DNA from: Longimonas halophila | GTDB lineage: Bacteria > Bacteroidota > Rhodothermia > Rhodothermales > Salinibacteraceae | Length of the DNA stretch: 24,000 bases | Direction of reading: 5' to 3' | NCBI RefSeq assembly: GCF_002554705.1 | Contig: NZ_PDEP01000008.1 | Location: forward strand, 40,106-64,105 | Shown: in pieces, positions 1-24,000 of the stretch | How the letters are laid out: each line of letters begins with the position of its first letter | Numbering within the stretch: the stretch's first letter is position 1 | Position numbers and translations under genes: made by a program | Notes under the pieces: model-generated | Database searches by the model: none | Seen by the model: only the letters and a program-made list of their open reading frames with translations | What the model was told of the DNA's origin: nothing

Positions 1-152
1 TGTACGATAAGCTGACCGGGCGCGGCGCTGAGATCTCGTACGAGTTTGACAACTTCGAGCTCGAAGTGCCCAGCAAAGTAGGATCTGGAGCGGAATACGC
101 CAAGTGGAAAATGAACGGCACGCTCCGCATCCGCACCCGCGACGATGCATAA
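1..152 (+). CDS. 3' end of an upstream gene (partial), hypothetical protein ending ...EYAKWKMNGTLRIRTRDDA*
   Basis: Frame 3 is open from the window edge to TAA at 150-152. It is absent from the ORF track because it has no in-window start. No family recognised. Confidence 0.45.
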   Translation, partial: YDKLTGRGAEISYEFDNFELEVPSKVGSGAEYAKWKMNGTLRIRTRDDA

Positions 153-214
153 CGACGGCCCGATGCAACGCCGCTGCTCCGCCATTGGCTTTTCTCTATC
201 CGGTGTGATTCGAC

Positions 215-634
215 ATGGCAACTCCGCTTGACGTACTCGGCGATTTGGACCTTACCGTTGACGGCGAATACGTTGCGGTACGTGGCGACGGACGCCGCGT
301 TGTGGTGGATGTGCCATCGCTGGCCACCGCGCGCCGCCTTATCACGAAGACGCCGTACGGCGACACACCGCGAGCCACAGCCGCCTACGTGAACGATCTC
401 CTGGCGGAAGTGGATCTGACCCTTGATGTGATGCTTAATCACAAGCGCGTTGTGCGCCTGGGGGCCGATGCGCGTCCGAATGCGGTGTCGCGCCTGCTGA
501 ACCTGGGCAATGTTGAGGTGCATCCGTCGGTGCCTGCCCGCGAGAGCGCCGCCCGCAATCCTGTGGCTACGGCGCTGTTGCTCATTACGGGCGTGGGGCT
601 GTTACTCTGGCTTCTGCGTCGCGGCGATGACTGA
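215..634 (+). CDS. Hypothetical protein with a C-terminal transmembrane anchor (..VATALLLITGVGLLLWLLRRGDD)
   Basis: 139-aa ORF with GC3-rich codon usage like the neighbouring genes. It has a hydrophobic C-terminal helix and is followed by an intrinsic terminator at 677-707. Confidence 0.6.
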   Translation: MATPLDVLGDLDLTVDGEYVAVRGDGRRVVVDVPSLATARRLITKTPYGDTPRATAAYVNDLLAEVDLTLDVMLNHKRVVRLGADARPNAVSRLLNLGNVEVHPSVPARESAARNPVATALLLITGVGLLLWLLRRGDD

Positions 635-676
635 CCGCGGGGGCACTGCATCGGAAACCATACCAGCATAGCAAAA

Positions 677-707
677 GGGACAGCCTGCAAACGGCTGTCC
701 CTTTTTT
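677..707. terminator. Rho-independent terminator shared by convergent genes
   Basis: GGGACAGCC-TGCAAAC-GGCTGTCCC forms a 9-bp stem followed by TTTTTT on the + strand. On the - strand the same stem is followed by TTTTG. It lies between the stop of the 215-634 ORF and the stop of the tricorn gene. Confidence 0.75.
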
Positions 708-724
708 AGTTGGTGCGATAGCCA

Positions 725-758
725 AGACCTGACAGGTATTCAGAGACCTGTCAGGTCT
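725..758. other. Perfect 12-bp inverted repeat (AGACCTGACAGG-N10-CCTGTCAGGTCT) just 3' of the tricorn gene stop
   Basis: Read directly from the sequence. There is no U-tract on either strand, so its terminator function is uncertain. Confidence 0.5.
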
Positions 759-778
759 GTCTTATGCATGACGCTACG

Positions 779-3700
779 TTACTCGTCCGGCAGCGCACGA
801 GGGGCACGGACGGGCGGTGCGGGCTCGTCGAGGACGGGGTCCTCCTCCGGCAATCGCATCATGGCTTCCTCAATCGCCCGGTCAAGCTGCGGATCCTCGC
901 CCTCAATGACCTCGCGCGGCGTCTGCACGACCGGAATGTCAGGCGATACGCCCTCATTCTCCACCGCCCAGTTGCCGTCGCGGTCGAAGAATCCGCCTCG
1001 GGGCACGGTCAGGGTTCCGCCATCCAAGAGCGGCGGCGTATCCCAAATCCCTACGAGTCCGCCCCAGGTACGGCGGCCCACAATGGGACCGATCTCCATG
1101 CGGCGGAACAGGTAAGGCAGCAGGTCGCCGCCCGAGCCCGCTGCTTCATTAGCGATCAGGACTTTGGGCCCCCACACGCCTGCGCCCGGCGTGGTGAAGG
1201 GCGTGCGCTCGGCGATTGGGTTGTTAAAGAAGCCATGCAACTCGCGCGACATGATATCCACCATGTAGTCCGCAGCCGAGCCACCGCCGTTGAAGCGCTC
1301 GTCGATGACCATGCCGCCGTGGTCCTGCTGCGCAAAGTAGTAGCGGTTGAACGCGTCGTAGCCCGCCTGGGCCGTGTTGGGCACGTAGACGTAGCCCAAC
1401 TCGCCATTGGACTGTTCTTCGACGTAGCGGCGGTTGCTTTCAATCCAGGCACGGGTGCGCAGCCCCGATTCGCTGTCCACCGGTTCCACCATAACCTCGC
1501 GCGCACCGTCGGTTGTCGGCTCGTCGTTTACAAGCAGGGTAACGGGGCGACCCGCAGTGCCTTCAAAGGGCGCGTAGGGGTTCATGTCGGTGGTGAGCGG
1601 GCGGCCTTCCACTGCTAAGATGTAGTCGCCCGTTTCTACGTTGATGCCCGGTGCGCGGAGGGGCGCGTTCAGGTCCGGATTCCACGCTTCGCCGTCGTAG
1701 ATGCGTTCGATGCGGTAGCGCTCGCCATCGGCTTCGAGGTCGGCGCCCAGCAGCCCCGTGCCCGGCCCCTCTGTGCTGGGCAGGTCGCCGCCGCCCACGT
1801 AGGTGTGGCCCAGCGAGAGCTCGCCCACCATCAGCTCCAACACGTAGTTCAGGTCCTCGCGATGTCGCACATGGTCGACCCACGGGGCGTACAGGTCGTA
1901 GATATTCTGCCAGTCGAGGCCGTGGTAGTTCTCCACGTACAGATAGTCGCGATGAAAGCGCCACGCTTCGTCAAAGATCTGCTGCCACTCGGCCATCGGA
2001 GTCACCGGCATCTGCACGCCCGACAGGTCAATGGCGCCGTCGCCGGGTGAGGGCGGCTGCGCGGTGGGTACAATGCCCCACTGCCCCATCGCCTGGTACA
2101 AGACCTGCTCGCCAGAGTGCGCAACCTCAAACTGCGTCACGCCCTCCAGGAACGGCTGGGCCTCCCGCGTATCCAGCTGGTACTGGTGGATGCGCAGGCC
2201 AGGCGCGTTGGGCACCGACTCGCCTACGAACACCGTGCCGGCCGGACCCGCATCCAGGCTCATATACATCCGCGCGGGCAGGTCCAGGGCCAGCGTACGC
2301 TGTGCCAGCCCCTCAGGGTCGATGCGGACCTCCATCTCTTCGTCGGATCCGTTGTCTGCGTCGCCGTTTTCTTCGGAATCGCTGGTCGCCTCCTCATCGC
2401 TCTCGGGCAGGAGGGGCGAGGGCGTGTCGCTGTCGAGCACCGTCAGGTAGACGCTGCGCTCCACCGGACGTTCGTACGAACTCATGTCGAGCCAGCCGGT
2501 GTTGAGGCCGTAGTCGGTGCTGGCCATGAAGTAGAGATAGTCGCCGCTCGCATCCCACACCGGATTCACGGCATCGGCCATGCCGTCGCTCATCGCGATC
2601 GCCTCCTCATCCTCCAGCGAGTACGCGTAGACGGTCCGAAACTGGCTGTCGAGGCGCTTGGCATAGGCAATCCACTCGCCGTCGGGCGACCACTGCGGAT
2701 TCATGGTGCGTCCGGGCGGAGTGTACAGATCCTGGTCGATGCGCGTGGCTTCTTCGCTCTCCACATCGAGCACCCACAGGTTGCGGTCGGTGTCAGTAAA
2801 GAGGAGGCGTTCGCTATCGGGCGACCACTGCGGGCGGTAGTAGAACACGTCGTTGGGCAGGGGGATGCTGCGGGCTTCGCCGCCCTGCTGGTTGGTGATG
2901 CGCAGCGCGTACTCGCCGCTTCGATCCGTGAACCAGGCGATCTGCGAGCCGTCGGGCGACCACGCCGGGTAGCGGTCCGCTGCATCGGAGGCCTGCGAGA
3001 GGTTGCGCCACGAGCCGTCTTCAGCAGGGACAGTAAAGATTTCGCCACGTGCTTCGATGACTGCGCGCACGCCATTAGGCGAGAGGTCGGCATTCGTGGC
3101 CATGGAGCCCACTTCCTTCCACTGCTCGCGCGCCCACGGAAAGTCGCCGCGCACGGTCACCTCAAGCTGGGCCTGCGTATCCTGCTGCAGATCGTGCCGG
3201 TGCAGGTAGCCGCCCTGCTCGTAGACAAGCGTCGAGCCATCCACATCGAGCGACTTGACGTCGAACTCGGTGTGTTCGGTGACCTGTATAAGCGATTCGT
3301 CGGCGACGTTGTAGGCATAGACGTTCATGACCATGTTGTCGGCCCGATCGGAGAGGAAGTAGACCGTATCGCCCGCCCACACCGGCTGCGTATCGATGGT
3401 GCCCTCGAAGGGGAGTTCGGTGTGCTCATACGTCTCCATATCCAGGATCCAGATCGGGTGCACCTGTCCGCCCCGGTAGCCGCGCCAGTGGTCTTGCCAG
3501 CGCGTAATGGGCTGGTAGACAAAGCGCTCACCATCGGGACCGAACCCGCCCACATCGCCCCGCGGAATGGGCAGCGGATCGGGGGTGGCATCGCCCACGC
3601 CAATGGTCCAGAACCGCTGGTAGGAGGCGGGGGCCGAGTCGCGCGCTGATGCAAAGACAATCTGCGATCCGTCGGGCGTCCAGCCTTGCACCGTATCGGT

Positions 3701-4048
3701 GCCGGGGTGGTACGTGAGGCGCTCAGGCGGGCCGCCTTCTACTGGAATCACGTAGACATCGGTCTGTCCGTTGTAGCGTCCCGAGAACGCGACCTGCGAT
3801 CCATCGGGAGAGAGCTGCGGGTTCGAGGCCACGCCTGCAAAGCTGGTGAGTCGCTCGGCGTCTCCGCCATTGAGCGGCGTACGCCAGATCTCGCCTGCGT
3901 AGGCAAAGACAACGGTTTCGCCCTGTACGCTGGGCGTTTGAAGCAGGCGCGTGCCCGCGTCGTTACCCGACTGCGCGTGGGCCATCAGGGGAAGGCTAAG
4001 CAGGAGCAGCAGACCTGCCAGTTTGCGAAAGCGCGAAGCACGTAGCAT
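779..4048 (-). CDS. Tricorn protease homolog (secreted; beta-propeller/PD40-like repeats, PDZ and C-terminal S41 peptidase domain)
   Basis: 1089-aa ORF with an N-terminal signal peptide (MLRASRFRKLAGLLLLLSLPLMAHAQ). Repeated SPDGS/WSPDG propeller motifs and a C-terminal S41-like region match the length and architecture of bacterial tricorn homologs. Confidence 0.9.
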   Translation of the reverse strand: MLRASRFRKLAGLLLLLSLPLMAHAQSGNDAGTRLLQTPSVQGETVVFAYAGEIWRTPLNGGDAERLTSFAGVASNPQLSPDGSQVAFSGRYNGQTDVYVIPVEGGPPERLTYHPGTDTVQGWTPDGSQIVFASARDSAPASYQRFWTIGVGDATPDPLPIPRGDVGGFGPDGERFVYQPITRWQDHWRGYRGGQVHPIWILDMETYEHTELPFEGTIDTQPVWAGDTVYFLSDRADNMVMNVYAYNVADESLIQVTEHTEFDVKSLDVDGSTLVYEQGGYLHRHDLQQDTQAQLEVTVRGDFPWAREQWKEVGSMATNADLSPNGVRAVIEARGEIFTVPAEDGSWRNLSQASDAADRYPAWSPDGSQIAWFTDRSGEYALRITNQQGGEARSIPLPNDVFYYRPQWSPDSERLLFTDTDRNLWVLDVESEEATRIDQDLYTPPGRTMNPQWSPDGEWIAYAKRLDSQFRTVYAYSLEDEEAIAMSDGMADAVNPVWDASGDYLYFMASTDYGLNTGWLDMSSYERPVERSVYLTVLDSDTPSPLLPESDEEATSDSEENGDADNGSDEEMEVRIDPEGLAQRTLALDLPARMYMSLDAGPAGTVFVGESVPNAPGLRIHQYQLDTREAQPFLEGVTQFEVAHSGEQVLYQAMGQWGIVPTAQPPSPGDGAIDLSGVQMPVTPMAEWQQIFDEAWRFHRDYLYVENYHGLDWQNIYDLYAPWVDHVRHREDLNYVLELMVGELSLGHTYVGGGDLPSTEGPGTGLLGADLEADGERYRIERIYDGEAWNPDLNAPLRAPGINVETGDYILAVEGRPLTTDMNPYAPFEGTAGRPVTLLVNDEPTTDGAREVMVEPVDSESGLRTRAWIESNRRYVEEQSNGELGYVYVPNTAQAGYDAFNRYYFAQQDHGGMVIDERFNGGGSAADYMVDIMSRELHGFFNNPIAERTPFTTPGAGVWGPKVLIANEAAGSGGDLLPYLFRRMEIGPIVGRRTWGGLVGIWDTPPLLDGGTLTVPRGGFFDRDGNWAVENEGVSPDIPVVQTPREVIEGEDPQLDRAIEEAMMRLPEEDPVLDEPAPPVRAPRALPDE

Positions 4049-4420
4049 AGGGCTGTGGGTGGGTGTGGGAAAAACGAACGAATGGAATATAACATGCTAA
4101 CTTTCGGGCGGGGTTGCAACCGCTTCCAGCGGGATTTCTGGGGAATTGAAGGGGGCACGTGGTGCTGGGGATGCGCCGTGCTTCGGGGGCATTACCTTCG
4201 GCCCCAGCCTATTGAGGCTGCTCGGAGCGTCCTGATACCGACAGCCGTGGGTAGAGGACGTACTCCTGGGTTGGCCAAAGTAAAAAATCAAGATAGGCTC
4301 TCAGGCTTTTGATGAGCGTACCTGCATCCCCGAGTGCTTGCGGAGGCAGAGCCTCCTGGTTGGGCGTCACAAGGCAGAGCCTTGCGACGAGTGGAGCGGG
4401 CGTTGGGAGAAGCTTTCGAG

Positions 4421-4633
4421 TCAAGTCATCCCGGACTTGATCCGGGATCCAGGAGATGCTGAGGACGCAAGCATTGTGCTGAACGTGGAGGAGATCCTTC
4501 GACTCTGCAGATGCTTGGCGCATCTGCGGCGCTCAGGATGACATCATGGTGGTGGGGAGGTACAGTATTGAAAGCAAGCCCCCAACCCGCTCCCCTGGAG
4601 AGGGGAGCTGTCGCGCAAGCGACTGAGGGGGGG
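4421..4633 (+). repeat. Composite hairpin-repeat element, copy A (module 1, module 2, module 3)
   Basis: Carries TCATCCCGGACTTGATCCGGGATCC, then GGAGATCCTTCG..GCTCAGGATGACATC, then the GCTCCCCTGGAGAGGGGAGC-TGTCGCGCAAGCGAC twin hairpin. The first 125 nt differ at 4 positions from 10721-10845. Confidence 0.9.
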
Positions 4634-4751
4634 ACGAGCGCCCACAGCCAGCATTTGCACGTTGCAAACAAAGATGCAGAGCTACGTTGCGATGACAGGC
4701 GATATGCGTCTGTACAATGTAGAATAGAGACAAAACAACAGAAACAAACCA

Positions 4752-5132
4752 ATGACTCGTTTTCCCTACGACCGGAATCTGCGTCCGTTGGCTCGGGCAC
4801 TCCGGAAAAACATGACGAAGAGCGAGAGACGTCTGTGGACACATCTGCGACGGAAACAGCGTGGCTACACCTTCAACCAGCAGTTTATCATTGGGCGTTA
4901 CATCGTGGATTTCTATGCGCGTCAGCTGCGTCTGGCGATTGAGGTGGATGGCGTTACGCATGACTATGAACAGGGCGATGGCTCTGACGCGGAACGACAG
5001 CGTGCACTGGAGGCGCTTGGGATCACTATGCTCCGATTTTCTTCAACGCGCATCTTTAAAGATTTGGAGCAGGTGCTGTATGAGATTGATGCTTGCATTG
5101 ATGGCTGTGAGCGTAAAAGAAGAAGTCAGTGA
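4752..5132 (+). CDS. DUF559 endonuclease-domain protein (Vsr-like PD-(D/E)xK fold), divergent paralog
   Basis: 126-aa ORF with the typical DUF559 pattern: LRKNMTKSERRLWTHLR..., ..YIVDFY.., ..LAIEVDG..H, ..ERQRALEALG..MLRF. Confidence 0.85.
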   Translation: MTRFPYDRNLRPLARALRKNMTKSERRLWTHLRRKQRGYTFNQQFIIGRYIVDFYARQLRLAIEVDGVTHDYEQGDGSDAERQRALEALGITMLRFSSTRIFKDLEQVLYEIDACIDGCERKRRSQ

Positions 5133-5163
5133 CTGTAGTGATTTTGTGCTGTGTGTACCAAAC

Positions 5164-5269
5164 ATCCCCCTTAATCCCCCTTCAGCGAAGGGGGAGACAA
5201 GTGGAAGGGCACGGCTTCAAGCTGCTCCCCTGGAGAGGGAAGCTGTCGCATTAGCGACTGAGGGGTGGA
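5164..5269 (+). repeat. Hairpin modules 3' of DUF559 copy 1 (A-like hairpin TCCCCCTTCAGCGAAGGGGGA plus a module 3 twin hairpin)
   Basis: Direct sequence similarity to the module A hairpins at 13010, 13603 and 17470, and to the module 3 copies. Confidence 0.8.
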
Positions 5270-5621
5270 TCTAAAGCAGCATTTCATGTGGAGGGGTCCC
5301 ATGTGGAGGGGCCTCGGCCCGTGAGCCGCCTGCTTCTGCCAGGGAGGAAGCGATGGTCGTAGAGCGCATGCCGTGCCGATGGTGTAGGAGACCTTTCGAC
5401 TCCTACCGACGGCTGTCGGTATGCGCTCAAGGTGACAAAAAGGGGAAAGGGAAGCATGTAAACCCATGGAATGCCTCCGGCGATCATTGAAGCCCGCTAA
5501 ACAGATACGCGGGGAGAAGGACAGGATGAGGGGCCTATTCCGTTCGTTCATGGCGCGTATCCTCGCAAATACATTTTTCGGTAGTCGCTAACACTGAAGT
5601 GATTGGCGTTGTCAGAGGGAC

Positions 5622-5669
5622 GAATGGATCCCGGATCAGCGGCGCCAAGAGCGCCTTGTCCGGTATGAC
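5622..5669 (-). repeat. Expanded module 1 hairpin, inverted orientation
   Basis: GAATGGATCCCGGATCAGCGGCGCCAAGAGCGCCTTGTCCGGTATGAC is close to the reverse complement of 15276-15323. Confidence 0.8.
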
Positions 5670-5880
5670 TGCTTGGGGGGCATCACTTGCGATCTAACAG
5701 CTACCCATTTTTCCTATACATGCCTCGCACGCACTCGTAGCCCTTTCTGTCGCGTGACGCGTTCGCTCAGTGGCTCGGACAGATGGAGCGTGGTGAGCAT
5801 GCGGGAACGGCGTCGAGATTTCTCCCTCCGACAGGGGGTGGGTGTCAGACAGTAGTCGGGAGTTAGGATGACGCTGAAGA

Positions 5881-6044
5881 GTGAGGTCTTGTGCCGAGTG
5901 TGTGGGAGATCCTTCGATGCGGCACCGGCTGTTGCCGCTGCCTTGCTCAGGATGACATCGTGATGGGAGGTACAGTATTGAACGCACGGCCTCAACCCGC
6001 TCCCCTGGAGAGGGGAACTGTCGCGTAAGCGACTGAGGGGTGGA
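5881..6044 (+). repeat. Composite hairpin-repeat element (module 2 plus module 3, no module 1)
   Basis: Carries GGGAGATCCTTCG..GCTCAGGATGACATC, then GGAGGTACAGTATTGAA (shared with copy A), then the twin hairpin. Confidence 0.85.
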
Positions 6045-6246
6045 ATCGGCTACCGCCGCCGCTGAAGATGAGGCGGTGTGCGAAACAAGCGAGCCGATGG
6101 CGCGCCCCGAATCGAATTCGCGGTACAGGAACGCCCTCTGTGTAACATCCACGTGTCATTCATAGCACAGCCTACGCATCCGTCCATATCTTTCATATAT
6201 TTTAGCGTTACACACAGGCCCCTCCACAGACCCGCTGCAACACATC

Positions 6247-8832
6247 ATGACCGTTGTTTACCGTTTTGCTGCCCTGGTAGCGCTTTCGGCGCTGCTGCTT
6301 ACCGGATGTGCCCCGCGTCCGGTGACTGATGACAGTACCGAGGCTGCCTCGGAGCCGACCTCCGACATCGAAGAGGCCGTCGAATCTGCTGAAGAGCTGG
6401 ACGGCCTCTTCACCCTCTACCGTGACACGACCGACGGCTCGCTTCAGATGCTGATCCGCGAGGACCAGCTCGATGGCGAGTATGTCTACTTTACCTTTAC
6501 CGAAGACGGCGCGCCCGTGGCCGGGCACTTTCGCGGCCAGTTTCGGGATAACGAGGTTTTCCGTCTGAAGCGCTACTACGACCGGATTGAGTTTGAACAG
6601 GTAAACACCTCGTTCTACTTCGATCCCGACAACGCCCTGAGCCGCGCCGCCGAGGCCAACATCAGCCCGGCGCGCCTGGCCTCGCAAGAGATCGTGGCGC
6701 AGGATACCACCGATGGCGGACGCTACCTCATCAATGCGGACGAGCTGTTCCTGAGCGAAGCGCTGCATCAGGTGAAGCCGACGCCGTCGCCCGGACAGCC
6801 GCCGACGGCCTTCTCGCTGGGCGGACTCAACAGCAGCAAGACGCGGTATGCGGATGTGCGTAACTATCCCGAAAACACGGACTTCATTGTCAACTACGTC
6901 TACGACAACCCGCAGCCCCTGTCGGGCGGCGGCGATGCGGTGACCGATGCGCGCTCGGTGGGCATTACCGTGCAGCACAGCCTCATTGAGATGCCCGACA
7001 CCGATTACACGCCGCGCTTTGATGACCCGCGCGTGGGCTACTTCATGCAACAGGTCGACAATCAGACCTCCACGAGCGCCACGCCGTATCGTGACCTGAT
7101 TAACCGCTGGCACCTTGAAAAGGAGGATCCCGAAGCGGAGCTTTCTGAGCCGGTCGAACCCATCGTATGGTGGATCGAAAACACCACGCCCGAAGAGATT
7201 CGTCCAACCATTCGCGAGGCCACGCTCGCCTGGAACGAGGCGTTCGAAGCCGCGGGCTTTGAGAACGCCATTGAGGTGAAGGTGCAGCCCGACAGCGCCG
7301 AGTGGGACGCGGGCGACATCCGCTACAACGTGCTGCGGTGGACGTCCTCGCCCACGCCTCCGTTTGGCGGCTACGGACCCAGCTTTGTGAATCCGCACAC
7401 CGGGCAGATCCTGGGTTCCGACATCATGCTGGAGTTTGTGTACCTGACCAACCGCCTCCGCCAGCAGGATCTGTTTGATGCCGCCGCGCTCCCCAGCTGG
7501 GCGCAGCAGTCGCTCGCTGAGATGCAGGCCCACGCTGCCGAATCGGCCTCTGCCAATCACGCCGGATGCGCGCTGGGCACGACCATGCAACAGAATCTGT
7601 TGACGGGCTTGCAGGTGTTGCAGGCGCAGAATGCCTCCGAAATCGAGGTCACCGAATACGTAGAGCAGGGCCTCTACTACCTGATTCTGCACGAGGTGGG
7701 CCACACGCTCGGCCTCAACCACAACATGCAGGCCCACAACCTGCTCTCGCCCGAGGAACTGCAAGATCCCGAGGTCATTGCCGAGCAGGGACTCATCGGT
7801 TCGGTGATGGACTACCCGGCCGTGCATCTGACCGACGATGTGGATACGCAGGAGACGTTCTTCATCGATCGTCCGGGCGCGTATGACACGTGGGCTATCG
7901 AGTTTGGATACGATCCGGACCTCAACGACGAGAATCAGATGCAGGCGCACCTGAACCGCTCCACGGAGCCGGAGCTGGCCTTTGGCAACGACGCCGACGA
8001 CATGCGGAGTCCGGGTAAGGGCATTGACCCGCGCGTGATGATCAATACGATCTCCAGCGACCCGGTCGAATACGCCGAGGGCCGCTTCGATATTCTGTCG
8101 GAGACGATGACCGAGCTGCTCGACAAGTACGACGAATCGGGCGACTCGTATGAGCCGCTCCGCAACGCGTATCTGGTCCTCACCGGCGAGATGGGCAGCA
8201 TGGTGAACTCGGCCTCGCGCTTCATCGGCGGGGTGTACCGCGAACGCGCCATGATCGACCAGCCGGGCGCCACGCAGCCGTTCACGCCCGTGCCGCGCGC
8301 TGAGCAAGAGGCAGCGCTTGATCTACTGCGCACCCACCTGTTCGCGCCGGATGCGTTCGACATCCCGAACGAGATCTACAACCACCTGCAGCAGCAGCGC
8401 CGCGGATTCAACTTCTTCGGCACGACCGAAGACCCGAAAATCCACGCCCGCGCGCTCGCCATGCAGCGGATGGTGCTCGCGCACATTCTGCACCCCACGG
8501 TGCTCACGCGGATGACGGATGCGCGCCTCTACGGCAACGAGTATCCACTTGCCGAGTACATGGATGACCTCACGATGGCCATCTTCGAAGCCGACGCGGA
8601 TGGCGACGTGAACACGTTCCGCCAGAACCTGCAGGTGGAGTACGTGCAGGCGCTTGCCAGCGTGCTGGATGAGGAGGAGAACGACAGCTACGACTACGTG
8701 GCACGCTCCGCCGCCCTGCGCAGCGTGCAGCAGATCAACGACATGATCGACGGCAAGACCGGCATCAACGCCGAAACCGAAGCCCACACCGCGCATCTGC
8801 AACATCTGATCGACGAGGTGCTGGACGCCTAA
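6247..8832 (+). CDS. Zinc-dependent metalloprotease lipoprotein (reprolysin-like, DUF5117/DUF4953-type family as remembered)
   Basis: 861-aa ORF with a lipobox signal peptide (ALLLTGC) and the zincin motif HEVGHTLGLNHN. The composition is highly acidic. Confidence 0.9.
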   Translation: MTVVYRFAALVALSALLLTGCAPRPVTDDSTEAASEPTSDIEEAVESAEELDGLFTLYRDTTDGSLQMLIREDQLDGEYVYFTFTEDGAPVAGHFRGQFRDNEVFRLKRYYDRIEFEQVNTSFYFDPDNALSRAAEANISPARLASQEIVAQDTTDGGRYLINADELFLSEALHQVKPTPSPGQPPTAFSLGGLNSSKTRYADVRNYPENTDFIVNYVYDNPQPLSGGGDAVTDARSVGITVQHSLIEMPDTDYTPRFDDPRVGYFMQQVDNQTSTSATPYRDLINRWHLEKEDPEAELSEPVEPIVWWIENTTPEEIRPTIREATLAWNEAFEAAGFENAIEVKVQPDSAEWDAGDIRYNVLRWTSSPTPPFGGYGPSFVNPHTGQILGSDIMLEFVYLTNRLRQQDLFDAAALPSWAQQSLAEMQAHAAESASANHAGCALGTTMQQNLLTGLQVLQAQNASEIEVTEYVEQGLYYLILHEVGHTLGLNHNMQAHNLLSPEELQDPEVIAEQGLIGSVMDYPAVHLTDDVDTQETFFIDRPGAYDTWAIEFGYDPDLNDENQMQAHLNRSTEPELAFGNDADDMRSPGKGIDPRVMINTISSDPVEYAEGRFDILSETMTELLDKYDESGDSYEPLRNAYLVLTGEMGSMVNSASRFIGGVYRERAMIDQPGATQPFTPVPRAEQEAALDLLRTHLFAPDAFDIPNEIYNHLQQQRRGFNFFGTTEDPKIHARALAMQRMVLAHILHPTVLTRMTDARLYGNEYPLAEYMDDLTMAIFEADADGDVNTFRQNLQVEYVQALASVLDEEENDSYDYVARSAALRSVQQINDMIDGKTGINAETEAHTAHLQHLIDEVLDA

Positions 8833-8860
8833 TGTGCTCCTGTTGGTTCAAACACTACAA

Positions 8861-8900
8861 CGCCCGCTTTCTTCTTCGGAGGGAGGCGGGCGCTTCTTTT
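8861..8900 (+). terminator. Rho-independent terminator of the metalloprotease gene
   Basis: CGCCCGCTTTCTTC-TTCG-GAGGGAGGCGGGCG forms a 14-bp stem (including G-U pairs) with a UUCG loop, followed by CTTCTTTT. Confidence 0.7.
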
Positions 8901-8906
8901 GATACC

Positions 8907-9530
8907 ACTGGAGCCAACGGTCCCCCGTTGGCGCGGCGTCGCGGCCCGAGACGCGTGAACTCGCCCGGGACGTCCGCTACGCTCCCAGTCCCGGGCTACT
9001 GTCGGCGTTCCGTGTCGGAGAAATCAGTAGCGGGGGGGGCGTCCCGCGCACGACGAGGAAGGCCGAGGACGCGAGCGGTGACGACAGTGGTCGGCAGGAC
9101 ACACGCCGGGAACGTCGCTGTGCTCCAGTCCCCGGCTACTACCTTAGGTATCAAGTCCCTTCTCCCGGGGGGAGAAGGACAGGATGAGGGGAATCCCACC
9201 CAGCAAATGGTGCTCACCTTGTGGCAAGGTACAACAGGCATGACCCGTCCCATCTCCCTACGCTCGCCGCAAGGCGCAACCAGCATGACTTACGGGTCTC
9301 CTCTTTGCCTTATGACGCTCCCGTTGAGGGGCTCCGTCCCGTCTGAGCTGTTGAGGATTGTAAGTAGATCCAGGTGGGGCCTCGTGCTAAGCCCGTAGGA
9401 GATCCTTCGGCGCCGCACCGGCTGTCGCCGCTGCTCTGCTCAGGATGACATCATGGTGGTGGGGGATGTGGGGGAAGGCGTAAACCACAAATCGCTCCTC
9501 TGGAGAAGGGAACTGTCGCGAACGCGACGG
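8907..9530 (+). repeat. Hairpin-module array, colinear paralog of 14614-15106
   Basis: Module order: ACTGGAGCCAACGGTCCCCCGTTGG, module 4 (8962-9077), a second CCGGGAACGTC..CCCCGGCTACT unit, GGGGAGAAGGACAGGATGAGGGG, CAAGGCGCAACCAGCATGAC, AGGGGCTCCGTCCCGT, module 2, then degenerate module 3. Confidence 0.85.
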
Positions 9531-9608
9531 ACGCGTGCACGCCTGCAACAAAAAGGTGGAGCACACACAGGGAGTGCTCACCATACGAACGAATAGGCTT
9601 TGGCAGAC

Positions 9609-9632
9609 GTACCATTTCCGTAAACATGGTAC
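9609..9632 (+). promoter_or_regulatory. Inverted repeat GTACCAT-N10-ATGGTAC 22 nt upstream of the DUF433 start codon (candidate operator)
   Basis: Seen directly in the sequence. The position is typical of autoregulated toxin-antitoxin operators. The function is inferred only. Confidence 0.3.
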
Positions 9633-9653
9633 TCCACACGACCCAGACACCCC

Positions 9654-9902
9654 ATGGCTACCATTGCCCATCGCATAGAAGTTGATCCTGAGGTGCATCA
9701 CGGCAAGCCCGTCATTGCAGGCACCCGGGTTCCTGTTCACATGGTGCTTGGCCTCTTGGGAGAAGGGGTCTCTATCAGCGAGATCATCAACGAGTACTAC
9801 GACCACATCACACGTGAGGATGTCTTAGCCTGCATCCGGTACGCCCATACCGTTGTGCAAGAGGAAGAGGTCTATGCCACATCAAAGCCCGCCAGAAAGT
9901 GA
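9654..9902 (+). CDS. DUF433 domain protein (putative antitoxin)
   Basis: 82-aa ORF with the DUF433 pattern: I.VDPEV.HGKPVIAGTRVPV..VL..L..G.S..EI...Y..IT.EDV.A...YA. Confidence 0.85.
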   Translation: MATIAHRIEVDPEVHHGKPVIAGTRVPVHMVLGLLGEGVSISEIINEYYDHITREDVLACIRYAHTVVQEEEVYATSKPARK

Positions 9903-10278
9903 GGAATCGAACCAGGAACCGGTGTTTCTTGCGGATGAATGCACATTTACGCAGACCGTTCGAATGATGCGAGCAGCAGGATGCACGGTACATCGTGTTC
10001 AAGATCTCGGTATGGCGGGCGCACCGGATGCCGAGGTCTACCAGACGGCCTTAGGTAAAGAAGCTGTTCTGGTGACGACCGATCGTGGGTTCGGCGATGT
10101 CCGCTCGTATCCTCCCTCATCCCATCACGGCATCATCGTACTCAACGTCTCTCCTGATCCAGGGCAAGTCCGCGCTGTGCATCGCACGTTAACGATGATG
10201 CTCCAAACGGAGACCTCGTTCGCCGGAACGCTCTTCATCGTCGATGGAAAGAAGTACAGGAAACGCAAGCAGCCCTAA
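9874..10278 (+). CDS. DUF5615 family PIN-like nuclease (putative toxin partner of DUF433)
   Basis: Pattern FLADE....V..MR.AG..V..V.DLGM.GA.D.EVY..A....AVLVTTDRGFGD. The start is ambiguous: ATG 9853, ATG 9874 or GTG 9922. All of them overlap or abut the DUF433 gene. Confidence 0.8.
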   Translation: MPHQSPPESEESNQEPVFLADECTFTQTVRMMRAAGCTVHRVQDLGMAGAPDAEVYQTALGKEAVLVTTDRGFGDVRSYPPSSHHGIIVLNVSPDPGQVRAVHRTLTMMLQTETSFAGTLFIVDGKKYRKRKQP

Positions 10279-10280
10279 AG

Positions 10281-10564
10281 CGGTCGGCACAAAGCACTCG
10301 GCTATGGAAAGCGCCCCCCCAATCAAGTCATCCCGGACTTGATCCGGGATCCAGAAGGTGCTGAGGTCGCAGGCATTGTGCTGAGCGTGTGGGAGATCCT
10401 TCCCCCGACAGTAGTCGGGGCGACGGCGGTCGGACTTTTCGTCTCCGTGGCGCATCTGCGCCGCTCAGGATGACATCGGGGTGGGGGGAGGTTCAGAGGG
10501 GAAGGTGCCCTCCAACCCGCTTCCCTGGAGAGGGAAGCTGTCGCGCCAGCGACTGAAGGGTGGA
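10281..10564 (+). repeat. Composite hairpin-repeat element, copy B (leader, module 1, long-form module 2, module 3)
   Basis: Colinear with 15433-15668, except that the module 1 hairpin is present here and absent there. Confidence 0.9.
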
Positions 10565-10573
10565 TGTGCATGT

Positions 10574-10695
10574 GACGCCCGGGACGTCCGCTACGCTCCC
10601 AGTCCCGGGCTACTGTGGGCTTTCTGTGTCGGAGAAATCAGTAGCGCGGGACTGGCACGTCCCGCGCATGACGAGGAAGGGCGAGGACGCGAGCG
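10574..10695 (+). repeat. Module 4 (about 120-nt triple-hairpin module)
   Basis: GACGCCCGGGACGTCCGCTACGCTCCCAGTCCCGGGCTACTG...CAGTAGCGCGGGACTGGCACGTCCCGCGC...GAGGACGCGAGCG. It is nearly the same as 8962-9077. Confidence 0.9.
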
Positions 10696-10720
10696 AGCCC
10701 TGGCTACGGAAGCACCCTCA

Positions 10721-10925
10721 TCAAGTCATCCCGGACTTGATCCGGGATCCAGGAGATGCTGAGGTCGCAGGCATTGTGCTGAGCGTGGAGGAGATCCTTC
10801 GACTCTGCAGATGCTTGGCGCATCTGCGCCGCTCAGGATGACATCGGGGTGGGGGGGGCGAAGGTGTAAACCCCAACCCGCTTCCCTGGAGAGGGAAGCT
10901 GTCGCGCCAGCGACTGAGGGGTGGA
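10721..10925 (+). repeat. Composite hairpin-repeat element, copy C
   Basis: The same module order as copy A (4421-4633), with 4 differences in the first 125 nt. Confidence 0.9.
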
Positions 10926-11178
10926 TAAAGCTGCCGGAGACGCAACCGACCTTCGAAAGCACTCGGCACAACTCCCCCACCTAAGAGAATCGCCCACCTT
11001 CCCCCTAACCGTCCATCCCTCCACCCATCCATCCCTCCACCCCTGAACCCCGCATCCACACGCAATTCAACGAAACCGCAACGCATCCGTCTGATATATG
11101 ATGCGGCATACGTTGTGCGGTGCATTACACCGTACACAACCACTTCTACTGACCTGCACTCACGCCCGCTCCCACTTT

Positions 11179-12978
11179 ATGAGCACCTTTCGTGACCTTC
11201 TGGGCTATCTCCGCACGTACCGCCGGTACATCGGGCGCCGCATATACCTGGTGTTTGTGCTGACCATTGCCACGGCCTTTGCCCAGGGCTTCGGCATCAC
11301 CATGCTCCTGCCGCTGCTGCGCGCCTCGCAGTCCGGCGGACCCGCCGAGGACATGGGCACCGCCGAGGAATTGCTCTACAGCTTCCTGGAGCTGCTGGGC
11401 ATTGCCGACTCGATGGTGGGGATCTTGGGCCTGATTGCATTCATCTTTATTGCAAAAGGGGGCTTAGCATTTGCCAAGGGCGGATACATTGGCTACTTGC
11501 AGTCACGACTGCTGCGGGAGCTGAAAACCAAGCTCTTCGATGCCTACAGCCGCATGGATTACCGGTACTACATCAAGCAGAATGCCGGGCACTTCATCAA
11601 TGTCATTAACGGGCAGGTGAACCAGTTCTTTCAGTCATTTCAGAACTTTACAGGTTTCCTGACACAGGCTGTCACGGCGATTAGCTACTTCGGTTTTGCG
11701 TTCTTCATTGCGTGGAACTTTGCGCTGATGGCGATTGGTGTGGGGCTCGTGCTGCTCTTCTTGTTTAAGTACCTGAACGCCTATGTGCGCCGCCTTTCGC
11801 GAATGCGCTCGCGCGAGATGAGTGAGCTCAATAAGCTGCTCGTGCAGTCGCTACAGTCGCTGAAGTATATCGTATCCACAAACCAGACCGCCCACCTGCG
11901 TACTGGCGTGCTGGGTAGTGTGAAGCGCCTCACCAGCTACATCTTTAAACAGCGCATTGCAGGAGCGTTTACCAGCTCGCTTAAAGAACCGGTGTCTGTG
12001 CTGCTGATCATTGGATTGATCATCGTGCAGGTCACGGTCTTTGAGGATCCGATTGCTCCGATCTTTGTTGCGCTCTTGCTCTTCCACCGGGGAATGCAGG
12101 CGATGATCTCTATTCAGAGCGGCTGGCAGCAGACGATGGATAAGATCGGCTCCGTTGAGATGGTCGATGACGAGTTCGACATGGTGCATAAGCACAGAGA
12201 AGAGACGGGATCGCATGTGCTGGAGCCACTCCACCGCTCCATCGAACTGGACAACGTGTCGTTTGCCTATGGGGAAGATGAAGACCATGCGCTGCGCGGT
12301 ATTAGCCTGACTATCCCCGCCAACACCACCGTGGCCCTGGTGGGCGAGTCGGGCGCGGGTAAGTCGACGCTGGTCGATATGCTCACGCTGCTCCTAAAGC
12401 CGGATACCGGCACGGTGGAGATCGACGATGTGCCACACCCTGAGATCGACCTCAACTCATGGCGCTCGCAGATTGGCTACGTATCACAGGAGACGGTCGT
12501 CTTCGACGATACCATTGCCAACAACATCAGTCTCTGGCAGGGCAACATTGAGGACGATCCGGAGCTCCGCGATCGCATTCACGATGCCGCTAAGCGTGCC
12601 TACGCGCATCACTTCATTGAGGACCTGCCGAACGGCTACCAGACAGTCGTGGGCGACCGCGGCGTGCGGCTCTCGGGCGGACAACGCCAGCGGCTCTTTG
12701 TGGCGCGCGAGCTCTTTAAGCGTCCCAACCTGCTCATCTTAGACGAAGCCACAAGCGCGCTGGACACGGAGTCGGAGCGCTACATCCAGGACAGCATCGA
12801 TGCGCTGAAAGGCGAGATGACGGTGGTGATCATCGCGCACCGCCTCTCTACCATCAAGAATGTGGACTACGTCTACGTTATGGACGAGGGCGAAGTCATC
12901 GAAGAAGGCCCCTACACGGACCTCCGCAACCACGACGGCTCCCGCTTTCAGGAGATGGTGGAGATGCAGCGGTTGTAG
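11179..12978 (+). CDS. ABC transporter, fused permease/ATP-binding protein (MsbA-like exporter type)
   Basis: N-terminal multi-pass TM domain. Walker A GESGAGKST, signature LSGGQRQR, Walker B LLILDEATSALD and H-loop IIAHRL are all present. Start chosen at ATG 11179 (MSTFRDLLGYL...) rather than the ORF-track start at 11098. Confidence 0.9.
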   Translation: MSTFRDLLGYLRTYRRYIGRRIYLVFVLTIATAFAQGFGITMLLPLLRASQSGGPAEDMGTAEELLYSFLELLGIADSMVGILGLIAFIFIAKGGLAFAKGGYIGYLQSRLLRELKTKLFDAYSRMDYRYYIKQNAGHFINVINGQVNQFFQSFQNFTGFLTQAVTAISYFGFAFFIAWNFALMAIGVGLVLLFLFKYLNAYVRRLSRMRSREMSELNKLLVQSLQSLKYIVSTNQTAHLRTGVLGSVKRLTSYIFKQRIAGAFTSSLKEPVSVLLIIGLIIVQVTVFEDPIAPIFVALLLFHRGMQAMISIQSGWQQTMDKIGSVEMVDDEFDMVHKHREETGSHVLEPLHRSIELDNVSFAYGEDEDHALRGISLTIPANTTVALVGESGAGKSTLVDMLTLLLKPDTGTVEIDDVPHPEIDLNSWRSQIGYVSQETVVFDDTIANNISLWQGNIEDDPELRDRIHDAAKRAYAHHFIEDLPNGYQTVVGDRGVRLSGGQRQRLFVARELFKRPNLLILDEATSALDTESERYIQDSIDALKGEMTVVIIAHRLSTIKNVDYVYVMDEGEVIEEGPYTDLRNHDGSRFQEMVEMQRL

Positions 12979-12988
12979 ACTAACAAAC

Positions 12989-13154
12989 CAACCCCCTCTG
13001 CCTGTCGGCATCTCCCCCTTGACTAAGGGGGAGAGTCTTAAAGTGTATGGTTATTCGGAGCTTATGAGAGCTGCACACTAACGCAACGAACCTCCAAACT
13101 CCCCTCCTACCGGCGCCAGCCGGAAAGGAGGGGTGCCCGAAGGGCGGGGTGGTC
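12989..13154 (+). repeat. Module A' plus module B (left direct repeat flanking DUF559 copy 2)
   Basis: CAACCCCCTCTGCCTGTCGG..CTCCCCCTTGACTAAGGGGGAG..GTGTATGGTTATTCGGAGCTTATG..CCAAACTCCCCTCCTACCGGCGCCAGCCGGAAAGGAGGGG..GGGGTGGTC. It is colinear with 13553-13718. Confidence 0.9.
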
Positions 13155-13188
13155 CCGTGCACCAGCCAAACAAATTGGTCTTGAGCCT

Positions 13189-13545
13189 ATGCGATTACAC
13201 AACCGTAAATCACTGAAGCAACGCCGCAAAGAGCTTCGCAACAGCGCAACACCTGCAGAGGCCCAGTTGTGGAACGCATTGAAGAAACGACAGCTTGCCG
13301 GACGCAAGTTCAGACGACAGCATAGCATCGGACCATACATCGTAGATTTCTACTGTCCAGATGAGCGTCTTGCGATCGAACTGGATGGCGCCTCGCACGA
13401 TGGTCCACTCCGTAGCGAATATGATGCAGAGCGACAGGCGTACTTGGAAGCAAAAGACATTCGTGTCATTCGTTTTGAGAACAAGCAGGTGTTTGAGGAT
13501 CCAGACGGGGTGCTGGCGTACATCGAGAAGCAGTTTCGTGAGTGA
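13189..13545 (+). CDS. DUF559 endonuclease-domain protein (Vsr-like PD-(D/E)xK fold)
   Basis: 118-aa ORF with RKELRNSATPAEAQLWNALK...FRRQHSIGPYIVDFYC...LAIELDG.SH....YDAERQAYLEAKDIRVIRF. About 91% identical (107/118 by eye) to the 17056-17412 product. Confidence 0.9.
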   Translation: MRLHNRKSLKQRRKELRNSATPAEAQLWNALKKRQLAGRKFRRQHSIGPYIVDFYCPDERLAIELDGASHDGPLRSEYDAERQAYLEAKDIRVIRFENKQVFEDPDGVLAYIEKQFRE

Positions 13546-13552
13546 TAGGGAT

Positions 13553-13718
13553 CCAACCCCCTCTGCCTGTCGGGCTTCGCCGAAGGCGTGATCCTGTGGA
13601 CATCTCCCCCTTGGCTAAGGGGGAGAGTTTCGAGGTGTATGTTCATTCGGAGCTTATGGGAACTGAACGCCAAGGCGGCGATCTACCAAACTCCCTTCCT
13701 ACCGGTGTCAGCCGGAAA
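13553..13718 (+). repeat. Module A plus truncated module B (right direct repeat flanking DUF559 copy 2)
   Basis: The same order as 12989-13154, with an extra 28-nt sub-module GCTTCGCCGAAGGCGTGATCCTGTGGA. Module B breaks off after CCGGAAAG. Confidence 0.9.
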
Positions 13719-13795
13719 GATCGCTTCACCCAGCTTCTCCGCGATGACAGGCAGTGCTCGGTTGTTGCTGTGCGGGTCTGGTGTCGGCTCATGAG

Positions 13796-14005
13796 TCAGA
13801 ACGATCCCGGTGTTTTTTTGATGGCCTGCATGACATCACTAATAGAGGCGTCCTGCAGGCGCTCGCGCCGCTCAGCAGTATAATCTCCATCTCCCGTCGT
13901 AAATTGGTGGATAAACCGAGCCGTGTCCGACGGGCCCAATTCACGCGTCAAAACCCGGATGGCTTCTTCATTGATCTGATTCAGTGGTTTGGTGTTAACT
14001 TTCAT
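13796..14005 (-). CDS. Small hypothetical protein (69 aa), possible partner of the adjacent PIN gene
   Basis: ORF MKVNTKPLNQINEEAIRVLTRELG...DYTAERRERLQDASISDVMQAIKK lies in a lower-GC segment on the same strand as the PIN gene and just downstream of it. The family was not firmly recognised. Confidence 0.55.
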   Translation of the reverse strand: MKVNTKPLNQINEEAIRVLTRELGPSDTARFIHQFTTGDGDYTAERRERLQDASISDVMQAIKKTPGSF

Positions 14006-14168
14006 GGTGATACCACCCTGTGGATTATTAGATTGGTTGTGCGTTGTTGTGCGCAGGAGATGTACCCGTTGCGCTCAATGCGTTGCGTAATCCTCGACCC
14101 ATTCTACGGGAGTGAGCACCCGAGTGTCTTGGGTCTTAGAACCTGTTTTGATATGCCGTTAGAGGCGG

Positions 14169-14522
14169 CTAAGGGCCAATCGTAGTGACGCGAGCCGGAC
14201 CATGCACGGCTGCTGCCAGGTGCACGGCATCAACAGCTCCAATTCCCAGCTGTGAGTACTCCCGTGCCTTCTTTTCGACGGATGCTGTAACTTCTATAGT
14301 GTCTGTGGCAAGGGAAAGTACGTCATATGCAAACGCACGGCGTCTGGGATGTGGATTGTTCTCAGTTTCAACAAGCAGTATCTCACTGGAGAGAAGTTCT
14401 ATCTCACCGTTCTCGACGTGTTCAATAATTGCAAGAACAGCCTCCGATTCCAGCGCAATACGAAGCTGGGTCTGGTCATCGAAGGGACGCTGGATAGCAC
14501 ACGTGTCAAGGTAGATCGTCAT
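14169..14522 (-). CDS. PIN-domain (VapC-like) nuclease, apparently C-terminally disrupted
   Basis: N-terminal IYLDTCAI, then ESEAVL and VDAVHLAAA motifs. The ORF stops at ..RVTTIGP*, just where the last conserved acidic motif (TTDD-like) is expected. A different frame continues with a plausible PIN C-terminus down to 14075. Confidence 0.7.
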
Positions 14523-14613
14523 GCCTTGTAAGGTAGCTCTTCAGTAAAGAAGAGAAGATACTTAATTTGGTAGTGGATAGACCTTAAGTGATAGCCCTCT
14601 GATAAAAACGTTG

Positions 14614-15106
14614 ACTGGGGCGAACGGTCCTCCGTTCGTCCGCGCCGGAGACGTCCGCGCCAGTCGGCGCTCCCAGTCTCCGGCTACTGTCATGTTTCCT
14701 ACATCACTTAGCATTGAACCGCTACCCTTAATTTATGTCGTGGGTGTTTACAAAAGCGATTCAATTCAGGTTCTCGTATCCATGACCCGCTCGTCGCAAG
14801 GCACAACCAGCATGACCTGCGGCCCCTCCGCCTTGTGACGGTGCCCTTTAGGGGCTCCGCCCCGTGCATATTGTCGGGGATGCAGAGAAGACTTAGCATA
14901 CGCAGGAGTGTCGACGGCCGAAGGAGAGAGGGGGGATGCCGCACGTGCAGGGACGGCGTGTAGGAGATCCTTCGGCGCTGCACCGGCTGTCGCCGTTGCT
15001 CTGCTCAGGATGACATCATGGTGATGGGGAGGTTCGGAGGAGAAGGCACAACCCCCAACGGCTCCTCTGGGGAGGGGAGCTGTCGCGCAAGCGACTGAGA
15101 GGTGGG
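14614..15106 (+). repeat. Hairpin-module array, colinear paralog of 8907-9530
   Basis: ACTGGGGCGAACGGTCCTCCGTTCG, GGAGACGTCC..CTCCCAGTCTCCGGCTACTGTC, CAAGGCACAACCAGCATGAC, AGGGGCTCCGCCCCGT, module 2 (14963-15017), then module 3 (15061-15095). Confidence 0.85.
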
Positions 15107-15275
15107 CACGTCCCGCACGTGACGAGGAGCGTTGGAAATGCAAGCGAGATTCGGAAGTTTGCGGCAGGGTAGACGCCTGGATCCTGGATCTCCGTTCGCA
15201 AGCTCACTGCGTCCAGGGTGACACCCGAGTGGGGGCATTGAGTATAACATAAAGTTCAGCACCACGTACCAATGT

Positions 15276-15323
15276 GTCATCCCGGACAAGGTGCCCCTGG
15301 CACCGCTGATCCGGGATCCATTC
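15276..15323 (+). repeat. Expanded module 1 hairpin (TCCCGGA-[nested hairpin GGTGCCCCTGGCACC]-TCCGGGA)
   Basis: GTCATCCCGGACAAGGTGCCCCTGGCACCGCTGATCCGGGATCCATTC. An inverted copy lies at 5622-5669. Confidence 0.8.
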
Positions 15324-15432
15324 CCTGGCTAAGGTTGCTTTGCTTACGCTCGTCGCAAGGCACAATCAGCATGACCTATGGCCCCTCTGCCCCGTCCAGA
15401 TACCGCCGGGGATGCAAGCGGTACCGACGACA

Positions 15433-15776
15433 GTGGTCGGCACAGGTTACCCGGCTATGGAGGCGAGTGAAGCGTCGTGCTGAGCGTGTGGGAGATCCTT
15501 CCCCCCGACAGGAGTCTGGGGCGACGGCGGTCGGACTTTTCATCTCTGTGATGCATCTGCGGCGCTCAGGATAACATCATGGTGGGGGGCAGGTTCGGAC
15601 AGGAAGGCACAACCCCCAACCCGCTCCCCTGGAGAGGGGAGCGGTCGCGTCAGCGACTGAGGGGTGGGTGCGCATGCGACGCCCGAGACGTCCTTCCGAC
15701 CGCTGTCGGAATACCCGTCTCAGGCTAACTGTCCCTCAAACGGATATATCAGTAGCGCGGGACCCTCACGCCCACG
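15433..15776 (+). repeat. Composite array (leader, long-form module 2, module 3, degenerate module 4), colinear with 10281-10695
   Basis: Shared blocks: GTGGTCGGCACA..CGGCTATGGA.., GTGCTGAGCGTGTGGGAGATCCTTCCCCCCGACAG..GGCGACGGCGGTCGGACTTTTC..GCATCTGCGGCGCTCAGGATAACATC, the twin hairpin, then GCGCATGCGACGCCCGAGACGTCC. Confidence 0.85.
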
Positions 15777-15834
15777 TCTTCTTATACGGGAAGGCACCAC
15801 GTATCGCATCCCCCAGCACCCCTATTTTCAGTAC

Positions 15835-16899
15835 ATGGACGTTCCGTATCAAACCATCCTCGTCACCGGCGGCTGTGGATTCATTGGGTCGGCCCTCGTG
15901 CGGCATCTGATTCGCACCACCGACGCCCAGGTCGTGAACGTGGATGCGCTCACCTATGCCGGACATCCTTCCACCGTCGCACCGGTCGCGGATTCGGAGC
16001 GCTACACGTTTCTCCAGGCTGACATTGCCGACCGGGAGGCCATGCGGCAGGCGTTCGACACGCACGAGCCCGATGCGGTGATGCACCTGGCGGCAGAGTC
16101 GCATGTGGACCGCTCCATCGACGGCTCGGATGCGTTCTTGCAGACGAACATCGTGGGCACGCACACGCTTCTGGAGGTGACGCGGGCGTATCTGGACGCG
16201 GCGGATGCAGACGATTGGTTTCGGTTTTTGCACGTCTCCACCGATGAGGTGTACGGCGAGCTGGGTGATACGGGGTACTTCACCGAAGAGACGCCCTACG
16301 ACCCACGCTCACCCTACTCGGCCACGAAAGCGGCATCGGATCACCTCGTGCGCGCCTGGCACCACACCTACGGCGTGCCCACGCTCATCACCAACTGCTC
16401 GAATAACTACGGACCCTACCAGTACCCGGAGAAGCTTATGCCGGTGGTGATTCTGAAGGCATTGCAGCAGGAGCCCATTCCGGTCTACGGCACCGGCGAG
16501 AACATACGCGACTGGCTGTTTGTGGAGGACCATGTGCGTGCGCTGTGCCGGGTGCTGGCCGACGGCACCGTCGGCGAAACATACAACATTGGCGGACACA
16601 ACGAGAAGCAGAACATCGACGTTGTTCACGCAATCTGTGACATCTTAGACACCCTGCAGCCGGGGGCGGACTTGTCTTCCTACTGCGATCTCATTACCTT
16701 CGTAACCGATCGTCCCGGCCATGACCACCGCTACGCCATCGACGCCTCGAAGATTGAACGCGACCTGGGCTGGACGCCTGACGAAGACTTCGCAAGTGGC
16801 CTCCAGAAGACCGTTCAGTGGTATCTCGCCCACATCGACTGGTGCGAGACGGTGACGGCCGATACGTATGATCTGGGGCGACTGGGGACGGCGAGTTGA
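15835..16899 (+). CDS. rfbB: dTDP-glucose 4,6-dehydratase
   Basis: [12 protein letters not shown] Rossmann motif, a YSATKAASD catalytic region, and typical RmlB length (354 aa) from ATG 15835. The ORF-track start at 15664 lies inside the repeat array. Confidence 0.92.
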
Positions 16900-16914
16900 T
16901 ATATTTCAAACCTA

Positions 16915-16998
16915 TCCCTTCGGGCTTCGCTGAAGGCATGATTCTCTGGATGTCTCCCCCTTGGAAAAGGGGGAGAAACCCGAAGGGAGAGGGGGTTT
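16915..16998 (+). repeat. Module A variant (left flank of DUF559 copy 3)
   Basis: TCCCTTCGGGCTTCGCTGAAGGCATGATTCTCTGGATGTCTCCCCCTTGGAAAAGGGGGAGAAACCC.. is colinear with 17427-17495. Confidence 0.85.
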
Positions 16999-17055
16999 GA
17001 TCTAATGAGCGGTGATTAAAGCATCCATACCAAAAAAACACGATTGGGGGTGCGC

Positions 17056-17412
17056 ATGAAGTTACACAACCGAAAATCACTGAAGCAACGCCGCAAAGAG
17101 CTCCGCAACAATGCCACACCCGCTGAAGTCCAGTTGTGGAGTGCGCTAAAAAAGAGACAGCTCGCCGGACGCAAGTTCAGACGCCAGCATAGCATTGGGC
17201 CATACATCGTGGATTTCTACTGTCCAGGTGAGCGTCTTGCCGTTGAGTTAGATGGTGCCTCGCACGACGACCCGCTTCGTAGCGAATATGACGCAGAGCG
17301 ACAGACATATTTAGAGGCAAAAGACATTCGTGTCATTCGTTTTGAGAACAAGCAGGTGTTTGAGGATCCAGACGGGGTATTGACATACATTAAAAAGCAG
17401 TTTGATGAGTAA
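17056..17412 (+). CDS. DUF559 endonuclease-domain protein (Vsr-like PD-(D/E)xK fold)
   Basis: 118 aa from ATG 17056, about 91% identical to the 13189-13545 product. The ORF-track start at 17044 is a TTG 4 codons upstream. Confidence 0.9.
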   Translation: MKLHNRKSLKQRRKELRNNATPAEVQLWSALKKRQLAGRKFRRQHSIGPYIVDFYCPGERLAVELDGASHDDPLRSEYDAERQTYLEAKDIRVIRFENKQVFEDPDGVLTYIKKQFDE

Positions 17413-17418
17413 CGTGAA

Positions 17419-17621
17419 CAACCCCCTCTGCCTTTCGGGCTTCGCCGAAGGCGTGATCCTGTGGACATCTCCCCCTTGGCTAAGGGGGAGAGTTTTGCGG
17501 TGTAGGTTACTCCTAAATCATTGAAAACCCAACACCAACGCGACGAACCTCCAAACTCCCCCTCTTACCGGCGATAGCCGGAAAGGAGGGGTGCTCCGAC
17601 AACTGTCGGGGCGGGGTGGTC
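17419..17621 (+). repeat. Module A plus module B (right flank of DUF559 copy 3)
   Basis: CAACCCCCTCTGCCTTTCGGGCTTCGCCGAAGGCGTGATCCTGTGGACATCTCCCCCTTGGCTAAGGGGGAGAG...CCAAACTCCCCCTCTTACCGGCGATAGCCGGAAAGGAGGGGTGCTCCGACAACTGTCGGGGCGGGGTGGTC. Confidence 0.9.
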
Positions 17622-17667
17622 TCAACTTTACGTTGCACACTGATCTTCTCCATACACAATACACTTC

Positions 17668-18546
17668 ATGAAAGGCATTATCCTCGCTGGAGGAAGCGGT
17701 ACGCGGCTGTATCCGGTGACGCACGCGGTGTCGAAACAGCTTCTGCCTGTGCACGACAAACCGATGATCTACTACCCGCTGTCGGTGTTGATGCTGGCGG
17801 GGATTCGGGATATTCTCATCATCACCACGCCGCACGACCAGGAGGCGTTTCAGCGCTTGCTGGGCGATGGGTCGCACATTGGGGTGAACCTGCAGTACGA
17901 AGTACAGCCGGAGCCGAAGGGGCTTGCGCAGGCCTTTACGATCGGAGCCGACTTTATTGGTAATGATGATGTCGCGCTCATTTTGGGCGATAACATTTTC
18001 TACGGACAGGGCTTCGGTCCCATTCTGAAAGACACGGTCGCTGACTTAGACGGTGCAACGGTTTTCGGCTACCGCGTGCGCGATCCCAAGCGTTTCGGCG
18101 TCGTTGAGGTGGATGCGGAGGGCCGGGCGTTATCGATTGAGGAGAAGCCCGACAATCCCAAGAGCAACATCGCAGTAACCGGACTTTACTTCTACGACAA
18201 CCGCGTTGTGGACATTGCGCAGACCGTTGATCCCTCCGATCGTGGCGAACTGGAGATCACGTCGGTAAACAAGCGATATCTGCAGCACAATGCGCTACAC
18301 GTACGCACGCTGGGCCGCGGGTACGCCTGGCTCGATACCGGTACCCACGAGGCGATGAGTGAGGCTTCGCGCTTTGTGGAGATCATTGAGCGGCGTCAGG
18401 GCCTGAAGATCGCCTGCATTGAAGAGGTGGCCTGGCGGCAGGGGTGGATCAGTGACAGCGATCTGCGTGAGCAGGCAGAGGAATTGCGAAAAACGCAGTA
18501 TGGGGAATACCTCCGTAAGTTAGGTGACTCTGAAATCCATGGATAG
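17668..18546 (+). CDS. rfbA: Glucose-1-phosphate thymidylyltransferase
   Basis: [18 protein letters not shown]...[26 protein letters not shown] is a canonical RmlA signature, and the length (292 aa) fits. Confidence 0.95.
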
Positions 18547-18946
18547 TACGCTGGAGCGAGTAGAGGTTATAGATCTTCCGAAAGTCAAAGACGAACGTGG
18601 CAATCTGACGTTTGTGGAGAACGGAGATCTCCCGTTTGAGATGAAACGCGTCTACTGGATCTACGATGTTCCAGGCGGACAAGAGCGAGGCGGCCACGCA
18701 TTTAAACGCCAGCAGGAGGTGATTGTCGCGCTTTCTGGAAGCTTTAGTGTGAAGGTGAACGACGGAAAACAAAACGCCACGTACAATCTGAATAGGTCGT
18801 ATTATGGGTTGTACGTCCCTAACGGGCTGTGGCGCCATATGGAAGACTTTAGCACCAACGCGGTGGCTTTTGTCATTGCCTCTACATGCTACGACGAAGA
18901 TGACTATGTGCGCGATTTCAATCTTTTCAAGGAAAAAGCAGAATGA
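18539..18946 (+). CDS. FdtA/QdtA/WxcM-like cupin (dTDP-4-keto-6-deoxyhexose 3,4-ketoisomerase family), paralog 1
   Basis: About 135 aa with [13 protein letters not shown]....[13 protein letters not shown]....RGGHA. The start could be ATG 18539 (8-nt overlap with rfbA) or ATG 18524. Confidence 0.8.
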
Positions 18947-19809
18947 AGGTACGCCCTAATCTAATTATCCCAGGGTTTCCTAAAAGTGGTACAAGCAGCC
19001 TCTACCACTACCTCAGCCAGCATCCCGATATTGATGGCATTAAGGGAAAAGAGCCGCACGTCTTTTCGAAGGCGAGACAGTTTGAGAGAAGAGAAGAAGT
19101 ATTCAGGCGTCAATTTGATACCTCAACGCGGTTTAGGTACCGAATGGAGGCAAGTACGACATATATGATCACACCAGAAGCGCCTGAACGTATTGAACGT
19201 ACAGTACCAGATCCCAAGTTCATTATTATCGCTCGTGATCCGATTGAGCGCGTGTTCTCGCACTTCAACTGGCTCTGGTGCATGGGGCAGATTGAAAATG
19301 ACTTTCGTACTGAGATTCTGAAATGGGAGGAGAAGCCATATCATCCCGATGTCCACTTCGGAGGCAATTACAAGAATTATGTGGCCTTCTCAAGATATGG
19401 AGAGCAGTTCCAGCGATATCTGGATGTGTTTGAGCGAGATCAGATTCTTTACCTGACAACGGAGTCTCTAAAAACGTCTACCGAGACCGTCCTGCATAAG
19501 TGCCTCGATTTTCTTAACTTGGATCCTATTGAGGGAATTGACACACGCCGTCAGAACGTGACGAAGAAAAATGAAGTCGTCACGGCTCCTAATTTTTTGA
19601 TCCGACTCCGACAAGCACTGCCCGACGTTCTTTTTTCTCTTCCTGCTGTTAGTTATGTGAAGAAGTGGTTCACCAAAACGTATGAGCCTAAGGTTTTTGG
19701 CGTAGAGGAAGAGCAACTTGTGTATGATCTAATGGAGGATGATATCAGGTTGCAAGAGCGCCTGGGACTCTTGTCAGATGAGTGGAAGACGACACAGAAA
19801 TACCTGTAA
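18943..19809 (+). CDS. Sulfotransferase family protein
   Basis: N-terminal PAPS-binding 5'-PSB loop (IIPGFPKSGTSSL) and an IARDP..R..S 3'-PB-like motif. ATGA overlaps the upstream gene. GC is about 42% by hand count. Confidence 0.85.
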   Translation: MKVRPNLIIPGFPKSGTSSLYHYLSQHPDIDGIKGKEPHVFSKARQFERREEVFRRQFDTSTRFRYRMEASTTYMITPEAPERIERTVPDPKFIIIARDPIERVFSHFNWLWCMGQIENDFRTEILKWEEKPYHPDVHFGGNYKNYVAFSRYGEQFQRYLDVFERDQILYLTTESLKTSTETVLHKCLDFLNLDPIEGIDTRRQNVTKKNEVVTAPNFLIRLRQALPDVLFSLPAVSYVKKWFTKTYEPKVFGVEEEQLVYDLMEDDIRLQERLGLLSDEWKTTQKYL

Positions 19810-19810
19810 G

Positions 19811-20233
19811 ATGGAGCACCGGACGTCAGTTGAAAACTGCGAGATCGTATCGATCCCGAAAGTTAGTGACCGCCGCGGCAACCTGAGTGTTGTCCAGCAT
19901 GACGATGGGTTGCCATTTGAAGTACAGCGGGTGTTCTATATCTATGACATTCCCAGTGGAAAGAGCCGGGGGGAGCATGCACACTACGAATGCCACCAGC
20001 TTCTCATTGCTGCAAGTGGAAGCTTTTGTGTTCGGCTCGATGATGGAGCAGACACCAAGACCGTAGAACTTCGTCGTCCAGGCCAGGGGCTACACATTCC
20101 ACCTGGCATCTGGGCGGGAGAACGAGACTTTTCAGGAGGCGCGGTGTGTCTGGTGTTGGCCTCTCACTTTTACGACGAAGCTGACTACATCCGTGACTAC
20201 GATGCCTTCCTCGATTACGCTGCAAAACAATGA
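19811..20233 (+). CDS. FdtA/QdtA/WxcM-like cupin (3,4-ketoisomerase family), paralog 2
   Basis: [14 protein letters not shown]....[15 protein letters not shown]....RGEHAH. Start chosen at ATG 19811, right after the sulfotransferase stop. The ORF-track start at 19739 overlaps the upstream gene by 71 nt. Confidence 0.85.
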
Positions 20234-20769
20234 TCCACGAAACGGCTGATGTGCAAACCGAGGCTATTGGGGACGGCACGACCATCTGGCAGTTCTGTGT
20301 GGTGCTACCTGGTGCCCAGATTGGCGCCCGGTGTAACATCAACTGCCACGTCTTTATCGAGAATGATGTTGTGATTGGGAATGATGTGACGGTCAAAAGC
20401 GGCGTGCAGGTGTGGGACGGAATCACACTGAAAGACCAGGTCTTCGTGGGGCCGAATGCGACGTTCACAAACGACGCTGCGCCACGCTCGAAGCAGCACC
20501 CCGAGGCGTTTGAGCGAACTATTGTAGAGCAGGGGGCATCAATTGGAGCGAATGCTACGATCCTCCCCGGGCTCCGCATCGGGCATCACGCAATGATTGG
20601 AGCAGGTGCTGTCTTGACCAAAGATGCCCCGCCTCATACGGTGTGGTTTGGTAATCCTGCCAAACATCGCGGCTATGTCACAAGAGACAAAACCATGCTT
20701 GGTCCCAATCTCGTAGACGAAGATGGCAACCAATACATCCTTGAAGAAGAAACGCCCGTCCTGCAATGA
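20230..20769 (+). CDS. Left-handed beta-helix (hexapeptide-repeat) N-acetyltransferase, FdtC/QdtC-like
   Basis: Hexapeptide repeats ([52 protein letters not shown]) and an ATGA overlap with the upstream isomerase gene. Confidence 0.85.
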
Positions 20770-21935
20770 TCAAGTTCTTAGATCTACAAGCCATCAATGC
20801 TACATACCAAGACGAACTTCATGAGGCCGCACGCCGCGTGATCGATTCGGGGTGGTATCTGCTTGGCAGCGAGGTGGGCGCATTTGAGGAAGAGTTTGCA
20901 CAGTTTGTAGGTGCGTCTCAGGCCATTGGTGTTGGAAATGGACTGGATGCCCTGCGGGTCATTCTTCGCGCCTACAAAGAGCTTGGCGCGATGGAAGATG
21001 GCGACGAGGTAATCGTACCGGCCAATACGTACATTGCATCGATTCTGGCGATTACAGACAATGATCTAACGCCTGTTCTTGTGGAGCCCGATCCGGCATC
21101 CTACAACATCGATCCGGTTCGTATCGAGGCCAAGATCACGGATCGCACCCGGGCAGTGATGATCGTGCATCTGTACGGGCAGAACGCCTACACCAACCAG
21201 ATCGGCGAACTGTGCGAGACCCACGACCTCAAGCTGATCGAGGACGCTGCGCAGTCGCACGGGGCGTACTTTCAGGAAGCCCGCACAGGAGCACTCGGCG
21301 ATGCTGCCGGATTTAGCTTCTATCCAGGGAAGAACCTGGGGGCACTGGGGGATGCGGGGGCAATTACCACAGATGATGACGAGCTGGCCGAGACATGCCG
21401 CACACTGGCCAACTACGGGTCGGAGGTGAAGTACGAAAACAAGTACCAGGGCTACAACACGCGTCTTGATGAGATGCAGGCTGCCTTCCTTCGCGTGCGA
21501 TTGCAGCATCTCCCTGAGGAGAACCAGCGTCGTCGCGAGATTGCGCAGCAGTACCTGAGCGGGATTGAGCATCCTGATGTGGCCCTCCCGACGGTATATG
21601 ACTTCAGTGGGCCAGACAATGGGCCCGCTACTGTCGATTCATCTGCCAAACCGGTAACTGATGTGGATTCCCACGTATGGCACCTCTTTGTGTCGCGTCA
21701 TGCGGAGCGGGATGAGCTTCGGGCGTATCTTGATGAGCAAGGCGTTCAGACCCTTATTCATTACCCGATTCCTCCGCATCACCAGGAGGCCTATGCAGAC
21801 TGGAAGGAGAAGGACCTTCCAATCACTGAGCAGATTCATGAAGAGGTGTTCAGTCTGCCGATGGGGCCGCATCTCACGGATGCTGAAGTGAATGAAGTCA
21901 TCAAGGCTGTCAATAGCTATCCTGCCGCAGAGTAA
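20766..21935 (+). CDS. DegT/DnrJ/EryC1/StrS family PLP-dependent sugar aminotransferase (FdtB/QdtB-like)
   Basis: N-terminal IKFLDL.A........L..A..RV.DSGWY.LG.EV..FE.EFA..., then DAAQSHGA and [16 protein letters not shown] (PLP-lysine region). Confidence 0.9.
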
Positions 21936-21949
21936 ACCCGATTGCACGT

Positions 21950-23065
21950 ATGCCGTCCGAAGTAGAAATGCTGGACTTCGAAGCGTTCAAGGAGCGCTAC
22001 GAGAAGGTGCCTGTTGAAGAGTACCCAAACAACGTACGTGAGGCCGTTCCTGACCCTGTGGTTTCGGTTCACCTCCTGACCTACAACCATGCCGACTACA
22101 TACGGGAGGCAATCGAGAGCGTCCTCATGCAAGAGGTGGATTTTCCGATGGAAATCGTCTTAGGGGACGACGACTCCTCCGACGGCACGCGCGAGATCTG
22201 CATTGAATACGCCGAGCAGTACCCCGACCTGATTCGTCTGCAGCTCCACCACCGCGAGAATAACATCCACCTGCACGGCAGACCCACACACCTTTTCCAG
22301 TACTGGTATAACACGTTCAGTGCGCGAGGCAAATACATTGCAATTCTGTCGGGAGATGACTATTGGACGGATCCGTTGAAACTACAAAAGCAGCATGACT
22401 TCTTGCAGGCAAACAGTGAATATGCCCTCTCCTTCCATGATGCTAAAGTGGCCGCCGACAAAGGAAAGGTGGTCAGTGAGTCAAAAACGCCAGACGAGAA
22501 CAAGCGAGACTTCTCCTCCGAAGATATGATGAGTGGAGCATATTTTCCTGCGCTTTCTCTATTCGTACTGAACATATTTGAGCAAGTACCAGAGAAACTC
22601 ATTTTCTGTATCAATGAAGATAAAGTGACAATAAGTTTACTTGCCAGGTATGGCAAAGGTCATTTCCAAGAAGAGATTGACCCTGCAGTGTATCGCGTTC
22701 ATGATAGTAGTATCTGGAGTTCAAAAACTCCTCTAATTCGAGTAAAAGCGAATAATGATACACTAAAAAATATGCTATCAGTTTGTGATGACAGAAGTAC
22801 AAGAGAAGACATCGAAAGCAAAATATTAGGCTCCTGTGTTAGTCTGGTATCAAGACTAGTCTTCGCATGTGAGGTTGCGAAAGCCCTAAAAGAATTAACC
22901 GATACATTAATCCTGTTTGCAAAAAGAAAAAAGTTGTTTAACATGTTCTTGTTATTAAGTAATCTAACTCGATTTTTAGGAGGTAGCATAAAGAATTGCA
23001 TTCGAGCTAAATACTGGAGACTCATTCAGAAACTCGGTATGAGTGCTAAACCACAAACCCGATAG
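21950..23065 (+). CDS. Family 2 glycosyltransferase with an AT-rich C-terminal extension
   Basis: VSVHLLTYNHADYIREAIESVLMQ...EIVLGDDDSSDGT is a GT2 N-terminal signature with a DxD-like motif. The C-terminal third is hydrophobic and Lys-rich, and 23-38% GC. Confidence 0.85.
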   Translation: MPSEVEMLDFEAFKERYEKVPVEEYPNNVREAVPDPVVSVHLLTYNHADYIREAIESVLMQEVDFPMEIVLGDDDSSDGTREICIEYAEQYPDLIRLQLHHRENNIHLHGRPTHLFQYWYNTFSARGKYIAILSGDDYWTDPLKLQKQHDFLQANSEYALSFHDAKVAADKGKVVSESKTPDENKRDFSSEDMMSGAYFPALSLFVLNIFEQVPEKLIFCINEDKVTISLLARYGKGHFQEEIDPAVYRVHDSSIWSSKTPLIRVKANNDTLKNMLSVCDDRSTREDIESKILGSCVSLVSRLVFACEVAKALKELTDTLILFAKRKKLFNMFLLLSNLTRFLGGSIKNCIRAKYWRLIQKLGMSAKPQTR

Positions 23066-23151
23066 ATAAAAAATACTAGGCATGCAAATGTAAAAAACTT
23101 AGCAAGTACGAAAATATATACACTCGATGGTAATTAGGTAAACCAAAAAGC

Positions 23152-24000
23152 ATGATACAAGAGGCTAAACAAGAGATTTTCTCACTTGCAACACAGTTCG
23201 CTTTGTGCGATGTCGAAGACACGATAGTTGTCAGTGGAGCACCCCGTTCAGGTACAACCTGGCTGGCTGAGTTGCTACGGGAACTCCCTAGCTACAAGAT
23301 GCTGAATGAGCCTCTCAACATAAGTAGCTCAGCGCTCACTAAAGACATTGAAGGTGTTCAGTGGCGGACGTATTTGGAAAAGGGCACAAGCTTCCCTGAA
23401 CTCCACACTGCACTTTATAGAGCACTGACTGGAGATGTCGATGCACTGTGGATGTGGCGCTTCCATTCTGATCGTCCTTCTCTCATGTTGTATGAGCATT
23501 TAAGTCATCAGAAGCTCGTCGTGAAAATCATTAGAGCGAGTCGTATGCTAGGTTGGTTATCTGATTCTTTTCCGGTTCGTGCCATTGTCCACACGTTCCG
23601 TCATCCGTGTGCCGTTGTGGCGTCGCAGATGAACTATAAGGCTGTATGGAGCAAAGCTTCGCCCCCCTCTGCTAGAGAAATGCGAGACGAACTTGGAGCT
23701 GGACTTCCTGATAAAATCTGGAAAGAGATCCAACCTGCTACTCAGTACATGCGTACAGCCGCAGGAACACTGGCTCTCGTTTGGGCAATTGATGCTCTCT
23801 GTGTCCTTCAATACCCAGTACACAGGCCTTTCGTAGTAACGACCTACGAAGATCTTTTACTTGATACAAAGAGGGAGGTCAAGAGAATTCTTGACTTGAT
23901 CAACGAACTCGTACCCCAAAATATGCTTGAGCGCTTCGAGGTGCCGAGCCATTCCGCATCACAAAGTCTTGAGACAGGGAATGTTAGCAAGCAACTTGTG
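23152..24000 (+). CDS. Sulfotransferase family protein (5' partial in window, runs off the 3' edge)
   Basis: ATG at 23152 opens a frame with no stop through 24000 (283 codons, translated by hand). It is not in the ORF track because no stop is reached. It carries a PAPS-loop-like motif VVSGAPRSGTTWL and a later RHPCAVVASQ motif. Confidence 0.75.
   Translation, partial: MIQEAKQEIFSLATQFALCDVEDTIVVSGAPRSGTTWLAELLRELPSYKMLNEPLNISSSALTKDIEGVQWRTYLEKGTSFPELHTALYRALTGDVDALWMWRFHSDRPSLMLYEHLSHQKLVVKIIRASRMLGWLSDSFPVRAIVHTFRHPCAVVASQMNYKAVWSKASPPSAREMRDELGAGLPDKIWKEIQPATQYMRTAAGTLALVWAIDALCVLQYPVHRPFVVTTYEDLLLDTKREVKRILDLINELVPQNMLERFEVPSHSASQSLETGNVSKQLV

What the first reader, a model, noticed from the sequence alone, without database searches (positions are those of the whole stretch)
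4100..17621. About a quarter of the window is a mosaic of hairpin-forming intergenic repeat modules (REP/BIME-like arrays)
Between the credible genes there is about 5.9 kb with no believable ORF: 4049-4751, 5133-6246, 8833-9653, 10279-11178, 12979-13188, 13546-13795, 14523-15834, 16900-17055 and 17413-17667. Most bacterial genomes are about 10-15% non-coding. This DNA is assembled from a small vocabulary of 20-120-nt modules, each able to fold into a stem-loop, that recur in different combinations. Module 1 is TCATCCCGGA-CTTGA-TCCGGGATCC (3 canonical and 2 expanded copies). Module 2 is GGAGATCCTTCG-[variable inner hairpin]-GCTCAGGATGACATC (7 canonical and 2 divergent copies). Module 3 is the twin hairpin GCTCCCCTGGAGAGGGGAGC-TGTCGC-NNNN-GCGAC (8 copies). 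Module 4 is a 120-nt triple hairpin (2 full copies and 2-3 degenerate ones). Other recurring units are CAAGGCACAACCAGCATGAC (3-4 copies), GGGGAGAAGGACAGGATGAGGGG (2 copies), a CCGAC-N4-GTCGG mini-hairpin (5 or more copies), and modules A and B next to the DUF559 genes. Individual modules are present or absent between otherwise colinear copies, so they behave as independent units. From memory, similar motifs are often mistranslated into spurious hypothetical proteins in other GC-rich genomes. I do not know of a described function for them.
Basis: partly seen in the sequence, partly recalled or inferred. Interest (0 to 1): 0.8.

Follow-up and report, generated by a model that had tools for sequence, protein, structure and literature searches.

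The report
Mosaic arrays of hairpin DNA repeats
A quarter of this window from an uncultured salt-loving Rhodothermales bacterium is intergenic DNA built from three kinds of small hairpin repeats; two are known selfish repeat classes, and the third, not described in the literature I could search, brackets small DUF559 nuclease genes in many unrelated genomes.

Summary
About 5.8 kb between 4049 and 17667 has no credible gene, and 41% of it recurs elsewhere in the window, against 0.3% of genic DNA.

The REP/BIME-like reading holds and can be made more precise.
- **Module 4** is a tail-to-tail pair of GTAG-tagged REPs, like a REPIN.
- **Modules 1 and 2** are one family in opposite orientations. 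They are CGTC/NGTC-tagged REPs. Module 1 matches the published Ssn-related-motif pattern exactly, the class that includes Neisseria dRS3/NTS.
- **Module 3 and the hairpins beside the DUF559 genes** form a pyrimidine-arm hairpin class. In 80 unrelated DUF559 loci this class flanks the nuclease gene, mostly as inverted repeats. The module-3-type motif gave 74 hits in 220 kb there and none in 1.14 Mb of control DNA.

The modules also occur on other contigs of at least four related genome bins (MAGs). They differ between orthologous loci that are 85-90% identical. They start right after an intrinsic terminator, and one copy hosts an IS110 insertion.

The arrays are most likely DNA-level selfish, nuclease-associated repeats, not RNA genes. 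No partner enzyme other than DUF559 lies in the window. The DUF559-hairpin link is statistical, not biochemical.

The parts
4049..4751 (.). Array 1, between divergent tricorn protease and DUF559a. It holds F6 hairpin 4364-4391(-), M1 4424-4452, M2 4490-4545 and M3 4589-4633.
4424..4452 (+). Module 1 (M1): NGTC-tagged REP / Ssn-related motif, AGTC-ATCCCGGA-CTTGA-TCCGGGAT-CCAG. Identical copies lie at 10326-10354 and 10724-10752. Copies with an inner hairpin in the loop lie at 15275-15320(+) and 5626-5669(-).
   Evidence: Exact match to the published SRM pattern, 3 hits against 0.21 in shuffles.
4490..4545 (-). Module 2 (M2). On the minus strand it reads TGTC-ATCCTGAGC-[variable inner hairpins]-CGAAGGAT-CTC, with a conserved tandem G.A/A.G in the stem. 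Other copies lie at 5905-5959, 9398-9452, 10392-10477, 10790-10845, 14963-15017 and 15491-15578. With M1 it forms an inverted dimer with the tags on the outside.
   Evidence: the same frame is widespread elsewhere
4589..4633 (+). Module 3 (M3): twin hairpin plus G box, GCTCCCC-TGGAGA-GGGGAGC-T-GTCGC-NNNN-GCGAC-TGAGGGGTGG. Other copies lie at 5224-5268, 5999-6043, 9494-9538, 10519-10563, 10880-10924, 15061-15105 and 15623-15667.
   Evidence: It is the same motif type that flanks DUF559 genes in unrelated contigs.
4752..5132 (+). DUF559a, a small Vsr/EDxHD-like nuclease gene. M3 lies 119 nt upstream, and a CCCCCTT..AAGGGGG hairpin followed by M3 lies 33-136 nt downstream.
   Evidence: Pfam DUF559, E = 9.5e-30; flanks
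5133..6246 (.). Array 2. It holds P hairpin 5165-5195, M3 5224-5268, a divergent M2 around 5388-5437, expanded M1 5626-5669(-), M2 5905-5959 and M3 5999-6043. From 6058 to 6246 it is the conserved promoter-proximal region of the metalloprotease gene.
8861..8901 (+). Intrinsic terminator of the metalloprotease gene (14-bp stem plus T run). Array 3 starts directly after it.
   Evidence: Synteny with L023 and L024 runs through the terminator and ends at 8895 and 8924.
8902..9653 (.). Array 3. It holds GTAG-REP 8964-8999(-), a degenerate (+) partner around 9027-9050, GTAG-REP 9106-9139(-), the CCTTCTCCC hairpin 9158-9178, F6 units 9216-9330, M2 9398-9452 and M3 9494-9538.
10279..11097 (.). Array 4. 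It holds two composite units (10323-10565 and 10721-10925, M1-M2-M3) separated by a GTAG-REP doublet.
   Evidence: 81% of this spacer is recurrent
10572..10672 (.). Module 4 core: a tail-to-tail (GTAG inside) doublet of GTAG-tagged REPs. One is GTAG-CCCGGGAC..GTCCCGGG at 10578-10613(-). The other is GTAG-CGCGGGAC-tggcac-GTCCCGCG at 10641-10666(+). The two arms are 94% complementary, so the pair can form one long REPIN-like hairpin. Further GTAG units lie at 14645-14687(-) and 15682-15728(-, with TTAG).
   Evidence: I3, I8; z = -3.4
12979..13188 (+). Upstream flank of DUF559b. It holds P hairpin TCTCCCCCTT-GACT-AAGGGGGAGA at 13011-13034, and F8 (AACT-CCCCTCCT-[inner hairpin]-AGGAGGGG..GGCGGGGTGGT) at 13095-13155.
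13189..13545 (+). DUF559b nuclease gene.
   Evidence: Pfam E = 5.8e-34; closest solved structure 3hrl, E = 3.4e-17
13546..13795 (+). Downstream flank of DUF559b. It holds the CCTTCGG-type hairpin at 13566-13590, P hairpin 13603-13626 and a degenerate F8 at 13685-13719.
   Evidence: (D5, D12)
14523..15834 (.). Array 7, between divergent PIN and RmlB. It holds GTAG-REP 14645-14687(-), F6 14788-14860, M2 14963-15017, M3 15061-15105, expanded M1 15275-15320, F6 15347-15400, M2 15491-15578, M3 15623-15667 and a degenerate GTAG-REP 15682-15728(-).
16900..17043 (+). Upstream flank of DUF559c, with P hairpin at 16953-16976.
17044..17412 (+). DUF559c nuclease gene, between rmlB and rmlA. The same position is occupied in related loci L150 and L151.
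17413..17667 (+). Downstream flank of DUF559c, with P hairpin 17468-17491 and F8 17552-17625.

Best explanation
The non-coding quarter of the window is a set of BIME/NIME-like mosaic arrays. They are clusters of short DNA palindromes, each carrying an unpaired tag or box that gives it an orientation.

**Three classes are present.**
2. CGTC/NGTC-tagged REPs. Modules 1 and 2 are one family in opposite orientation, forming dimers with the tags outside. Module 1 is a textbook Ssn-related motif, like Neisseria dRS3/NTS.
3. A pyrimidine-arm hairpin class. It includes the module 3 twin hairpin with its GAGGGG box, and the CCCCCTT..AAGGGGG and CCCCTCCT..AGGAGGGG hairpins beside the three DUF559 genes. 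In many unrelated genomes this class brackets DUF559 (Vsr/EDxHD-like) nuclease genes, mostly as inverted repeats.

**How it works: shown.**
- The stems are maintained by compensatory change.
- Units are nested inside each other's loops and duplicated as blocks.
- The arrays fill the space between a gene's terminator and the next promoter.
- They turn over between close relatives, coincide with gene-order breakpoints, and receive an IS110 insertion.

**How it works: inferred.**
- The hairpins form in single-stranded DNA and are bound or cut by small dedicated enzymes. By analogy these are a RAYT for the GTAG units and an Ssn GIY-YIG nuclease for the CGTC units, both encoded elsewhere in the genome. 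The local DUF559 nucleases are the candidates for class 3.
- This lets the repeats spread as selfish DNA and modulates recombination and uptake of the flanking DNA.
For: **Dispersal.**
- M3 lies on about 17 further contigs of four Rhodothermales/Longimonas MAGs, often at contig ends.
- M1/M2 and the GTAG units occur in L002, L008, L009, L017, L018, L022-L024, L026 and L149.

**Turnover.**
- Tricorn and metalloprotease genes are 388 and 486 bp apart in L025 and L026, but 2198 bp apart here.
- The window, L023 and L024 are 85-90% identical in their genes but carry different module sets in the same spacers.

**Position.**
- Arrays begin right after the conserved intrinsic terminator at 8861-8901 and stop at the conserved promoter-proximal block that starts at 6058.

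**GTAG class.**
- GTAG lies 0 nt from an 8-9-bp perfect stem.
- 6 of 8 pairs show compensatory types, with 28 double-change cells against 10.2 in shuffles and 0 of 500 shuffles reaching the score.
- The doublet arms are 94% complementary.

**CGTC class.**
- The GTC tag is invariant, the stem starts A-T then T-A, a C follows the palindrome, and the tail is CCA.
- M1 matches the SRM pattern of PMC11893778, with 3 hits against 0.21 expected.
- The M2 frame occurs in at least 120 IMG/VR contigs, with 152 and 153 of 155 Watson-Crick pairs at the two variable positions against 78 and 90 expected.

**IS target.**
- In L024 an IS110-family element sits inside an M1 copy.

**DUF559 class.**
- Pyrimidine-arm hairpins occur at 2.07 per kb within 350 nt of 80 DUF559 genes, 0.27 per kb farther away, and 0.066 per kb in 1.14 Mb of control DNA.
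- M3-type twin hairpins gave 74 hits, 56 of them within 400 nt of the gene, against 0 in the control.
- Upstream copies are mostly + and downstream copies mostly -. Hairpin 2 covaries through at least 8 different stems.
- A copy near-identical to M3 sits upstream of a DUF559 gene in a 43%-GC contig.
- In L154 a DUF559 gene flanked by 41-nt, 98%-identical inverted repeats sits between fliI and fliJ.
- All 10 such hairpins in the window are intergenic.

**Not a described RNA family.**
- Rfam gives nothing.
Against: - No RAYT or GIY-YIG/Ssn gene lies in the window or in the roughly 155 kb of related loci I hold. The source genome is not in the genome collection, so genome-wide copy numbers and partner genes are unknown.
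- Loops of most GTAG units (6-27 nt) are longer than the canonical 2-5 nt. In relatives the tag is often ATAG or TTAG.
- The window's M1 tag is AGTC, not CGTC. M2 fails the SRM pattern.
- Two arrays lie between divergent genes, whereas published REPs favour unidirectional and convergent gene pairs.
- All M2 and M3 copies here share one orientation, co-directional with most genes. That would also suit an RNA role.
- M3 itself shows almost no covariation within Rhodothermales.
- In this window the copies flanking DUF559 are direct, not inverted.
- The hairpin copies used for the pair counts were selected for pairing (at least 7 of 8, or at least 6 of 8), which inflates the percentage paired.
- The near-versus-far hairpin contrast compares mostly intergenic DNA with mostly coding DNA. 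The control loci are also lower in GC than many of the DUF559 loci.
Confidence: 0.75

Rival explanations
1. The modules work mainly as RNA. They would be transcribed hairpins in 3' or intercistronic regions that protect upstream mRNA from exonucleases or attenuate read-through, as E. coli REPs do, or they would be small RNA genes.
For: - All M2, M3, P and F8 copies in the window are co-oriented with the mostly +-strand genes.
- P and F8 hairpins sit in the rmlB-DUF559-rmlA intercistronic spacers in three genomes.
- G.U-compatible pairs occur in the GTAG stems.
- Di Nocera et al. (PMC3733652) argue that many REPs are transcribed.
Against: - Array 3 starts after a strong conserved intrinsic terminator, and array 2 ends upstream of the conserved promoter block.
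- Two arrays lie between divergent genes.
- Units of the same families occur on both strands inside one array.
- Rfam gives no hit, and the modules have no T-run terminator features.
- In M2 the tandem mismatch is G.A/A.G on the tag-bearing strand, which here is antisense to the genes.
- This reading is compatible with the best explanation as a secondary effect.
Confidence: 0.15
2. The pattern is only local segmental duplication of one ancestral intergenic block, with no dispersed family.
For: - Composite units recur with similar order, and two lie 398 bp apart.
- All copies in the window share one orientation.
Against: - The same modules occur on many other contigs of four related MAGs in other gene contexts.
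- M1, M2 frames and M3-type motifs occur in far more distant sequences.
Confidence: 0.03
3. The region is an integron-like cassette array, with small genes separated by attC-type folded recombination sites.
For: - Small selfish genes (three DUF559 genes and two toxin-antitoxin-like pairs) alternate with hairpin repeats in one orientation.
- Their order differs between relatives.
Against: - There is no integrase in the window.
- No RYYYAAC...GTTRRRY core-site pair occurs in 4049-17667, against 1.9 expected by chance.
- Large housekeeping genes (metalloprotease, ABC transporter, RmlB) lie between the arrays.
Confidence: 0.03
4. Part of the 'non-coding' DNA encodes real small or repetitive proteins.
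For: Many ORFs of 80-190 aa overlap the arrays.
Against: - Nine array ORFs have no Pfam hit.
- A search of 5.8 billion proteins with a composite translation found no homologue.
- Copies differ by indels that are not multiples of three, such as the 3- versus 4-nt loop in M3 and inner hairpins that are present or absent.
Confidence: 0.01

Closest known systems
GTAG-tagged REPs, BIMEs and REPINs with their RAYT (TnpA-REP) transposases (E. coli, Pseudomonas; PMC3733652, PMC6006769)
   Same: - A GTAG tetranucleotide sits flush with an 8-9-bp G+C-rich stem, and the stem shows compensatory changes.
- Inverted doublets with a conserved spacer can fold into one long hairpin.
- Units cluster in intergenic DNA with alternating orientation and conserved linkers.
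   Different: - Loops are long (6-27 nt, up to about 59 nt in relatives) and sometimes hold another hairpin.
- The tag is often ATAG or TTAG in relatives.
- No RAYT gene was seen.
- The host is a Rhodothermales bacterium. The 2013 survey did not report GTAG REPs in Bacteroidetes.
- The units are interleaved with two unrelated repeat classes.
CGTC-tagged REPs, including Neisseria dRS3/NTS in neisserial intergenic mosaic elements, and the Ssn-related motifs (SRM) cut as ssDNA by Ssn GIY-YIG nucleases (PMC3733652, PMC11893778)
   Same: - There is a GTC tag, a stem that starts with AT, a C immediately after the palindrome, and a CCA/CYRG-like tail.
- M1 fits the published SRM search pattern exactly.
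- Units form dimers with the tags outside.
- Units cluster in large mosaic intergenic regions around variable genes.
- An IS110-family element uses a copy as its insertion site. REPs are published as IS targets, and dRS3 as the target of a specific phage recombinase.
   Different: - The window's M1 tag is AGTC.
- M2 has a tandem G.A in the stem and 27-58-nt loops with nested hairpins, and it fails the SRM pattern.
- No Ssn gene was seen.
- Any effect on transformation is untested.
MITEs and solo terminal repeats derived from small autonomous elements; free-standing homing endonuclease genes of the Vsr-like EDxHD family (I-Bth0305I, PMC3239194)
   Same: - DUF559 shares the Vsr/EDxHD nuclease fold family.
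- The genes sit singly between conserved operon genes (rmlB|rmlA, fliI|fliJ, downstream of recJ).
- They are flanked by inverted structured repeats, and gene-less repeat copies are scattered nearby.
   Different: - The proteins are single-domain (about 120 aa) with no NUMOD/HTH DNA-binding region.
- They are not in introns or inteins.
- The flanks are twin hairpins rather than simple terminal inverted repeats.
- No transposition, homing or cleavage has been shown.

Membership tests
GTAG-tagged REP superfamily | GTAG (or a degenerate GTRG/GTGG) tetranucleotide 0-2 nt 5' of the hairpin | tested here: met
   Five window units carry GTAG at distance 0 and one carries TTAG. In related loci the counts are GTAG 13, ATAG 11, TTAG 7.
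GTAG-tagged REP superfamily | Fully paired basal stem of 6-13 (7-20) bp, kept by complementary changes between subfamilies | tested here: met
   Stems are 8-9 bp, 95.6% of cells are paired, and 6 of 8 pairs show both-side changes; 0 of 500 shuffles reach the score. The copies were pre-selected for at least 7 of 8 pairs.
GTAG-tagged REP superfamily | Short loop (2-5 nt), or a second stem joined by a small bulge | tested here: inconclusive
   Loops are 6, 14, 16, 23 and 27 nt. The 23-nt loop holds a 5-bp inner stem. The 2013 survey does list families with loops up to 27 bp.
GTAG-tagged REP superfamily | Many dispersed extragenic copies per genome | tested here: inconclusive
   All copies are extragenic and lie on several contigs of four MAGs. 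The source genome is not available, so no genome-wide count is possible.
GTAG-tagged REP superfamily | A cognate RAYT (HUH Y1 transposase) gene in the genome, often flanked by the REPs | not testable with these tools
   There is none in the window. Whole genomes of this lineage could not be scanned.
REPIN / BIME | REPs in inverted pairs or alternating orientation with conserved spacers, able to form a larger hairpin | tested here: met
   Arms 10599-10615 and 10639-10655 are 94% complementary, and the outer arms are 81% complementary. The minimum-free-energy fold pairs the two REPs, z = -3.4. M1(+) and M2(-) are separated by a conserved 38-nt linker.
CGTC-tagged REP / Ssn-related motif (SRM) | Match to the published SRM search sequence HGTCWYN(0-2)YYVSBRHN(0-5)WNVSBRGN(0-2)RNCYNB | tested here: met
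   M1 gives 3 exact hits in the window against 0.21 in 100 dinucleotide shuffles, plus 4 real hits in related loci. M2 does not match.
CGTC-tagged REP / Ssn-related motif (SRM) | Terminal CGTC tag (TGTC and CCTC variants are allowed) | tested here: inconclusive
   GTC is invariant. The first base gives AGTC 13, TGTC 9, CGTC 8 and GGTC 2 among 32 copies. The window's canonical M1 is AGTC and its M2 is TGTC.
CGTC-tagged REP / Ssn-related motif (SRM) | 8-9-bp stem beginning with complementary A-T then T-A, a loop of 4-5 nt, and a short unpaired tail (consensus CCA) | tested here: met
   Met for M1: the stem is ATCCCGGA/TCCGGGAT, the loop is CTTGA and the tail is CCA. A-T and T-A are invariant in 32 of 32 copies. 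M2 keeps the stem base but has a CTC tail and 27-58-nt loops.
CGTC-tagged REP / Ssn-related motif (SRM) | A cognate Ssn (single-domain GIY-YIG, cd10448) gene, usually flanked by the motif | not testable with these tools
   No GIY-YIG gene lies in the window. A GIY-YIG motif scan of all held loci found nothing credible.
Neisserial-type intergenic mosaic element (NIME) | Large intergenic regions in which tagged palindromes are interleaved with other repeat families | tested here: met
   Arrays of 0.7-1.3 kb mix GTAG units, CGTC units, M3 and other hairpins in recurring orders.
Integron attC array / CALIN | RYYYAAC ... GTTRRRY core sites bracketing each folded site, and an integron integrase nearby | tested here: not met
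   There are 0 core-site pairs in 4049-17667 against 1.9 in shuffles, and no integrase.
CRISPR or tandem-repeat array | Regularly spaced direct repeats | tested here: not met
   M3 spacings are 635, 775, 3495, 1025, 361, 4181 and 562 nt. TRF finds no array in the modules.
Any Rfam RNA family | Covariance-model match at the gathering score | tested here: not met
   There are 0 hits at gathering score. Two weak hits (E = 0.18 and 1.2) lie far below threshold.

The most novel reading that the evidence does not exclude
Module 3 and the P and F8 hairpins are the cognate DNA sites, or terminal repeats, of the small DUF559 (Vsr/EDxHD-like) nucleases.

This would be a third nuclease-hairpin-repeat partnership, so far undescribed in the literature I could search. 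It would parallel RAYT-REP and Ssn-NTS. In it, a unit of about 0.5 kb (twin hairpin, DUF559 gene, inverted twin hairpin) inserts between housekeeping genes and leaves gene-less twin-hairpin copies (MITE-like or solo sites) that pile up in arrays such as these.
Probability: 0.45. Interest if true: 0.75.

Novelty: new variant of a known kind. Interest (0 to 1): 0.6.

Why it matters
**What is already known.** REP, BIME and NIME elements are common, and only recently did one class gain a biochemical partner (Ssn for NTS, in 2025). CGTC REPs were long said to lack any dedicated enzyme.

**What this window adds.**
- Three hairpin-repeat classes have co-accumulated in one place.
- It led to a testable association between the very widespread but uncharacterised DUF559 nucleases and a conserved twin-hairpin motif.

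**What would follow if DUF559 proteins act on these hairpins.**
- It would explain a large family of 'endonuclease domain-containing' genes scattered in operons across phyla.
- It would explain a class of assembly-breaking repeats.
- It might supply new structure-specific DNA nucleases.

**Practical consequences for genome annotation.**
- These arrays mark rearrangement-prone spacers next to a cell-envelope polysaccharide island.
- They generate many spurious ORFs.

Tried and rejected
- **Rfam**, at gathering score and at E < 5, gave nothing usable.
- **Exact-pattern scans for M3** did not reveal how widespread the motif is. JGI metagenomes gave 1 hit, IMG/VR gave 0, and the genome collection gave only Rhodothermales MAGs plus 6 chance hits. 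The wide distribution appeared only through the DUF559 gene.
- **A protein search with a translation of the composite repeat** tested the 'spurious ORF' idea and found no homologue.
- **M3 as a three-way-junction RNA** was rejected. RNAalifold keeps only the two hairpins, and the covariation term is -0.08 kcal/mol.
- **A hammerhead-like reading of CUGA..GAA in M2** was considered from the sequence and dropped. The core does not fit, and Rfam is silent.
- **DUF559 genes next to M3 in the first set of Rhodothermales loci:** none were found, so M3 copies there are solo.
- **GIY-YIG genes near the widespread M2-type hairpins in IMG/VR contigs:** a motif scan found none credible.
- **A MAFFT alignment of mixed M1/M2 copies** put the 3' arms out of register. 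I therefore counted pairs on loop-trimmed sequences.
- **Literature searches** for Salinibacter or Rhodothermus REPs and for the raw sequence motifs found nothing relevant.
- **The integron reading** was rejected.

Full report
**1. What is in the window**

- tricorn protease 779-4048(-)
- DUF559a 4752-5132
- a DUF5117/DUF4953 metalloprotease 6247-8832
- a DUF433 gene with a DUF5615/PIN-like partner, 9654-10278
- an ABC transporter 11098-12978
- DUF559b 13189-13545
- a PIN gene 14169-14522(-), with a small partner ORF 13796-14005(-) that has no Pfam hit
- RmlB 15835-16899
- DUF559c 17044-17412
- RmlA and sugar-modification genes from 17668 onward

The DNA between these genes sums to 5791 nt, which is 24% of the window and 43% of 4049-17667. 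Nine ORFs inside the arrays have no family hit.

The closest homologue of the metalloprotease (95% aa) comes from a Longimonas sp. MAG. The source is therefore an uncultured Longimonas-like member of the Rhodothermales. Its own genome is not in the genome collection, and only a 3.6-kb Logan contig carries the same protein.

**2.

- 41% of intergenic bases recur elsewhere in the window, against 0.3% of genic bases. The figure rises to 58% when related loci are included.
- 'Most of the non-coding DNA' is therefore somewhat generous, but the enrichment is beyond doubt.
- The modules are less independent than described. Seven stretches align as one 180-250-nt composite in fixed order, M1-linker-M2-linker-M3. 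Differences are confined to which inner hairpins sit in the loops.
- A composite folds better than its shuffles on either strand, z = -3.3 and -3.4.

**3. Not a local curiosity**

- A pattern scan of 185,579 species genomes found M3 on 15 further stretches from four Rhodothermales/Longimonas MAGs, many at contig ends, plus six chance hits in GC-rich genomes.
- A profile search of all held loci raises this to about 30 copies.
- M1, M2 and the GTAG units occur in the same MAGs.

**4. Turnover and position**

I fetched orthologous loci through homologues of the metalloprotease.
- In the two more distant relatives the tricorn and metalloprotease genes are neighbours, 388 and 486 bp apart. Here they are 2198 bp apart, the extra DNA being DUF559a plus two arrays.
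- The window, L023 (90% nt identity in the gene) and L024 (85%) carry different module sets in the same spacers, and their gene order differs.
- Upstream of the metalloprotease, homology among four genomes covers about 190 bp of promoter-proximal sequence and stops exactly at the 3' end of an M3 copy.
- Downstream, a 14-bp-stem intrinsic terminator (8861-8901) is conserved, and the array begins right after it.
- The arrays therefore occupy the gap between one gene's terminator and the next gene's promoter. None of the modules looks like a terminator.

**5. Module 4 is a doublet of GTAG-tagged REPs**

- Read on the minus strand, four units are GTAG followed at once by an 8-9-bp perfect stem: CCCGGGAC..GTCCCGGG, CCGGAGAC..GTCTCCGG and CCGGGGAC..GTTCCCGG.
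- A plus-strand unit, GTAG-CGCGGGAC-tggcac-GTCCCGCG, faces one of them across a conserved 27-nt spacer.
- The two units are 94% complementary to each other, and the minimum-energy fold pairs them into one long hairpin, z = -3.4. That is the REPIN/BIME design.
- Across 20 distinct copies from the window and relatives, 6 of 8 stem pairs show changes on both sides. There are 28 double-change cells against 10.2 in shuffles, and 0 of 500 shuffles reach the score.
- Caveat: the copies were pre-selected for pairing.
- These features match the published definition of GTAG REPs (PMC3733652, PMC6006769), except for the longer loops.

**6. Modules 1 and 2 are one family: CGTC-type REPs, or Ssn-related motifs**

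- The reverse complement of M2 reads TGTC-ATCCTGAGC...CGAAGGAT-CTC, and M1 reads AGTC-ATCCCGGA-CTTGA-TCCGGGAT-CCA.
- Among 32 copies in Rhodothermales loci, GTC is invariant. The stem always opens A-T then T-A, a C follows the palindrome, and the tail is CCA or CTC.
- Stem positions 5 and 8 switch between Watson-Crick types. M2-type copies keep a tandem G.A/A.G at positions 6-7. On the loop-trimmed alignment of 24 distinct copies, 5 of 8 pairs show both-side changes, and 0 of 500 shuffles reach the score.
- These are the defining traits of CGTC-tagged REPs, whose CGTC-1 family includes Neisseria dRS3 (PMC3733652).
- Chenal et al. 2025 (PMC11893778) showed that the oriented dRS3 form, NTS (CGTCATTCCCGCGMAVGCGGGAATCYRG), is bound and cut as single-stranded DNA by the small GIY-YIG nuclease SsnA. 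They also defined a degenerate Ssn-related-motif pattern.
- M1 matches that pattern exactly, with three hits against 0.21 in shuffles. M2 does not match.
- The M2 frame is nevertheless very widespread. GTCATYCYGAGC-N3-12-CGARGRATC hit at least 120 IMG/VR contigs of 32-68% GC. Tags were TGTC in 124 copies and CGTC in 27. The two variable pairs were Watson-Crick in 152 and 153 of 155 copies, against 78 and 90 expected.
- M1(+) and M2(-) form a dimer with the tags outside, the arrangement reported as typical for CGTC REPs.
- In L024 an IS110-family element is inserted inside an M1 copy, reading ATCAAGTCAT | IS | TCATCCCGGACTTGATCCGGGATCC. This fits the published use of REPs as IS targets.

**7. 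Module 3 and the DUF559-flanking hairpins: the unexpected part**

*Within Rhodothermales.* M3 is almost invariant apart from the loop of its second hairpin, and it shows essentially no covariation. Exact-pattern scans suggested a narrow lineage.

*The DUF559 flanks told a different story.*
- The three DUF559 genes here, and their homologues in L149-L151, are flanked by two hairpins: TCTCCCCCTT-N4-AAGGGGGAGA (P), and AACT-CCCCTCCT-loop-AGGAGGGG followed by GGGGTGGT (F8).
- The same F8-type motif flanks DUF559 genes of 61-67% identity in unrelated settings. These are downstream of a penicillin-binding protein gene (L152), downstream of recJ (L153), and between fliI and fliJ (L154), where it forms 41-nt, 98%-identical inverted repeats.

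*Test on 80 DUF559 loci from IMG/VR* (GC 27-74%).
- Perfect hairpins with an all-pyrimidine 5' arm occur at 2.07 per kb within 350 nt of the gene. The density is 0.27 per kb farther away in the same loci and 0.066 per kb in 1.14 Mb of unrelated IMG/VR loci.
- 48 loci have at least one such hairpin, and 27 have them on both sides.
- A strict M3-type pattern gave 74 hits in 220 kb, 56 of them within 400 nt of the gene, and none in the 1.14-Mb control. The pattern requires a pyrimidine-arm hairpin, then a 5-7-bp perfect second hairpin, then a G box.
- Upstream copies are mostly in + orientation (33 against 15). Downstream copies are mostly in - orientation (22 against 4). They are therefore inverted repeats with the G box facing the gene.
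- The second stem covaries through at least eight different sequences.
- In a 43%-GC contig the upstream copy reads GCTCCCC-GGTCTTA-GGGGAGC-T-GTCGC-TT-GCGAC-TGAGGGGTT. This is M3 in all but the loops.
- Back-to-back twin hairpins without a gene occur about 1.3 kb away in several of these loci.

*In the window.* All ten pyrimidine-arm hairpins are intergenic, and DUF559a has M3 on both sides.

*What is known about the protein.* DUF559b's closest solved relative is the N. gonorrhoeae 'endonuclease-like protein' 3hrl, E = 3.4e-17. The family belongs with Vsr and the EDxHD homing endonucleases (PMC3424549, PMC3239194). I found no paper that links DUF559 genes to flanking hairpins. That is a limit of the library searched, not proof of novelty.

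**8. Mechanism**

*Shown:*
- The hairpins are maintained by compensatory change.
- Units are nested in each other's loops. The CCGAC-N4-GTCGG hairpin sits inside M2, an inner hairpin sits inside expanded M1, and a 27-nt insert sits inside the GTCGCAAGGC..GCCTTGTGAC hairpin.
- Blocks are duplicated.
- The arrays sit outside transcription units, turn over between close relatives, mark gene-order breakpoints, and attract an IS.

*Inferred from the cited systems:*
- The units fold in single-stranded DNA and are recognised by dedicated enzymes, a RAYT for the GTAG units and an Ssn for the CGTC units.

*Hypothesised from the association found here:*
- DUF559 nucleases act on the M3, P and F8 hairpins, either as ends of a small mobile unit or as cleavage sites in the manner of Ssn and NTS.
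- The tandem G.A and the GCGNAGC-type triloop stem of M2-type hairpins favour the tag-bearing strand. From my own knowledge, d(GCGAAGC) is a very stable DNA mini-hairpin. This hints at DNA rather than RNA as the active form.

**9. Limits**

- No RAYT or Ssn gene was seen, and the source genome could not be scanned.
- The controls for the DUF559 association are not matched for GC content or for coding status.
- Copies used for the pair counts were selected for pairing.
- In this window the copies flanking DUF559 are direct rather than inverted.
- An RNA-level side role, such as mRNA protection in the rml operon spacers, is not excluded.

**10. Verdict**

- The arrays are a new variant of a known kind. 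They are a Rhodothermales mosaic that combines GTAG REPs, CGTC/SRM repeats and a DUF559-associated twin-hairpin class.
- The third class is the part worth following up.

Noticed in passing
L024:5195-6700: An IS110-family element (DEDD_Tnp_IS110 plus Transposase_20 ORF at 5539-6678) is inserted inside an M1 copy, with TCAT on both junctions. This suggests that M1 serves as a specific IS target in a related genome.
   Followed up: partly
L029-L148 (IMG/VR contigs): The M2-type frame, (T/C)GTCATYCYGAGC-GNAG-CGARGRATC, occurs in at least 120 viral or prophage contigs of 32-68% GC, often several per contig, with near-perfect covariation. No GIY-YIG gene was evident nearby, so its partner and function there are unknown.
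   Followed up: partly
L154:2374-2946: A unit of about 570 bp sits between fliI and fliJ of an unrelated bacterium. It consists of a DUF559 gene flanked by 41-nt, 98%-identical inverted repeats. The called ORF reads through the right repeat.
   Followed up: partly
window 16900-17667; L150:700-1440; L151:2700-3660: A DUF559 gene occupies the same slot between rmlB and rmlA in three related genomes. This copy is therefore old and vertically inherited rather than a recent insertion. In L151 rmlB is split into two ORFs.
   Followed up: partly
L157, L160-L167, L170-L177 and other IMG/VR loci: Many DUF559 hits lie at the very ends of 6-9-kb high-GC (0.70-0.74) 'viral' contigs. This might mean that small integrated elements end at, or integrate next to, the DUF559/twin-hairpin unit.
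   Followed up: no
one search hit table: Most close DUF559 homologues are known only from contigs of 0.5-2 kb. This is consistent with flanking repeats that break metagenome assemblies.
   Followed up: no
window 9654-10278 and 13796-14522: Two toxin-antitoxin-like pairs, each bracketed by repeat arrays. One is DUF433 with a DUF5615/PIN-like partner. The other is a small ORF (no Pfam hit) with a PIN gene on the minus strand. The DUF433/DUF5615 pair sits at different positions in L023, L024, L149 and L151.
   Followed up: partly
window 22500-23500: G+C drops to 0.37-0.44 in and after the glycosyltransferase gene at the end of the sugar-modification cluster. This is typical of a horizontally exchanged cell-envelope polysaccharide island, and the repeat arrays border that island.
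   Followed up: no
window 10950-11060: A C-rich, G-poor tract upstream of the ABC transporter gene. It contains a short tandem repeat (TCCACCCC, 4 copies, 11012-11044) and is unlike the G-rich arrays beside it.
   Followed up: no
window intergenic regions: GGGGTGG occurs 9 times on the + strand of the 5.8 kb of intergenic DNA. Its complement occurs once there. GGGGTGG occurs 4 times in the 18.2 kb of genic DNA. It ends M3 and F8 and also recurs in the M2-M3 linker.
   Followed up: partly

Follow-up and report, generated by a model that had tools for sequence, protein, structure and literature searches.

Within the 24-kb window (the term denotes the whole stretch of DNA that was analyzed), three genes encode proteins of the DUF559 family, and they are referred to here as genes #1, #2, and #3 (Table 1). 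Gene #2 had been put forward in an earlier note, made from the sequence alone, as a DUF559 open reading frame of 118 codons, and this assignment is confirmed by its match to the Pfam family PF04480, in which residues 8-115 of the protein align to positions 2-107 of the 109-position profile, i.e., over the whole domain. Genes #3 and #1 match the same Pfam family, and the Pfam matches of the window protein are limited to DUF559 and the related MTES_1575 family, with no HUH/Y1 transposase domain among them. The product of gene #2 is predicted to be a Vsr-fold PD-(D/E)xK nuclease with an intact E64-x-D66-G-x2-H70-D71 motif. In an alignment of 25 sequences that included E. coli YcjD, the residues E64, D66, G67, H70, D79, R82, and R95 were invariant and D53 was nearly so, and gene #2 possesses the catalytic residues that characterize DUF559 members. 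The nearest solved structure is PDB 3HRL (E = 3e-17 for the protein alone and 6e-33 with a profile), a Neisseria "endonuclease-like protein" of DUF559 with no assigned function, belonging to the same fold superfamily as Vsr; Vsr itself was not reached by sequence searches at E <= 1. No identical protein was on record, and a scan of genomes revealed no close relative, the best match being 64% identical. The DUF559 family profile also matches the structure of I-Bth0305I (3R3P; E = 4e-4), the closest characterized relative by sequence, and the E-D-x-H-D signature of the EDxHD homing endonucleases is present in the motif IELDGASHD. DUF559, to which E. coli YcjD belongs, ranks among the most common families of small nucleases that lack an assigned role.

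Table 1. Positions of the DUF559 genes and their associated repeat units within the window.
Feature	Position	Strand	Evidence or remarks
DUF559 gene #1 with its own units	4584-5273	+	Gene 4752-5132; Pfam E = 9.5e-30
Units of gene #1	4584-4636, 5157-5200, 5219-5273	+, -, +	R1 11.9, 16.6, and 11.7 bits; D1/D2 repeat family
Reverse triplex-type unit (CAACCCCCTCTGCC leader and hairpin A)	12987-13038	-	R1 25.2 bits, E = 6.6e-6
Spacer inside inverted doublet (GTGTATGGTTATTCGGAGCTTATG...)	13039-13095	+	Colinear with 13631-13685 and with the L081 and L082 spacers
Forward triplex-type unit (module B and extension)	13096-13157	+	R1 43 bits, E = 2e-11
DUF559 gene #2	13189-13545	+	118 aa; Pfam PF04480, E = 5.8e-34
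Reverse unit with extra 27-nt hairpin in second loop	13552-13630	-	R1 21.5 bits and flank alignment
Truncated forward unit	13686-13719	+	Homology stops at 13719/13720
Forward unit 5' of gene #3	16949-17000	+	R1 22.1 bits; kept in orthologous locus L081 (746-799)
DUF559 gene #3	17056-17412	+	Between rmlB and rmlA; paralogue of gene #2
Complete doublet 3' of gene #3	17417-17624	+	Homology to 13552-13719; R1 30.1 bits at 17553-17624

Gene #2 is flanked by repeats that had been described as two colinear copies of one string, and the similarity of the segments 12988-13157 and 13553-13719 is indeed far above chance. All 21 of the 21 bases in 12988-13008 are identical to those in 13553-13573, and the segments 13001-13127 and 13593-13719 exhibit 82% identity, with a BLAST score of 112 bits over 127 nt, whereas the 99th percentile for flanks taken at random positions in 84 loci was 35 bits. 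The copies differ by a single indel, as claimed, but its length is 27 alignment columns rather than 28 nt, and it consists of an extra hairpin (GCTTCGCCGAAGGC...) carried by the right copy. The truncation of module B in the right copy was likewise observed, homology stopping after GGAAAG at 13719. Four occurrences of the hairpin TCTCCCCCTTGNNNAAGGGGGAGA were counted in the window, against a chance expectation of none. Folded as single-stranded DNA, the left flank string (12985-13160) reached z = -5.0 and its counterpart 3' of gene #3 (17415-17625) z = -4.4. The separation of modules A and B into two kinds, however, did not survive, as both the module B region (13096-13157, plus strand) and the module A region (12987-13038, minus strand) are matched by one covariance model (R1); they are one unit type in opposite orientations.

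In this unit a pyrimidine arm is followed by a loop, a purine arm, a mini-hairpin, and finally the purine arm again as a mirror copy (CCCCTCC..GGAGGGG..GGGGTGG). The palindrome CCCCTCC...GGAGGGG is nearly invariant, whereas the mini-hairpin is free in sequence. Due to the presence of pyrimidine and purine arms together with a mirror tail, one strand may adopt either a hairpin or an intrastrand triplex. The forward unit preceding gene #2 has the layout CCCCTCC-(CCGGC..GCCGG loop hairpin)-GGAGGGG-T-GCCCGAAGGGC-GGGGTGGT and stops 31 nt 5' of the ATG, while the reverse unit of the same doublet reads, on the minus strand, CTCCCCCTT-loop-AAGGGGGAG, followed by the mini-hairpin GCC-GACA-GGC and the mirror tail GAGGGGGTT. 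On the other side of the gene, the reverse unit begins 7 nt past the stop codon, and the truncated forward unit retains its pyrimidine arm and loop hairpin and lacks the purine arm, mini-hairpin, and mirror tail. In the window units the purine arms and their mirror tails are related as GGAGGGG to GGGGTGG, AAGGGGGAG to GAGGGGGTT, and AGGGGAG to GAGGGGT; the stems are of 7-9 nt, the loops are themselves hairpins, and the second loop is 11-39 nt long. Searches of Rfam revealed no family matching the units and no intron, and matches to sot0042 and to microRNAs were dismissed as they were far below threshold. Promoter and terminator scans of the flanks yielded nothing useful. The possibility that the AAGGAGG arm mimics a ribosome-binding site was also dismissed, since the units occur in both orientations, far from start codons, and also in Bacteroidota.

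The suggestion that all three DUF559 genes of the window share the same architecture holds for gene #2 and only in part for the others. Gene #3, which shows 85% nucleotide and 91% amino acid identity to gene #2 and has orthologous loci in L081, L084, and L088-L091, has only one upstream unit; its downstream doublet is comprised of a reverse unit (approximately 17417-17495), a spacer, and a forward unit (17553-17624). Gene #1 is a distant paralogue (40% amino acid identity) and its units are from a different, related family. A DUF433 and DUF5615 toxin-antitoxin pair is likewise bracketed by units (window 9654-10278; L082). Units in the window begin 6-10 nt past stop codons, on the strand of the neighboring genes. 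Several islands of the window (4050-6246, 9400-11097, and 14523-15663) are dense in several repeat families. In the clade to which the window belongs, strong units almost exclusively adjoin DUF559, and hence a dispersed non-autonomous population is not evident here, the only candidate for one being the weakly matching D1/D2 family.

The association of DUF559 with these units was examined in loci from more than 10 phyla, with 84 loci used for unit density. In the 100 nt nearest to a DUF559 gene there were 2-4 units per kb, in comparison to 0.02-0.09 per kb past 1 kb. When each synteny group was represented by one locus, the density within 300 nt exceeded that beyond 1 kb by 73-fold. A strict unit was present within 300 nt of DUF559 in 30 of 63 synteny groups, about half of the independent loci being without one. 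With the comparison restricted to intergenic regions, a unit was found in 61 of 157 regions adjoining DUF559 (39%) versus 22 of 633 others (3.5%; odds ratio 17.6, p = 7e-30). Additionally, in a motif-blind 8-mer test of the flanks of 80 loci, from which the window's clade was left out, CCCCTCCT was present in 52 loci versus 3.7 expected, and GGGGTGGT in 41 versus 2.5 expected. The DUF559 gene, which is mostly single-copy and syntenic within genera, is the sole gene common to these loci, and the enrichment is present in compact genomes of many phyla, where the unit sequence is the same. At independent loci, the same DUF559 flanks are found in replicons of Sphingomonas, Deinococcus, and Synechocystis from a plasmid collection. 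A BLAST search of plasmids with the consensus unit and a scan of viral sequences gave no match. A metagenome scan with the module B pattern identified one true locus (L084) and one chance match in a coding region (L083). Many genomes also possess units and doublets that do not adjoin any DUF559 gene. The idea that each protein clade possesses one unit type was dropped, as a Patescibacteria locus (L060) pairs a #2-like protein with a D1-like unit. Overall, it is strongly supported that DUF559 and the hairpin units are specifically associated, rather than chance neighbors, and the functional link proposed earlier is upheld to the extent that this association extends beyond the window and that the accompanying comparison with RAYT and REP fits the architecture.

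The structure of the units is also conserved across loci. In the mini-hairpin, compensatory changes were observed at 6 of 6 pairs (0 of 500 shuffles matched the observed value), while the sequence of the long helix is unchanged. The tail obeys the mirror rule in 611 cases, compared with 124 direct copies, and its variants covary, e.g., AAGGGGG with the mirror tail GGGGGTT in 22 cases. The commonest layout is a gene between two units that face it (unit> gene <unit), and the facing pairs are bimodal, with a gap of either 384-486 nt that holds the gene (n = 15) or 16-110 nt without it (n = 26). The 3' end of the gene and the unit are nearly contiguous, with ACCACCCC located within a few bases and the stop codon running into the unit, and the geometry of this junction is conserved. 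In L003, a comparison of short-doublet spacers with gene-containing elements showed no clear insertion signature.

The DUF559 paralogues are under purifying selection (dN/dS = 0.05-0.28), with values of 0.05-0.12 for gene #2. Although dS between genes #2 and #3 is 0.93, their flanking modules are 82-95% identical, and a gene conversion tract of about 180 nt covers the 3'-terminal part of gene #3 together with its unit. The description of these genes as cassettes requires qualification, as gene #3 is in this clade an old, vertically inherited resident of the rmlB/rmlA site and not freshly hopping. Gene #2 is absent from its site in relatives whose ABC transporters are 97 and 88% identical; in both of them other repeats follow the stop codon of the ABC transporter, which shows merely that the locus is lineage-specific, and the empty-site comparison that had been suggested did not provide a clean empty site.

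BoxC, PIT, and TM repeats were recognized as early as the 1990s and are conserved across hundreds of genomes; they have been associated with rearrangements and have no known function or mobility factor. The intrastrand-triplex repeats BoxC, PIT, and TM_ECO were treated by Hoyne and Maher (2000). The repeat class found here is itself already known, since the units follow the grammar of these elements, i.e., a pyrimidine arm followed by its purine complement and then by a mirror purine arm in which G is matched by G and A by A or T (Holder et al., 2015; PMC4666352). The earlier view that the association is undescribed thus stands only for the DUF559 link, of which no previous account was found in the literature. 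The published search for TM elements permitted loops of 1-6 nt only, and units of the window type, with their hairpin loops, would escape it; that work reported neither mobility nor a partner gene, and ycjD and endonuclease are absent from its main text (PMC4666352). In E. coli, a BoxC copy is present 3' of ycjD, and it is an exact fit to the published TM_ECO pattern, CCCTCNCCC-N3-6-GGGNGAGGG-N3-GGGNGAGGG (PMC4666352). In a systematic sample, 37 ycjD-positive E. coli chromosomes had 15-32 BoxC places each, whereas 22 ycjD-negative chromosomes had 2-23, with five or fewer in 12 of them (p = 5e-9); this contrast is confounded by phylogeny, and some ycjD-less lineages, e.g., O157:H7, still contain 15-23 copies. 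There are about 20 BoxC copies per E. coli genome for one ycjD gene, and the gene is dispensable in 38% of the genomes. An empty site for ycjD was not obtained, the best matches in ycjD-less genomes being to other BoxC loci (zntA-tusA and gcvP-ygfF). Model R1, which was built on the window-type unit, did not match E. coli BoxC, and BoxC was therefore dropped as an R1 member; it is tied to the window units by the common grammar, by the published pattern, and by L063 and Synechocystis, both of which carry type II (BoxC-like) units. The DUF559-repeat pairing probably extends to E. coli.

The association, its conservation across phyla, the covariation within the units, the purifying selection, and the conversion across the gene/unit junction are direct observations. 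They are most likely explained by a system consisting of a nuclease and its cognate repeat, which would be analogous to RAYT-REPIN with a different enzyme, and we consider the chances about even that the region represents one copy of a widespread two-part element of this kind, in which a Vsr-fold (EDxHD-type) nuclease gene is bracketed by the repeat. We infer that the nuclease binds, cleaves, and mobilizes the units. The DUF559 protein, probably as a dimer, would recognize the unit either as a palindromic duplex or as a folded single strand exposed in replication, and it would nick or cut at the unit or beside it. Repair of the break by recombination could then copy units, and occasionally the gene, from site to site, which would sustain a population of units and of inverted doublets about a nuclease gene that is, for the most part, present in one copy and inherited vertically. 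As a 118-aa nuclease with no evident strand-transfer activity, the protein would be no transposase on its own. A point against the two-part element is that the toxin-antitoxin pair is bracketed too, so that the units may mark the limits of small cassettes in general. It also counts against this reading that no dispersed unit population is evident in the window's clade, that about half of the independent loci have no strict unit, that BoxC persists in some ycjD-less E. coli lineages, that R1 does not match BoxC, and that Holder et al. saw no stable triplex in vivo.

One alternative is a pure homing cassette, in which a free-standing DUF559 nuclease would cut an empty facing pair (GGGGTGGT..ACCACCCC) and be copied into the break, thereby coming to lie between unit halves, with no service to the repeats, which would belong independently to the host or to another element. 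The kinship with I-Bth0305I accords with it, as do the resemblance of the bimodal facing pairs to occupied and empty sites, the position of the gene end next to ACCACCCC, the co-conversion spanning the junction, the three DUF559 copies in 24 kb together with the absence of #2 from its site in relatives, and a Synechocystis plasmid cassette that seems to interrupt a DUF1156 gene. However, short-lived homing genes differ from a single-copy gene that keeps its synteny inside genera and is strongly constrained by purifying selection; phages rarely carry the family (2 of 50,697 records), a clean empty site was recovered neither in relatives lacking gene #2 nor in ycjD-less E. coli, and repeats independent of the nuclease would not be predicted to be few in ycjD-less E. 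coli, as BoxC copies tend to be. The protein is also a single domain encoded in an intergenic region with no Rfam intron, unlike the intron-encoded, multidomain I-Bth0305I. We regard this alternative as unlikely. If repeats and small selfish genes merely gathered independently in recombination-prone intergenic islands, their adjacency would have no specific meaning, but the enrichment persists in comparison to other intergenic regions, it is seen in compact genomes of many phyla with the same unit sequence, and the junction geometry is conserved. Such a coincidence is accordingly improbable, even though large islands of the window are packed with several repeat families, units bracket a toxin-antitoxin pair as well, the site 3' of the ABC transporter carries other repeats in relatives, and TM loci in E. 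coli are prone to rearrangement (PMC4666352).

Two further alternatives assign the nuclease or the units a role within the host. DUF559 might be a maintenance nuclease that clears hairpin or triplex blocks formed by the repeats at replication forks and has come to adjoin them, or is kept only where they are abundant, a view in agreement with the Vsr-like repair fold, vertical inheritance under purifying selection, the blocking of DNA polymerase by PIT elements in vitro (PMC4666352), and the correlation of ycjD presence with BoxC number. It leaves unexplained the tight bracketing of the gene in many phyla and the stop codon that enters the unit, and it fits poorly with the dispensability of ycjD; we hold only a small likelihood for it. 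It is very improbable that the units are cis elements only, i.e., a part of the DUF559 transcript or locus (an insulator, mRNA stabilizer, or autoregulatory operator) that co-travels with the gene and is no substrate of the nuclease. Their location just past stop codons on the strand of neighboring genes, their near-confinement to DUF559 neighborhoods in this clade, and a palindrome that would fit a dimeric repressor are consistent with cis elements, but many genomes have units or doublets that do not adjoin DUF559, E. coli has about 20 for a single gene, and PIT elements are without promoter or terminator activity (PMC4666352). Purine-motif triplexes do not form in RNA (PMC4666352), and the mirror-tail rule hence points to DNA.

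Returning to the nuclease and its cognate repeat, the occurrence of the same pairing in many phyla, and probably in E. coli, indicates that the DUF559 enzyme may be the missing partner of the repeat family. That DUF559/YcjD is the trans-acting partner of the BoxC/PIT/TM repeats across bacteria, including E. coli K-12, and that the two form a second system of a repeat and a domesticated nuclease, is a proposal to which we give slightly less than even chances. If it is correct, two old puzzles, the role-less BoxC/PIT/TM repeats and the role-less DUF559, would solve each other; the enzyme would read a triplex- or hairpin-forming unit, an unusual DNA structure, and its activity would account for the spread of the repeats and for genome instability at these places. 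A repeat-nuclease system independent of RAYT-REPIN would then exist beside it, and E. coli K-12 would lend itself directly to a test of the partnership. It would also account for two practical nuisances, viz. that DUF559 genes are often found at assembly breaks and that their annotated ends often enter the repeat.

Among known systems, I-Bth0305I resembles the protein studied here in its Vsr-like catalytic domain, which contains the E-x-D...H-D motif. It is a multidomain enzyme whose gene lies within a group I intron in the recA of a phage (PDB 3R3P; PMC3239194), whereas the present protein is a chromosomal, intergenic, single-domain protein of 118 aa from a family rare in phages. As I-Bth0305I is a homodimer that recognizes a pseudopalindrome (PMC3239194), a comparable mode would suit the palindromic unit. 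Vsr and PDB 3HRL are similar in belonging to the same fold superfamily. The Vsr very-short-patch repair endonuclease acts on T:G mismatches alongside a cytosine methylase, and it differs in this pairing, no methylase partner being found among the annotated open reading frames here. Integron attC cassettes offer a purely descriptive likeness, with small promoterless-looking genes between direct imperfect-hairpin sites. The attC site works as folded single-stranded DNA; neither an integrase nor attI nor an array of cassettes appeared in the parts that were covered, and the grammar of the units has no relation to attC core sites. The repeats of type III toxin-antitoxin systems were dismissed on architecture, as they form direct tandem arrays that precede an RNase. 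With the BoxC/PIT/TM elements, the window units share the three-block triplex motif, an intergenic location in both orientations, many inverted doublets, and ties to variable loci; they differ in failing the TM_ECO pattern, due to their stem lengths and hairpin loops. No stable triplex was seen in vivo by Holder et al. (PMC4666352). A parallel in architecture, and in architecture only, exists with REP/REPIN-RAYT, where a mostly single-copy, vertically inherited nuclease-type gene also lies between inverted copies of a hairpin repeat that occurs in addition as dispersed singlets and inverted doublets and is present in fewer copies where the gene is missing. RAYTs are REP-associated tyrosine transposases resembling the TnpA of IS200/IS605, and REP hairpins carry a GTAG or CGTC tag. 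The enzyme here is instead a PD-(D/E)xK Vsr-fold nuclease in place of an HUH/Y1 transposase, the unit consensus is without either tag, window-type units add a third, mirror block, and, while REPs are lineage-specific, the sequence of the unit is nearly identical across phyla.

DUF559 #2, one of three window genes of the Vsr-fold PD-(D/E)xK family PF04480, lies between a forward unit ending 31 nt 5' of its ATG and a reverse unit starting 7 nt 3' of its stop codon, the unit being a triplex-type hairpin repeat. The bracketing of this gene by repeat copies, as proposed in the earlier note, was confirmed by comparison of its flanks, which are colinear, identical at the leading 21/21 bases and 82% identical over a further 127 nt, giving a match of 112 bits against 35 bits at the 99th percentile for flanks of random positions. 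The two copies are separated by a single indel as had been claimed, although it comprises 27 columns rather than 28 nt, and the truncation of the right copy was borne out, its homology ending past GGAAAG at 13719, which may be the edge of a PIN-domain gene/69-aa ORF insertion. The hairpin TCTCCCCCTTGNNNAAGGGGGAGA occurs four times in the window, where none is expected by chance. A common architecture for all three DUF559 genes was upheld in part: #3 shares the full downstream string of #2 but has a single unit upstream, and #1 lies between units of another, related family.

Positions of DUF559 genes, repeat units and neighboring features (window coordinates unless a locus from another genome is named)
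Feature	Position	Strand	Remark
DUF559 #1	4752-5132
DUF559 #2	13189-13545	+	118-aa product; Pfam DUF559 E = 5.8e-34
DUF559 #3	17056-17412
Colinear flanks of #2	12988-13157; 13553-13719
CAACCCCC leader + hairpin A	12987-13038	-	R1 25 bits
Module B + extension	13096-13157	+	R1 43 bits
CAACCCCC leader + hairpin A, right copy	13552-13630	-	R1 21.5 bits
Left flank string of #2	12985-13160		single-stranded DNA fold, z = -5.0
Equivalent string 3' of #3	17415-17625		single-stranded DNA fold, z = -4.4
69-aa ORF	13796-14005	-	beyond truncated unit (13796-14522)
PIN-domain gene	14169-14522	-	beyond truncated unit (13796-14522)
DUF433 + DUF5615/PIN-like toxin-antitoxin pair	9654-10278
D2-type units bracketing this pair	9485-9537; 10510-10562
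DUF433 + DUF5615 pair elsewhere	L082 3303-3927; L088 7709-8353; L092 5692-6284
Large non-coding islands	4050-6246; 9400-11097; 14523-15663
55-nt inverted repeat	5622-5676 / 15269-15323		85% complementary; arms 9.6 kb apart
D14/D17 repeats	8962-9077; 10576-10695; L087 1966-2130		CGCCCGGGACGTCC...GGGACTGGCACGTCCCGCGC...GAGGACGCGAGCG
C/A-rich low-complexity tract	10960-11060		CCCACCTAAG...CCATCCCTCCACCCATCCATCCCTCCACCCC; just 5' of ABC transporter gene
IS110-family transposase	L086 4259-5398
Synechocystis sp. B12 plasmid cassette	L092 2328-4852
Extended Sphingomonas CDS	L094 2818-3354		178 aa
Duplicated ycjD 3' end	L085 ~5340-5365; ~5455-5480	-	GGAGACGGTGCTGGAGAATATTC...

Hairpins A and B had been regarded as separate modules; however, R1, a covariance model of the unit built on units from other phyla, matches A on the minus strand and B on the plus strand, and hence a single unit type, repeated as an inverted doublet, makes up the A-B string. 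The unit consists of a pyrimidine arm (CCCCTCC or CTCCCCCTT) pairing with a purine arm (GGAGGGG or AAGGGGGAG, respectively), a T, a mini-hairpin whose sequence is free (GCCC-GAA-GGGC in the window) and a tail, GGGGTGG or GAGGGGGTT, and no family in Rfam matches it. Read directly off the sequence, the tail is the purine arm mirrored, with A becoming A or T, as is needed for a third strand of the purine motif (G*G:C, T*A:T, A*A:T). Independently of the model, a mirror copy was found 611 times, versus 124 for a direct copy, within 32 nt past hairpins with an asymmetric purine arm, and variants of arm and tail covary (GGAGGGG with GGGGTGG, GAGAGGG with GGGTGAG, AAGGGGG with GGGGGTT, and GGAGGAG with GAGGTGG). 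Among 136 distinct units aligned to the model, the long helix is kept in sequence (131-136 of 136 identical at 8 of 9 pairs). The mini-hairpin shows compensatory changes at 6/6 pairs, with 175 cells altered on both sides; the observed covariation was reached in 0 of 500 shuffles and slid controls collapse, the alignment having been fitted to the model and the matches selected by likeness to it. Conservation of the mini-hairpin in structure only, together with a mirror rule valid for DNA but not for RNA, points to folded single-stranded DNA as the probable active form of the unit.

The association was examined at 80 DUF559 loci from many phyla, 45-64% identical to the query. In a motif-blind comparison of flanks, 29/79 loci exceeded the 99th percentile of the random-position control for direct repeats and 40/79 for inverted repeats, and inspection revealed window-type units in Armatimonadota, Gammaproteobacteria, Bacteroidota and Ignavibacteriota. 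With the window's clade excluded, the 8-mers CCCCTCCT and GGGGTGGT are present in the flanks of 52/80 (3.7 expected) and 41/80 (2.5 expected) loci, respectively. Unit density is 2-4 per kb within 100 nt of DUF559 versus 0.02-0.09 per kb beyond 1 kb; with one locus per synteny group (30/63 groups unit-positive) it is 1.75 per kb within 300 nt and 0.024 per kb beyond 1 kb, a 73-fold difference. DUF559 genes and units are associated beyond chance in these multi-phylum loci, with units in 61/157 DUF559-adjacent intergenic regions versus 22/633 others (odds ratio 17.6, p = 7e-30). Independently chosen loci from a plasmid collection agree (Sphingomonas, with yqeY-DUF559-dnaG, Deinococcus and Synechocystis). 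Synteny is seen within genera, and the only gene common to the loci is DUF559. The order seen most often is unit> gene <unit (15/25 loci with both sides detected), and facing unit pairs are bimodal, 15 having a gap of 384-486 nt that contains the gene and 26 a gap of 16-110 nt that lacks it, which is reminiscent of an element with a full-length and a miniature form.

At two of these loci, from Gammaproteobacteria MAGs (L002, L003), rmlB and rmlA homologues are found no more than 10 kb downstream from DUF559, as in Salinibacteraceae, which may reflect chance or joint transfer. On the Synechocystis plasmid, DUF559 and two type II (BoxC-like) units have a 175-aa DUF1156 fragment on one side and a 434-aa hypothetical protein on the other, and this cassette may split one gene.

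In Salinibacteraceae, the window's own clade with Longimonas and Salinibacter as relatives, the order rmlB-DUF559-rmlA is kept in six loci (L081, L084, L088-L091), which indicates that gene #3 is an old, vertically inherited resident; DUF559 identity across these loci falls from 89% to 69%, and unit number varies, L084 having three tandem doublets. Purifying selection acts on the DUF559 genes (dN/dS 0.05-0.28), and in a Longimonas MAG one is found 3' of uvrB with a doublet on either side. The modules flanking #2 and #3 are 82-95% identical despite a synonymous divergence of 0.93 between the two genes. Upstream of the gene and across its first two thirds, locus #3 matches its orthologue L081 at 93-100% identity, then for ~180 nt (gene 3' end and adjoining unit) it is closer to the in-genome paralogue #2, before returning to L081; this tract is a gene conversion across the gene/unit junction. 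Gene #2 is lineage-specific: in related loci (transporters 97% and 88% identical), other repeats lie directly past the ABC-transporter stop, and no clean empty site was recovered. In the 97% relative these are D14/D17 repeats, where the window has the doublet and DUF559 #2. In the 88% relative, an IS110-family transposase separates the met-zincin gene from the ABC transporter, a position taken in the window by the second of three unusually large non-coding islands. These islands hold at least 10 further repeat families (D4, D6, D8, D9, D10, D12, D14, D16, D17, D19; for example GGAGATCCTTCG...GCTCAGGATGACATC). The DUF433 + DUF5615 pair also occurs a few kb from DUF559 in the Longimonas MAG, another Salinibacteraceae contig and the Synechocystis plasmid.

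The catalytic columns of the protein are conserved: E64, D66, H70, D79 and two arginines show no variation, and D53 almost none. The closest solved structure to DUF559 #2 is 3HRL, and among characterised proteins the closest is I-Bth0305I, a homing endonuclease whose homodimer recognises a 14-bp pseudopalindrome (PMC3239194). Few phages and plasmids carry this subfamily. Many homologues terminate in ...TTP because the reading frame enters ACCACCCC; such C-terminal tails (...TTP, ...SPSP) are annotation artefacts of readthrough into the unit, and a Sphingomonas CDS start extended upstream over repeats is a further annotation artefact.

The ycjD product of E. coli K-12 is 38% identical to the window protein, and the 3' end of the gene falls inside a reverse unit; ~150 nt downstream, the ycjD-fabI spacer contains a copy matching the TM_ECO pattern. 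This envM/fabI region is where BoxC was reportedly first described. The ycjD 3' end is also duplicated downstream, between both units, and looks like what is left of a second copy or a rearrangement. The BoxC copy recurs at a median of 19 places per genome in 5,426 genomes (21 in K-12), and ycjD is single-copy and present in 3,378 of them. In a systematic sample of 59 chromosomes, the 37 with ycjD have 15-32 BoxC places (median 22) and the 22 without it 2-23 (median 5; Mann-Whitney p = 5e-9); five or fewer places were seen in 12/22 ycjD-negative versus 0/37 ycjD-positive chromosomes. The contrast is confounded by phylogeny, and some negative lineages, such as O157:H7, keep 15-23 copies. R1 gave no match to E. 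coli BoxC, and hence the case for E. coli is built on the common grammar together with type II units beside DUF559 (L063, Synechocystis).

The grammar of BoxC, equivalent to the PIT elements (Hoyne and Maher, 2000) and to TM_ECO, matches that of the window units. The TM_ECO pattern is CCCTCNCCC-N3-6-GGGNGAGGG-N3-GGGNGAGGG; its single strand formed a triplex in vitro, it has 3,610 copies in 262 proteobacterial genomes (23 in K-12, including five inverted pairs), and motif-bearing loci are rearrangement-prone (Holder et al., 2015, PMC4666352). Earlier work cited there found neither promoter nor terminator activity; the authors state that "we never found ... remnants of transposases or integrases," and their main text contains zero mentions of ycjD, Vsr or endonuclease. 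In one survey DUF559 proteins were enriched among predicted inversion targets, which fits inverted repeats around the gene. The association had been thought undescribed; no paper connecting DUF559 with BoxC/PIT/TM repeats was found in the literature searched on DUF559, ycjD and REPIN/RAYT/Vsr, although the repeat class itself was already known.

Since palindrome and tail are conserved, a reader conserved with them is to be expected, and no neighbor other than DUF559 is conserved, which argues that nuclease and units may be functional partners as RAYT and REPIN are, the units being bound, cleaved and copied; this is the best-supported reading, and we give it an even chance. The putative nuclease would break DNA at the units and recombinational repair would lead to their copying, which would explain conversion across the gene/unit junction, the instability of unit-bearing loci and a repeat number that depends on the gene. 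Pure homing of DUF559 into doublets already there is considered unlikely. A coincidence of repeats and genes within recombination hot spots, for which it speaks that the DUF433 + DUF5615 pair is also unit-bracketed, is quite improbable, and we attach a similarly small probability to a host nuclease that clears replication forks blocked by structure. That the units are cis-acting elements only appears the least probable of these explanations.

The proposed partnership of nuclease and repeat is of interest as E. coli K-12 allows a direct test. Both the repeats and the protein family were known before, whereas their proposed partnership, the hairpin-looped unit variant and the multi-phylum spread appear undescribed in the literature searched. 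By their grammar, the window repeats are assigned to the BoxC/PIT/TM kind. The comparison drawn earlier with RAYT and REP/BIME holds for architecture and for the lower repeat number seen where the gene is missing, but not for family membership, since the enzyme differs and the repeat has no GTAG tag. The element likewise falls outside the intron-borne EDxHD homing family, to which it is related by descent, while by analogy it would work most like RAYT-REP.

Follow-up and report, generated by a model that had tools for sequence, protein, structure and literature searches.

The genes rfbB and rfbA of Longimonas halophila lie on either side of a long spacer that carries a gene of its own. What is this insert, how old is it, and how is rfbA transcribed behind it? 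The stretch of 24,000 nucleotides analysed here is called the window. In it, rfbB (dTDP-glucose 4,6-dehydratase; 15835-16899, + strand; Pfam GDP_Man_Dehyd, E 1e-86, and Epimerase, E 1e-66) has been given an inferred ATG as its start, the Pfam domain beginning at residue 63-66 of a 411-aa ORF. The rfbA gene (glucose-1-phosphate thymidylyltransferase; 17668-18546, + strand) is 100% identical to the Longimonas halophila protein. The rfbB stop at 16899, the rfbA start at 17668 and the 768-bp spacer are exactly as given in the sequence-only reading, an earlier account of this DNA that used no database searches. That account also regarded the two genes as a normally adjacent pair that had been split, and in the outgroup Salinibacter ruber they are indeed contiguous: rfbB and rfbA overlap (TAATG), no modules are present and the ABC-rfbB gap is 39 nt.

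The spacer gene (17056-17412, + strand) codes for a protein of 118 aa of the DUF559/YcjD family (Pfam PF04480, E 1.3e-33), a large uncharacterised family with a member in E. coli K-12. A paralogous gene, also of 118 aa and belonging to PF04480, is located at 13189-13545 (+ strand). The 17-kb copy (E 1e-33) and the 13-kb copy (E 6e-34) match the profile with 115.5 and 116.7 bits, the cut-off being 20.6, and cover positions 2-107 of its 109. DUF559 is the sole domain, since a second Pfam match, MTES_1575, overlaps the DUF559 core and falls below its own cut-off. The 17-kb protein reaches 79.6 bits with the YcjD equivalog model (NCBIfam NF007294), under the 218-bit cut-off, and is therefore a member of the YcjD family, not an ortholog or equivalog. 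At 4752-5132 (+ strand) there is a third DUF559 gene, which is divergent (41% identity; 126 aa; Pfam E 9.5e-30, 103 bits).

Profile and structure comparisons predict that the 17-kb product is a small nuclease with a Vsr-like PD-(D/E)xK fold. The family profile matches the PDB entries 3HRL (E 1.6e-30) and 3R3P (E 8.4e-5), which are also the best Foldseek matches (3R3P with E 7e-5) of an AF2 model with a pLDDT of 89. The conserved residues of the 17-kb protein are D53, E64, D66 and H70; in 38 homologs, E64, G67, H70, D79 and R82 do not vary, and D53 and D66 hardly vary. The relation to Vsr itself is distant. The window DUF559 proteins gave no match to Pfam Vsr at E <= 0.001, the family profile misses 1VSR/1CW0 even at E <= 1, and Foldseek against 1VSR gave E 0.08 and a TM-score of about 0.5. 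Among the 20 window ORFs searched with Pfam, none codes for a methyltransferase.

The modules that flank the gene had been described as hairpins at 16915-16998 (a variant of module A) and at 17419-17621 (modules A and B), and they proved to be real. Judged by their base sequence, they belong to the BoxC/PIT/TM class of intrastrand purine-type triplex motifs and are not terminators. In each, a pyrimidine arm is followed by the purine arm that pairs with it and then by a third strand, rich in G, that is the mirror image of the purine arm; a GNA/GNRA mini-hairpin often sits in the second loop. Seven gene-flanking modules in the window have the three consecutive blocks that define this class (Y-arm, complementary R-arm and mirror third strand, with G for G and A or T for A); in the two complete copies of module B, the motif itself covers 13101-13153 and 17559-17620. 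With 7-nt arms, a triplex finder detected 11 motifs in the window versus 0.1 in block-shuffled sequence, and 7/11 are no more than 130 nt away from a DUF559 gene. Two earlier readings, as lineage-specific REP/BIME-like hairpins or, for the A variant, as a palindromic fusion, were superseded once the mirror third strand had been recognised.

Upstream of the 17-kb gene, the module A variant extends from 16906 to 16998 (+ strand; triplex finder; composite hairpin fold z = -3.1; repeat family D11). Its 3' part, at 16953-16998, is a complete + strand motif (TCTCCCCCTT GGAA AAGGGGGAGA AACCCGAAGGG AGAGGGGGTT), while its 5' part (16906-16952) is homologous to the loop of the long form of module A and carries a degenerate minus-type third strand. 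Downstream, the long form of module A occupies 17420-17491 on the - strand; its third-strand end (AACCCCCTCT on the + strand) is 7 nt past the DUF559 stop and its second loop contains an extra hairpin (GCCTTTCGGG..CCGAAGGC). A variable linker (17492-17558), not conserved between cassettes, leads to module B (17559-17622, + strand), a triplex motif in which CCCCTCT..GGAGGGG is followed by the loop-2 mini-hairpin CTCCGACAACTGTCGGGG and the third strand GGGGTGG, and which ends 45 nt before the rfbA ATG. The gene is thus bracketed by an inverted pair, A(+) at its 5' side and A(-) at its 3' side, with third-strand ends toward the gene, and B(+) comes next.

The 13-kb copy has a comparable surrounding. 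A short form of module A (12990-13034, - strand) lies 11 nt past the stop of the ABC-transporter gene, a module B (13101-13160, + strand) ends about 30 nt before the DUF559 ATG, and a long module A (13555-13626, - strand) is placed 9 nt past the DUF559 stop; all three are triplex motifs. They are followed by a truncated module B (13686-13718, + strand) of which the Y-arm and the inner hairpin alone are left. With respect to the third DUF559 gene, a triplex motif is found 30 nt past its stop (5163-5195, - strand) and an element of family D2 is located 5' of it (4580-4632, + strand). The latter (CTCCCCT GGAG AGGGGAG, GTCGC GCAA GCGAC, GAGGGGT) has the same three-block architecture. D2 has eight copies in the window, the others starting at 5215, 5990, 9485, 10510, 10871, 15052 and 15614, and those at 10506-10562 and 15624-15665 pass the triplex finder.

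The 27 copies of B are 98% paired but show a single compensatory pair, which speaks neither for nor against a role of the modules as structured RNA. Modules A and B thus covary only weakly, and helices 1-2 are nearly invariant. Rfam covariance models gave no match in the window at gathering thresholds and nothing relevant in 12950-17700 at E <= 1. The loop-2 hairpins comprise 59 distinct sequences, with a stem of at least 4 bp in 86% versus 36% after shuffling; their GNA triloops closed by C-G presumably resemble DNA mini-hairpins more. Two other candidates were discarded: an integron attC/gene-cassette reading (no GTTRRRY core sites and no integrase, by inspection only) and a defence system (PADLOC matches marginal only, E about 3e-3).

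The 17-kb and 13-kb cassettes had been taken for a duplicated unit of about 550 bp with 91% identity. This figure holds for the protein, since 107/118 aa are identical (the 11 differences counted earlier), but not for the ORF, whose nucleotide identity is 301/354 or 85%. Homology begins, as had been observed, about 15 nt before the ATG, spans the ORF and module A, falls in the linker and resumes in B. The differences between the ORFs are distributed as 10/7/36 over codon positions 1/2/3 and the NG86 dN/dS is 0.05 (dS 0.93, dN 0.046; Fisher p = 2e-21). Therefore, the 17-kb gene is not a relic, in agreement with the earlier argument from two intact ORFs. In all DUF559 pairs compared, omega was 0.04-0.28, the ORF is intact in 7 lineages and the catalytic residues are invariant. 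The view of a simple recent duplication or insertion had to be abandoned: with dS 0.93, a module A that is 94% identical over 88 nt (17-kb cassette versus 13553-13640), a linker at about 65% and a positional ortholog of each copy in relatives, the copies are old paralogs.

In Longimonas-like genomes, the positional ortholog of the 17-kb gene (locus L085) differs by dS 0.18 and that of the 13-kb gene (L086) by dS 0.30, and positional orthologs cluster together. Besides L085, filled sites were found in L082, L084 and L094, with the same order rfbB-DUF559-rfbA and RfbA only about 80% identical; between the 17-kb gene and the L082/L084 copies, dS exceeds 1. The inspection of rfbB-rfbA spacing that had been proposed for related genomes also revealed empty or part-empty sites, namely a solo B in L086 and A+B without the gene in L087. 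The rfbA leader (17623-17667, + strand) is kept in L085, L086 and L087, whether the cassette is present or absent. Every module B in the Longimonas-like loci is in + orientation, as are the flanking genes. Decayed DUF559 copies exist elsewhere, internally deleted in L086 and frameshifted in L090.

There is no sign of recent movement in the window, since the copies are dS 0.93 apart and positionally stable: the cassette is old at the rfbB-rfbA site and is under purifying selection. Exchange between loci is visible as mosaics that affect the 3' end of DUF559, module A and the linker, the linker type between A and B being swapped between loci. Recombination between flanking repeats accounts for the duplication, mosaicism and loss of the cassette, with solo B or A+B left as scars, and the empty alleles look like repeat-mediated deletions. 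A plasmid or phage vehicle was rejected, because DUF559 homologs are rare on them (25/72,556 plasmids and 2 phages). A scan for module B yielded a single contig in metagenomes and no match among viral sequences.

The association of gene and motif is not restricted to Longimonas. In a set of 79 DUF559 loci from many phyla, picked by similarity to the 17-kb protein and including many Hymenobacter, a triplex motif is present within 150 nt of the gene in 71 (90%), and on both sides in 40. Motif density is 6.73/kb near DUF559 versus 0.161/kb elsewhere (42x, with 104 motifs away from DUF559 in 647 kb of loci), and still 6x that of other intergenic DNA (1.09/kb, a crude baseline). The real loci contain 263 motifs and the shuffled ones 2; a strict module-B-like pattern is 51x enriched by DUF559, with 0 matches in shuffled loci. 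The geometry is preferred, the nearest 3' motif being on the minus strand in 43/56 cases (p = 7e-5) at a median of 15 nt past the stop, and 22/40 two-sided loci show a plus motif 5' and a minus motif 3'. Near-identical arms (CCCCTCC / GGAGGGG / GGGGTGG) are found by DUF559 in Proteobacteria, Bacteroidota, Acidobacteria, Chloroflexi and Actinobacteria, which suggests that gene and repeat were inherited or transferred together. In an independent set, all four plasmid-borne homologs examined (Synechocystis, Deinococcus, Azospirillum and Sphingomonas) have flanking motifs, in inverted copies in Deinococcus and Sphingomonas. The same comparison gave no triplex motifs in three loci without DUF559. 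A generic repeat test showed no excess (30% of DUF559 flanks versus 30% of other intergenic runs); among repeats, only the triplex-motif class is enriched by DUF559.

BoxC/PIT/TM repeats have been known since 1992; triplex formation has been shown for them and they mark unstable loci. The work on them is reportedly due to Bergler et al. (1992) and to Hoyne, Maher et al. (2000). To our knowledge, nobody has found what spreads or uses these repeats, and we know of no report of a partner gene for TMs. In E. coli, a canonical TM_ECO (CCCTCGCCC CTCTG GGGAGAGGG TTA GGGTGAGGG) that agrees with the published consensus CCCTCNCCC N3-6 GGGNGAGGG N3 GGGNGAGGG lies 168 nt to the 3' side of ycjD. The Longimonas motifs do not match that consensus, as arms and loop lengths differ. 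The TM_ECO repeat occurs at a median of 17 places per E. coli genome, and about 62% of 5426 genomes have both ycjD and its adjoining TM. Outside E. coli, Salmonella is reported to have no TM_ECO, whereas Enterobacter asburiae has 143. In a genome sample, the median number of TM-like places was 19 with the ycjD-side copy and 12 without it, a difference confounded by phylogroup. According to Holder et al. (2015), mobility functions were never found next to TMs (PMC4666352).

The closest known repeats are thus BoxC/PIT/TM elements, which likewise have three blocks, the third being a G-rich mirror strand with A-to-T replacements, and which share a strictly intergenic location, frequent inverted pairs, many copies and variable loci (PMC4666352). 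The Longimonas motifs differ from them in their arms (CCCCTCC, TCTCCCCCTT, CTCCCCT), in a long second loop that usually holds a mini-hairpin, with a 38-nt insert in the long form of A, and in that they bracket a nuclease gene. The organization of the cassette resembles that of RAYT/REP (REPIN) systems: one small nuclease-type gene, chromosomal, positionally stable and under purifying selection, with inverted copies, on its two flanks, of a short structured repeat that probably also occurs scattered between other genes. However, RAYTs are HUH/Y1 transposases that act on single-strand hairpins with a GTAG motif, whereas DUF559 is a PD-(D/E)xK (Vsr-fold) nuclease and its repeat is of a three-block triplex type, known from sequence. 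The DUF559 system would therefore be only an analog of RAYT/REP, not a member.

Among proteins, N. gonorrhoeae NGO0050 (3HRL) is the best match in both sequence and structure (TM-score 0.85 normalised to the target). It and E. coli YcjD belong to the same Pfam family and have a similar size, about 117 aa. The E. coli gene also has an adjoining TM and is a presence/absence gene, but there is one copy in E. coli versus at least three in 24 kb here. I-Bth0305I (EDxHD, 3R3P) shares a related catalytic core and an E..D...H-type active-site motif; it has an N-terminal NUMOD/HTH region and a group I intron as its home, while the window protein is a bare 118-aa core encoded by a free-standing gene in an intergenic spacer. 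Vsr and Caulobacter VsrA, which carries a DUF559 domain, are of the same fold superfamily, and the window proteins differ from Vsr by the missing Pfam or profile match, the lack of a methyltransferase among the nearby ORFs scanned and their multiple copies; the linkage of Vsr to a methyltransferase is not obligatory, as VsrA illustrates (PMC12907096). Mosaic combinations of repeat modules directly past stop codons inside operons recall BIMEs, and the removal of an internal segment by direct-repeat recombination that leaves a solo repeat recalls solo LTRs. The window repeats are not REP/PU, however, and what they enclose is a protein-coding gene under selection.

We infer from this association that a cognate pair of DUF559 nuclease and repeat, analogous to RAYT/REP, is the best reading, and we lean slightly towards viewing the spacer as one copy of a cassette made of the nuclease gene and its triplex-motif repeat. 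The DUF559 protein would recognise or cut the structured repeat and, by recombination, would maintain or spread the repeats, its own gene being carried along. Several observations weigh against such a pair, among them the positional stability of the window copies, the weak covariation in modules A and B and the negative generic repeat test; in addition, the 118-aa protein has no separate DNA-binding domain, the orientation of 5' motifs is not uniform (34 plus, 21 minus), and E. coli genomes without ycjD keep 1-21 copies of TMs. An unlikely alternative is that the recombinogenic triplex repeats make fragile sites in which an unrelated DUF559 gene was captured or retained with no specific relationship. 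Holder et al. (PMC4666352) associate the TM loci of E. coli with more frequent rearrangement, other small cassettes (DUF433-DUF5615, MNT-HEPN and PIN) occupy the same repeat-rich loci, some TMs are found away from DUF559 or behind toxin-antitoxin genes (L002, L097), and the generic repeat test was negative. What speaks against this passenger role is the sixfold density by DUF559 over other intergenic DNA of the same loci, the pairing in 90% of loci, the regular distance and strand of the 3' motif and the shared arms of five phyla. Less likely still, DUF559 could be a housekeeping Vsr-like mismatch or damage endonuclease, a role proposed for Caulobacter VsrA, the motifs being its own regulatory or transcript-end elements and the dispersed copies unrelated look-alikes. 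VsrA, a DUF559 protein, has a functional link to a 5mC methyltransferase and is induced in the SOS response (PMC12907096), the gene shows long-term positional conservation and purifying selection, and all copies of module B are co-oriented with the flanking genes. However, at least three paralogs in 24 kb, the distance from Vsr and the absence of a methyltransferase among the window ORFs scanned do not suit a repair enzyme; the dispersed copies are true family members, as the numbers for TM_ECO and D2 indicate, and in E. coli, PIT elements reportedly act neither as promoters nor as terminators (work of Maher and co-workers, cited in PMC4666352).

It is improbable that this is a classical free-standing homing endonuclease gene, whose target would be module B or the rfbB-rfbA junction and which would enter empty alleles through double-strand-break repair. 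Although the core resembles I-Bth0305I, filled and empty alleles coexist among relatives, the repeats could act as homology arms and identity to L085 rises from about 90% in the flanking genes to 98-100% over a 250-nt segment (17000-17250), the small protein has no NUMOD/HTH extension and the gene is in no intron or intein. It has persisted vertically under purifying selection, at dS > 1 from L082/L084, which shows no invasion-decay cycle, and the solo B and A+B alleles have the appearance of repeat-mediated deletions. As for the question of how rfbA is transcribed past four strong hairpins, these are real (the fold 3' of the 17-kb gene has an MFE of -96 kcal/mol, z = -3.8) and some copies have GTTTTG after the A hairpin; together with the conserved 45-nt leader, this would fit an operon split by terminators or attenuators, with rfbA in need of a separate promoter and the cassette acting mainly as a regulatory insertion. 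We give this very little credence, for no intrinsic terminator (GC-rich hairpin plus T-run) was detected on the + strand in 12900-17800, T-runs near the modules are of 4 nt or less and not conserved, and many loci have these motifs between genes of the same orientation. The worry is weakened, since the motifs are not terminators and PIT elements had no such activity in E. coli, and transcription of rfbA probably results from read-through or starts in its conserved leader. Finally, that the ORF is a functionless, neutral relic of an old insertion has next to no probability: in spite of the decayed copies in L086 and L090, the dN/dS values effectively refute it, and its intact frame and invariant catalytic residues also oppose it.

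Since the pairing of gene and repeat recurs across many phyla, E. coli included, the DUF559 nuclease is a testable candidate partner of the repeats. More tentatively, and with doubt prevailing, DUF559/YcjD proteins may be the dedicated nucleases of BoxC/PIT/TM repeats and constitute a second, independently evolved REP-RAYT-like system, in which a Vsr-fold PD-(D/E)xK enzyme would recognise a three-block DNA structure (hairpin plus G-strand). If true, this would explain the spread and cross-phylum conservation of triplex repeats and the unusual rearrangement of TM loci, and the orphan ycjD of E. coli K-12 would gain a function. The tight, geometrically regular pairing across phyla merges two puzzles into one hypothesis that can be tested in a model organism. 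In Longimonas, the nuclease-repeat cassette would account for a repeat-rich, assembly-breaking spacer inside a surface-polysaccharide operon, and the window shows how such cassettes are gained and lost by repeat-mediated recombination in hypervariable glycan loci.

The rfbB gene (Pfam GDP_Man_Dehyd/Epimerase) extends to 16899, and rfbA (NTP_transferase), whose product is 100% identical to the NCBI Longimonas halophila protein, starts at 17668. The 768-bp spacer between them carries an ORF of 118 aa (17k, 17056-17412; Pfam DUF559, E 1.3e-33). A second copy (13k) is located at 13189-13545 (E 5.8e-34), and a third, divergent DUF559 gene (126 aa, 41% identity) at 4752-5132. The 17k and 13k proteins share 107 of 118 residues and their ORFs are 85% identical in nucleotides, the first, second and third codon positions differing at 10, 7 and 36 sites (NG86 dN/dS 0.05, dS 0.93). 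Homology between both cassettes begins about 15 nt 5' of the ATG, continues through the hairpin-like module A (94% over 88 nt), drops in the linker and returns in module B. All the features of the cassette described in the sequence-only reading (ORFs, spacer, extent of homology and modules) were found, and the dN/dS value agrees with its view of an intact ORF and rules out a neutral relic. Downstream of rfbA, the region 18539-23065 encodes a pathway of the dTDP-3-amino-3,6-dideoxyhexose type (two FdtA-like genes, a hexapeptide acyltransferase and a DegT aminotransferase), interspersed with sulfotransferase and GT2 genes. Gene content 3' of rfbA is different in each of the related contigs, the DUF559-B-rfbA junction being kept.

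The third block of module B mirrors its purine arm, T standing in for A. This pattern marks an intrastrand purine-motif triplex and, judged from their sequence, the modules are predicted members of the BoxC/PIT/TM (triplex motif) class. BoxC was first described adjoining envM (fabI) in E. coli; later work dealt with it under the name PIT elements and, subsequently, as 'TM' (Holder et al. 2015, PMC4666352). No Rfam family matched the modules, and modules A and B, being nearly invariant, show minimal covariation. A sequence-agnostic triplex finder (7-nt arms) located 11 motifs in the window versus 0.1 in shuffles. Around 13k these are module A (12990-13034, minus strand), module B (13101-13153, plus) and A-long (13555-13626, minus); around 17k, the A variant (16953-16998, plus), A-long (17420-17491, minus) and module B (17559-17620, plus). 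Another (5163-5195, minus) lies 30 nt 3' of the third DUF559 stop codon. This re-reading of the window indicates that module A corresponds to the putative triplex motif of the A variant on the opposite strand. Thus, an inverted TM pair brackets the 17k gene, 57 nt 5' of the ATG and 7 nt 3' of the stop codon, with the third-strand ends toward the gene. The D1/D2 repeat family (8 copies in the window), which flanks the third DUF559 gene, shows the same three-block design. Other interspersed hairpin repeat families, of non-triplex type (for instance, GTCATCCCGGACTTGATCCGGGATCC, GAGATCCTTCG..GCTCAGGATGACATC and CGCCCGGGACGTCCGCTACGCTCCCAGTCCCGGGC), form dense mosaic arrays in intergenic spaces at 4421-4660, 5881-6070, 9374-9540, 10323-10950 and 14939-15700.

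The pairing of DUF559 with triplex motifs is general. The module B architecture (CCCCTCC, loop, GGAGGGG, small hairpin, GGGGTGGT) adjoins DUF559 in 45 of 79 loci from other phyla, picked by similarity to the window protein and uneven in taxonomic spread; its density reaches 3.73/kb in the 150 nt next to DUF559, versus 0.073/kb elsewhere (51x), and shuffled loci contain none. With the agnostic finder, a TM lies within 150 nt of DUF559 in 71/79 loci, on both sides in 40. TM density is 6.73/kb near the gene; elsewhere in the loci it is 0.161/kb (42x lower), and in their other intergenic DNA 1.09/kb (6x lower than near the gene, on a crude baseline); 263 motifs were observed against 2 in block-shuffled loci. 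The nearest downstream TM is on the minus strand in 43/56 cases (p = 7e-5), upstream TMs being 34 plus and 21 minus, and the median gap is 51 nt to the ATG on the upstream side and 15 nt from the stop codon on the downstream side. The second loop, with 59 distinct sequences, often holds a mini-hairpin (at least 4 pairs in 86% versus 36% after shuffling), whose loop is mostly GAA, GCA or GTA closed by C-G. Plasmid-borne homologs from Synechocystis, Deinococcus, Azospirillum and Sphingomonas replicate the pairing in an independent sample, since all four examined are TM-flanked, with lineage-specific arms; TMs were found in none of three control loci without DUF559.

Further arrangements occur at other loci. 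In another organism (L083, 5960-6660), DUF559 and two TMs lie within a small two-gene module (antitoxin-like and nucleotidyltransferase-like), and about 45 bp of the interrupted gene are directly repeated on both sides (GAACGCGCATGAGGTCCGCTGCC..TCGTGGTCGGGGGATACGCCGT), which looks like an insertion footprint. A Bacteroidota MAG (L047, 5001-5817) has a tandem pair of DUF559 genes with TMs after each. Small cassettes of toxin-antitoxin type (DUF433-DUF5615, PIN, MNT-HEPN) recur at shifting positions in the same polysaccharide loci of related genomes, often with TMs 3' of them (window 9654-10278 and 14169-14522, the latter on the minus strand; contigs L002 3303-3927, L082 3709-4353 and L096 414-2428).

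In E. coli K-12, ycjD (DUF559) is located between sapF and fabI, and a canonical TM_ECO, the E. coli form of the motif, follows 168 nt after its stop codon on the same strand. Holder et al. report that MG1655 has 23 TM_ECO, all intergenic, including five inverted pairs, and state that they never saw mobility functions adjoining TMs (PMC4666352). Across 5426 complete genomes, 3378 of which have ycjD, the 75-nt TM_ECO stretch by ycjD is found at 1-30 places per genome, with a median of 17. Both ycjD and the TM segment are present or absent jointly, the eefRABCD efflux operon taking their place in the other genomes (PMC12817139), such as that of E. coli APEC E19019. In a spread sample, TM-like places had a median of 19 with the ycjD-side copy (n=37) versus 12 without it (n=22; Mann-Whitney p = 3.5e-7), falling to 1-4 in B2-like strains without it; this contrast is confounded by phylogroup and only suggestive. 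Many E. coli genomes without ycjD still carry TMs.

The cassette arrangement is old at rfbB-rfbA. In the homologous locus of Salinibacter ruber (ABC transporter 65% identical), the ABC-rfbB gap is 39 nt, rfbB and rfbA overlap (TAATG), and DUF559 and the modules are absent; therefore, both window cassettes are derived states. In a JGI contig (L085, RfbA 91% identical) the layout is rfbB-[A variant]-DUF559-[A,B]-rfbA, as in the window, and DUF559 also lies between both genes in three lineages (L082, L084, L094/95) whose RfbA shows about 80% identity. Contig L090 retains DUF559-B-rfbA without rfbB, its DUF559 copy being frameshifted, possibly by long-read error. Positional orthologs group together: 17k with that of L085 (93% nt, dS 0.18), and 13k with the copy that follows the ABC gene in contig L086 (92% nt, dS 0.30). 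For rfbA, dS between the window and L085 and L086 is 0.65-0.73, versus 0.93 between the window DUF559 paralogs, and DUF559 omega is 0.04-0.28 in every pairwise comparison. These clusters and values indicate that the duplication predates these species and that selection has kept the gene. Thus, the proposed insertion into the operon stands as a derived state but not as a fresh event, and the window genome shows no sign of recent cassette movement.

The rfbB-rfbA spacing in related genomes includes filled, partly empty and overlapping states. In L086 (RfbA 91%), the 111-bp spacer consists of a solo module B and the conserved rfbA leader. In L087 (RfbA 88%), an rfbB remnant is followed by A-long, a 17k-type linker, B and rfbA, the DUF559 gene being absent. 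A second, internally deleted DUF559, which keeps its start ATGTGATTACACA and end GTTTCATGACTGA, lies between two A-B units at L086:4480-4610, a decayed tandem copy adjoining an intact gene. The empty and scarred states would be the expected leftovers of recombination between directly repeated modules. Identity between window and L085 is about 90% in flanking genes, 98-100% at 17000-17250 and 52-66% in A plus linker; L085 carries an A-short form, with the linker and gene 3' end of a type found in a Longimonas MAG (L002) at a different locus, 3' of uvrB. This mosaic identity confirms inter-cassette exchange, and the cassette appears to have been lost or rearranged through inter-repeat recombination. 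In a Logan assembly of the same strain, the short-read contig L001 (1-202, window 17466-17667) begins within module A; therefore, these repeats interrupt short-read assembly at the cassette.

The 17k gene is an intact, selected gene for a predicted Vsr-fold nuclease bracketed by triplex-motif repeats. By analogy with RAYT and REP/REPIN, we infer that nuclease and repeats may form a cognate pair, in which the nuclease would work on the structured repeat and the repeats would be portable homology duplicating, converting and deleting the cassette. The main rivals include a classical homing endonuclease and a housekeeping enzyme of Vsr-like type that has cis-elements of its own. The best solved relatives of the DUF559 protein are N. 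gonorrhoeae NGO0050 (3HRL; profile E 1.6e-30) and the catalytic domain of the homing endonuclease I-Bth0305I (3R3P; E 8.4e-5); the family profile did not reach E. coli Vsr, and the AlphaFold model (pLDDT 89) ranked relatives alike, with Vsr marginal only. D53, E64, D66, H70, D79 and R82 are (nearly) invariant among 38 homologs, and the protein has no additional DNA-binding domain. Homologs are rare on plasmids (25/72,556) and phages (2).

DUF559 could also be a passenger at recombination hot spots induced by the TMs, a further main rival. The hairpins have likewise been considered as terminators, but a plus-strand scan of 12900-17800 found no hairpin followed by a T-run, and PIT elements were reported to show neither promoter nor terminator activity in E. 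coli (PMC4666352, citing Maher and co-workers). Expression of rfbA is likely to depend on read-through or on a promoter within its conserved 45-nt leader.

A literature search found no paper connecting DUF559/ycjD with intrastrand triplex motifs, and the cross-phylum association of DUF559/YcjD nucleases with BoxC/PIT/TM repeats is previously unreported. The finding at rfbB-rfbA is real, and the interest of the cassette lies in being an example of this cross-phylum nuclease-repeat association rather than a fresh operon insertion.
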